Assembly: GCA_003427395.1 (NCBI GenBank)
Contig: BFEA01000023.1
Location: 982,040-1,046,039 of the forward strand
From: Chara braunii
Lineage: Eukaryota > Plantae > Charophyceae
Direction: 5' to 3'
Length of the DNA stretch: 64,000 nucleotides
Shown: in pieces, positions 1-64,000 of the stretch
Numbering within the stretch: the first letter of the stretch is position 1
How the letters are laid out: each line of letters starts with the position of its first letter
Made by a program: the position numbers and the translations under genes
Notes under the pieces: model-generated
The model's database searches: none
What the model saw: only the letters and a program-made list of their open reading frames with translations
What the model was told of the DNA's origin: nothing

Positions 1-120
1 CAACAACAACAACAACAACGAAAGGCCCGAAGTCCGTACGTACGGGCCGTACGGGTGCCGGGGGGCCCGTACGCACGGACGTCCGGACGTGCGGACGGGC
101 CGTATTGTTCGGCTGTATAC

Positions 121-1775
121 ACAGGATATAACCGATTTTATCGCGACTTTTTTTTTTTTGGACTTCTCTTGTAAATCGTATCGGATCTTCCTTGTCGTTT
201 ACTTCGTGTGTATGCATGGAATGAATGTGAATCCCCTTTTATTAGCGATCTTTTCGGATTTCCAGTCGGTTTTGCGATGCCTGTTTCGTCTCTGCCCAAT
301 ATTCACTTGCGTGCGCTATATGCTCATATTTGATTGAAAACGCTCGTTATGGATGTTTGGGTTTAGCCATTAACTTTCAATCACCAAGAGTGCTGTTAGG
401 AGTTGATTGTCCTGCCCCCTCTTTCCTCCTTTTGCATCACATGTATGGCATGTAATGATTGGATCCCACCCAACGTAGCAGGGGTAGGATATTTACACGT
501 ATGCTTAACGTGATCGACACACTGAACCAATCCGATATTCCTCACGTGCACTCGCGCGTACGATTGCAATCTTGCCACGTTCGCACTCGTCCGCGTGAGT
601 CAGCCTTGAACCCCGTATAAAAATGCATGGGACCGAGCTTGCTAAACAGATATGGCGGAGGAATTTTCCTCGTAAATGTCCGATCGTGAGAGCTTGAGGA
701 ACCTAAAATATCGTGAATACTGGAAAAATGAACAACTCAGACGACGGGGAAATTTGAGAAATCCGGAATTCCCCCGTCTAACAGAAAAAAACCGATTGTG
801 TGCAAGGGATTTTCACTGTGCCATAAGTAACGACCCCAGAGGCCCCGACAACCCGGATACTTATAACATGCAATATTTCATATCCCCTGGCTTCGTCGTT
901 ATTACCACCCGTTTCCCTCTCTTTCACATCCTCCTTCTATATCACCAGCTCGCGATGGTGCCGTGGAATTCCATAGCCATCTATTGGCCCCGCGAACCGT
1001 GCGAAAACGACCATTTTGTCAAAATGGACATTTTTTATTTTTTGAACGAAATTGAAACCGAGTTTTATGTCCGAAAACTCATCAAAATTTGTTGTTCCTG
1101 AGGAACGCTGGACCCCTTGGGTGTACATGGACCTAGCTTGAAACCAGACACCTTCAGGCAGTCCTGCCTAGAGGTGCCTGGTTTCAAGCTAGGTCCATGT
1201 ACAACTAGGGGGTCCGGCGTTTGTAAAACGCTGGACCCTCAGGAACAACAAATTTTGACGAGTTTTCGAACAAAAAACTCGGTTTCAATTTCGTTCAAAA
1301 AATAAAAGATGTCCATTTTGATGAAATGGCAGTTCGAACAGTGTCGAGGGCACCAGACAAATCAAACTTCGGAAATTGCTCGGCGAGACGGAACCAGGGA
1401 TGCCCGGCCCGACAATTGGTCGAACCGCGCGACCATCCGCGAAGGCAAAACCAGAGAAGACAGTGATTTTCGTTTTCGGGTTCTGGAACTAAGCTCGTTG
1501 GCAGGGGTAATGTTGTTAGGATTTTGTTAGAGTATGCCAGAGTGTTTAGATCTCTCGGTACTGTGATTACGGAAGAGTACCCCGGGATCTTTAGTCAGGG
1601 ATGCACTGCACATGCCATCTGCCTTATGTTGCACGACATTTGCGGCCTCTCTTCTATGCACACACCACGAGAAGTGGTCTACCTTCATCCTTATAAAAAT
1701 GAAAGTGCCGAGTACGACCTGCACATACCTTCTTACACTTTTATCCCCGAAACTTGCAACAAGAGATCTCAGTTC
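121..1775 (+). mobile_element. Truncated LTR fragment H (subfamily 2) with LTR-embedded ORF (652-1530, premature stop, split by a MITE)
   Basis: Colinear with 35060-36170; encodes DRESLR...FISPGFVVITTRFP...YHQL..VPWNSIA.YWPR.PCEQC. Boundaries approximate. Confidence 0.75.
1006..1334. mobile_element. Foldback MITE with AAC...GTT termini and 4-bp TSD CGAA
   Basis: Near-complete palindrome (aacgaccattttgtcaaaatggacat / atgtccattttgatgaaatggcagtt). CGAA at 1002-1005 and 1335-1338. Removal restores PCEQC in the host ORF. Confidence 0.85.
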
Positions 1776-1816
1776 ACAGCACCGGTAGGGGGTTATCTAC
1801 GAAGAGAAAGGGCATA

Positions 1817-1887
1817 CACACGCACACACACACACACACACACAGACACATACACACACACAATGAGAGTGAGCGAGCGCGCGCGCG

Positions 1888-1976
<89 letters not shown>

Positions 1977-1990
1977 AAGAAAGAGAGAGA
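1817..1990. repeat. Compound microsatellite (CA)n-(CG)n-(GA)n
   Basis: Direct reading. Confidence 0.95.
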
Positions 1991-2267
1991 TCCGGAGCAA
2001 ACACGGTCACGATACGACGTCTGTGCTTCCGCATTACGTGAAAGCATGTGCTTGCAACTTGAAATGTGGACTGCGCTGAGCTTGTCCATCTTTTTGTGCA
2101 CGTTACTGTATTTGTGCGGGGTTGCTGGTTTGCGGTCTGGGTATTTTGAGTCACATGAGAAGCACTGAATGAACAAAAATGATAGGAAAACAAGCTTGGG
2201 TGTTCTGCTCTTCGCACAAGGAACTGTGCCATGACTGCCTTAGGGTTGCATTGTCACCTTAAAGGTT

Positions 2268-4282
2268 TGTGACGCTCAACCCCACGCGCTGTGTTGTTTT
2301 CCGATTGGAGTATTTTGGTTTGCGGAAAGGCTCAGGAAGAACAACAAAGATAAGGTGTGCCAAGGATTTTTAGGAAAATTGAGTGTGGGGGCACAGACAG
2401 AACTGAGATCCCCTGTCTTGGTCCGACTTTAGTAAGAAAGGATCTGTTGCCGCACGGGTTGAAGAAAAAGGCGTGCGCGGGGAATCCAAAAAGTGGAGTT
2501 GTACTTCCTAGCGGGCCATTGCCCTTCGTTTCGAATTAAAGGGGGATGGTACACATGTAGTATCCCGTTTTCGGATGAGGTCCCGTCGACGTTCACTACA
2601 CAACTATGAGTCCAACGTGGAGGGTCTCAATCGAGTGACTCTCTCCTAGTGTTCATCCTCGCCACGTGTGCGGTAATGGAAGCCCTTGGCTTTGTAACGC
2701 TCGGTGCGGCGATAGTCGCTGCACATAGTGCTAGGCCAATGAGGCGCTACTGCTGATCAGGGGATGACGATCAACTCGTTAAACGACAACAACAACGAAT
2801 AAGGCGGAAAGTGCGTATCGATGATGATGAATACCGCACCGTCGAATCCGGAGCACTGGGTCTCGGGTGGGAAGTAATAACGCCCGCCGACCTCGGCGAC
2901 GACTTCTCGTACGTCCCACTCAGATACACGTGTCCTCTCCTCGTTGTACGGGAAGGGGCGAGGTGGGGGCACATGAAGTCAGCACCCAGTCGGATTGGGG
3001 CTGTCAGTCCACATGGAAACAAGGGCAGAGCGCACGATTAATCATACATCATTCATTCAACACCTAATTCAATCCCATTTCATCTCATCAATCAATCAAT
3101 ATCCCTGTCATGCTGACATAGGTTCTCGGACACAATCCACTTCATGCATATATCAAGTGAGAGGAGAAAAATCAACATAACCCACTAATTATAGTATACA
3201 CGTAGCAGAACGAAGGTGTGGGGGAGAAGAGGTGTAGATCAGAGGAGGGGAGAAAGCAGAAGATAATTACACAAGAAAGTCCGACGATCTTGACGAGAAA
3301 TTTTGGCTCAAATGTCGGGTGAACGGAATTCACGCTCAAAAACTTATACCTTGAGACAAAAGAGGCGCATCCACCATAAAATTCCACCATGGCCCCAGAC
3401 CATACACCCACTCAACCTTCGATCCGAACCTCACACCGGCACCAACGATCCCAGCCGTCGCGCGCTACTCCCACTATAGCGATCGTCATCCCGCCGACTT
3501 AGTCTCTGCACGGTCTTGCCCGCATCTCAAGGTCCGTCGGGCAGTCCGGCGCACAACCGAGAAGACTACAGTCAACCCGTCAGGACTTTTCGACTTGCAC
3601 CTTCACACGTACCACCTAACCACTGCCTCCCATAAGCTGGCTGGTGAGTTGAGAGATAACTTTTCGGTAGCGATTGTGGAATTTATAGTTGCGGAAAAGG
3701 AGGTAGATGCCAGGAAGGGTTAGGACTGAGGTAGGGAGAGGTAGGGGAAGGTTCGGGGATAATCGCCCGACGAAAGCCATGTCGATCCTTCGAATCCCAG
3801 TTGTAGCCAATCATTATCACCGCGTAACAGAAATTTCCTTCTTACACGGCGCTTGTCTTTGGCTAGAGGGGAGGAGGCGGAAATCGACAGGGTATTCCGA
3901 CGCAAGGATTAGAGCGGGAAGGAGAAGGGCGCGAAGGATAGCGCGATACTGAATTAAAATTCAGACGATGAAGGGAAAAAAAAGGCGTACGAGGCAAGGC
4001 AGAGATGGAAAACGGCTACAAAGAGAGAAGGGACGTGAGCGCGAAGAAGAGAGTGTCGAAGGTAGCGAGGGAAATGGAGAGAGAGGGGGGGGTTGTACCG
4101 ACACGAAAGCAAAAAAAGGGGCACCGAAACAGTTACAGCTCATTCATAATCCTACGCTAATTCAAAATTGAAAAACATCAGGTGTGTGCGTTGAGTGAAC
4201 GCGGGAAAAAAAATCCTACGCCTATTCAGATTCACACAAGAATCCCCATAAATGGCGCAGGTCGGGAAGCTGGCGCGTTACA
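2268..4282 (-). mobile_element. LTR A (subfamily 1); both termini present, no TSD; decayed embedded ORF about 2500-3014
   Basis: Termini tgtgacgctca...gcgcgttaca; colinear with 12702-15371 and 21702-24305; minus-strand CTATAAATTCC near 3680. Confidence 0.85.
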
Positions 4283-6076
4283 TATGTGACGCTTAGGGCG
4301 TTCCAAAATTATGTGATCTCCTGATTGCATGCATGAAAACTAGTTTACATGGTGGAGGGGGAAGAAAGGGGGCGAGGGGATGAAGAGGAACCGAGCCTAT
4401 CAAGATGAACAAAATCTTGTATTAGCACTAGATCGGGCCAGAGTCCATGTTGACGCCAACTTCAATTTCATTGTCTTCGCGAATCTGCTGGCTCGTTCTT
4501 TCAGGGTCTACCATCCAGCCCTGTCATGTGCAACTCCCTGCCTCTTTGATTGGCGGAGGTCGTCCAGGTGACACCATCATGGTCGGCCGATCTTGCCTGC
4601 TCCTGCTCAATCACTGAAAGTCCGCTCGGCGGTAACCGACGTGGAGAGGGTTGTGGAGTGGTCTAGGCCATTCAGCTGCGAGTGAAGGGAAGTAGTCGGA
4701 TGCTTCGTCACTGAGATCGACAAACTGGACGATTCGGTGCACTTGAGGGAATCGATGGTTGGGTCGGGAGAGGGAGAGGAGGTAGTCTGGAGACAGGGTA
4801 GGAATAGTGTGGTGTGAGGTGAAATTGAGAGAAGAACATAGCTTGGCCCAGCTATGGGCGCGAGATTCCCGTTACACGGGGCACCTACGCACAATGCTGG
4901 AAGCGCGAGCCAAAATGAAAACGAAACGGTGCCGGGGCGGCTCGGCAAAACTTGGCGCACAGGGGCTATCCCGGCTCCGCATCAATAGCTGGGCCAAGTA
5001 CTGGTGGTTAAAAAAAAGAAAAAGGAAAAAAGGTACCAGACGTGGGATCCCTAGTTTTCACGTTTTTGGTTTTCTGGACCATTCCGTCTGCACAGGGACC
5101 ACGCTGAAGAGCCCTCTCGATTGACCTTTCCATCAATTAGGGGCCCCCACGGCTCACCAAACGCTCCAGATGAGAACGAATCTTTCGCGGCAGCGCGGAA
5201 AGATTCAGTGTGGATTTGGTGAGTGGAGTGAGTAGGGGCGCTCCTGAAATTTTCTGCTTATAATGCGAAAATTATGCGCGGAAGTTCCCGGAACACAACA
5301 CACCCTGATAATGAATGCATACCAGCTATCTTTCCCGTCCGGTACAGGCATTATCAGGGTGCGTTCACTGCGTTGTGCTCGGCGGAAGCGGGGAATATCC
5401 CGACCCAAAGTCTGGTTCCGCGGGGCCATCTCTCCACCCCTCGTTCAGCTCGCTCCCCCCGCTCCTTTTCTTCCAATGGCAAGAGGTGTCTTCCGGCTAC
5501 TCGTAGGGCGACAAGCAACGGACGCAACAGGCGGTCCCTTAAAAAAACTCATATAGCTAGCTGGTCGTGGGGAGTACGCAGTTCATCGACAGCTCCGGCC
5601 TCTGGGCGCATTTGCGACGTCCATCGCCGAGTTCCTCTGAGAACTTCCAATTCTGTGCACATTGGCGGTGTCCATCGCTGAGTTACTCTAAGAATATCAG
5701 TTGGCGCCGGGGTTTTCTCGTGGACTGTGCTGCGCTGGCAGGCCATTGCAGGAGAGGGGCATCTTGGCATTCCTCCGTTCGATCAGATGAGACGTCAAGT
5801 GGTGTGCCTACGATTGTCCTAAGGAGGGCGGTGCCAGGTCTTGGGAGGCAGAAGCACTCGACAACGGCTGACTTGTAGGTTAAGGAAGGGATGTGCTGGC
5901 CGTTTCTAATTAGTCGACGAGCTCCAGGCTTGCAGGTCGACGGCTGCACATCGTGACGGTCCTGGTGCCGGAAGCTCTCCTGTAGGGGCTCCTGCAGGTA
6001 TCGGGCTCCCGCTGCTTGCTCTAGTTGTGTACAGCCCAAGGCCTTGGAGCACCTAAGTGAGGCGAGGACGAGGACA

Positions 6077-7468
6077 ATGGGGTCGAGCAGGCTTTTGCTA
6101 GTAGAGGCCATCGCCGTCTTGGCCCTGGTTTGCTTCCACGTCGGCGGAGCGAGGGGTTTTAGCATTGGCAGCATTTGCAATCCGCTCCTGTCGGCTCGGG
6201 GCCCGTGGATAAGTGGTCATTCCACCTTCTACGATGACCATGGTCGCGGCGGAGCTTGTGGATATGGGGCACTCGGAAGTCAGCTGTATGGGACCCGATT
6301 TGCTGCGGGTTCGCCGAGAGTGTACTTGGGAGGATTGGCGTGCGGAATGTGCTTGGAGGTCCGATGTGTCGGCAGCAGAGCCTGCAGACGCTCTAGCGTC
6401 CGTCTCACGATCACCGACTTGTGCCCCCCTGGCTACCCCAACACGCAATGGTGCGGTGGAGGAAAGGTGAGATTCTGAAGCTCTTCTTCCGAATCGTGTG
6501 CGTACAAGTAATAAGCTGTACGTATCACCCATCCACCATCTAATGAATGAACAATTAACGACTTTCTCTGCCCGTCTGTCTATTGCAACCCTTAGCCAGC
6601 AATGCCACCTCTCATCTCGTCTCTCTCTCTCAGCTATCGGTATTTCTTTTTGTAAGTATTATGTTTCCGGTTTTTTTTCTGTTCTTTAGTAATTTTGAGA
6701 TCGAACCCTCATGGTAGCTGGATGCCCTGTCTTGTGTTGTGAGGAGGGTGTTATTTAGGCTTCCTTCACTTTCAGATTGACATCGCTTGCGTCTGTGGGT
6801 GATGGACGATGATTTGTGTATGCACGAGTTTTTTCTTGCTCGTCGAACGTTTGTGCGAACAGTCTTCTGTACCTCTCGGGGATGACGAGCGCTCACGTTG
6901 AAGTGAAACTGTGGTTGGGATGGGGAGGTTCTCCTTGGTCTTGTAATCGCTGTCTCACCCAGAATCCTGGTCTTGCGCAATGTTTTCTTGTTTTCCGTTT
7001 TTGTAATTGAATGCGAAAAACGAAAAGGTGGCTGTCTGACCCTCTCTGTGTTAACCTTGGCTCTCCTTGCAGCTTCACTTGGACATCGGCAAAGACGCTT
7101 TCCCCATCATCGCGGACCCGAGGGCGGGACACGTTCCGATCCAATTCCGCAGCGTGCCTTGCGCACCCTACAAGGTCCTGAAGCTGAATCTGAGAGGCCA
7201 CAGGTGGTGGCTCGAGGTCACGGTGCTGGCCATTCCCGGGAGCGGAAGAGTATTGAAGATGGAGGTTGCCGGGAAAGGCGGTCGCTGGGTGAGCCTGAAG
7301 CGCGCATTTGGAGCTGCTTGGTCCACTGCAGGGTCGACTCTACAGACGCCTATCTCAGTCCGTATTTCCATATTCGGAAAGTTTTGCAAGCTCATTGCCA
7401 AGGACTGCATCAAGGGACAGATCTATAACGGAAGGCAGCTTAGCTGCGCATACACCGTCGGATACTGA
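6077..7468 (+). CDS. Alpha-expansin-like protein, copy 1; exons 6077-6466 and 7073-7468, 261 aa
   Basis: Hydrophobic signal-like N-terminus; HSTFY, GGACGYG, ACGMCLEVRC, TITDLCP, QWCGG, HLD (HFD position), GHVPIQFRSVPC and a Trp-containing C-terminal domain. Phase-0 intron AAG/GTGAGA...TTGCAG/CTT (606 bp) joins the two ORFs in frame. Confidence 0.93.
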
Positions 7469-8797
7469 GAAACACCGCCCCGGCTGGCCTCCGCTGCCTG
7501 GTTTTCTCCCTCATCACCTGCGATTCGTTCATTTCACTTTTCGGTTTTAGTCTTTTCTATGTGTGCTCACAAATAACCGCACGTGGTAAGCGAGAATAGT
7601 GTGGCTTCCATATAGTCGAGGTTGGTTTCCTTGGTCGAGGCTCTGGATTGCCTCTAGTTAGCTGGTGAGAGGGATGAGGTGCTGCTAGGGCAGGAGCAGA
7701 GGATTGCCTGCCGGAGGTCTACCTATGGAGGCATGATTTAAACGAGGAACTGTATTCTTGTAGCAAAAGTGGAATTGTGTTTTTGACACTGCTTGTAGAA
7801 AAAGGTTCTAAGGTTAGCGAGGGAGTAAAGCATCCATGTTAGTGATAGCGACAACCCTTAGGCATGCTGTGGAAGGCATACTAGGCCCACCAAGTCATCG
7901 CCCACGGGTTGTAAATTGACGCAGTCGCTTGGTGTGATGCATCACGGATGAAAGGTTATAGGGGAAAGTGTGACATTGTCGGACTTGTTTCATGTTGATA
8001 GACTTGAGGGTTCAATGTCGTCGTCCATCCCAGGCGTGCTGTGGATCCGGGGTATGTTATGTCCCATTGATGGACCAATGTCCAATAGTGAGTGGAGATC
8101 GAAATGGGAGTCGAGGGTGTGCTGCCGGCAGCTTGACAGATAAGGGCTACACACCATGACGGTGCTCCTCAGGGCATGAGAAGCCGGTTGCCGGCGAACA
8201 GGCGGGAATTCGCTATGGAAGCGATGGGGATAGGGAGGAGGCGAGATAACCCAGTGGCGCGTTTGAGAGTTGCCCACGCAGGCCGGTGAAATATGACGAT
8301 CGATTCGGATTCGATCCAAGCTATAGATCTCCAAATCACACTCTGCGTCGTCTGCGATGGAAGAGAAAAAAGTCCGAGCCATTGTTGCGAAAGGGATGTC
8401 ATGTAATCGTCTGCAATGGCTGAGGTCGCTGAGAAGAGGTGCGCGTGATTGTTGCAAAAGAGATCTCTCTGGGTGGGCTGTGATTGTGGATGTCGAACTG
8501 TAGCCCTGCATAAATGAAGAGATCAGCCTATACCTCGACCGGGACTAGTTAGGAGCATCAAGCATGCACACAGCAGATGTACATTAGCATAGATAGAATC
8601 ATTTAGAATGTGCTGTGTGCGTGTGGAGGAGGGCACTCGGGGTACTGTAATTTTTCACTTGCTCTTTTGGTAGTAACCGCTCTTAGCCACGTCTGCCAAT
8701 TGCGGGCACTGCCAGACCTCGATTTTGTTAGCCGGTTCGCGGTGTGAATTTTTAGCAGTAGCGGGTGAGTAACCGTAGACTCGCTTTCCGGTCAAGG

Positions 8798-9238
8798 NNN
8801 NNNNNNNNNNNNNNNNNNNNNNNNNNNNNNNNNNNNNNNNNNNNNNNNNNNNNNNNNNNNNNNNNNNNNNNNNNNNNNNNNNNNNNNNNNNNNNNNNNNN
8901 NNNNNNNNNNNNNNNNNNNNNNNNNNNNNNNNNNNNNNNNNNNNNNNNNNNNNNNNNNNNNNNNNNNNNNNNNNNNNNNNNNNNNNNNNNNNNNNNNNNN
9001 NNNNNNNNNNNNNNNNNNNNNNNNNNNNNNNNNNNNNNNNNNNNNNNNNNNNNNNNNNNNNNNNNNNNNNNNNNNNNNNNNNNNNNNNNNNNNNNNNNNN
9101 NNNNNNNNNNNNNNNNNNNNNNNNNNNNNNNNNNNNNNNNNNNNNNNNNNNNNNNNNNNNNNNNNNNNNNNNNNNNNNNNNNNNNNNNNNNNNNNNNNNN
9201 NNNNNNNNNNNNNNNNNNNNNNNNNNNNNNNNNNNNNN
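8798..9238. other. Assembly gap (N run) next to (CA)n
   Basis: N bases. Confidence 1.
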
Positions 9239-9299
9239 ACACACACACACACACACACACACACAGGCAAACACACAGAGACGCACACACGCACACACG

Positions 9300-9340
<41 letters not shown>

Positions 9341-9722
9341 TTATCAGCAAAAACTGCGTGGATGAGGCCATGGTTTGTGGCATTGCGCAATTGGATCGCA
9401 AAAGTGTCTCATCCACGACTAATGCAGACTTACCTTTCAATCTTTGTAAGTGTTATTTATATAAGCTGGTGGATCGCTGAAGGACTGACATTCGGAGGCT
9501 GTAAGTATATCATTGAAGTCTGTTGGCTCGAAGATGGCGGCTGTATTGTTCCGCTTGTTGACTGCGGCGCTTGCTGGAGAATGTGTGTGCTAAGAGTACA
9601 GCGTTACGATGTTGGGTCTTCCGTTCTCTTGCTTCTGCGCCTGAGATCTGGTTGATCAGCTGCAGCTCTTCTTGCAACGTGTGGGATTGTGGACAGCTGT
9701 GTAGTTGCTATTGGGAGAAGTC

Positions 9723-9966
9723 GTAAACCTCCCCGTGACGAAACCTTTGTATCCATTTCCCCCAAACCGCGAAAAAGGTGCCGCAGGCCCCAAATTTACT
9801 TTCGGCGTCATTTTTGCACCCTGGCTGGGCAGGTAACGGCCGGCGGCCGCTGTGTAAAAATGGCGGGAAGTGTTTTGCAGCGGAGCCTTTTCCCCTTTTT
9901 GGGTGACTGGGAGGTTGCTGCCACTTCGTTGTTTTTTTTGGACCATTTCGTCGCGGGGAGGTCTTA
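9723..9966. mobile_element. Small TIR element (MITE-like)
   Basis: acctccccgtgacgaaa (9727) and tttcgtcgcggggaggt (9946) are inverted repeats. No TSD identified. Confidence 0.45.
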
Positions 9967-10030
9967 CCAATTTTCCCGTTGTTATTCGGGTGACTGGGAG
10001 GTTGCTGCCACTTCGTTTTTTTTTTTTTTT

Positions 10031-10126
10031 TTTGGACCATTTCTCGATTTATGCTTGTCATCCTTGCGCAGGGGCCATACTAATCTTCTCTGTATCGTTC
10101 CAATTTTAAGAGATGTCCCGAAGGAC
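10031..10126 (-). pseudogene. U6: Full-length U6 snRNA pseudogene with A18 tail
   Basis: Reverse complement reads GTCCTTCGGGACATCTCTTAAAATTGGAACGATACAGAGAAGATTAGTATGGCCCCTGCGCAAGGATGACAAGCATAAATCGAGAAATGGTCCAAA, a plant-type U6. AGC triad changed to AGT; ends in oligo-A rather than oligo-T; no USE upstream. Confidence 0.9.
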
Positions 10127-10344
10127 GCCTCTTCATTTGTACGGTACCACCTCGGGATAATTTATAGCTACGGCCCAATGGTTTGTCACGCCCAAAGTCG
10201 TCTGGTTTGGTAGTACAGGCCCAAGCTTTCACTCGAGCTACTACCCACGCCTATTGGTTTGTGGCCCCCAAAGTCTTCAGTTGAGTGCTGCCAGCCTTCG
10301 GTGTGCTACCCATCCCTATTGGGTTCCCTGTTTTCCTTCTTTAT

Positions 10345-10470
10345 AAATCAATCAATCAGTCAGTCAATCAATCAGTCAGTCTTCAGTCAATCAGTCAGTC
10401 GGTCAGTCAATCAGTTAGTCGGTCAGTCAATCAATCGGTCAGTCTGTCAGTCAATCAACCAATCAATGAA
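10345..10470. repeat. (TCAA/TCAG)n tetranucleotide microsatellite
   Basis: Direct reading. Confidence 0.9.
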
Positions 10471-10898
10471 TAGTGCGTGGACACACACACACATCCATGG
10501 CTGAGTTCGTTTGTAGAGTGGGTTTTATTGCAGTGAGTCAGTGACAGATATGTCTCTCAGACTCACTGCGGTAATACTGCTGTTCTTTTTCTGAGCGGTA
10601 TCGCTACCTCGGGGTTACTTTTCATCAGTCAAAGGCACTCTGGGGCAGTGCCATCACCGTGAACGTGACCCGCCGGTCACGGAGCCAGAATCCGTGAATG
10701 GCCGTTCACGGGTTTCCGGGCAGGTGGCGGCAGGAGACTTGGGGATAAGGGCGGGAGGGGGGTTGAGCCGGGGCAGTGAAAACCCCGATGGGAAAATAAA
10801 ATATTTTGGGTCCTGGTAGAACGTCCGGTGGCGTACGGCCCCAGCAGGGAAGCGCCAAGTCACGGCCGTCCGGTTACGGCCGTCGCGGCCCGTAGGGG

Positions 10899-10995
<97 letters not shown>

Positions 10996-11900
10996 CACAC
11001 ACACAGATGGAATCACCTCCCTCGCGGACGGGTATTGTGCAGCATTAGTGCTTTATTCAAGTTTATTGCACCACCGCCCCAAACACCACCGCCCCAAACA
11101 CCACCGGGTGGGAGGCGGTCTGGAAATGCGACCGTTTTTTTTTTATTTTTATCTGTTTGTTTTCTTTCATCGTCGAGCCGTACGAGTGACCTTAAATTGG
11201 TCTTCTTCTTTTGAAGTGCCGAATTATTGCCCTCATGGGGGTTTACAGGCAACCAAGGGCATGCCAAACAGCCAAAAAACAATTTTTTATGAACTTGTTT
11301 TCATAAACATTTTTTTCCCCCCCCTGCCCCTGCCTTGCTGCCTGTCCTGCTTGCTTCGCATGTGGTTCTCTGCAAAATGCTGTGTTGGCTGTGTGGTGTG
11401 CCCGTGTTGTTGGTGTTGTATTGCGCTTCTCTGCTCCACTGCCTTGCCCCCCATCCACTGGTGTGCCTTTGTCGCTTGCCTGCCCTCTTGGTGAAGCCTT
11501 GTGCTTCGCTGCATGGTTGTTTGCTGCTTGTTAAGTTGTCTGCTCGCCCTGTTGTCCCTTGCGCTTCACTACACTGTTGCTATTTGACTACTCTGTGCTG
11601 CCAGGTTGCCTTGTGCTTCACTACACTGTTGCTATTTCACTACTCGGTTACTATGCTGCTCTTCCGCTTGCCTTGCCGTTGTTTGCAGTCTTCTTTGGTG
11701 TTGTGCAGCCATGTTGCCTCTACTGCGTTGCCTGGTGCTTCGCAGGGTTGCTGCCCGCTGCTATGTTCCGCTTGGGACAGTCTGCCTTCAACACGCCTCA
11801 AAGGGTTCATGACCCAAACCATCAAATATGTCGATTCCGCAGATTGTAGAGGGTTCAGCCTCCTGATGAGTAGGTGCAACTCGGACAAAACAATCTATCA

Positions 11901-12474
11901 TGGGATAATTGGTAGAAAGAGCCCATGCCAAAACCTTTTCGGTTTTGGACGCCCAAAGTTCGGCCGTTTGGTACTACCGGCCCAAACAACTTTCTCCTGG
12001 GTGAAAGGCCTTCGCGCCGTGGCCACATCTCCCTGGGCCTGTTTTTACCGGTTCAAGAATTTGGCTCTGTTTCTGCGCCAGATTCATGAACCGGTAGGGC
12101 CCTTCTTTTTCAAACTCGCGTACATGGGGCGTGAGGCCACATCTCCCTGGGCCTGTTTTTACCGGTTCAAGAATTTGGGTCTGTTTCTGCGCCAGTTTCA
12201 TGAACCGGTAGGACCCTTCTTTTTCAAACTCGCGTATGTGGGCCTCATTCGATAATTCAGCGTCACTACCGCCGGCCTTTTTTACATCAAAACGAATCTG
12301 GCGCTGTTATGTGCCAGATTCATGATCTGGTAGGGACCGTAGGGCCCTTGGAGTGACGCGTGGGCCTGTAGTACCCCACATGCAAGTCATTGGGCCGGTA
12401 GTACCAAACGGCTAAACTTTGGGCTGCCAAAGCCGAAAAGGTTTTGGTGTGGGCGCCTTCTACCGATTATCCCA
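11901..12474. mobile_element. MITE with about 90-bp TIRs, 3-bp TSD TCA and an internal 114-bp tandem repeat (possibly PIF/Harbinger-like)
   Basis: tgggataattggtagaaag...ggtactaccggcccaa versus ttgggccggtagtacc...ctaccgattatccca; TCA on both flanks; repeat units start at 12021 and 12135. A related left end starts at 10154. Confidence 0.8.
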
Positions 12475-12621
12475 TCAGTTTTTTTGGTTTTTGTACTTGC
12501 CTAGTCCGCTGGTTGTCGTCCTTTCCGCTGCTTTATGTGCTTGTGTGTTGTCTGCCCTCCTGCCTACCCTGTGCCCTCCAACCTATGTCTTGTCTTGATT
12601 TCCTTTGGTTCCCTAGTGTAT

Positions 12622-15600
12622 TGTGACACCCAAAACCTCACGCCCAGCGCGACTTCCTGATCAGAGTGGGATGTGGGCCTGGAAGTGCGAAAAGGGGTGT
12701 GTGCGACGCGCAACCTCATGCCCTGTGCTGTCTTTTGTTCGGAGTGTGAGACGTGTGGAAAGAGGCCCAGAAAAACAGCAAGATGGGGTGTGCCAAGGAT
12801 TTTTGGAAATTGAGTGTGGGGACACAGATGGAACTGAAATCCCCTGTGTAGGTCCGATGAAGCAAGTCGATTAATTTCGCGCGTCGCGGAATGCGCGCGC
12901 GGACATGGCACGAAAACAGAAAGATCCAAATTCAATCCAAAAAGTATTGTCGTGCCTCCCACCGGGCAACAGCTGGTCGTTTAGAACAGAAAGGCTTTGG
13001 CACACTCCGCGTGTCCCGTTTTCGTATCAAATCTCGTCGTCGTTCCATGGTCAGTTCTGAGTCCGACGTGGATGGCCTCAGCCGCGTGGCTCTTTCTTTA
13101 TGCTCTTCTTCACTCCGCACACGGTAGTGGAAACCCCTGGACTCGTAGCGCTCAAAACGCTGACATTCGGTGCACAGAGTGCGCGGCCAGTGGGGTTCTA
13201 CTGCCGTCCACGGAATGACGATCAACTCGTTAAATGGTAACAATACGGAGTAAGGTGGGAAGTGTGTGTCGATAATAACAAACCCGACTTCTACGAACCC
13301 AGATCAGCGGTTGGCCGAAGGGAAGTAATATTGCCCGCCGATTTGTGCAATGGCTTCTCGTACGTCCCACTCACATACACGTGTCCTTTCCTCACAGTAA
13401 GGAAAATGTCGCGTTGGGATGGGAGATACGGGAGGCTAGCGCCCAATCGAAGGGTACTTGTCAGTCCACATGTCAATGAATCACAAAATATCCTGAGACG
13501 TCATTAAGAACAAAAGCGATTCGCGCGTCCCCCAATCAATCTTTTTGACACAAGAGAGAGAGCAAACACAGACCAGCTTGATCATATATATGACTAAGGG
13601 ACCGATTCGTGACTCAGTTCAACACAACGTTGGCGCCTTGTTTCTCAAGGCCGCCTCGTGGCTCGGCTGCTGATGTCGTGCAGCATAAGGCAGATGGCAT
13701 GCGCAGTGCAAACAGAGCTACAGATCTAAACACTTGCATTCTCGAACAAAATCCCGACGACAATCGTCTAATCAACACGAAAAGAGTCACACGTTTCCCT
13801 ACATGCATTTACTGTGAAAGGTGCAAAAATGAGCCATGCATAGGAAAAGATGGATCGCATCGCACAATAGACATGCATCCACCATTCACAAGACAAGAAG
13901 ATAGAGTCCTTGCGTAGGAGGATTACCCAGGAAACTAATGAAAGAGTTCCGGAAGAAGTTCTTTCACACAAAAAGAGGACGCCGACTCATTCCCATTCAA
14001 GAGAGGGACAATCATTCAGACGCATCATCAGTCAAAAAGAGAGAAAGGGAGAGAGAGAGAGTCGAGGGAAAGAGAGTCAAAATAGAAGATGACAAAAGTT
14101 CGGCGTCACCGCTGTACACTCACGCCAAGGATACCAATCCGCAACAAAGGCGCATTCGTCGTTAATTCCAATATGACCCCGGACCAATCAACTCAACTTC
14201 GAACATCGATCCTCATACCAGCACCGATGATCCCGGACGTCGCGTGCTAACTCCCACCACTACGATGGTCACCCCGCTGTCGTAAACTCGACATGGTTCG
14301 CCCGGATCCCACAGTCCGTCGTGGCAATCAAGAGCGCAACTGGCCAGCCTATCGTCAGCCCGACAGGACTTTCTGACTCGCTTTAAAACAGTCTGCCTAG
14401 CCACTGCTTCCCGGAAGCTGGCTTGGGAGTCGAGAACGTAAGAGAGATATGCGGACGCACTTGCGGGTTTTATGGTTGCGACAGGGGAGATAGAAGGGGG
14501 AGAAGGAGACAGGAAAGCTGAGGTGTAAGTGGAGAAGCAGGAGGAGAGAGTGCTCTACGAACGTCATGCTGATCCCTCGGAACTCAAGGTTCAACCAATC
14601 AGATTCGTCGCGTGATAGGAAGGTCCTATCGATCCACGCACCTGATTGGCGAGCGGGAGTTATCGGGGGATCGACTGGGCGTCGTACGCCAGACGTAGAG
14701 GGTGAGAAAAGAAAAGGCGCGAGAGGTGGCGCAAGACGGGTCCAAGATTCAGATGATAAAGAAAGGAAAATAGGCGCGTGAAAGCAAGGCGAGAGAGAGA
14801 GAGAGGGAGAAGGAAAAACAGTTACGGGAAGAGAGAAAAAGGAGGGAGAAGGGAAGGGAGGCGCGGGAGGGAGCGATGCCGGGGACAGAGAGGAGGAAGC
14901 TTTTGCCTGCACGGCGCCGTCAACAAAAAAAAAAGAAAAAGGCACCGAAACAGTTACAGCTTGCTTTTATCCTAATTCAAAATTGAAATCACCATATCCG
15001 CGCGCGGAAAAGCGACGGGGGAAAAGAAAATCCTACGCCTATTCGTATTCACGCAAAATTCCGAGAGTTTTCCCCGATGCGCCCAAAAACATTCACACAC
15101 ACAAAAAAGACACGTTGAAGTTCCGCTTATCCCGAAATTCCCAACTACCGAGCCCGATTCCCAGTGCGCTTGCTGAGGCGCATGTAAATTCCCATGTATT
15201 TCCTGATTTTACAAGAAGAAAAACAGAACTCAGTAGTTGAAAAAGCTCTCAAAAAGGAAAATGTGGCACCCGAAAGCAAGAACTTAAAACAGGGTTTTTC
15301 TGGGGTTGGTATGATACAAGCAAAAGAAAGGGTACGAAAGATGGCACGGGGTCGGGAAGTGGTTCGTCACATGTGCCAAGGATTTTTGGGGAAAGTGGGG
15401 GTGGAGTCCCAAGTTAGAACTGAGATCTCCTGTGGCAAAGTTTCAGGGGCATAGATGCAATTCGGCTAAGGAGGCGAGTTACTTCCAGTCTGAGGTGTTC
15501 GGGTCCTGCAGCATAAGGCAGATGGAATACACGGTGCATTCAAGGCCGTCTGATTCCTCTGTTTTGGTGGCGGCGGTTCGGGGAGGGGCTCGCCCGGGAT

Positions 15601-17631
15601 AGCTGTGTCCCCGATGAGTCGGACCTTTGGGTGTAGGCTCATGGCATCTATCGTTTCGTGTTCTGGTTAGGCCCTCTAGTTTCTGGGGCTCGTCGGTTGC
15701 TGCGTTGCCGACAATTTTCGCAAGACGTGCGGGGCCAATATGGGGCGATGGAATTCCACGGAACCACCGTGAGTTGGTGATACGGGAGGAGGAGACGGAA
15801 GGGGGGGAAATTGGTAGTGATAACAACATAATCGGGGGATATGAAGTACTGCGAGTTATCGGTAGTTGGATAATCGGGGCACCTTGGATCGCTGGTTACG
15901 ACACAGTGAAACTCCCTGGGGTTCAATCGATTCTCGCTTAAGCAGGGGAATTTCGGATATCTTTGCCTAATGCATTCCCTTACCCAAGGGTCGAAGTACT
16001 CCGAGTCCCATGAGCTTGGCATCTTATCATTGCTGTGTGATGGAATTCCTCCACACGCGTCTAATCGGCAAGGGGATGTTCCGACGTGATATTATAATTC
16101 CTTTCCGATTAGGTGCGTGGGGGAAGGACAATTCCCATCTACCCGATATCGAAGGCGTCAAGTTCCTCGATGGTCGCGAATCAGCGCGCGTGGATACGTG
16201 TGGCTGCGCAGATCAGATCGCGCTTACACGCATCCCCGCGAGGTATTCGCTTGTTTCTGGACAAACAACTATCCAATGATCTAATCACTCCGTGATCCCG
16301 TATACAATCGTTCTTGAGCATGCTCGGTGCTACTACACACCAGGCCTCGCAACAATAATCAATGGAAAGGAGATAAACAAGAATAGAAGCAGTATCGACG
16401 ACTACGCAAAAAGTTCCTACCAAATGACAGGCAAAGACAAGGGTCAGGCAAAAGAAGAGCAACAAATATGATATTCATTCATCCATTCATTCGACAAAAC
16501 ACACACCAAACAAGATCGAGATCGATCGCAAAACGGGCGAATCGCCCTGAGCCGAGATCAAAATTTATATACAAAAGCAAGGAGGAAGACAAGACAAAGA
16601 AAACTGCAAACCACGTCCATCAAACTCAGCTCACTCTTCCTCTCTCTTTCTCTCCGATACAGACAGTCCGTCGTCACGCACCAACCCACGAAGTCGTCAC
16701 CCCGCTTAGTCCTCCCGCACCCTTCAGGTTCGGCCGCACGCTACACTCTGTCGTAACCCCACGCTTCAACCCCGTGCGTTCGACACCAGTTAGTCGGGTC
16801 GCCCGATTCCCACTTCAACTCACCTCTTACTTCGCTCGTGAGCCGACCCTGACTGATCACGCTCCCCAAGCTTCCAACAACTGGTTAAGAGAGTTATCTA
16901 ATCGCGCAGCCGGTATTTATAGCGTGCATGCATGTGCGAAGAACACGGAATTGCAAGGACTTAGAAAAGAGATTAGGAGAGGGAGCGTCTGCGTTCTGCA
17001 GGTCATGGTGCTAACTAGACACAGCAAAAGAGGGAGACAGAGCGAGAAAGACGAAGCTCAAGAAGAAAGATACAGTTACAATGACGCCCGCCCAAAATTA
17101 CAGTTACACACACGATTAAGGGCGCTGACTAATCAGAGTTCCGTTGCAGCCGCAAAAAGAAGCGCGTAAGCAAAAATCGCTGCGGGGCAAAAAAAAATCC
17201 TAAATTTCAAAATTCCAAAATTCCTATTTTAATGCAGAAAAAGCAAAAAGCACGAATTTCGAAAGGAAAGTCTGAAATTCCGAGAGGCATTGGGGCTCGA
17301 CAAGATTCGAAAAGAAAATTAAAAAAGAACGAAGCAAAAATTTTCGCGCGGTCTCCGCGCCTAAATCCAACAACAGAAAACGAAAAGGCACGACGTCAAC
17401 CAGTATTATTCGCGCGCTCGACGACGCGCCACTCAATCGATCATCCCAGGACTCGCCCGGCGCTGCACCCACTCATCCAAAAAGAGACGACGCAAAAAGA
17501 CGAAGAAACGAGGACACGAATGCAATTTCCTTTCAATCCCGATCTCCCGTAATTGGCCCATCCTTCCCAGCTTAGGACCCCTCATTGTTATCGCGCAAAA
17601 AATCGTGCGGAACAGAATTCGGTTCGTCACA
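12622..17631 (-). mobile_element. Solo LTR C (subfamily 2), 4-bp TSD GTAT, hosts nested LTR B; embedded ORF about 15648-16022
   Basis: gtat|tgtgacaccca...ggttcgtcaca|gtat. After removing B it is colinear with 44870-47566. Confidence 0.9.
12702..15371 (-). mobile_element. Solo LTR B (subfamily 1) nested in LTR C, 4-bp TSD TGTG; embedded ORF 12932-13471 with two stops
   Basis: tgtg|tgcgacgcgca...ggttcgtcaca|tgtg. The empty site aaaggggtgtgccaagg is seen in LTR D (reverse of about 36202-36218). Confidence 0.9.
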
Positions 17632-18018
17632 GTATCCTTCATTCTATGTGACTTGTTGTGACTTGCTCTACCGAGGCTTTTCAACAGCGTTCAGTGTTTG
17701 GGTTTGGTACTTGGCTTATCTGCTGGTTGTTGTTGTCTGCTTGCGTTGTGTGCCTATGTGTTGTCTACATAAGGGTAGCGAGCCCTTCGTCGCCAGGGAG
17801 CAATGAAAGTTATGAAACTGGGAAGAACGTGAAATTATCCATTTTCCCTGGTAAATGTCGTTCCTGCCACGCTTGAGGCATGCCATACCTACATCAGGCT
17901 ACATGGTTATGGAGTACAAGGTGCGCAACTGTGCCAGTGATTTTTCATCTTAGAAATGTATGATGCACTGATGCAGGCAAACGTGTCATTGCATATTGAT
18001 GATATTGTACGTACATAG

Positions 18019-18019
<1 letters not shown>

Positions 18020-18053
<34 letters not shown>

Positions 18054-18059
18054 GACACA

Positions 18060-18104
<45 letters not shown>

Positions 18105-18229
18105 TCAACCTCCTGATGAGTCGGTGACTTGGTGAAAGTCCAACGAAATAGTCTGGCAAAGTCATGCTTTTTTGAGTGTATGGCGAATATGTACAGCACA
18201 CACACACACGCACACACACACACACACAC

Positions 18230-18279
<50 letters not shown>

Positions 18280-18377
18280 AACCTCCTGAGAAGTCCGTGA
18301 AAGTCCGACGAAACAGTCTGGCATACTGGAACAGTCACGCTTTTTTTAGTGTATGGCAAATATGACAACACACACAC

Positions 18378-18450
<73 letters not shown>
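18020..18450. repeat. (CA)n/(CT)n microsatellites interleaved with a duplicated unit of about 85 bp (18105-18190, 18279-18365)
   Basis: caacctcctga...gtgaaagtcc.acgaaa.agtctggca...tgtatggc.aatatg occurs twice. Confidence 0.8.
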
Positions 18451-18452
<2 letters not shown>

Positions 18453-18603
18453 CCAATGGATATGCCAATGCATAGACATGTGTGCTTGCATGTGTGTGCA
18501 CACAAACATGCACATGGCTGAGTCACTGAGTGGGTATCTAGAGTGGGTTCTAACTTTTATGGCTGTGACAGATTAGTTTTTCAGACTTACTTCCATACTC
18601 GTA

Positions 18604-20367
18604 TGTGACGAACCAGCTTCTGGACCTGCGCCATCTTTCGGACCCCTTCCCTTGCCGTGTTTTCTTTGCATCAAGATGTGTCCTGCTCAGCCCTTGAAGA
18701 CCCCCCCCCGCCCGTCCTTTTTTTTCTCGATTAAAGGTACCTTGCTGGAATCTGTATTCTTGAAACTCCGTCATTTTTGCAATTTGGAAATGCATGGGAA
18801 TTACGCGCGCCTTAGTGAGTGCGCTCGGAATTTGGCTCGACAGTTAGGAATTCCGGAATTAACGGGACGAGGCGTGTCCTTTCACACGCGAATATTCTCG
18901 TCCTCGATATGGAAAACTCTAGGAATCTGGAAGGAATATGGATAGACTTAGGACTTTCTTTCTTTTCCCGCATCTGCTTTTCTCGCGGATATGGTGACTT
19001 CAATTTTTGAATTAGCGTAGGACTGGGAAAAACTGTTTCGGTGCTCATTTTTCTTTTGCCGATCAACACCATGCAAATGAGCTTTCTCCTCCTTCCTTCT
19101 CGCGCTCCTCCCAGCGCACTTCTTCGCGTGCACATGCTTTCTCACGCTCTCTCCCTGTAACTGTTTTTCTCTCTCCTTTCCCGCGCGCGCCCTTTTTCTC
19201 TTTTTTGATTATCAGAATCTTGGATCCGTTTCGCGCTATCCTTCGCACTCCTTTTCTTCCCGCTCTAAGACACACACTCGAAAAACCGGTCGATCCTCCC
19301 TTCCCATCTGGCCAAGGAGAAGCGCCGTGTAAGAGGAGATTCCTATTGCACGACGGTTCTGATTGGCCGAGATCGCGTTGTAAGGGATCAACATGGCTTT
19401 CACCGGGCGACTACCCTTAAGGCCTTCCTTACCCTCCTCTACCCTACCATTCATCCTTCCCCGCATCTCTCTCCCTCCTCGCAACTATAAATTCCGCCGA
19501 CGCATCCGCAAAGCTCTCTCTCAACTCGTCAGCCAGCTTCCGGGAAGCAGTGGCTAGATGGTGTGCATGTGGTGCGAGTCGAAAAGTCCCGACGGGCTGA
19601 CTGTAGACTGGCTGGTTGTGCGCCTGATCGCCACGACGGAATGTGGGATCGGGGCAAGCGCACGCAGAAACTAAGTCCGCGGGGTGACGATCGCAATGGT
19701 GGCAGGTGGCACACGACGGCCGGGCCCGTCGGTGCAGGTATGAGGATTGACATGAGTTGGATGGATGAATGGCCCGGGGCCATGGTGGAACGTTACGGTG
19801 GATGCGCCCCTTTGTCTCTTTCCTATTCTTTGGTATGAGTGCAACTTCGCGGCAGTTAAGCCGGAAACTATTTTCATCTCCAGACTTCCGTGTGATTGTT
19901 CTTTATGGAGTTCATTTCGCTCGCTCGTCTTCTAATGTGAATGGTTATGCATGTTTGAGAATGGTTGCTTGATGGGTCGATGCTTTGATTAGACTCGGAG
20001 TAACGGGGCGGGGGTGCGCAACACATGGAGCAGAGCAATTTGATAGGTGCAGAAATTTGAGTTGCTTAATCTCCCTGGTTGTGGTGGTCCCCCAGGGAGA
20101 TTGAGCACCTATCAAATTGCTCAATCTCCCTGGTTGTTGTGGATGTCGCACCGCGAACAGGCGAACAAAATCGAGGTCTGGCAGTGACGGACCCTCCCTT
20201 CTTACTAAGCCGGACCGGCACAGGGGATTTCGGTTCTGTCTGTGTCCCCACACTCAATTTTCCAAAAATCCTTGGCACACCCCACCTCGCTGTCTTCCTG
20301 GGGCCCCCTTCCGCAATTTAAACACTTCGAACGGAAGCCAGCGTTGGGCGTGAGGTTGCGCGTCACA
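18604..20367 (+). mobile_element. LTR F (subfamily 1), internally deleted (no embedded ORF), no TSD
   Basis: tgtgacgaacc...gggcgtgaggttgcgcgtcaca; CTATAAATTCC near 19484; reverse-complement homolog of A, B and G. Confidence 0.85.
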
Positions 20368-21701
20368 ATCACAAATCCACTCTCGTAAATTGCTAAATTG
20401 CAATTAGCGAAGTGAGTCCCTTACCCTTGGATACAAATGTGAGGTCGCTGGCCTAGAGTGCAATTTCATTTCGTAATACTCAATACTTAAACAGGGGCAA
20501 CTGATGGATCATCATGCCATCAGCATTAGCGGGGCAACTGGTGGATCCTTATGCCATCAGCATTAGCGGTGGTCTTTTCTCGCCTACCTTCTTCCCCGAA
20601 TACAACGTACGGTCATTAGCTGCATTTGAGGCATCTTTCAGTCTAGATACAACTATAATGACCGTACGTTGTATTCGGGGGAAGAATGTAGCGTTACATG
20701 TTCTGCACAATTCACAATTATTGGACTAAGGGGCTTGTTCCACAACACTTGAAAATCTTTAAGTATGAAGGGCGCATTAATGTCCAGATTAATGTCCAGG
20801 ACTACTAGACTAATTTGACCTACTCCTACTTTTGCCCCATGTGCCCTAGAAAAGATCATTGAAACCGCCGCAAATTCCGGGCATTGAATAATATTTTGTT
20901 GTTTTCTATCACAATGATATGGCAACAATGGCGAACCCCTGTTTGCTTGCTGAGAAGTTTCTGCCTCTGAGCTCAAGACACCTCACAAAGTTCCCATGTG
21001 TTCAAAAGCGATTTTACCCCTGGTGCCCTTGAGTTTCTAAAGCCATCCCTTGGAACAACAAATGCGAAAACGTCTCCGGAAGTCATATAGGGAGCGGTGA
21101 ATAATGACTTTCACACGTCCCTTCAACTCAAGTGCAATGGAACGGGACCCTAACCTAGGGCCCCACATAAAAAAAACAGGGCCCCGCATTGCTGTGCAGC
21201 ACCGGCGTTGTTGACTTGTAATTTTGCGAAAAGTTGTAGATCCCCCCCGCCCTCAAGAAAGGGTTGGCCCCCAAAGGCTTGACGCATGGGGGGGTCAGTC
21301 CAATCAGTAACTTTTGCCCCAGCTTTCGGGGGCCTGTCACACCTTTTGCCACCGTCCAGAGGCAAACAACTTAACACAAGTACAAACGTTTTGTCGCCTG
21401 GGCCCTGGAGGGATCTATAACTTTCCCCATCATTTTTTCCGTTTTTTCCTTTGTTTTTCAATAAGAAAGCGGCCAAAGGGCGATGGCGTTCATATATGAC
21501 CATCAGACTAACAAGCCCATGTAAATTCAATTTCTAATCTTACAGGGCGGCCTTATTGCCTTCAGTGAACGCCATATACTCTCACATGCACATGACAGCA
21601 GAGGCGGCACCCAGCCCCACAACGACTTAGGTGGGGGACGCTGGCTAGGGGTCAACCAGCAGCGGGGGGACTGTGCATCATCTGAGTGGCCAGTCGCGGT
21701 G

Positions 21702-24305
21702 TGTGACGCGCAGGGGACACTGACAGAACTGAAATCCCCCGTGTTGGCCTGATAAAGTAAGTCGGTTACTTTCGTGCATTGCGGAATGCGCAAACGGGCA
21801 CGGCGCGAAAGGAGAAAAATCCAAATTCAATCCAAAAAGTATTGTCGAGCTTCCCACCTCGCTATGGATCTTCGTTTAGAGCGGAACAACTTCGGTACAC
21901 TCCGCGTATCCTGTTTCCGCTCGTTGGTCAGTTCTGAGTCTGACGTGGATGGTCTCAGCCGCGTGGCTCTTTCCTTGTGCTCGTCTTCACTCCGTATCCA
22001 GTAGTGGAAGCCCTTTGATTCGTAGCGATCGAAACACTGGCACTCAGTGCACAGGGTTCGAGGCCAATGGGGTGCCACTGCCATCCACGGAATGACGATT
22101 AGCTCGTTAAATGGCAACAATACGGAATAGGGTGGGAAGTGCGTATCGATAATGGCAAAGCCCGCATCCACGAACCCGGAACAACGATTTTCAGGAGGGA
22201 AGTAGTATTGTCCGCCGATGCGTGCGACAGCTTCTCGTACGTCCCACTCGCATACACGTGTCCTTTCCTCGTTGTAGGGGAAGGGGGGCGCCGGTGAGGG
22301 AGATACGGAAGGCTGGCGCCCGATCGAGGAAAGACCGTTAGTCCACATATCAATCAATCAAACAGAGTTTACACAAATCCTTGATACGTCATCAAAAAGC
22401 ACGATCGAAGAAGGACTAATTAGTATCTGCCTTCCTTTAGTTAAGGGAGGAGCATCCCATGCATCACTCGGGTTGGAGTTCCGAGGGATCAACTTGTGAC
22501 TCAGTTTTAGCAGACCAGATCAACAAAACAGGAGTCGCTTAGCGTTTCCGAGGCTGCCTTAGAGATTGTCTGTGGATGTCAGGCAGCATAAGGCAGATGA
22601 CATGCGCAGTGCATTCAGAACCATAGATCTAAACACTCTTGCATTCTCGAACAAAATCCCGTTGGACGCTGAGTCTAATCAATCGCAAAAAAAAATACAA
22701 GCATTGCTATACATACATCCACTGTGGAAGGTGCGAAAATGACAAGGGTGCACAGGTCAGAAATCAACCGAGGGATTGTACACACCCATCCACCGTTCAC
22801 AAGACAAGAGAATTAAGTTCTCGACATCTGGGGATTACCCAGGAAACTAATGGAAGAGTTCCGGAAGAAGTTCTTCCGCGCGGGAACTCTCGAGAGCTCG
22901 CTTTGGTTCACAAGAGAGAGACAAGCCCTCGACACATCGTCATTCAAGTCAGAGAGAGAGAGAGAGGGATGGGAGGGATAGACGAGAACAAGCCGAGACT
23001 GGCGACACCAAAATTCAACAAGAGAGCATTCGGCTTTACAGCCATGAACTCACACCAAAAGAAATGATCCGCAATCACGAAGGCGCATTCGTCGTGAAAT
23101 TCCAATATGGCCCCAGGCCACTCATCCACTCAACTCCAATCACAAGTCCTCACACGTGCACCGACGATCCCGACCGTCGCGTGCTAACTTCCGCCACGGC
23201 GATCGTCACCCCGCTGACGCAGACTCGACTCGGCTCGCCAGGATCCCACAGTCCGTCGTGGCGATCAAGTGCGCAGCTGACCAGACTACAGTCAGCCTGA
23301 CAGGACTTTTCGACTCGCACCAAACGCATCACCTAGCCTTTTCTTCCTGGAATCTGGCTTGCGAGTGGAAAACGTAAGAGAGTTTTGCGGGCGCACTTGC
23401 GGAATTTATAGTTGTGAGAAAGGAGATAGATGGAGGAGGAGACGAAGGGGAGATCAAGGTGTAAGGGGAGAAGGTTCAGCGGAAGGTGCTCAAAGGAAGC
23501 CATGTTGATCCTTCAGAACCCGATAGTCGGCCAATCAGATTCGTCGCGCAATAGGGAGATCCTCTTACTCAACGCGTCTGATTGGTGAGCCGGGGTAAGT
23601 GGATGATCAACCGGGCTTCGCGAGCCAAGGTTGAAGAGCAAGGAGAGACGAGGCGCGAAAGGCAGCACGAGACGGGTCCAAGATTCAGATGATCAAAAAG
23701 GGGAAACAGGCGCGCAGAGAGGGAGAGAGGGAAAAACAGTTGCGATGGGAGGAGAAGGGGAGAGGGAAGGGAGAGAGAAGAGAGCGCGGGGGCAGAATGA
23801 CGCGGGAAAGAAGGAGGAGGAAGCTCGCATGCGCCGTGCAGACAGCAAGAGAAAAGGGCACCAAAACAGTTACTGCTTGCCTATGCCCAAAACCAATTAA
23901 AAAATTGAAATCACCATATCCGCGCGCGAAAGTCGACGCGGGAAAAGAAAGTCCTATGCCTATCCGTATTCTCACAAAATTACTAGAGTTTTCTCCGATG
24001 TGACCAAGAACATTCATGCAGGAAAAAAGATACGTCGGGCTCCGCTTATTCCGTAATTCCTAACTGTCGAGCCCGATTCCTCGTGCACTCGCTAAGGCGC
24101 GCGTAATTTCCCGTGCATTTCCCGAATTACAAAAAGCAGAATTCCAAAAATCAATAGAACTTCCAGGAAAATGGGGGTCCAAACAAGGCGCCTAAAAATA
24201 AAAAAAAGTGACGGGGGTTTTGTGGGGGCGGTATGATACAAAAAAAAGGGGTATTGGATCAAGGGGTACGAAAGATAGCATGGGTTCGGGAAATGGTTCG
24301 TCACA
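21702..24305 (-). mobile_element. LTR G (subfamily 1) with subterminal deletion of about 105 bp
   Basis: tgtgacgcgca...ggttcgtcaca. Flanks match an uninterrupted paralogous site at 48571-48630; target duplication imperfect. Confidence 0.88.
21827..22348 (-). CDS. Intact LTR-embedded hypothetical protein (173 aa, MWTN...IIDTHFPPYSVLLPFNELIVIPW...WPRTLCTEC)
   Basis: Open frame from an ATG-TGG-ACT start conserved in A, B and G. Protein-level motif shared with the diverged subfamily 2 LTRs. Confidence 0.6.
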   Translation of the reverse strand: MWTNGLSSIGRQPSVSPSPAPPFPYNEERTRVCEWDVREAVARIGGQYYFPPENRCSGFVDAGFAIIDTHFPPYSVLLPFNELIVIPWMAVAPHWPRTLCTECQCFDRYESKGFHYWIRSEDEHKERATRLRPSTSDSELTNERKQDTRSVPKLFRSKRRSIARWEARQYFLD

Positions 24306-24544
24306 AGCTGTGCCTCCCCGATTACCCCTCCTGCTACAAACATCAGGGGCGAGTTCCCATTAGCAAAGAGAATTGGATTGAGCTCCTGAATCTGGATGTG
24401 TTGTAAACAGAGATGCAGAAAAGCAGTTCAATCTCAAATTTCTGCACCTCTTCCGCTTCGGGAACAGGTCTAGATTCAGGCGTTCAATCCAATCCTTGTT
24501 GCTAGTGGGACCTCGGCCCAGGAGTGACTGCTTATGTCACATGG

Positions 24545-25180
24545 GAGTTTGTAATGGCAGAAAAAACAGGCAGTCGGCGACATTGTCATGGCCCAAGTTC
24601 GAAAAGGCGGTTGTAACTCACGCCGGCAGTGGTGTCAGGGTGGCCCTTTCCTTAAGGTGGTTGTGGTGTTTTTTTTTTTTTTTTTTTTTTTTTGGGCTTT
24701 AGCCCATCACGGCCACGGCCAGTCCGGGGGCATGGCCCTGTCTCTTATACACATCTAGATGTGTATAAGAGACAGGAGAGAGAGAGAGAGTGAAGAAGGT
24801 AAAGGGCCTGCGAAGAGTTTTTTTTTTTTTTTTTTGGGCAACTGTAGCCCATCACGGCCACGGCCAGTCCGGGGGCATGGCCTAGACATCGGGCCGTGGC
24901 CCAGCCACGGGTGTGGCCTAGACATCGTGGCCGTGGCCCAGCCGCGAGCGTGGCCTAGACATCGCGGCCATGGCCCGGCCACGGTTGTGGCCTAGAAATC
25001 GCGGCTGTGGCCATATGGACATCTCTGCCGCATGCGCACAAAAAAAAAAAGAAAAAAAAAGAAGAAAACCACAACCGCCTTACCCTGACACCACTGCCGG
25101 CCTGAGTTACAACCGCCTTTTCGAACTCAGGCCATGAGAAAGTTGCCTACTGCCTGTTTTTTCTGCCTCTGTGAACTCAT
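24545..25180. mobile_element. Long-TIR (about 130 bp) non-autonomous DNA element with internal GGCC-rich short repeats
   Basis: ggcagaaaaaacaggcag...gaaaaggcggttgtaactca...ggtgtcaggg is inverted at 25068-25170. Exact ends and TSD unresolved. Confidence 0.7.
24738..24775. other. Nextera mate-pair junction adapter (Tn5 mosaic ends), assembly artefact
   Basis: Exact CTGTCTCTTATACACATCT+AGATGTGTATAAGAGACAG. Confidence 0.98.
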
Positions 25181-26178
25181 AACATGCGGAGTCCACCCTT
25201 GTTTCTATTTGTATGGGAAGTAATGTTGCCTTTTTTCCAAAGGGAAAAAAAAAGAAAGACCCCTTTTGGCATTGGGAGAAGAGGAGCGAGAGGACAACCG
25301 GTAGCATCAGGGACCATGCCAACAGGACCAATCCCTGTGCCTCCCCTCAGGTCCCCTACCCTACTAACATCAGCAGACTGCTCAATGCCCCCGCATGTTC
25401 TCTCATGAACACCGTTCTGGCTGCTACGGTGTTCCCCGTATGACTGTAATTAGTAGTGCTAGGTGGGTAGTGTGAGGTGAGCGAGGGGTAAGGAGGGAGC
25501 TCAGATGGTTAGGCATACAAGTGGCACTCAGGAGGCCCCATAACAGCCTGCGGCGCACTTACTGCCAACCAGCGGTGATAGTCCCCTTGGTACCTCTGAT
25601 CGGTATTAGTAGGGTCCTTGGATAGGAGGATCCTTGGCCAACATGGGTGTGAGTGCTAGTGTGAGTGGGTTGCCTGTGGTGTGTGGGAGAGTGTTGGCCT
25701 TAGACACTGCGGTTATTCGGTTGGGGGTGGTGGACTATGAAAAGGGAGGGGCATGGTGGACTATGAAAAGGGAGGGGCAGCTACTGGCAAAATGCTGCGT
25801 CCTTGCATAAGCCGGAGCCCCACCGGCGGCCCCACCCCGTCCTTGACCACTGCCATGGTTTGGGGGGGGGGAGGGGCAACACACATCCCCTCTGATGGCT
25901 GGAGGGCGACAACAAAGCTATGTTCGCAGGGGTCCCCTGTATAAGCCTTAGGAGTAGTGGCAGGTAGGTAGTGAAGGTGAATTGAATGAAAGAATTTGAA
26001 AAATGATGAAAGATTTGAGAGAAGAATATAGGGTCGTTTGAAAAAAAAAGAAAGAAAAGAAAAAATGGAGACTCTGAGGTGAATTGATTGAAAAAAAGGA
26101 GAGGTTGACATGGCGTTCTTTTAATTTGTTTTTTTCTTTGCCCAAGGGAAACCGCGTCCTTCGGATACAATACAAATC

Positions 26179-26246
26179 GTCCTTCGGAATATCCGTTAAA
26201 ACTGGAACGATACAAAAAAAATGACACGCGTCAATCGACAAATGGT
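26179..26246 (+). pseudogene. U6: Degenerate, internally deleted U6 snRNA copy with A-rich tail
   Basis: gtccttcggaatatccgttaaaactggaacgataca...atgacacgcgtcaatcgacaaatggt; the central ISL region is missing; an extra 5' hairpin copy lies at 26156. Confidence 0.7.
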
Positions 26247-27570
26247 AAAAAAAAACAAAAAAAAAACAGATCTACGAATGCTTCCAAAAACCAAAAAACT
26301 AGGAGTGCCACGTAGGTGTCACTATTTTCCTTCGTAGTCATGTGCTCAGCGGAGTGTTTTTGTTTGTTTCCAATTCAGCTCTCAGAAATACTAAAGCCAA
26401 TGGTAAGAGCCTTAGCTCTTCTGTGGCAGGGAGAATCTGCCTGTTCCCGCCAGGTCCCGCCTGTTCCCGCCTGTTCCCGCCTGTTGCCACCTGTTCCCAC
26501 CTGTTCCCGCCTCAACCTCCTAGCCAACGGCTAGGCCTGCCGTCTTGCACAGATGTCACGCAGCCATATCCGTACAACTGGAGTGATCGCACGCCTTGTA
26601 ACTCTTGTGGCATCGACACACCACGCGAGAAATGTGCAAAATGAGAATGAACTTGCTCCTAGAACAAGGCCAGATGCCCGGGCCACGTTTTTGTCTTTTT
26701 CACATTTCGAGAGTGGTGTGGCGAGGCGCTTAGTTTGGCGCGTTCTTTCTGTCCCGACTGGTTTGTTTCTTGTGTCTTTTGGAAGTGTCCACCCTGCTGT
26801 GTTGGAAGAGGAGTACTCTTTGCTTGTGGTTATCATTTATGTAGCTCAGAAGCCTCCCTCCATGAACGTACTTCCATCGCTCCTCTTCTCCCAATGCCAA
26901 AAGGGGTCTTTCTTTTTTTTTTTTCCCTTTGGAAAAAGGGTCTTTCGGATACTGGCCGGCGGGCGACAGGCAAAGGAGGGAACATTACGTCCCATACAAT
27001 ACAAATAAATATATATAGCTGGTCGTGACGATTACGGAATTCACTCGCACTGGTTAATCGCTGGGGCGGGAGGGAGTGAACATTGACACTCTAGGCGCGT
27101 TGGTGGCGCCGATCGCTGAGTTTACTCTGAGAACTTCCATAGGCGCCTGTGTTTTCTCGTGGTTCCTGCGGCACGTGCTCCCTCTACCACTATTTGTTAT
27201 AGGATTTTGCTTGCCGATTACGGACGAACGCGGACCTGGCCATTGCACGACATCTTGGCATTCCTCCATTTGCCCAGGTCAGCTGTCACAATTCCGGAGA
27301 CCAAGTGGTGTGCTTACAATTGTCCGAAGGCGGTGCCACGTGCTGGGAAGGAAAACCACTTAAGCGGTTGACGTGTAGATTCCGAAAGGCGTCTGCTGGA
27401 CGGAAAAGCACAGATCCCCACCACGTGTAACAATTGCAAAGACGAATTCAATTTCGCGGTAAGTTGCGCGTAAGCAAGACAGAATCGAAAATGTTTATAT
27501 AACCAAACATTTCTTTCTTCCAAACGAGCATCTGCACGTGCGTGCTTTCTGTCTGCGTGCGTGCGTGCCT

Positions 27571-27643
<73 letters not shown>

Positions 27644-28562
27644 TGTGTGTTTGTGTTTGTGTCTGTGTGTGTGTGCTTGTGTGTGTGTGTGGGTGTGCTT
27701 GTGTGTGTGTGCGTGTGTGTGTGTGTAAGGAATGATTTTTCTCTGTACAAGCAACAGAATAAAGAAACAGGTCCTGCATCACCAGCCAATTTTCTGAATT
27801 GGCCTACGTCAGAATGTTTCAGGTGCGGGGGCCTGGTGCATTGTCTGTCAGCTTTAAGCCACAGCCGCAGGGAGTTGACTCGGTTCAAGGGAATGCCGAA
27901 ATGCCTGCCACTCGTTGGGTTCGAGAGGCCCTTGAGTTGGTTGCTTAGATGCTTCTTCTTTTCATGACTTGTCCATTCTCTCCTTCGAAGGGATTGATCC
28001 GGTGGCCGAGCGAATGTTTGATCTCTCGATTGTGTCGCTGATTGACTCGGATTGCGTACGTATGTGAGATCTCTCGGCTTGCGAACCCAATCGTTAGCCG
28101 TGGAGCTTAATGCGCGCTCCATATTGGCGCAGGCGTTTGCATGACTTGTCCGTACTCTTGTGAGTTGATGATCGTACGGAATTGTTACCTATGTATGCTC
28201 TGAGAGTCTGAGGTTGGACCGGGAATGGCGTGCGGGCTGCAAATTAGGGGAACCTGTAAAAGGACTTGGGAGGCGGAATGTGTTGTAAGGGTGAGATGAC
28301 TGTTTGTGACCGTTTTCGTTTCCGTTTTGCAGGCCGCTACCTTTGCAAGCAGGAGAGGGGAGGGGAGGGGAGGGGAGGGGCAGGTCCGTTTTTGAATTGT
28401 CGAAGAGCTCCATCGTTGCAGGTTGACGGCGACATATCGTGACGGTCCTCGTGGCGGAAGCTCTCCTGTAGGGGCTCCTGCAGGTATCGGGCTCCCGTTG
28501 CTTGCTCTAGTTGTCTACAGCCCAAGGCCTTGGAGCGCCTAAGTGAGGCGAGGACGAGTACT

Positions 28563-30051
28563 ATGGGGTCGAGCAGGCGTTTCCTAGTAGCGGCCATCGC
28601 CGTATTAGCCCTGGCTTGCTTCCACGTCGGCGGAGCGAGGGGTTTCAACATTGGCAGCATTTGCAATCCGCTCCTGTCGGCTCGGGGTCCGTGGATAAAT
28701 GGTCATTCCACCTTCTACGATGACTATGGTCGCGGCGGAGCTTGTGGCTATGGCAGACTCGGAAGTCAGCTGTATGGGACCCGATTTGCTGCGGGTTCGC
28801 CGAGAGTGTACTTGGGAGGATTGGCGTGCGGAATGTGCTTGGAGGTCCGATGTGTCGGCAGCAGAGCCTGCAGACGCTCTAGCGTCCGTCTCACGATCAC
28901 CGACTTGTGCCCCCCTGGCTACCCCAACACGCAATGGTGCGGTGGAGGAAAGGTGAGAGATTCTGAAGCTCTTCTTCCGAATCGTGTGCATACAAATTAC
29001 TAGTAAGCTGTGCGTATCACCCACCCCCCATCTAATGAACGGACAATTAACGAGTTTTCTGGCCGTCTGTCTATTGCAATTTGCAACCCTTCGCCATCAA
29101 TGCCACCTCTGATCTCGTCTCTCTCTCTCTCTCAGCTATCGGTATTTCTTTTTGTAGGTACTATGTTCTCGTTTTTTTTCTGTTCTGTAGTAATTTTGAG
29201 ATCGAACCCTCATGGTCGCCGGCAGGCATCCTTGTGACCTTGAGATGGACATCGCTTGCGTATGTCCGTGATAGATGCTGAGTTGCGTGAGTACGAGTTT
29301 TTTCGGGTCTTGCCGAATGCTCGTGTGAACGGAACAGTCTTTTCTGACATTCTGTACCTCGGGGATGACGAAGCTGTCAGATTGAAGTGAAACTACAAGT
29401 CCGAGTCATCGATCTATGTACTTGAGATGGGTGACACGCTTGCGTATGTCCTTACTACTCCTTAGTATGATCTACACTGGGCAGTAATGGTCAGGAAAGG
29501 TTCTCCCAAATCACTGTCTCATGCCGAATCGTAGTCTTGCGCAATGATTTTTCTCTTTGTCCTTTTTTTATGAATGAGTAAAACGAAAAAAAACAAAGGT
29601 GGCTGTTTGACCCTGGGTAAATAATGTGCATCATCCTCTGTGTCTCTGTTTGCAGATTCACTTGGACATCGGGAAAAACGCTTTCCCCGTCATCGCGGAT
29701 CCGAGGGCGGGACACGTGCCTATCCAGTTCCGTACCGTGCCTTGCGCCCCGTACAAGGTCCTGAAGCTAAGTCTGAGAGGTCACAGATGGTGGCTCGAGG
29801 TCACGGCGCTGGCCATTCCCGGGAGCGGAAGAGTATTGAAGATGGAGGTTGCCGGGAGGGGCGGTCGCTGGGTGAGCCTGAAGCGCGCATTTGGAGCTGC
29901 TTGGGCCACTGCAGGGGCGACTCTACAGACGCCTATCTCAGTCCGTATTTCCATATTCGGAAAGTTGTGCAAGCTCATTGCCAAGGACTGCATCAAGGGA
30001 CAGATCTACAACGGAAGGCAGCTTAGCTGCGCATACTTCGTGGGGTACTGA
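28563..30051 (+). CDS. Alpha-expansin-like protein, copy 2; exons 28563-28952 and 29656-30051, 261 aa
   Basis: Same motifs and same exon lengths (390+396 nt) as copy 1; GT..AG intron of 703 bp; no stops or frameshifts. Confidence 0.93.
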
Positions 30052-30525
30052 GGAACACCCTCCCCTCCGCCCGAGCTTGTTTCCCCTGCTCAAGGCTGTG
30101 GATTGCCTCTTGTGGGCGGGCGGATGGGATGAGGAGGTGCTGCCATGGACTGCGCACAGGACTGCGGAGGTCCAGGTGAACAACGAACTGTGTTCTTGTT
30201 GCAATAATGGAGCTGTGTTCTAGTAGGAAATTGTTTGTAAATTGTAATTAAGGTTAGCAAGTGGGTAAAGCGTCCATTTTTAGGACTTCAGTCGCCGTCA
30301 GGACTTCCTATGACATCCAGGATCGATAACCCCGAGGGTTATGGATCACGGTATGCGTGAGGGAAGGGGGAAGAGTGTTTACAAAGCACCGATGGGTCGA
30401 TTCGTGGCTAAGGCCAAGTTCTACTGTCCGTGGTCCGCTAGGAGATTGAACGCCGGTCGCAAGCCCGACGGGATGGATGGAAAACGCCAAGAGATCGGAA
30501 GGATCAAATGGGCTTGAAATTTATT

Positions 30526-30581
<56 letters not shown>

Positions 30582-30582
30582 N

Positions 30583-30675
<93 letters not shown>

Positions 30676-32841
30676 CTGTGTGTTTGTCTTCTCTTACTCA
30701 CGGCTGAAAGCTCCTGCTGATCACGTGGTTGCTTCGACGTTCGAAGGACGCAGACCAAGCCGCAGTCCACGGCCGAAAGCTCCTGCTGATCACGTGGGGA
30801 TGGGGCTCGTACGTTGTAGCCGTGACTCTCCCGTGAGCCTTGAGTTCCTGATTCCGTCTCTGTTTCTGCTCTTAGGTTCATCCTTCCTGTGAGCCATCTT
30901 CCGCGAAAGCCGTTCTACGTCACAGTCCACTGCGCAGTACGCCGTTCCAGTCAAGCATTTTTTCGGATTCGGATACGCTGGACAGTGCCAGGACTTGCTT
31001 GCTTTGCGGCAGCTTCTGAGGTGTGTGTCGGGACATAGCACAGCTTTCCGGCCGTCTATGGTGTAGAAAGGTCCGTGCGGTCAGACACACTGCGGTACTA
31101 TAGGGGTAACAGGCCCTGAGGTCTCGAAATGGTGCAGGCCTTCTTTGCCTTCAGTCTGAGGGCAAGGGCGTTCTTGTCCAGAACCGTCGTGATTCTTGTT
31201 CTCTAGGTTGCGGAAGGAGCTTGGGATCTGTGAGCCGTATGTAGTGGGGTTAAAAGACTTCGGTGTGTATTGTGTGACTACTCTATTCTACGACTCGTCA
31301 GGCCAAGTGCATCAAATGGAGCCGTCGACTTGGTACGGGGTGATGGCAGAGATTGGCAGTCTAACTTCGCCCCCAACGACGGGTCGGCATTGTGTGAATT
31401 TGTGTCCCCGTCACTGAGCAGCAGCTTAGACGGCGTTTCGATTTTCATTCCTTGAGAGACAAGCCCGGTTTAGGGCCGCATTTTTTAGGGGATCGATGAG
31501 GAGAAAAGAAATGAGGGCATCGCCAATGAAGGGGAGGGCGACTGTAGTATAGCGACAACCCTGTCCCATGCTGTGGCAGGGATACGGCCGGTAATTCACC
31601 GGGCATGGCTTGTAAGATGAGGCAGTTGCGTCGTGTTGTCCATTGCTGACAAATGTTGATATTATTGAGCCTTCGAATTCAATTTGGAACAATGTCGTCG
31701 TGCATCCCAGGCGTGCTGTGGATCGGGTGGTATGTTATGACGAAGTGTACGGACCAACTTCCAATAGTGAGTGGAGATGGAAATGGGAGTGGCGGGTGTG
31801 CTACCGGCAGTTCGGCGGCGGAGGGGGTTATCTCCATCACAGGGTTTCTCCATCTATGAGAAGCTGGTAACCAGCGAACAGGCGGGAATGGGCTATGGAA
31901 GAGATGAGGATAGGGATGCGAGATAACAGTGGGGCCTTTTTTTTTTCTATGGGGCTTTTGACAGTTGCACACGGAGTCCCGTGAAATATGACGATCGATC
32001 CAAGCTATAGATCGCCAGTTCACAGTCGGCAATTGTCGAGAAGAAGTGCGCGTAATTGCTGCAAAACAAACCTGGCGGGGTGGGCTGTGATTGTGGATGT
32101 CGTACCGACACGTACGGTAACCCCCAAAGCAGAGAGCAACCTATATATACCTCGACGATTCACTCCAGTTAGGAGCATCAAGCATGCACCCAGCAGATGT
32201 ACATTAGCAGAGATAGAATCATTTAGAATGTGCTGTGTCACTGTGTGCTTGTGGAGGAGGGCACTCGGGGTGCCGTAATTTTTCACTTGCTCTTTTGGTA
32301 GTAACTGCTCTTAGCCACATTTGCCAATTGCGGGCGCTGCCAGACCTCGATTTTGTTAGCCCGTTCGCGGTGTGAATTTTTAGCAGTAGTGGGTGACGAA
32401 TTTGGTGTTTTGCATATCAGAGCGCGCAACGGGAAATCAGAAAGTTTTCCCCGTTTGCATGCAAGAGAAACAAAAAGTTAAAAACACAGTTGTTAGAAAA
32501 ACAGCATCTTTGAAATAGTAGCGGTATTTTCTTGTTTCCTTTTTCTTCTGGCAGTTACTACTGCTTGCCAGTGTTTGGCAACATTTGCCAAACTGAGTCC
32601 CAAGCACTGCCAGACCTCAATTTTGTTAGTGGGTTCCTGGTGTGAATCTTCAGCAGTAGCGGGTGAGGAATCTGGCTGTTCTATGTATTAGACAAGGTAA
32701 GGGCAAATGACAATTTTTCTTGGAGATGTAGGCAAGAGAAACAACAAAAACAAAAGAACAGTTCTTCAAAAAAAAGCGCACCTTTGACACTTCCTTTCAC
32801 CTCGTTCGTAGTCTCGTAGACTCCATTGCTGTCCAAGGCTG

Positions 32842-32929
<88 letters not shown>

Positions 32930-35530
32930 NCCTCCCTCCCTCCCTCCCTCCCTCCCTCCCTCGGAGCCTTCAAGGGCGAATTTAGGAACTGTAATGACCC
33001 ACCAGAACACAGACTGAGAACACTGCTGATTTCTGAGCTCTGCCGCTGGAATGGATTCCTTGCTGAGATTCCTGCGTTCTTCTGAGTTTTCTAAGTATGT
33101 GTGTGTGTGCGTGTTTGATGGTCTGCATGATCGTCTGAGTGCTGCTTGGCCTGAGTGTGTGTGTGACCAGCAGGGGTACTTGCTTGTTTGAAGGCCCGTA
33201 GGGCCAGTACTTACCTGTGGCGGTGACATTGAGGGTTGAAGGGGGGGGGAAACACTCATGTGGTGGGCAGGAGGCCTGCGACACTCAGGGCAGCGGAAAA
33301 ACACTCAAGTAGCAGGTAGGCCTGTACCACACCAAGCAGAAGTAGATGTGCCGGGTACTTGAGGCCGAGCAGAAGAAGACAAAGTTGGCATTTTTAGAGA
33401 CCCATTAGTTGTAGGCTAGGTCTAGGCGGGTACCAGTCCTACCAGTCTGAGTCTAGGGCCTGTACGGGCAATATCAGAGTCTGCAATGATGTTTCCCTCC
33501 GAAAGGGAGGAGGTACTGCTTGCTTGGGAGGCTGAGCGGCCTGGACGTCACCGCCCAAGATGCTAGTGGGCCGCTATATCCTCCGACTGAGCCAAGAGCT
33601 CAGCCTCATTCTTCGGTGTGCAAGTTTGGGGACACACTGCTTGGAGCGTTGGCTGGAGGAGTGCTGGGCACTTCAGCGCTGCTGGGAGCGAGAGCTCCCA
33701 CCTCGGCTATGGTGGATCTCTGGCGGTAGAAGGAGGGAGAGGAGTACTGAGGAGGAGAGTGGCGAGGTGGCTACCTGGGTATGGTGGACACCATCTTCAT
33801 CACCTTGTTAGGCGCTACATCTGGAAGGCCCCAGTTGGGGTAGTGCCACACCGAGGAAGCTCGAGGCAGAGTCAGGCATGGCGGCCTGATGAGCAGCAAC
33901 ATAGGTGCTTTCAAGTGCTTTGTGTTGTCCTTTGGACAAGAGGGCCGAGCTCTTAGTAGTCCGCCATAGCCTTGGCCTACATGAAGAGGAAGAGGAAGGG
34001 TGGTCATGGCTATGGTGGTCCTCACGTTGTACTGGCACTGCCTGCAGTAGAAGAGGGATTCGGATATTGATTGGAGTTCGTCGGGCCAGTGCCGGGAAAG
34101 TCCTGCGCCGACGATTAAGTGACCGGACCCTAGCGAGCGCGAGAAATAACGGTTGCCATAGCTTCTTTCTTGTTCTGCTATGTGCACTAGGAATTTTGGC
34201 GTGATTAGCGTGCGGGAGTTTTCAATTTTGAAATTCGAACTAATGTCGAGCCCCTGGAGGCTCTTGGAATTGTTTTTGGAATTTTCTCTTGCAATTACGA
34301 TTTAGATTAGGAATTTAGGCACCTTGCAATTTGGCGGCACGGGGCTTCTTGCTTGCATGCACCGTGCCCCAACAGGGTCTGGGCTCTGATTCTGTCCGCG
34401 CTTTAATCCTGTGTGTAACTGTAGTTTTTGGCGGGCGCAATCGCAACTGTAATCTTCTTGTTCTTGATGGCTTTCGTATTATTTTTCTTTCCCGCCTCGT
34501 CTTCGCTTACACGCTCTTCCTCTATTCTAAGTGGTTCCCACGGTTGCATGTCCGGATCGATGTGCGGAGAGCGGCTTCGTCCCCCACGCTGCGGCTTGGA
34601 CGTACAGATGTAGGCACTCCCTCTTTGTCTCTTTCTCATCACTCGGTGCTAATCCCGTATCCCTCGCGCAAGCATGCACGCTATAAATTTTGCAAGCGTG
34701 ATTAGTTCGCTCTCTAAGAACCTTGAGGTGAGCGCGATCAGTGAGGGTCGGCTAACGAGCAAGTTTTGGAAGGTGAGCAAGCATGAGAGTTGGGCAATCC
34801 GACGAGCTGGTGCTGAGTGCGCGGGGTTGACGTGTGGTCGCGATGGACTGCGGCACGTGGGCAAACCTGGCTTGCACACTCAGGCCAAGCGGGGTGACGA
34901 CTCTGTGTAGCTTGGGAGATGCCGGGCAACAGACCGCCCGCATTGAGAGAAGAAAGAAAGAGAGTGAGAGAGAGCGAGACGGGGATATGGTGGAACAGTG
35001 TCTTCTTCTCCCAACCTTCTATGTAAAGTTTTGATTCCAACGTTGGTCGATGTTGTTGCCGCACTTTCGGATTTCTTGTGTAAATCATCTCGGACTATCT
35101 GCTTTGGGTGTACGTATGCATGAGGATGAATGAACGCGCGCCCCTCTTTACTTTTTGTTGCCCCCAATCTCAAATCTTCTGTCCAACCACTTGTTTTGAG
35201 TCAGGGTGAACGGGTTATTTGGATGCCCAAAACTAACTCTGCCCTCTTTTCGGTGTGAGCATGAATGTACTGATAGCCAGTGATTGGTTCTGTCTGAGAT
35301 TTGGATAACAGTTGCATAGAAGGTCTGCAAGCATATAGGACAAACCGACACGCAAGTAAATCATTGGTAACCCACTCACACGTGGTCTTTGATCCGATCG
35401 ACCGGCGCATGCGCACGCATGCGTCAAACAGCCGCCCACAGAGGTGACCTGCAGCCTACACATGCACGTGTAAGAGCCGACCCGATCCCACTGGTCGAAG
35501 ATGCCTGCGCCGAATTCCGCTAAATAGGAT

Positions 35531-36111
35531 ATGGCGATTGAAACTCCCTTTTGGATTACCGACCGTGAGAGCCTGAGAGATCCGGAATACCGAGCGTATT
35601 GGGAAAGGGAACAAGTCAGATGGCAACAAGCTAGACGCAACGAAACTCGCGGAATCCTGAGTACCCCTGCCGAACTGGAAATGAGCAACTGTACAGAGGC
35701 AATTTCTAGTTGGCCATTAATCGAGACTTGCGGATCCTGGATTATCCCGATAACCGAAGCCAGCATTACCTTCTAACCCCAGGCTTCGTGGCCATCACCA
35801 CTTGTTTCCCTCCCTATTATGTTGTCCTCCCGTATCACCAACTACTCGCCGTCCCTTGGGAGTCCATAGCCCAGTTCTGGCCCCGACCGTCGTGCTTAGA
35901 GTGTCAGCAGCACGACGGGCACTGTCCGGCGGGGATCACTCGACGAACCCGTCCCGAAACGAAACAACGGGAGCACAGCTCATCCTCCTCAGCCTCGGAG
36001 ACCTGCGCCGGTCGACAGCGGTACGAGCATTCCCACTGGGACGCCCTCGGCGCCCCACCCGAACGCCATATGCGGATCAGGCCGCAAGATCGGTCATCAC
36101 CCCAACTCTGA
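35531..36111 (+). pseudogene. LTR-embedded ORF of LTR D (one frameshift near 35710)
   Basis: MAIETPFWITDRESLRDPEYRAYW... then LLTPGFVAITTCFPPYYVVLPYHQLLAVPWESIAQFWPRPSCLEC. Confidence 0.6.
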
Positions 36112-36275
36112 ACCGAAAGAGACACTTGCACGTCTATCCCTGGAACTTGACACAGGAGATTTCAGTTCCGACCTGGAACTCCACCCCCACTTTCCTAAAA
36201 TCCTTGGCACACCCCTTTTTGCACTTCCAGGCCCACCAACACTCGGAAAGCAGGAAGTCGCGCTGGGTGTGAGTT

Positions 36276-36288
36276 TGGTATCGGAGCC
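36276..36288 (+). promoter_or_regulatory. Primer-binding site, tRNA-iMet type
   Basis: TGGTATCGGAGCC, 12/13 to TGGTATCAGAGCC, between LTR and gag. Confidence 0.85.
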
Positions 36289-36452
36289 GACAAGTGTCAA
36301 GACCCGGGATTGGCAAAGGGCTCGGCTCTTTCAAACTCAACCGACCTGGCGATTCCTAAAAGGGGACGGTCTGCGACTCCGTGCCAAGGAACACGTCGAC
36401 ACGCGAACCTATCGTAACAAGAATCCGGTTTGCAGGCAGATCAACTGACAAC

Positions 36453-37512
36453 ATGAATGTCAATCAGGCCAACGCTAATCAAGCGCAGGCTCACCAGGCA
36501 TAGGGAGGGGCAGGTGGTGGCCCAGTACTCGCCCCCCAGCCCGCACCTCAGCCTGCACGTGTTCGTGCTCCGTCAGCCCGTCAAATTTGTACTTGTTTGA
36601 CCCGGCGCACCACCTGGCAGGAGCCTGGCTGGCCACGCTCCGAGCACATCAGTACGATAACGATGAGGCAAGGATTAACTTCCCCTCGAATCTATCGCGA
36701 AATACCGCAGCCGATTCTATCGATTATTCGTAAAATCCCAGAGGGATGGAAAGGTAGGTACAAACTCCTTCATAGATGGACTTCAAAGTAGAGCTATACA
36801 AGCCAAGTTGCGAAAACAGTTCTCCCCCATTACCTTCACCATGACACAGATCATGGATGCAGTCGAGGAAATGGAGCGAAAATTCGCTGCCAGTTTCCTC
36901 GAAGGAGAAGATCACGCTAAAGAGGGGGATTCAACGGAACTTACCAGAGCAAGGATGGAATTAGCAGCACTCCAGCACAAGCTTGAAAACATGGGCTTTG
37001 TAACAGGCCCCGTCACCTATTTGGAACAGGTGGCGACCCAACGACCTTCTCCCGGCCAAGCACCAAGATCATAGGTGGCAAGAACACATGCTCAGACCCC
37101 TGCGCCGGCGGGTAAGCCAGACGATTTAAATGGAATTCTAGACCTTACACGTACCTTAGTTAATCTTATGCAGGAAAGCAAGAAGGAGCAGCACAAGTAT
37201 AATGCCCGCATGGAGTCACTGATGTGCTCCATGCGCCCCATTAAAAATGGCATTAATGTTCGCACCACCCTGTTCCCTGCCGGAGATCCTGTTGCAGCAG
37301 CAGCAGTAGGAGCGGGTGTAGGTACGGCCCCCAGAACGGACACGTGTTACGCGTGTCACCTGCCTAGACACATGGCAAGGGACTGCCCCGAGATGCAAGT
37401 ACAAATAGGAGCAGCCCCAGCCGCGGCGGCACCCCTGGCTAATGGACCAGGCCGAGGAGGAACGATGGTGGAAGAGACAAACGGAGCGATGGCCACTAAG
37501 CCGTGGAACTAA
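36453..37512 (+). pseudogene. gag: gag remnant with CCHC zinc knuckle
   Basis: CYACHLPRHMARDC (CX2CX4HX4C); several stops. Confidence 0.75.
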
Positions 37513-37911
37513 TCCCCCTTGATCAGTTTATATCGTTAGGATATCCAGTACTGGGTATGATTGGGGCGATTCGACCGGCAGACGAGGAACGAGAAGTCCC
37601 GGAATGGAGACCATCCTCTGGTGAGATGGAATCCGGCGGCCCTACGTTCATCATTGGAAAGATCGATGTACTCGACATCGTTCGAGCGCTAGATCACCAC
37701 ATCCCACTCCCAGTTGGACATCCGCTATCCATATCGAAATAAGCTAACGATCGTATGCTCCAGCATTGCAAGACTAACTGAAAACGATTCGCACTTGCCA
37801 AGCTGGCAGCAGTCAAAGGGAAATCCCCCGTTAAAATAACGAAACCAGACGTACCCGGACCCTCGGAACCCGTGCGCCTGGGGATTATACAGAAAAGCGA
37901 TCACTTTCTGC

Positions 37912-38396
37912 CTATGAAACACCCGCGGACGCGTCCGCGGGGTCAAGCTCGGAGGGCGGACGTGATCACGGGCGCCGCAGCTCCGGCCGCGGTTGGGTGC
38001 GGCCGCAACTTTGACGAATTTTTTGTGACCTTAAAAATTTATCAAAAAAAAAAACAAAAAAATATGGAGTTGTAGATTTTTTGGAGATCTAAATTGCGCA
38101 ATTTTTTATTTTATTTTTTTACTTTGTGTTCGAATTTTAACAATTCAAAAACTAATTTTTCTTAGGCAAAAGCTGTTTGATTGTTTTTTTCCAAAAAACA
38201 AACATGAAATATATGTGATTTTTTATTTTAAATTCAGTAACGTTTTTGGATATGACCACAAGGCAAAAGTTGTTCAGTATAGGTTTCTGCATAACGTTTT
38301 TTTTTCCAGAATGTTTTGATTTTTTTTTTTTTTTTTTTTCATGGCCGCGGACTGTGGACACGTCCGCGGATGGCCGCCGCCAAGGGAGATTCGTAG
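37912..38396. mobile_element. MITE with CTAYGAA termini and 8-bp TSD CTTTCTGC (hAT-like TSD length)
   Basis: ctttctgc|ctatgaaac...gattcgtag|ctttctgc. Related left ends ctatgaatcc at 44827 and 61458. Confidence 0.85.
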
Positions 38397-38442
38397 CTTT
38401 CTGCGCATTTAAACCATTCCGTGGAAATCCGCGGAATGTGAC

Positions 38443-39490
38443 GTGGAAATTTGGGGAGTACCGTATAGCGCGATCATCGATTTCGGAGCGGCCATATTGG
38501 CCATATCCTTGGGAGTAGTAGAGAGGGCGGGACGAAGGAAGCATCTGATCCCGCTCACCGATGTAGACTGCCTGATCTTGGCAGACGAGGAAAAGATCCG
38601 AGCGGTCGGGAGAATGACAAATGTCGCGTTTAGACTAGAGAAAGTTCACGCCTTGGGAGACGTAGTGGTGCTCCGTGTAACCTCGTATGATGTCCTTCTT
38701 GGGCTACCCGCTCTAAACGCCCTCCAGGCCAGCCTGGATTTCGAGCAATGGGTAGTAGTTCTCAAGAACACGGGTGGCAAGCCATATACAATTCCTGTGC
38801 GTCTCACCCTCCGCACAACGGTTAACTCGACACAAGAGATCCAGCTAGGGGTAGTCGGGCCAATCCGAATGACCACATGGGAAAGACAGATGGATGATTT
38901 AGAGACATTCAGCGAGGAACAGATGTCGTTGCTTTCCGAAGATTCAGAGAGTGACGACGAAGCCGACCCCGTGATCCAAGAACCGACACGTAGAGTTACT
39001 AGTTACACGGTTCGACCGAAAAGGACGAAAGCTTTCGTACTTACCGAAGAGAAAACCTGGCGGACTCGGGCCCTGATCATGGGGGAACCGTTGGTACAGG
39101 TGTCGAGACTGCCCGATTCTTCGGAACCCCCTCGGACCCTATACGAGGGCGCCACCCCCCTGCTTCCACGATATGTAGACAAACGATCCTTTTGTGGCGT
39201 CACGGACTTCCTCCCCGATCGCTTCTTACCATGGAAAAGGAGATATGATTGTTACGTCTGGGAGCACAAACACAGGTTCCGGAACCCCCTAGGTGCCCCG
39301 AAGCCTCGCTATTCGAAATCGGAATAATAGTTGTTGAGAAATCAGTAGACCCTCGAGACATTGCGGATGGGATAACCCCTGAAGAAAATGTGGCCATCAG
39401 GGAAGGGGAAGCTCAGATGGTGGCCACTGTGTTGTCCTAGCGGTTGGATAATTCTTTCATCTCTTCCCTGCCGCCCCGAGATACGAAAAC
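38443..39490 (+). pseudogene. Aspartic protease and linker of pol
   Basis: AIIDFGA (degenerate D-S/T-G) and YDVLLGLPAL retropepsin motifs. Confidence 0.75.
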
Positions 39491-39494
39491 AATA

Positions 39495-39836
39495 TCATCA
39501 GCTTCAATAGCAGCAGTATTGTCATCATTATCATTATCACCATGCTCATCATCATCATCAGTAACGAGATTATTCATCACAGTCGCCATTATCAACAACA
39601 TCATCATCACCATCATCTTCATGTTCAACATCAAGGTGGAAAGAACGTGGCAGCGGGAGTGCTGGGCAACAGAAGGACAGAGAGGAGCAACAACATCAGT
39701 ATCAGTATTATCAGCAGCAGTAGCAGCATTTCTGACATCACCGTCATCATTATGCGAATCTTTATTGGTGAGTTATCATCATCTTCATATCATCAGCTTC
39801 ATCATCATCATCATAATCAGTATCATCATCATTATT

Positions 39837-39871
<35 letters not shown>

Positions 39872-39966
39872 TATCTTCATCATCATCGTCAGCATAACTA
39901 TCATACCATCATCATTATCATCATCAATATGAGCATCTTCATTGGTGCGTCATCATCATATTCATC

Positions 39967-40033
<67 letters not shown>

Positions 40034-40126
40034 GTAGTAGCAGCAGCATTATTGATATCATCATAATCATCATCATGAGTATCATCATTGGTTAATCTTC
40101 ATCATCATCATCATCTTTATCATCAA

Positions 40127-40168
<42 letters not shown>

Positions 40169-40948
40169 ATTTATCGATAACCTTTTGTTATCAATAGAAT
40201 TTGCTCTTCAAGGCTTCGTGTCGCTTTTCGTATCATCATCATCATTCCCGTTATCACTATCTATCCTTCACCTCCAACAAAATCCAAGAGGAATGTCAAT
40301 TTGGTGAGGGGGTAGGGGAGAGCCCTGCCCCGCAGGGGTTTCATTAGGAGGGAGGTGGAATCTTAGAGGGGGTCTGGGCAGATTGTGAGGAATACTCCTT
40401 TATGGGGCTGGGCATCAAATCCCAGCGGGGGCAGATTAGAGTAAAGGGATAGATAGGGTAATGGAGAGAATGGAGGTGTGATGAAATTCTCAGCTATCAT
40501 CATCTAATTATTGTTATAACTTATATTAAGTTTTTTTGTGTTCTGAAATTCTGGCTGCATCTCGTATTCTTCCACATCCAGGATATAGGTCTTCAGATAT
40601 GGTTGAACGTGGACTGATATCTTCTGAGTTGCTCTATTATGTGCCCTTGGTTTCCGATGCCAGAACGACGCTGGCCGGAGCTCGGGCGTTGCCCTGTAAC
40701 CTGTAAATAGCAGGAGTGTGAGGCCTTGTAGAGAGATCTGGGGTTTGCTGAGGGTGGAAGGCCTTCCAGTGGTGAGATGGGGGGGGCTGAAAGAAGGCGA
40801 GAAGAGATCAGCTATGGTTGATGTTGGTCAGGTTGTTTCTGTCTCTGTAGTATAGTGTCCTGGTACAGGGACGGCTAGGAGTTGTACTGGGATTTGGAGC
40901 CCCGAATAGCTGATATAGCATCATCATTATCATCAACATCAACATCAA

Positions 40949-40989
<41 letters not shown>

Positions 40990-41662
40990 CACCATTAGTT
41001 TCATCATCTGATTATTGTTATATTAAGTTTTTTGGTGTTCTGAAGTTTTGGCAGCATATAACATTCTTCCACATTCGGGATATAGGACTTCAAAGATGGT
41101 TGAACCTGGACTGATTTCAACTGAGTTGCTATGTTCTGTGCCCTTGGTTTACCGATGCCAGAACGACGCTGGCCGGAGCTGGGGCGTTGCCCTGTAACCT
41201 GTTAATAGCAGGAGCTTGAGGCCTTGTAGAGAGATCTGGGGTTTGCTGAGGGTGGAAGGCAGTCTAGTGGTGAACCAGGGGGGGCTGCAATGAAGTGAGA
41301 AGAGATCAGTTATGGTTGACAATTAGTTAGGTGGTTTTGTCTTTGAGGTACAGTTTCCTGGTATAGGGAGGGTTGGGAGTTGTTATAGGATTAGGAGGCC
41401 AGAATAGCTGATATAGCATATTTTTCTTTAATTTTTTATATTTTTAAATCATCATTCTCATTAGCATCATTAATCAGTGTCATTAGTATCATCATGGTCA
41501 TCATTAGCGGTTTCCGTATGTCCATTCTGGGCAGACTGTGAGGACCCCGGCCTCATCTTATTATTGGTAATATTAGCCTTGGGCACTGGGCCCTTTTAAA
41601 AAAAAAAAAAAAANNNNNNNNNNNNNNNNNGCCCTTTTAAAAAAAAAAAAAAAAAAAAAAAA
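39495..41662 (+). mobile_element. Poly(A)-tailed retroposed insertion, (CAT)n-rich, 12-bp TSD ACGAAAACAATA
   Basis: TSD at 39483-39494 and 41663-41674; poly(A) at the 3' end; internal duplication of about 420 bp (40497-40920, 41000-41420); N gap 41614-41630. Confidence 0.8.
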
Positions 41663-41674
41663 ACGAAAACAATA

Positions 41675-43115
41675 CGCACTAAGCACGTGACAGTTGTCAT
41701 TCACGGACAACCCTATAAATTACACGTACCGGAATGCGTGCCTGACGAAACCTACCAATTGATTGCAGATATCATAACCGAGTATTATGACGCTATTAGC
41801 ATCGATGATGCGGATATCGGATTATCTTTGATAATCCAACACAAGATCCAGACCGGCGACCACCTGCTGATCCATTACAAACCCTATCGTTACTCACTCA
41901 CGGAACGAAAGGCAGCACTCGAACGCATCCGTGAGTTCGAGGCCAACGGTTGGATAGAGCCCGCTACAGGTCCTTGGTCTTTCCCCGTATCGATTATCGA
42001 AAGTTGAATGATATCACGATCAAAGACGTCTTAGACGTGTACCCCCTCCCTGGGATTGACGACTTGCTAGATGCGATTGGATGTGTTAATTATTTTAGTA
42101 AATTTGATATTTGACACGGGTTCCATCATATCCTCGTAAGGAAGGAGGATCGACCGAAGACGACATTTGTACTATTTGAGGGCACATGGCAATGAATCTG
42201 TTGTCCTATGGGGATATGCAATGCACCGGCGACCTTTCAGAGGGCGATGAATGTCACATTTCAGAACTTCGTGAACAACACTCGGTTAACTGAGGGAATG
42301 ATCAATTTTTGCGTTATTGTGTACATGGACGACATTATGGTGTATTCTGAGTCTTCCATGGACACGCGCAACACATTGAATGGACACTTGGGGCGCTCCA
42401 AGATGCTGGTTTGAAGATTGCGTTGAAGAAGAGCGAATTTTTCCTATCTGAGATCTCGTTCTAGGGTACATAAAAACCCAAGGAGGCTTGAGACCGGATT
42501 CGAGGAAAGTTGAGGCGGTTTGGGAAGCACCCACGCCCACGTCATTGACACAAGTCCGAGCCTTTTTGGGACTGGCCTCGTATTACCGACGGTTTATCAA
42601 GGGATTTGTGGGAATCGCTCGGCCTCTGACGAACCTCCTACGGAAGGACCAACTGCTGAACTGGGACCCGGAGTGTGAACGGGTCTTTTCCACTCTCAAC
42701 GAGGCCCTGGCCTCCGTGCCTATTTTAATCCGGCCCGATCCCGAGCGACAGTTCCTACTCATTACTGACTGACAGACTGAAGCCATCTCCGCTATCCTGG
42801 CTCAGAAAGGGAAGGACGGTCGGGAACACGTGGTTGAGTATGCTTCGTGGGCGGTGCCGGACGAGAGAAAGAACGACTCAGTGCCTCAGGGGGAATGCTA
42901 CGCTGTGGTCTGGGGAATTCAACACTTCCACCCGTATCTCTAAGGACAGAAGTTCCTCCTCGTAACGGACCACGAGCCCTTGCTGGCACTCAAGAAGCTG
43001 ACAAACTACACATGAATGATTGGGCGATGGGCAGTAACTTGAGTAAGGCTGCAAGAGTATGATTTCGACATCGTTCATCGGAAGACAGAGAGGCACGGAA
43101 ACGCAGACAGATTGA
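41675..43115 (+). pseudogene. pol: Reverse transcriptase and RNase H of pol (frameshifted)
   Basis: KPYRYS, GWIEPATGPWSFPV, PMGICNAPATFQRAMN, VYMDDI, VRAFLGLASYYRRFIKGF, FLLVTDHEPL. Confidence 0.92.
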
Positions 43116-43322
43116 CATGACTACACAGGCTAGGCAAGGTGCCATGAGGCGAGGAGATCACTTCGTGGAAGGAACCAGAGCAGCCCAAGGGACCCGGGTA
43201 CGGTCAGGTGAGGGTCCTCCCTCGACAGGCGAAGAAGTGACGTGTGTCCCCATGGCGGCCCAAGGGAACGAAAATGTTGAAGGCGTTCCTCATCCTCTCT
43301 ATTTTCCTTACCCGATCGTTTT

Positions 43323-44315
43323 TGTCTTCTCTGCGAATCTATCTCGCGAGTCCATTTCATTTCGATTGAGCGACAACGCGAGGGTTATGTTGAATGGGTA
43401 GAATGTGCTAAGTGCGTGGCAAGAGCCCACGGGTCATGTGTTCAGTATAGGAACCCCCAGAAGCAGTGGCTCTGCCATCTGTGCCGTACCGATAAGATTC
43501 CGACGGAGGCTCGATTCCTGGAAGCGACGTTGAAAAGTCTAGAAAAGACACTACGGTTTAGACAGGCGGAATTATGGACAGATGTCGTCCTAATAGCCAC
43601 AATTGTCTGGAATTCTCTCCGAGAGTTTTCTAAGGAGGATCGAAGGCGGGCCAATGAGAGGGCGCGAGACTATAGGTGGAACGGAGAACGGTTAGAGAAA
43701 AGGAAAACGGATGGAAGCGGAATCTGGATGGTGGTACCGCATTCATTCGTGAGGTATGACTGGGTACGGGCTGCGTGTAAGGAGACGGTCGCACATTTTG
43801 CTGTCAGAATTACCGAGGCAGCCATTGATAAAAATGAGTGTCAGTGGTGCTGGTCCAATATCCGAGACGACGTTAAATTTATAGTTAAAAATGATCTCGT
43901 ATGCGCTGCTGACGAAGCGCCGATTCAACCGCCTAGGTCGAAAGTGCCGACTATAGTCCAACGGCCATTCCAGAGGGTTAGCATGGACACGACAGATATC
44001 GTCGTACCCCTTGAAACGAATAGTTGTGAGTATTCAATTCTTTTGGTATTCGTTGACCACTTTTCGAAGTGTATCGAGGCATACCTCTGTCGGACAAGAC
44101 AGTCGGCGGAAATAGCGCGATATGCCAACCGTTTCCTCGGGATGCACCAGGATACCGAGGAAATCCTTAGACAATGGAGCGGAATTCCAAGGCGAAGTCC
44201 TGAGGAACCTGGTCGTGCATGGGGTGTCTATTCGTAATACCGCCCCCCATATGTCTCAATCGAACAGCCTCGTAGAAAACGTCAATCGAGTAATTAAAAC
44301 AGCACTCCGACGGAA
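43323..44315 (+). pseudogene. PHD finger followed by DDE (rve) integrase
   Basis: CLLC-x23-CAKC-x4-H-x2-C-x9-WLCHLC in frame with PFQRVSMD, LVFVDHFSK; after a frameshift DNGAEF...SQSNSLVENVNRVIK. Confidence 0.85.
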
Positions 44316-44399
44316 GAGTAGGTCGGTATGTCCCATACCTCGTGGGAGCAGATCAGTCTGCATTCGTACGGAGCAGATCTATTTTTTATAATACAGTCA

Positions 44400-44826
44400 C
44401 GACAATAAAGTCTATTGAGATAATCGCAAAGGAGAGCGGCTCCTATCAGTGCTTCATCTAGATCTAGAAAAAGAATATAACAGGGTCAATTGGACATTTA
44501 TGCTCACCGCTTTACGACGAATGGGATTTCGTGATTCCTTCTGCAGATGGGGAACGACACTTTATACCCAGTCCATGACAGCCATAATAGTAAATGGGTT
44601 CTTCTCTGAGCCCTTCCGCCTAACGCGGTCGCTGCGGCAAGGTTGCCCACTGGCTCCCTTAATATTCGTTCTGCAGTTAGAGGTTATCATGTGTAACATC
44701 GGTTGTCGACCGGAGATCGTGGGACTGGAAGTAGCCCAGACGCAATGTAAAGTCAAGTCCCTTGCCGACGATCTGTTTGCCATCTACAAGAATTCAGAAT
44801 CTGCCTCTATTAGCGAGATCGCCCGA
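44400..44826 (+). mobile_element. L1/Tx1-type LINE RT fragment
   Basis: DLEKEYNRVNW...LRQGCPLAPLIF...LADDLF. Confidence 0.85.
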
Positions 44827-44856
44827 CTATGAATCCTGGAACCGCGCCACGTGTCG

Positions 44857-44869
44857 GGCTCCGATACCA
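44857..44869 (-). promoter_or_regulatory. Primer-binding site, tRNA-iMet type, of LTR E
   Basis: Reverse complement TGGTATCGGAGCC directly abuts LTR E. Confidence 0.85.
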
Positions 44870-46200
44870 ACCTCACGCCCGGCGCGACTTCCTGATCGGA
44901 GTAGGATGTGGGCCTGGAAGTGCGAAAAGGTGTGTGCCAAGGATTTTCGGGAAAGTGGGTGTGGAGTCCTAGGTCGGAACTAAGATCTCTTGTGGCAAAG
45001 TTTCAGGGGCATAGATGCAATAGTGCTAAAGGGGGCGAGTTACTTTCGGTCTGATGGCGGTCGAGGTCGTGCAGCATAAGGCAAATGGCATGCGTGGTGC
45101 ATTCAAGGTCGTCTCATCCGTCTATTTTGGTGGCGGCGGTTCAGGGAAAGACCCACCCGGGATGGTTGTGATTCCGATGAGTCGGACCTTCGGGTGCAGA
45201 CACATGGCGTCTGTCGTCGTGCGTTCTGGTTAGGCCTCGTAGTTTCAGAGGCTCGTCGGTTGCTGCGTCGCAAGCAATTTTTGCAAGGCGTGCGGGGCCA
45301 ATACGGGGCGATGGAATTCCACGGAACCACTGTGAGTTGGTGGTCTGGGAGGAGGAGACGGAAGGGAGGGAAATTGGTAGTGATAACAACGAAGTCGGGG
45401 GATATGGAGTATTGCGTGTTATCCCTAGTTGGGTAATCGGGGCACCTCGGATCCCTGGTTACGACACAGTGAAACTCCCTAGGACACAATCAATTCTTGG
45501 TTAGGCAGGGGAATTCCGGGTATCTTTGCCTAATACATTCTCTCACCCAAGGGTCGAAGTACTCTGAGTCCCAGCAGCTCGACATCTTATCACGGCGTAA
45601 TGGAAGCCTTCCGCACACGTCCAACCGGCAAGGGGATTTTTCCGATGTGATATTGAAAATTCCTATCCGTTTAGGTGCGTGGGGGAAGGAAAATTCCAGC
45701 CTACCCGATACCGGAGATGTCAAGCTTGTCAATGGTCGCGAATCGGCATGCGTGGATACGTGTGGCTGCGCAGATCGAATCGCGCTTACACGTATCCCCG
45801 CGAGGCATTCGCCTATTGCAAAATCGCCATGCGCCGTAAACAACTACCCAATCACATAATCACTCCGTGATCTCGCAAGCAATCATTCCCAAGCATGCAA
45901 GGTGTTATCACACATCAGACGTTAACATTTCTACTATGCCTTAATAACGTATCAAAATGGCAAGCAAAGACGATGACCAGTCAGGAAAAACAACAACTAT
46001 ATCATTCATTCATCCATTTATTTGACAAAACACACAATAAACGAGAACAAGATCAATCACAAAACAAGTGGGGGCTGAAGCCAAGCCAAGATTCCGAAAA
46101 CAAAAGAAAACGGGCGAGTCACCCGGAGCCAAGATCAAAATTTATATACAAAAGTAAGGAGGGCGATAAGACAAAGAAAATTGCAAATCCACGTCCATCA

Positions 46201-46298
<98 letters not shown>

Positions 46299-47566
46299 AT
46301 GCGGACAGTCCGTCGTCACGCACCAACCCACGAAGTCGTCACCCCGCTTAGTCCTCCTGCACCCGTCAGGTTCGCCCGCGCGCTACACTCCGTCGTAGCC
46401 CCACGCGTCAACCTCGCGCAATCGGAACCAGCTCGTCGGGTCGCCCGACTCCCACTTCAACTCACCTCTTACTTCGCTCGTGAGCCGACCCTCACTGATC
46501 GCGCTACCCCGAGCTTCCAACAACTGGTAAAGAGAGCTATCTAATCGCGCAACCAGAATTTATAGCGTGCGTGCATGCGCGAAGAACACAGAATTGCAAG
46601 GACTTAGAAGGGAGATTAGGAGAGGGAGCGCCTACGTTCTGCATGGCCAGACCACGGCGTGGGGGACGTAGCCACTCTCCACACATCAATCCGAGCATGC
46701 AGGCCGCGGGATAACTAGGCACAACAAAAGGGAAAGAGAGAGTCGGAAGACGAAGCTCAAGAAGAAAGATACAGTTACAATGGCGCCCGCCAAAAAATTA
46801 CAGTTACTTGCAAGATGAAGGGCGCCAACTAATCAGAGCTCCGTTGCAGCCACAAAAAGAAGCACGCGAGAGAGACAACGTGCGGCAAAAGAAATCCCGA
46901 ATTCCTAAATTCCTAGCCAATGCAAAAAGAAGCACATATTCCGAAAAGAAAATCCGAAGTTTCGAAAGCCATCAAGGCTCCGACAAGATTCGAAAAAGAA
47001 ATTCAAAAGGAACGAAGTAAAATTCCCATGCGATCTCCGTGCCTAAAACCCGACAACAAAAAAATTACCATGCGATCTCCGTGCCTAAAACCCGACAACA
47101 AAACAAGAAAGAAGCGACGTCAAGCATTATTATTCGCGCCTTTGTCGGCGCGACAGCCACTCAATCGGCCATCTCGGGACTTGCGCGGCCCTGAACCTAG
47201 CCATCCGAAAAGAAACGACGCAAAAAGGCGAAGAAGCGAGGACACCGATGCAATTTCCCTTTGATCCCGATCTCCCGTAATTGGCCCAACCTTCCCATCT
47301 TAGGACTCCTAACAGCCATTTCGTCAAAACGGACATATTATATTTTTTGAACGAAATCAAAACTGACTTTTTTTGCCAAAATCCGGTCGGAAGTTTTTGC
47401 TCCTGGGGGTCTGGCGTTCCAAAAAAATGCCGGACCCCCTACATGTATCTGGTATATGGTTGAGACCAGATACAAAAAAAAAGAAAAATGTCCCTTTTGA
47501 CGAAATGGCTGTTCCCTCATTGTCATTGCGCAGAAGATCGCGCGGAACAGAAATTGGTTCGTCAGA
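44870..47566 (-). mobile_element. 5' LTR E (subfamily 2); internal region lost just after the PBS; embedded ORF about 45103-45585 with one stop
   Basis: Colinear with LTR C; outer end ggttcgtcaga. Confidence 0.88.
47311..47513. mobile_element. MITE of the AAC...GTT family, 4-bp TSD (T/C)CCT
   Basis: aacagccatttcgtcaaaa...ttttgacgaaatggctgtt. Empty site taggacccctcattg in LTR C near 17573. Confidence 0.85.
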
Positions 47567-48768
47567 CAGCGGCTCTACAGGACTGTTTTCGTGGCAGATG
47601 GCTACATCTCACCCACACTACGGGACAACCCAAGCCATGCGTCCGTGTCAGGGCGGCCGTCACAGGAACCAAGTAGGGGAGAGGTCACTTGTACCACCCT
47701 CCACAAAATTGTGTGACAGGAGGGGGCCGCCATGCACAAAGTCCACCCATCCGCCACGAATTGTGGCTGATGGCTAGTATTGCAACTAGTCCCATAGTCA
47801 GGACACAGGAAGACGTAATTCAGAACAAAGTACTGATCACTCCCGTCTCGCGGATCTGGCTGCGTGACATCTGTGCAAGACGGCACGCCTACCCGTTGGC
47901 TAGGCGGTTGAGGCGGGACGAGGCGGGAACAGGCGGGAACAGGCAGGTTCTCCCTGCCACAGGAGACCTGAGGCTTTTGGTATTTATGAAATTATGAGTG
48001 CTGAATTGGAAAAAAAACAAAAACACTCTGCTGAGCACACATGACGACGAAGGAAAATGGTGGCACCAGTGCTGAATTGGAAAAAAACAAAAAGGAGGCC
48101 GACCGAGCACATGACGACGAAGGAAAATGGTGACACCTGGGGACCCACGTGGCAGTCCTAGATTTTATGTTTCTGGTTTTCTAGATCATTCGTCGATTCG
48201 TGCGTGCCCCCCCTCTGTCCAGGGACCCCCCCTCTCTGTCCAGGGACCATGGTTTCCGGATTACAATTCCAATTCGACTACCGACTGGTCACCTCACACT
48301 ACCTACTACCAGGCTACCACTACTCCTAATTGTAGGCATACGTGGTTCTCCGTGTTCTCGGATATTGTTTTTTTTTTTAATTTTTTTTTAAAGGGCGATG
48401 GCCTTGAGGTATTATCAATTTATCATCGGACTAACCAGCCCAGGTAAATTCAATATTGTGTCTTATCTGACATCGGGTGGCCTTTTCAGCCCAGGGTGGC
48501 CTTGATTGCCTTCAGGGAACCCCCAATGGGGGACACCGGCCAGGGGACAGCCGATAGCAGAGGGACCGAGCATCATCTGAGTGGCCGGTCGCTGTGCCTC
48601 CCCGATTACCCCTCCCCCTATGAACATCAGCAGAGACTGCTTTTTAATGCCAATTGGGGGGACAGAGCCCTGTCGAACGAATCTTTCCATCGAAAAAAAA
48701 AAAAAAAAAGTCTTTCCATCGATTTTGCTCCTTTCTATTGGCGAACTATTAGTGGATCCGAGCCGCAC

Positions 48769-48836
48769 TCTCGATCTATGTGTGTCATCCTTGCGCCGGG
48801 GCCAAGCTAATCTCCTGTGTGGATGTCCCGAAGGAC
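48769..48836 (-). pseudogene. U6: Internally deleted U6 snRNA copy flanked by 11-bp direct repeats GAGCCGCACTC
   Basis: Reverse complement gtccttcgggacatcc-acacaggagattagcttggccccggcgcaaggatgacacacatagatcgaga; repeats at 48760-48770 and 48838-48848. Confidence 0.8.
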
Positions 48837-49831
48837 AGAGCCGCACTCCTTTTTTCCTTTTTCTACCACTACTCCTAAAGCTATACAGGGGACCCCTTCA
48901 AGCATACCTTTCTACCTCTCTTCGGTGAAGGGAGGTTACCTCTCTCGGTGGAAGGTGGAGGGTGGAGGGAGGTAAGGGCATGTTTGTCCCTTTGCCCTAG
49001 CGTTTAGGATGCAGGGTTGGGGCCGCCGTTGGGGGGCCTTCTAGCACTCGAGGACCGAGCATTTGGCAGTAAAATAAAAAAGCCGAAAGACGCGGTTTCA
49101 ATCAGGGGAGCAGAGACCCAAGGTCTGGTGGTTCCCATGGATGCCGTGGTTCCCGGCCCCCCTCTCTTTACCCCTCCCTCCCCTCGCTCTCCGCGCTCGT
49201 CTTCTTCCAATGCCAAGAGGTGTCTTTCCCGTACTCCGTACGGCCACAGGCAAAGGAGGCAACAAGAGGTCCCTTAAAAATATCATATAGTTGGTCGTGG
49301 CAAGTACGGTATTCACTCGCACTGGCTGATCGCTAGCTCGGGAGGGCTTAACAGCTCCGAGCCTCCGGGCGCATTGGCGGCGTCCATCGCTCGCTGAGTT
49401 ACTCTGAGAATTTCCATTGGCGCCGGTATTTCTCATGGAGCGTGCTTTTCTGGCTCCGTCGTCAACCTTCTGGTTCTAGGATAGGCTTGCCTCGCCGTCT
49501 CATTACGGACGGGAACAGACTTTGCCATTGCAGGAGAGCAACATCCTCGTATTGAATTTCCTCCATTGCTCCAGATCAGCCGTCGCACTTGCGGGCCAAG
49601 TGGGTGCTTACAATTGTCCGAAGGCGGTGCCAGATGCTGGGAAGGAAAACCACTCAAACGCTTGACTTGTAGGTTCAGAAAGGCGTCCGCTGGACTAAAA
49701 AACAAAGATCACCACCGCGCATAACAAGTGTAAAGAAGAATTCACTGTCGCGGTAAGTGGCGCGTAAGTAAGACAGAACCGAAAAATTTAACGTGGATGT
49801 AAACAAACGGCTGTGCGTGCTCCGTGTTTTT

Positions 49832-49930
<99 letters not shown>

Positions 49931-50828
49931 GTATGGAATGTTTTTTCTCTACACAAGAAACAGAAAAGTGACAGAGGTGACGCATTGACGGCCAATTTCT
50001 GGGAATCGGCCTCTATCGGAACGTTATAGATGCGGGGGCCCGCTGCTGCATTGTCTGTCTTTTTTTTTTTTCTTTTTTTTTTCCCGTTGTCTGTCATTTT
50101 TACGTCACGGGCGACATGGAGTTGACTTGTTTCGAGTGAATGCTAAAATGCCGGCCACTTGTTGGGCTTGAGGGGGCCATGAAATCGTTGCTTAGCTCCT
50201 TGTTCTTTCTGCGACTTGTGCGTTCTTTCCCTTTTGAAGCGATTAATCCGATGGGCGATTGATTGTTTGATCTCTCGATTGATTCGGACGGCGTATTCGG
50301 TATCTCTTGGCTGGCAAACCCAAAAGTTAGCCGTGTCGCTTGATACTCCATACTTTTTGCGCAGCAAATTTACATTGCGTCCACTCTCAACCTGGAGATA
50401 GAACTCTTGTGACTTCACTGACGTGTCCATATGGATTTGTGAGTCTTGTGACCATGGTATGTCCTGCGGTACGACGTGGCATGGCCTGCGGACGGATTGC
50501 AAATCAGCGGAACCTGTAAACGGACTTCCTAGTAGGCGGAAGTTGTTGTAAGAGTGAAGACTGCTTGTGACCGTTTGTGACCGCTTGAGAATGCTTTCGT
50601 TGCCGTTTTGCAGGGCCGCTACGTTTCCAAGCAGGAGAGGAGAGGGCAGGTCCGTTTGTGAATTGTCGAAGAGCTCCAGGGTTGCAGGTTGACGGCGCCA
50701 TATCGTGACGGTCCTCGTGCCTGAAGCTCTCCTGTAGGGGCTCCTGCAGGTATCAGGCTCCCCCTGCTTGCTCTTGTTGTGTACAGCCCAAGGCCTTGGG
50801 GCACCTAAGTGAGGCGAGGACGAGGACA

Positions 50829-52270
50829 ATGGGGTCGAGCAGGCTTTTCCTAGTAGCGGCCATTGCCGTATTGGCCCTGGCTTGCTTCCACGTCGGCGCA
50901 GCGAGGGGTTTTAGCATTGGCAGCATTTGCAATCCGCTCCTGTCGGCTCAGGGGCCGTGGCTAAATGGCCATTCGACCTTCTATGATGACTATGGTCGCG
51001 GCGGAGCTTGTGGATATGGGGCACTCGGAGGTCAGCTGTTCGGGACCCGATTTGCTGCGGGCTCGCCCAGTGTGTACTTGGGAGGATTGGCGTGCGGAAT
51101 GTGCTTGGAGGTCCGGTGTGTTGGCAGCACAGCCTGCAGACGCTCTAGCGTCCGTCTTACAATCACGGACTTGTGCCCCCCTGGCTACCCCAACACGCAA
51201 TGGTGCGGTGGAGGAAAGGTGAGAGATTATGAAGCTCTTCTGATCGTCATAGCCGTTGCAGACTCTCTAATTCCAACACTTCACCATAAATGGCATCTCT
51301 AATATCGTATCTCGCTTACGTATTGGTTCTTCTTCTTTTAAGTACGTTTTTTTTGTTTTGCTGTTCTTTAGTAATTTGGAATTTTGGAGATCGATCTCTC
51401 TGGGTCACCGGCGTTCCGGCAGGCTCGTCTTCTCTTGTGACTCTTGTGAACAGAGAGCGTTCTATATGGTTTCCATCACTTTGCGCTGGAATCTGCTGGA
51501 TCGCTTGCGTATGTCAGTGATGAATGATGAGTTGCGTGGGTGCGAGTTCTTTCCTGCCTTCTCTGGAACGTTCGTGCAAACAGTCTTTCCTGTACACTGG
51601 GGACGATGAGCTCTCCCGTTGAAGTGAAACTACAAATCGGGGTCATCTATCTATGTGCTCGGGATGGGTGACAGGACCATTATGAGTTACAATGGGGCAG
51701 GAATGAGCAGGAATGGGTCTTGCAATCACTGTCTCACGATGAATCGTACCCTTGCGCAATGTTTTTTTCCTCTCTTTCTTTTTATAATGAATGGGAGAAA
51801 CGCAAAGGTGGCTGTCTGACCCTGGTTTGGGTATCACTCGTTTTTGTATGTGTTAACCTTGGCTCTCCTTGCAGCTTCACTTGGACATTGGCAAAGACGC
51901 TTTCCCCATCATCGCGGACCCGAGGGCGGGACACGTTCCGATCCAATTCCGCAGCGTGCCTTGCGCACCCTACAAGGTCCTGAAGCTGAATCTGAGAGGC
52001 CACAGGTGGTGGCTCGAGGTCACGGCGCTGGCCATTCCCGGGAGCGGAAGAGTATTGAAGATGGAGGTTGCCGGGAAAGGCGGTCCCTGGGTGAGCATGA
52101 CGCGCGCATTCGGAGCTGCTTGGTCCACTGCAGGGTCGACTCTACAGACGCCTATCTCAGTCCGTATCTCCATATTCGGCAAGTTGTGCAAGCTCATTGC
52201 CAAGGACTGCATCGATGGACAGATCTACAACGGAAGGCAGCTTAGCTGCGCATACACCGTCGGGTACTGA
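50829..52270 (+). CDS. Alpha-expansin-like protein, copy 3; exons 50829-51218 and 51875-52270, 261 aa
   Basis: Same motifs and exon lengths; GT..AG intron of 656 bp; intact. Confidence 0.93.
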
Positions 52271-53750
52271 GAAACCACCGCCCCCCTCCGGCTTCCGCTG
52301 CTTCTCTTTTCTCTCTCATCCCCAGTGCTTCGTTAATTTCGCTTTTCTGTTCTAGTCTTTTCCATCTGTGCTCACAAAACGCGCGCTTGGTAATCAAGAA
52401 TGGGGCCGCCCTCGTTTATGCGGGCTTGCTTCCCTTGTGTGTGATGAAGGTCCAGTGAAGGTAGGTAGGTACCTTGGTGGATGCTTGCGCATGAGGTTAA
52501 GTCTGCAACGAAAACCAATTCGGTATAGATCTGGCCGTAGCTACCATGACGTATTCACAAGTCACCCTCACCATTTCCACGCTGCATCGACCTTCCGTAG
52601 AAGGTTTAAACCCATTGCTTTCCTTGCTCGAGGCTGTGGATTGCCTCTTGTTGGGCGGGCGGATGGGATGACAGGGCTGCGATGGATTGCGCGGACGGAC
52701 GGACGGACGGACGGACGGACCGATTTCTGTCCACGGAAAGGATCGCCCTTGGTCCGGGTATGAACGCATGGTTTGAACTAGGAATTGTATTCTTCTAGAA
52801 AGTGGTTTTTGAAGATTAGCAAGTGGGCGAAGCAGCCATCTTTGGGGCTTCAGTCGTCGTGAGGACCTCTGAGGAGTGACTATGACACCCAACTTCCAAG
52901 GTCCATTTACCGCGGTATAGGAGAGGGCAGGGAACTGAGGGAAGAGTCTCCACTGTCCAGTGTCCACACGCACTAATGGCTCGAACCGTCGGAACCGGGG
53001 CAAAGGCCGGGGTGTTTTGTCCGCACCAGTGCGCGAGGAGATGATGGAGATCGAATGGCGGACGGAAGTCCATCGAGATGCAAACGCCCAGAGACGGGAA
53101 GGATCAAATGGGTTTGTAATTTATTAGGAGTGCGTGATCTTTGGTATCAATTTCTCAAAGATTATTTGTCTGCTTTGACGCCGTGTATGTATCTATCTGT
53201 TTGTCTTGGTGTTGGATAGACGGCGTTAGACTGAAGTCGGTGCTGCTGAGGTTTGCGCCGGTACTCAGTTAGTTGCAGTACGATCTATGTTTGCCCCTTC
53301 GGCAAGGCAACCTCTACGTGAGCGGGATGCACGTGATGTAATAGTAATATATACCTGGTGTCTTCTGTGATGCTGGTCTTGGATTGTCGTCCTTTCGTCG
53401 TCTATGTGGATTTCGACGCGATGTCCCGCATGCTGTCTAACATGACGCACGTCTTCCTCTGTCTTCTTACTCATGGTCGAGAGCTTCTGTGGTGGTCCTT
53501 AAGTTCGACGGACAGAGACAAAAAGGCTGGTGGAGGATGGGGCTCGTACGATGTAGCCTTGAGCCTTGAGTTGGTCTTTCTTTTTCGTTTCTGCTCAGAG
53601 GCTTGTCCTTTTTTTTTGTGACCCATCTTCAGCGGAAGCCATTGTACATCACCGGTCACTATGGAGTACGGCCTTCTTGTGAACCAGTTCGGATTTGGGT
53701 AGTACGTACGACTTGCTTGCCTTATGTCATCTTCTGTAGTCTGAGTCATG

Positions 53751-53878
53751 ACAGACCGTAGCATTCCCGCCATCTTTGGTGGACAGACCATAGCATTCCC
53801 GCCATCTTTGGTGGACAGACCATAGCATTCCCGCCATTTTTGGTGGACAGATCATAGCATTCCCGCCATCTTTGGTGT
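53751..53878. repeat. 32-bp tandem repeat, about 4 units
   Basis: tagcattcccgccatctttggtggacagacca repeated without spacers. Confidence 0.9.
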
Positions 53879-56335
53879 AGAAAGGTCCGGCGTCTGGTTG
53901 GACTGTTTAGACACTCGACAATGAGTCTACAGGGCCTGACCTTTCGAAATCGTGATTTCCTTCTTTCTCTGCACGGTCTGCAGTCTACAGGCAAGTGCTG
54001 AGCTATCTTGACTCTTGTTCTCTGGGTTGCGGCAGGACGTTGGAATCTGTGTGAAGCATAGTATGCAGGGATGAAAAGACTTTGCTGTGTATTCTGTGCC
54101 ATCGTCAATGTCGACGGCGCGACGCTCATGTACAACTCGTCATGCCAGTACAGTCAAGACTCGGAGGAGTCGTCCACTTGGGACCCCATGATAGCAAATC
54201 TTACTTCGCCCGCAGGGATTGCAGCGGCAGGAGCTGGCACTGTGGCCCGGTCATTCTTTGGAGACGTTTGGATGGGGAGAATTGGTGTCCTTCCTTGGCG
54301 AGAATAGCCCGGTTTAGGGCATTTATGTGGGGGGTCGGTGAAGAGATGAGATAAGAGGGGATCGTCAGTGGAGGAGATTCTAGAAGCAACCCTGCGCGCC
54401 ATGCTGTGGCAGGGATAGGGCCACCAACTCACGGGGCATGGGACAAGAATCACGGCGCCGTGCTGTGTGATGCAGTGCAGATGAATGTCGATTAGATGCT
54501 TTCCACCTAAGCCTGCGTAAGGGACTGATGGTGCAATGGGGCCATTGTGAACATGTGGCTGTCCTGCAGGCCATGTGCATCACAGAGCGCTGGATCACTG
54601 GAGTGCCCCCGAGACATGCCATCCCTGTTCCAAGATGAAGCAGCTGGTGATGGCGGTCCGTTGGGTTGGGGAAGAGTGCCCTGGAGGAGAAATGACGAGA
54701 CTCTGGTGGGCTTATGGTGGCAAGCACTTGGACGATCGTGCAGGTGATTCTCAAGCTATGGCGATCGCTTTGGCTCATCCGAAGGAAGACATGGGACCGT
54801 GTCAAAGCTAACATGTGGTCAGGGGGCTTTGCCTGCCTGTGGGACATTGTGCGTCGAGAGCAGAACACGATTCAAAAACATACTGCCATGGCGCAAGCTT
54901 GTTGTTGGTCATTATCCGAGCCGCGGAGCGGGGTCCAGTGGTGTCGTCGGATGGCTGAGTCAGGGCATACGCACACTACCGGTCCGGTAGCACTTTTCGA
55001 AATGTATCTGATTGCAATTACCGGCAGACATCGACGAATCTGACCGCAAATACGACCAGAGCTTAGAAGAAAACGTCCTAGTGCGAGTATACCGCCAGAG
55101 GGGATGGATGCGGGGTTGAACTTCGCTTGGTATAGTGAGTGGTTTGGTGTTCTTGTGAATTTCTTGATTCAGGCTTACAATCACAAGAATGCTGCCATCA
55201 CGCCGTGGGATCGCAGGCTTGAGGTGTTCTGGCTCTGCGTGTATGTTATGTCCAAGGGTCCAGACGAGCTGAGACGGAGTTCCAAGCGTCAGTGGAAGTG
55301 GAAATGGAAATGGGAGTGCGGGCCCTGCTAGTGGCAGCTCGGCGGAAGGGGGTTACACCAGTACACGGCTTCTGGCATCCAAGAGCAGCCGGTCACCTGC
55401 AAACGGGCCGGAGACGGCAATCGAAGAGATGGGATTGGGAATAGAGATGCGAGATAACAGTGGGGCTTGAGAGTCGAGACTCATTGACTGCTCACACTGA
55501 GTCCGGAGTGCGCGGATGTCATTGCGCTCCCTATATTCGCTGTTATGATCGAGCGGCTATGGTCGGCAGGCTGTGGTACCCACACAGAGCTTCTCGATCG
55601 GTGCTCTGGATTGGCGCACCATGGTAAGTGCAATGATCGAGAAGAGGAATTGCACATTATTGCAGAAGGGATGTCAATGTCGCCTTGGGTGTCGGCGGTG
55701 ATTGTCGATGGCGTACAGTAGCCGACGAGCCGTGAATGAAGGCATCAGCTTATAGGTCGACTGGGAGTATGGGACAGTGGGTCTACTTAGAAGCATGAAG
55801 GGTGCAGCCAAGGTTTCCGCGTGGGCGCTTTCAACCAATTACCCCCCCAGGCGAACTTGTGAACTGGAATGTCTGCAGTTAGTGAGTCATTGTGATTGAC
55901 GTAGCTATAAGGTGTAGATGAGCAGGTCGAGATGAGAGTGTACTCTGCCTTGCTCATCGTGCAGCCATGCGCCGAGCGAGAGTGTGAGTGTAGTGATGTA
56001 CACTAGACTACATGTAGATAGAATGTGCCGTGTGGTGACTGGGAGAGGGCGCGAAGCGCCGAGGCCTCATTTTCGGAAGTTTTTCCCCGTCTCTTTTGGC
56101 CGTAACCGTTTTTTGGCCACGTTAGCCATGTGTGACCATTGGCAGAGGTCTATTTTGTTCCCTGGATCTCATTGTGAATCTTTAGCAGAAGTGCGTGACT
56201 ATTCTGAAAGTGCTGTTCTGTATGTTAGAGGGGGCATCGCGAATGACAATTTCTTCTCAGTATGCATTCAACAGACGAAAAACAGTTCTCCTTTGAAGAA
56301 AAGTACGTTTGACACTCCTTTGGCGGGCAGCGCTG

Positions 56336-56401
<66 letters not shown>

Positions 56402-56868
56402 NTGGGTGTGTGTGTGTGTATGTGTGTGTGTGTGTGGGTGTGTGTGTGTGTGTGTGTGTGTGGGAGAGTGTGTCCGTTTGTCAGTGGCTGATTAAGGCAG
56501 GACTAAGGTTCGGGAAACTGTTTATGTGATGGCAGGGCGGGGAGGCGTTCTTTGGGAATGCTGGTCTGAGTTACCCTCCTAAAGAGTCTGCAGACGGACA
56601 GACAAAACATGTCGAGGGACACCACGTTGCAGGCCGAATGCATTGCCTCAATGCCTCCTACGTGGCCTCTGGCTGTTGTGGGTCTTGTGGCTGTGGTGAG
56701 AGCAGAAATGGATGTGGCGTGAGTCTCATATATGCGAACATGGGTTTTGGTTTGATACATTCGTCGTCTTGCCGTCGTTGCCGAATCTTTGTCAACTTGA
56801 GGTCTGACTTGTGGCACACAGTCATGCTTGCACGGCCCACACGAAGTTTGTGCTGGCAGTCTGCCTCA

Positions 56869-56869
<1 letters not shown>

Positions 56870-56925
<56 letters not shown>

Positions 56926-57245
56926 CCACCGCCGCCGAATTGCCCCAAGAAGAAGAACAACAAGAAGAAGAACGAAAACAAATATGAAACAGCAAAGAAC
57001 TTCTGAATCAAGAAAAAGAACAAAAAGAATAAGATGACGCCGATCATGACGGGGGAAAACAAAAACAGTAAGGAAGAAGAAGAAGAAGAAGAAGAAGAAG
57101 AAGAAGAAGAAGAAAGAAGAAGAAGAAGAAGAAAGAAGAAGAAGAAGAAAACAGCAAAGAAGAAGAAGGAAAAAAAAACACGGCAAAGAACATTGAAGAA
57201 GAAGAAGAAGAAGAAGAAGAACAAGAACAAGAAAAAGAAAAAACA
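56870..57245. repeat. (TG)n followed by a (GAA)n low-complexity tract
   Basis: Direct reading. Confidence 0.9.
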
Positions 57246-57309
57246 AACACGGCAAAGAACTGTTTTTCTCTTATCAGTCATGAAAAGAACTGGGGGGGGA
57301 GAAATCCGC

Positions 57310-59460
57310 TTTTCTTTTCTTTTATTTATTATTATTATTTTATTTTATTTTATTTCCACAAAAAGAGCCACTTTTATTTCATGAAAGAAGAAGGGGGAGG
57401 CCGGGAATCCCCCCACAAACAACCCGGAAAACAAGTACTGGGACCATTACCCAGTTTGGTTCAAATGAGGTGGTGGGCCAAAAAGGTCCAGTGGCAGAAA
57501 TGGCCAAAGCAAGACCGCTGCCCTGACAAAAGGTCCACCCCTTAAAAAAAAAAAAGGAAAAACCACAAGGCCCAAAAAAGCTACACAAACCAAGAAAACC
57601 TGTCTACTGCTACCCACATCCGAAGATAAAACCAGAAACAAACAAAACAAAAACTACGATTATTATCCTACAAAACCACCTACAGCCGTGGAAGAGAGGT
57701 CTTGAAGAGACCCTCTATACCAAGCACGCTCCCTCCCCTAAACGAAGTCCTCCTGCCTGCCTCCCGTGGCTAAATATCAACCGAGCAGTCTAAGTTGGTC
57801 AAATAAGAAACCATATCCACCAAAGTTGTCACTCCAGAGTCCAGAGACTCATACAACAGCTAATATTTAAGCTATCTCTCTATCTATCTAACCGTCCGCC
57901 GGCGGTGGACGGGAGCAACACAATTGATCGCATAAATGTAGTTACTATCACAGCCACTGCCCAGTACCCAAAAACACACCTTTGACCCGCAAGAGATGAA
58001 CATAGTCACACCCAGTAAAAACAGCATACTCAATTCAAAACCCATGTGTCTAACTGCAATCTGGACAGAGCATCAATAGTTGCCAAGGACCCTCCCTGGC
58101 ACCAAGTGGATATGAACCATTGGAGGCCTTGAACGGGAGATTTGGAACAGGACACTTTGCGCCTCCAGTCGGCTTGAATGGATCGACGCAGCAGGAGGGA
58201 CACTGAGCTTCTGATCTGTTTATTCGACCATTCGTTATCCTTGAACAATCAGAACACACGATCGTTTCGGCACTGCCAAATGACTGAAAATGTAATGCCA
58301 CGGAGCACATGGGCCACATATCCCCAGCCTGAGTGCTTGTTGCAGTTCTCCGGAATTCCTCCTAATAGAGTCCATTCTTTGTTCCATGGGAAAGCCGGCC
58401 CTGAGATGGGATTCCAATGAGCAATACACCATTTCCAGATCTTTTCCGAGGCCGGACAGTCCCACCACAGATGGATGGTAGACTCAAAAGCCCAGTTGCA
58501 TCTGCTGCATTTAAGGTCCACTGTTACGCCCTTCTGTGCTAGCCATACTGTAGATGGGGTAACAACCATGGAAACCAGCCACAAAATAGACGCCTGTCTT
58601 TGACAGGGGATGAGTTCTAGCTGCTCCCAGCATGAGCATAGTGCAGAGTCGATCCGAGCCAGGTCTACTTCCCGGTCCAATTCAAGCAGTTTCATCCAGC
58701 GGGGCCTACCTTTGACCAGTGGACATTTCAATGGCTTCAACAGAGCGTACCCCAGCTTCAGTGAGTATTCTGTGAGATTGGGATAGAAGCCTCCTCTCCC
58801 CGACACTGTCCATTCCCAGAGGTAGGGATCAAGTTTCAGCTGGAGAATAGAGAGACCTTGACCAAACATTCTGTACTCCGTTTCTGACTCTCCCACCCCT
58901 GTCACCAGTACCCGAACTTGGTAAAGAGGGCGTCCCAACAGGGATTGAGGATTGTCCTCATCCCTAATCAGGGTCTGAGAGGGAAGGACCGAGTAGGCCT
59001 GAAAGACTCGTTTCAAGTCGTTTGCCCTCGGGCAAGTGTTCTATGAGAAGCCAAATGGAGGAAGAGGCAGAGTCTGAAGAGTACCATGTGCCCGGGGGGT
59101 CTAACGATTCTGAGAAGAGGCGTAATTTCCATCCCATGGGGATTGCAGCAATAATAGCTTCTTTCTTCCTCTTTAGTTGTCTAACTTGTCCCAAAGTCGT
59201 TCTAAGCTCCGCATCCTGTTTCCAATCTCCAGTGAGGTCCTTCCACATGTCTCCAATCCTGAGCACCCCACGACTGACCGAAGTTGCCAGGAGATGAGTC
59301 AGCAGAGAATGGGAGGCCGTTAGGCAAGGTAATCTTCGGGTTCTCGAAGAGCGGTTGGATTAAGACTTCTGATTTGGTAACAGGTTTTTTCCAACTGTTC
59401 GGGAAGGTTTTCTTCCAAGCCTTGATGATCGCCTGCCAAAAAGGTGAGTTGATCAATGCA
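57310..59460 (-). mobile_element. 5'-truncated L1/Tx1-type LINE (ORF2 C-terminus, 3' UTR, A-rich tail)
   Basis: SPFWQAIIKAW, CSRCNWAFESTIHLWWDCP (zf-RVT-like), IWQCRNDRVF; (TTTA/TTA)n at 57320-57355. Confidence 0.8.
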
Positions 59461-59539
59461 ACACACTTTCTTTTTTTTTACCTGTATAAGTCCATGAAAT
59501 TTTAACTTTAATTTTATTATTTGGCCCCGCTTTTTCTTC

Positions 59540-60432
59540 TCACAGCACCCCTTTTACTTTTCGGTCTCCATCGCCTCCATCCCCGTCTCCATCACCGCCT
59601 CATCCGCCGCCACTGCCTTGCACTATCTTTTCAATCACGGCCGGAGTGAAGGTTTGGGTAATATGATCATCTAATTTCTTGATGTAGGATTGAATATGCA
59701 GATCTAGGTCTTGGGCGGACTTCTGCAGAAAGGTATTCCAGACATTTTCAAATTCATGCTGATGGCTTTCAACTTTTTATAGGGTCCGGTTGATTGCGGC
59801 TACTTCTTGTTTGGTATGGAGGACTGCTTCCGTCAACAGAGCAAGTTTTTCTTCGGTGGCTGCTTGTTTGTCTTTCTGTGCTTGTAGCTCGCTATGCAGT
59901 CTTGCTCCCTCTACTTTTAATTTTTTTATTTCATCAAGTTTTTATCGCTTGGCTGCAAACATTTTATTATGCAGCTCGGCGTGTTTTTCTTCAAGCATGA
60001 GCTCTTTTTCCTTTTGGTCTATAACAGTCGTCAATCTCGCAACGAATACATCCCTTACTTCTTCTGTTTCTTCAGGTCTATCACTGAAATTGGCATACTG
60101 GTCGTACCAGTCCAGCGGTTTGACATCAAGTTCACCCGCTGTCTGGCTTGTTTCACCTTTTCCTGCATGCCGCGTGACAAGTCTTCCTCCCCCTTCTTCA
60201 GATTTTTCTTCTTCTTCTTCTTCAATAGTCTGCAATTCCTCCTTCAACTCTTGGTCTAACTTCTCTTTTAACTTCTTCTTCAAATCTTCTTCTTCTATGT
60301 GGGCCTTTTTCTTTATTTCTTCTTCTTTCTTTTTCTTTCTTTCTTCTTTCTCCTTTTTCTTTTCTGCCTGCCGGTGGTCAATTTCAGCCTGCTCAGCAGG
60401 AGTGGGCCCTGGCTTCATTGCTCCTAAGCGCA
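59540..60432 (-). pseudogene. Decayed coiled-coil, Lys/Glu-rich ORF, probably transposon-derived
   Basis: Long frame with few stops (QAEKKKEKEERKKK...EFENVWNTFLQKS...GDGDGDGG). No catalytic motif recognised. Confidence 0.45.
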
Positions 60433-61457
60433 TCATCATACGAGAGGTGCTTATTCTCCCGAAGCCAAGGGGAAATAGAACTCGGAACAGCGGGCCCAAC
60501 AACACGGAAAGGGCAATGAAGCCGTGCATGGGGAGGTCGTCCACGATGATGGGGCTTAGCACAAGAGACCCTCCACAGGTCCCACCAGGTAGGCCTCCCA
60601 ACTGATCTTCAAACTACTCCAAGTGGAGGTGGGTGGAATAAACACTTTGCTTTGTCTGTGTTTTTTTTTTTTTTTTTTTTTTTTTCTGTGGGTGTCGCTA
60701 TTGCAATAATAACGAATTTCGGAATCTTAAATATACTTTTCTTTTTTCTTGCTGCCTGTGTTCAAAATCTTAAGATTTAGAAATCGGGCTGATCAGAACA
60801 GTGATAACGTTTGTTGGTTGTCTAGTTGGAAACTTTTTCACTTTCTTATATATATATATTTTTTCTTTCTATGCTAACTCTGTCTGTTTGTCCTCTTGCG
60901 CAGGTAGGCACTGGAGTAATCACTTAATCAGATACCTGGGTCTCACTTCAATCACACTTATCTCCTGCCCAGTTTGATTAGACCCTGTACCGTACTTGTA
61001 TCTGATGTGGCAGACTGCCACCACCTCCCAACGGGCCAACGTGCTCCTATCTTGACTACAGCGCAGACTTCAAACTAGAGGGTAGGAGAAGAAAGGACTC
61101 TGATCACCCTGGACCCTGATGTGACAGCGGCAGCAGCGACCCCTGAGAGGATAAGAAGAAGAGGTACACACACACATACAACCAGGTAAGGGGTAAAGGG
61201 TGTTTCTCTCTTTGTAGCGATCGTCAATGAACACTCCTCATCGCTTCGCACTCCAAGCTCCAGGTAAGTATCTCTTCTGCCCCCTTCCTCTTCGGCCTAC
61301 TCCTCTCCCATATCCCTATCCACCTCTCCCACCATCGCCAACATCCTCAAGAAGCGAGCGGTCTCTCCTTCTTCTCGCCGGCCTTACTCATGCAAGCGCA
61401 GTGAGTACAACAAGTATCTACTCTGATACCAGAATTGCAAGGACCCTAACTGTTCAC

Positions 61458-61840
61458 CTATGAATCCCCCTCGGCGGCGGACAGGCGCGGCTAAGTCCGC
61501 GGCCGCGGCCGAGTCCACGACCCTGTGGCCGCGTGGCGGCCGCTGAGGAAGGGGGTTTAGGAATCGGGAAGCGCCACGTGGCGGCGCAACCTCAGCCCCA
61601 CCCCATCAGGCAAAAAAAAAGGAAAAAAATCAAATTTTTGGTTGGGGGGGTAATAGCGAAATTGAAGAAAAATTAGAAAATAGGAGAAAAAAAACGTGTT
61701 TCCCCCCCCCCCCCTTTTGATTGCTTGATTGATTGCTTGATTGACGGATTGATTGATGGATATATATTTTACCTATTATTTAATTCAAGAAAATTCGTGT
61801 AAAATCGGGTCCATGGTAGGGAAATTCGTGTAAAATTTGT
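61458..61840. mobile_element. Left part of a CTAYGAA-family element; right end not found in the window
   Basis: ctatgaatcccc then GC-rich ccgcgg repeats and an AT-rich core, as in 37912-38396. Confidence 0.5.
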
Positions 61841-64000
61841 TGATATAAGTAGCGCAACTTATATTAACAATGTCACTTATTACAAGAGTATCAAGAGTTC
61901 CGGAATTCAGCGCCAACAAAAGATAGTCTCTCTCATCATACAACAACATGGAATCTGGCTCAGCCAGCATCCTTCTTCGACTTCCAGATATGGCGCCAAC
62001 AGGTAAGTATGCAACATATTCAGATTCACTTCCTGTCTGTCTTCTCTCTCTGTGGATTTCTTCTCTCTCTCTCGAACTATGTCTTGGTTCTTTCCCCTCA
62101 CTCTGCATGCAAACTCTTACCCACGAAGATCTACTTTGAATGTCACTAACTGCTATCCTACTCACTAACTCTCTACTACTAACATAGGCTGGCGCAGCTA
62201 TGGCTTCCCTGCAGCCAGCGCCCAGCCTCCCTTCTTCCTGGTGCAACTCTACTTCAGCCAGCGCCTGTCCAGCCAGCTAGCGCACAAGTGCCACAACACT
62301 TCCACGCATCAAATGATAGTCCAAATCTGTCTTGTGGGGAGGCAGTCTCATTTCTTATAATGTCNGCCTCCCCAAACGAGGGTTGAATCCTATCTGTCGT
62401 GGGTCCTTTCCCAGTCCCAGCTTCTGTGTATGTGTCCCCGATTCCCTGTCCTTCAAGGGTTGCTGCTGCTGCGGCTTGTAGGCCTCAATTTCGGACTGCT
62501 TATCTGTATCTAGACTGTCCCCTTGACTCGAATCTAGTCTGAGACACATCTTTTGAATGAACAGGCACTTTTAGACAGACACATCTTTTGAATGAACAGG
62601 CACTTTTACTCCACGAACAGACACATTGACTGCACGTACAGACACATCTCTGCATGCATAGGCATGACTTGCACATCCCCTGGATGAACAAATGTGACCC
62701 AAATATTTAGATTTTGCAACTGTTCGTCCAAGCGCACAACTGTGACCTTTGACAATGTCTTTTGCTTTAGTTTAGAATGTGACCTTTGACCCAAAGAAAA
62801 TGTCTTTCGATCTGCTTTCACGAATTGGGCTCTGGGCGAGGGACCCCAATATGCTGCTTTCGTCAAACAGGGGCTGAATCGGGTAAAGACCTTTTTAGTT
62901 GCATACTCCTGAAACACAGTCATAAGTATGGCGCAGATTCCCAGAACAGACCAGATAATACAGAGTTATACAGATGCAAGCGGAAGACATTAGATACCTT
63001 TGACGGACTCAGACCTGACTCGAACTGCAATAGAGCACTCTCATCATTCATCAGGGTGTGAATGCCCTGGCCTCGAGTTGTAGACGAAGGGCCAGGGCTG
63101 AAATCATACACGGACGAAAGGGGAGAGGAGAGAGACGAAGGAGGAGAAGGAAGATGACGTCAACTCAATGTTTCCAAAGATAGTAGCTTGAACTGTTAGA
63201 AGTGACGAAAATCCGAAATGTCGCGAATGACAAGTCTCACAATATCCCAGATGTCGATGTCACAATGTCAAGTACATCTCCGAGAGGAAGAGGAAATCAG
63301 ATCCCCAAATAGTCCTCAACTCTTGGTCCCAATGTCGCTGTCTCAGATATCATCAGAAATCGTAACCAACTCTCGTACTGCAGTAGTCCCGTAGGAGACC
63401 CCAGACTAGACTGAGAAGGTAGGAAGAGAGAGAGAGAGAGAAGAGAGAGAGATAGAGTTGGAGGGCGGAGGAACAGAGGGAGAGAAGGCAGAGCCTTCCT
63501 CCCAATACCTGGCTATGGCGCGGCAAGGCCGCTGCACTGTCCTCTTCACTGCTGCGCTCACTATCTCCTCGCTGCTTTGGCTCTTGCTGCTATGCTGCGC
63601 TAATCTGCTTAACGCTGCCAAGCTGCGCTAATCCTGAAGACTAACTTCGCCCAGACTAACCTCATACTAGTCTCCCTACTGAGGCTGGTACCCAGCCTTT
63701 TGTAGTGTTGGGCCGGCCTCCTACCCGCTGGTACCTACCGGCCTGGACCGTTAATCTAGATCAACGGTCCAGTTTCGAAACTGGTTGGCGCCCAAAACGG
63801 TGCTAGCCTCTGAAGTGCCGCGGGTAGGTCCTAGGCCGGACCGGTACCGCCTTGTGGCCGTTTGGCCTGGGCCTGCCTGAACCGTCATCGTCCAGGCCCC
63901 TCTGGGTCTCATCTGAATCGTCGTCCCTTAGGCTAACCCTGCCTGTCTGGAACCGGGCCCTAACTGGGGCCCGTGTGGCTTAGTATGCTATAGTGTGTGT

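Follow-up and report, generated by a model that had tools for sequence, protein, structure and literature searches.

How does an LTR retrotransposon acquire a right end whose last bases do not lie beside its PBS? In the standard model of LTR replication, two strand transfers make both LTRs, which must end alike. The question arises from the window, a 64,000-nt stretch of Chara braunii DNA (contig BFEA01000023.1, GCA_003427395.1; positions 982,040-1,046,039, forward strand), in which an earlier reading of the letters alone (the sequence-only reading) described a gypsy-type family with an 11-mer at its integrated right ends that is missing from its PBS-adjacent LTRs. We compared the junctions of this split-end family in the window and in ten further C. 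braunii loci (L001-L010; ~290 kb in all), a census that covers 11 genomic places on different scaffolds. Genome-wide contig matches were taken per DNA run, and the RNA data are sparse reads. The 11-mer is called B (B1, internal copy; B2, terminal copy), and the motif GGAACCCCC is called X.

Two kinds of LTR end

All 12 PBS-adjacent LTR ends stop at GAGGT and run directly into TGGTATCGGAGCC, a tRNA-type PBS that we take to be the one for initiator tRNA-Met, by the plant PBS TGGTATCAGAGC. By contrast, at all 13 integrated right ends an additional 11-mer (TG-N-GCGTCACA) stands between the LTR body and a 4-bp target-site duplication (TSD). The two LTRs therefore differ in extent, the 5' LTRs being 11 nt short, and nowhere in the window or the ten loci does a copy of the family place the 11-mer before the PBS (12 ends without it, 13 with it, none of both kinds; Fisher ~2e-7). 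The exact 13-nt PBS occurs twice in the window, against ~0.002 occurrences expected per 64 kb. Given this excess and the split in the census, the difference between the two kinds of end is not chance.

The window copies, all of which are degraded, as are those fetched from the other loci, are listed in the table. Reading the sequence at each junction upheld what had been claimed for them: the ends of D (GTGAGTT, 36269-36275) and E (GTGAGGT, 44876-44870, minus) abut the same 13-mer, the extra 11-mer is present at the right ends of A, B, C (after TT) and F, and both flanks of the solo LTRs B and C carry their 4-bp TSDs. Neither layout that would have spoken for an ordinary family, a terminal CA before the PBS or a 3' LTR without a preceding 11-mer, appears in any copy compared, and the tabulation of flanks that the sequence-only reading had called for agrees with its prediction at every PBS end and every right end. 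LTR-LTR recombination accounts for solo LTRs B and C equally well as the direct release of solo LTRs that it had suggested. Beyond these loci, the LTR tail matches about 6,000-7,000 contigs per DNA run; contigs reading GAGGT-TGG followed by GCGTCACA numbered 137/148, and those with one extra T 49/61. Among the contig matches listed, none has an 11-nt insertion at the LTR/PBS border.

Table. Features of the split-end family in the window (positions count from the first letter of the window)
Feature	Position	Strand	Description
B2 of LTR A	2268..2278	-	GGGGT then TGAGCGTCACA (2278-2268); flank next
LTR A	2279..4282	-	Subfamily 1, 3' LTR; TGTAAC start, body end GTGGGGT
Internal junction of A	4283..4306	-	TTGGAACGCCC (X motif), B1 TAAGCGTCACA (4295-4285), TA (4284-4283)
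Remnant of A	4307..4499	-	A's internal 3' region, homologous to L004:19088-19261; rest of element absent
Solo LTR C, 3' part	12622..12701	-	Subfamily 2; end GAGGT-TT-TGGGTGTCACA; TSD ATAC 12621-12618
Solo LTR B	12702..15371	-	Subfamily 1, nested in C; TGTGACGAACC...GAGGT then TGCGCGTCGCA; TSD CACA 15375-15372 and 12701-12698
Solo LTR C, 5' part	15372..17631	-	TGTGACGAACC start at 17631; TSD ATAC 17635-17632
LTR F	18604..20367	+	Subfamily 1; GAGGT then TGCGCGTCACA (20357-20367); without matching TSD
LTR G	21702..24305	-	Subfamily 1; 11-mer 21712-21702 directly after ...GTGTCCCC; without matching TSD
LTR D	34067..36275	+	Subfamily 2, 5' LTR, left side truncated; GTGAGTT end, without 11-mer
PBS of D	36276..36288	+	TGGTATCGGAGCC
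D internal region	36289..44388	+	Degraded: gag, PR, RT, RNase H, zinc finger, integrase; truncated after integrase core
Low-complexity insert in D	39510..41674		2.1 kb, contains N gap
PBS of E	44857..44869	-	TGGTATCGGAGCC; ~45 nt internal sequence beyond
LTR E	44870..47566	-	Subfamily 2, 5' LTR; TCTGACGAACC start, GTGAGGT end, without 11-mer; (CT)46 run 46204-46296; left flank unrelated

Two assembly gaps lie among these features, and neither touches a junction: 8798-9238 sits upstream of the remnant of A, within an unrelated repeat, and 41614-41630 at the edge of the insert between D's PR and RT, across which the internal region of D is presumed continuous. The PBS junction of E is covered by independent contigs spanning 44300-44874 with zero differences. 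Three stretches that had been considered as internal regions (5413-8768, ~27000-32400 and 49147-55474) proved to be a different repeat and not pol of the split-end family.

Complete elements and their internal junction

Four complete elements with matching 4-bp TSDs (L001, ACGC; L003, GTGT; L004, AGGA; L010, AGCC) give the full layout: TSD, TGTGACG...GAGGT, PBS-gag-PR-RT-RNase H-IN-unknown ORF-GGAACCCCC-11-mer-TA, TGTGACG...GAGGT, 11-mer, TSD. L002 and L005-L009 are arranged in the same way, whether or not a TSD flanks them. Integrated ends read TGTGACG...CGTCACA, within TSDs that include ATAC and CACA besides these four. The LTRs are 91-96% identical within an element versus 75-90% between elements; two independent insertions, of a one-LTR unit and a solo LTR, were rejected as the origin of this arrangement, since the LTRs within an element are the more alike and the TA is not a TSD. 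Pfam families in L004 follow the gypsy order (Retrotrans_gag, RVT_1 [1e-26], RT_RNaseH, Integrase_H2C2, rve), and the D region of the window matches the L004 domain pieces in the same order. The window copies arose by genuine retrotransposition and belong to a very large Ty3/gypsy group of C. braunii. The structural proposal that had been made for them, a repeat resembling A1-ORFs-B1-A2-B2 in a gypsy element with a DDE integrase, is borne out by complete, TSD-flanked elements of both subfamilies; its authoring model had seen the upstream junction once and PBS junctions in subfamily 2 only, a caveat lifted by L009, a subfamily 1 element with the same layout.

No ORF scanned, those of the 2 kb downstream of the integrase included, matched a tyrosine recombinase at E values up to 1. 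The ORF after the integrase was considered as a possible joining enzyme and set aside: it has no Pfam family, and its predicted structure offers no recognisable ligase, nuclease or recombinase fold. A first model of it had a pLDDT of 50 and a second, built on a 49-sequence alignment, one of 75; a fold search with the second gave no convincing match (best Foldseek E, 8e-3; VIA Z at most 5.2). An LTR-borne ORF was likewise discarded as a handle for gathering LTR copies, having a single database match.

All 12 3' LTRs with internal sequence have GGAACCCCC, the 11-mer and TA directly upstream, as had been predicted from a single case, TAAGCGTCACA-TA-TGTAAC upstream of LTR A (4295-4277, minus), where the match to A's own right end indeed stops after 11 nt. 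No PPT lies directly 5' of the 3' LTR in any of the 12. The 11-mer is a 7-bp inverted repeat of the left end TGTGACG, and together with TA and the LTR start it forms the 16-bp palindrome CGTCACA-TA-TGTGACG, which is conserved in all 12 internal junctions, including that of A; the TA and flanking 6-mers are nearly invariant. B is encoded once, internally, abutting the left end, and does not belong to the repeat that reverse transcription makes beside the PBS. Outside the 7 nt of the inverted repeat, B no longer mirrors the LTR start (TGGG where the reverse complement has GGTT), and the free third base varies in step between B1 and B2 (G/G, C/C, A/A). The X motif is invariant next to B1, and two further occurrences, of 11 invariant bases, lie in pol (P ~5e-4), much as a copy of a central PPT might. 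The closest purine-rich stretch is a CAGGAG block 25-30 nt upstream of B; this block could be the actual plus-strand primer. A hairpin upstream of X has weak support, with one compensatory pair.

The U5/B joint and the origin of the right end

The only variable spot in the layout is the joint between U5 and B, where 4 of 13 right ends carry an indel (+TT, +TT, +T, +A), compared with 0/24 at the control joints LTR/PBS and X/B1 (Fisher 0.011). The variants crop up in sublineages that are unrelated, and relatives do not share them. In G the 11-mer is fused directly to the LTR interior, as had been noticed; alignment with A, B, F and L004 replaces the earlier estimate of about 105 bp with a deletion of 109 bp, which ends exactly at the 11-mer. 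Ligated circle junctions typically show small insertions and deletions. Because indels are confined to the U5/B joint and the internal and terminal 11-mers covary, each cycle most likely builds this joint anew, with the internal copy of the same element as its source.

Since the terminal 11 bases are internal and not beside the PBS, ordinary reverse transcription cannot make the right end, and each new copy therefore needs an extra joining step. We propose that PBS-primed reverse transcription would give a right cDNA end stopping at GAGGT, while the plus strand would start at the first base of B, just past GGAACCCCC; because of this start, the left cDNA end would be B-TA-LTR. The two ends would then be joined U5-to-B, either by end joining into a 2-LTR-type circle or by a template switch of reverse transcriptase across bridged ends, aided by the TG(G) common to the PBS and B. 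Cutting after both CAs of the palindrome, the DDE integrase would release a TG...CA molecule with 2-nt 5' overhangs, which would insert with a 4-bp duplication. A circle or bridged-end intermediate cut in this way appears the best-fitting mechanism, and the combination of split layout, end joining and integrase cleavage at the palindrome is, in our judgement, probably the right explanation as a whole. The mechanism originally suggested, a cDNA starting with 11-mer-TA-LTR that is circularised and cut at CA-TA-TG, would be consistent with all observations; it draws indirect support from the restriction of indels to U5/B, the covariation of the 11-mers and the fact that the 11-mer is not a fold-back of the left end.

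How the ends meet may be pictured in another way. The U5-end plus strand, extended by one to three tRNA-copied bases (T, TG, TGG), could pair inside the pre-integration complex with the B-led minus 3' end and be extended by about a dozen bases, after which integrase would trim at CA as in 3' processing, with no covalent circle. TG(G) begins both PBS and B in every copy, the +T class fits one retained tRNA-templated base, and the G joint (CCCC/TG) resembles the X/B border (CCCCC/TG), as expected of a switch guided by homology. However, 2-3 nt make a weak microhomology, and the +TT and +A joints are left unexplained. Such a switch would fit equally well as the circle, and the two routes are inseparable by sequence because both yield the same U5-B-TA-LTR joint; taken as the sole account, we consider it unlikely, if well within reason. 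A circle cut at its other palindrome would be predicted to leave tandem LTR-B-TA-LTR-PBS copies and one-LTR copies (LTR-PBS-internal-B, then TSD). Neither was found in ~290 kb, and this lack of circle-derived permuted copies favours bridging. Genomic contigs and the sparse RNA reads contained no circular, concatemeric or bridged molecule and, among the loose ends and joints listed, no U5-11-mer-TA-U3 joint; past B, the loose ends of the DNA and RNA data alike lead into heterogeneous flanks and not TA-TGTGAC.

Other origins of the terminal 11-mer fare worse. Inheritance from the parent's own terminal copy through a read-through transcript, by an unknown priming route, would suit the 38 RNA reads in X15 that cross the LTR end and 11-mer into flanks, but these may derive from host transcripts crossing solo LTRs, and RNA lying 3' of the R-U5 acceptor is copied in no known reverse-transcription scheme. 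Strong conservation of the PBS places the start of minus strands there, and the joint variants, spread over unrelated sublineages, are not shared among relatives; we regard this route as improbable. Snap-back copying of the palindromic left end would account for the 11-mer's final 7 nt, which repeat the LTR start in inverted orientation, but the first four bases (TGGG, TGCG, TGAG) match the element's own internal copy and not the complement GGTT, while untemplated addition is excluded by the covariation of B1 and B2; together these have very little probability. That the family is canonical, with D and E lacking the 11-mer by chance deletion and A's upstream 11-mer a coincidence or assembly artefact, is hardly credible: the age and degradation of all window copies and the gaps in the window speak for it, but the same layout recurs at 12/12, 13/13 and 12/12 junctions in 11 places, with TSDs and the Fisher value given above, and hundreds of independent contigs agree. 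Three tRNA-based readings were rejected. The 11-mer diverges from the PBS after TGG and so was not copied from the tRNA primer; it is not a second tRNA binding site, since subfamily 1 has TGC or TGA and hence no CCA complement; and ARAGORN finds nothing at X-B sites that would make them a tRNA-like 3' half.

Relation to known systems

Like canonical Ty3/gypsy elements (Metaviridae), the Chara elements have gag, PR, RT, RNase H and IN in this order, an integrase of the H2C2 + rve type, a PBS of tRNA type in contact with the 5' LTR, a short TSD and TG...CA ends that form a short inverted repeat. They differ at the 5' LTR, which is without the last 11 nt and their CA; at the 3' LTR, which no PPT abuts; and at the right end, whose one encoded copy is internal and joined to the left end in a palindrome. 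The same genome also has a canonical neighbour of another LTR family, which at L009 (minus) 21363-21342 ends ...GCGTCACA-T-TGGTATCGGAGCA. In circles of the IS3/IS911 type, ends abutted with a few bp between them are the substrate cleaved by the transposase for insertion; the likeness lies in this abutted-end substrate, those elements being bacterial DNA transposons without reverse transcription.

The A1-ORFs-B1-A2-B2 layout is that of PAT/TOC/Ngaro/VIPER elements, in which the internal B1-A2 border equals the joined ends (PMC4157794). Unlike these, the Chara elements have a DDE integrase, no tyrosine recombinase in scanned ORFs, a B of 11 nt only, a tRNA PBS and 4-bp TSDs. With the 2-LTR-circle junctions of PFV and HIV-1 they share abutted integrase ends in a perfect palindrome, CA-NN-TG, and purified integrases of these two viruses cleave LTR-LTR palindromes of this kind in vitro (PMC3185514, PMC2884000). 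Retroviral circles are by-products whose palindrome is the ligated joint itself, whereas the Chara palindrome is carried in the genome, with the ligated or switched joint 11 nt away at U5/B. Its spacer is 2 nt and not 4, so a two-strand cut would give the standard 2-nt overhangs. An LTR-LTR junction placed inside SNV (Panganiban-Temin) was once claimed to be used for integration; against the circle route, retroviral integrases use linear DNA in vivo (PMC11054761). Literature searches found no published description of a split-end gypsy layout.

A hugely successful Chara family, with its LTR tail in thousands of contigs, thus breaks the rule of equal LTR ends in every copy, which calls for at least one further step, the joining of cDNA ends followed by internal integrase cleavage. 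We tentatively suggest that it may be a DDE integrase lineage obliged to integrate from end-joined (circular or bridged) cDNA through a genome-encoded palindromic attachment site. If true, the abandoned circle-junction pathway would have a natural counterpart in this family, with LTR elements converging on the split-repeat strategy of tyrosine-recombinase elements. Retroviral-type integrases would then use abutted-end substrates in vivo, and the family would offer a natural system for cDNA circularisation or end bridging. It would also explain why LTR finders, which expect a PPT and TG..CA symmetry at the PBS, mis-annotate much of the Chara genome. The joint-specific indels provide a simple sequence signature of the model that can be used genome-wide.

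LTR copies in the window

The window, with a G+C content of about 50% and no long ORFs, is a transposable-element graveyard. All 12 protein matches to its integrase-bearing ORF (43281-44234) were CBR_g proteins of GCA_003427395.1. Comparison of the window with itself, together with BLAST searches that used two LTRs as queries, revealed seven LTR copies of the split gypsy family (A to G), which fall into two related subfamilies. E is a true 5' LTR, since the DNA on its left flank is unrelated, and A's element has only about 200 nt of internal region left (4283-4499). In D, gag through integrase are present, but pol is interrupted by a 2.1-kb low-complexity/tandem-repeat insert (39441-41613) ending at a 17-N gap (41614-41630), and the 3' side is ended by a LINE-like fragment. 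A LINE-type reverse-transcriptase motif (LDLEKEYNRVNW...) is found in an open frame at 44419-44829 (plus), which sits between the truncated integrase of D and the PBS of E. None of the assembly gaps falls at a junction, and the stretch 44300-44874 is matched without differences by contigs from public DNA runs.

Positions of LTR copies and other element features (window coordinates unless a fetched locus, L001 to L010, is named)
Feature	Subfamily	Position	Strand	Description	TSD
LTR A	1	4282-2268	minus	3' LTR	
LTR B	1	15371-12702	minus	solo LTR inside C	CACA, clean 4-bp
LTR F	1	18604-20367	plus		match absent
LTR G	1	24305-21702	minus		match absent
LTR C	2	17631-15372 + 12701-12622	minus	solo LTR interrupted by B	ATAC, clean 4-bp
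LTR D	2	34067-36275	plus	5' LTR without left side	
LTR E	2	47566-44870	minus	5' LTR	
Post-integrase conserved domain		L003:11764-12297; L004:20482-21012; L002:12053-12550	L004 minus	plus homologues	
Pol copies of GGAACCCCCT		L004:7549-7561, 7705-7717; window 39121-39133		same sites in L001-L007	
Purine-loop hairpin		L001:13480-13530; window 4310-4345	window minus	plus homologous sites	

Other repeats share the window. One further family has three copies (5413-8768, ~26900-32400 and 49147-55474; cores 84-92% identical) with no protein similarity to split-family gypsy pol; the sequence-only reading may have read it as internal sequence belonging to A's element. Databases contain one relative of an ORF in LTR G (21830-22357, minus): P0013, 173 aa long and 71% identical, from a 4-kb NCBI contig. 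Extended (CT)n/(AG)n runs occur at 1865-1990, 10899-10952, 18383-18458, 30528-30694, 32844-32965, 46204-46296 and 56338-56400; the run at 46204-46296, in the subfamily-2 LTR E, has a counterpart at a homologous position in another subfamily-2 LTR, the 3' LTR of L002 (994-1057).

A split layout across Chara loci

Direct reading of the window found every sequence point of the sequence-only reading in place. For comparison, ten Chara loci were fetched around integrase-type gene models, and each holds an element of the split group. In all ten, the 5' LTR ends ...GGGCGTGAGGT (or a one-base variant) and runs straight into TGGTATCGGAGCC, whereas the 3' LTR ends that were found carry the 11-mer (the last 11 nt of the right-hand integrase end) followed by flank. 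An internal junction, ...TTGGAACCCCC-TG(G/C)GCGTCACA-TA-TGTGACGAACC..., lies 7.7-12.3 kb 3' of the PBS in 10/10 elements and in a second element of L004. In four complete elements the 4-bp TSDs match (L001 ACGC, L003 GTGT, L004 AGGA, L010 AGCC), and these show the predicted arrangement, with 11-mer and TA ahead of the 3' LTR and 11-mer and TSD behind it. The sequence-only reading had limited PBS junctions to subfamily 2; this no longer holds, as L009 is a subfamily-1 element of the same layout, its LTR ending ...CAGCACAGGGCGTGAGAT directly at the PBS and its internal junction reading TGCGCGTCACA-TA. At L005:15957-16040 the 3' LTR's 11-mer is broken off after TGGGCGT, and the left flank and LTR start of the element recur about 30 nt beyond, a pattern that suggests local duplication or rearrangement.

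In a census of the window and the ten loci, 12 LTR ends at a PBS lack the 11-mer and 13 other ends, plus G, have it; the 11-mer stands ahead of a PBS in 0 cases (Fisher's exact test, ~2e-7), so the predicted 11-mer-less 5' LTR was found 12 times out of 12. The two LTRs of one element share 91-96% identity, but LTRs of different elements can be aligned only over their last ~150 nt, at 75-90%; both LTRs of an element therefore stem from one replication event. Comparative sequence establishes both the layout and its generality.

We also aligned Logan contigs from two DNA runs and raw reads from two RNA runs to window:44300-46200 at 80% likeness. About 7,000 and 6,000 contigs per DNA run matched, stacked on the LTR's last ~130 nt; summed word depth, which does not equal copy number, was ~3.7e5 at the LTR tail versus ~11 on unique flank. 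At 44867, 137 and 148 contigs have loose ends with the sequence GAGGT-TGG/GCGTCACA and heterogeneous flanks after it; at 44869, 49 and 61 contigs have loose ends with GAGGT-T/TGGGCGTCACA, which contains one extra T; further contigs cross the PBS and then diverge. Among the indels listed for these contigs at a 3% threshold, no 11-nt insertion occurs at the LTR/PBS border. RNA reads were sparse (393 in X15), and both junction types are present in RNA.

Pfam domains (gag, RVT_1, RNase H, zinc finger, Integrase_H2C2, rve) follow the Ty3/gypsy order. The ~2 kb downstream of integrase contains no tyrosine recombinase; in both subfamilies it has a conserved ORF of ~350-390 aa, matching no known family, between integrase and internal junction. 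The window does not contain the ORF's conserved domain of ~150 aa, as D is cut short ahead of it. This domain matched 156 representative clusters (7/7 sampled were Chara braunii) and no Pfam family, and its AF2 model (pLDDT 75) gave no convincing fold match. ARAGORN made a tRNA-Leu-like call within the integrase region of L007 (10784-10869).

Origin of the terminal 11-mer

The two ends of the element are inverted repeats of 7 bp (TGTGACG...CGTCACA), and thus the 11-mer holds the true right-hand integrase end. Where the internal 11-mer abuts the left end, a perfect 16-bp palindrome, CGTCACA-TA-TGTGACG, is near-invariant in 12 copies. In the retroviral scheme, the tRNA primer fixes the right end of the cDNA at the base adjoining the PBS, which here is the T of GAGGT. 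Two strand transfers cannot put 11 more specific bases at this end; therefore, ordinary reverse transcription is insufficient.

If the left end had been copied by fold-back, the 11-mer would begin GGTT, as the complement of the LTR start, whereas the 11-mer starts TGGG, TGCG or TGAG; a copy of the tRNA is likewise rejected, as the 11-mer departs from the PBS after TGG. The free third base of the terminal 11-mer instead changes in step with the element's own internal copy (G/G in L002-L004, C/C in L004(-), the minus-strand element, and L009, A/A in window A). Taken together, these observations identify the internal 11-mer, or its copy at the left cDNA end, as the template.

The border between LTR body and terminal 11-mer, the U5/11-mer joint, is variable. 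Extra bases lie exactly there in 4/13 right ends (window C +TT, L004(-) +TT, L009 +T, L010 +A), which belong to unrelated sublineages with relatives lacking extra bases, and a 109-bp deletion in G has its end precisely at the 11-mer's first base. Control joints had no indels (0/12 between LTR and PBS, 0/12 between GGAACCCCC and 11-mer; Fisher 0.011 versus U5/11-mer joints). The contig classes agree, ~26% having one extra T. Variation is confined to the inner side of the 11-mer, which is itself constant, and by these comparisons both a templated 11-mer and joint-specific variability are established. Retroviral circle junctions show a similar pattern of heterogeneous joints. Most likely, the joint is re-made each cycle; the pattern is the one expected if ends were joined imprecisely and selection then kept the integrase end intact.

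A candidate replication route and its relation to known elements

As the sequence-only reading had noted for its single junction, the internal junctions examined have no purine tract adjoining the LTR. GGAACCCCC is instead invariant beside the internal 11-mer. The same motif occurs twice in pol (as GGAACCCCCT, PR-RT linker), in frame as LEPP and invariant even at synonymous sites: the two occurrences have 11 and 7 bases that do not vary across eight copies of 75% identity (codon-position shuffles, P ~5e-4), and the second runs on with TGGGCG, like the site at the 3' side. On the analogy of central and 3' PPTs, we infer plus-strand priming at this motif, which would put the 11-mer at the beginning of the plus strand. 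An alternative primer is a CAGGAG block that lies within a small hairpin, 25-30 nt 5' of the internal 11-mer. The purine-loop hairpin, 25-45 nt 5' of the 11-mer, reads GCAAGC-AGGA-GCTTGC (GCAATC-AGGA-GATCGC in subfamily 1) and has one compensatory pair; subfamily 2 has a longer inverted repeat farther upstream.

With priming at the GGAACCCCC motif, the cDNA would take the form (11-mer-TA-LTR)-PBS-...-(11-mer-TA-LTR), and its U5 end would be joined to the left end's 11-mer, either by circle ligation or by reverse transcriptase switching over bridged ends via the TG(G) common to PBS and 11-mer. Integrase would then cut after both CAs of the palindrome, leaving recessed CA-3'OH ends of the standard kind, with overhangs of 2 nt. 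Plus-strand start, joining chemistry and palindrome cleavage are inferred, and end joining with palindrome cleavage is the most likely mechanism. Purified PFV and HIV-1 integrases cleave palindromic LTR-LTR junctions (PMC3185514, PMC2884000), and a circle-junction route was once proposed for retroviruses but later given up for linear DNA (PMC11054761). Two results count against the circle version: ~290 kb contained no permuted copies (one-LTR units, or tandem LTRs ahead of the PBS), and no molecules with joined cDNA ends appeared in the reads examined.

The split family belongs to Ty3/gypsy by gene content, PBS, TSD and end motifs, but lacks the PPT at the LTR border and the equal LTR extents of canonical members. 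In the arrangement of its repeats it is comparable to PAT/Ngaro elements, whose split repeats have the order A1-B1-A2-B2 (PMC4157794) and from which it differs in having a DDE integrase and TSDs and no recombinase. Full-text literature searches found no published description of this layout. Another LTR family of the same genome, a canonical neighbour (...GCGTCACA-T-TGGTATCGGAGCA, L009 minus 21363-21342), has an LTR ending ...CCTCACGTGCGTCACA, then T, then the PBS TGGTATCGGAGCA, sharing octamer and PBS with the split family; its CCTCACG is the reverse complement of the CGTGAGG beside the split family's joint. A related LTR lies at L003:1338-1570. If the left cDNA end had one extra A, the canonical ends, once joined, would give GTCACA-T/A-TGTGAC, the split family's internal palindrome. 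Because of this, we speculate that the split layout may derive from a captured LTR-LTR junction.
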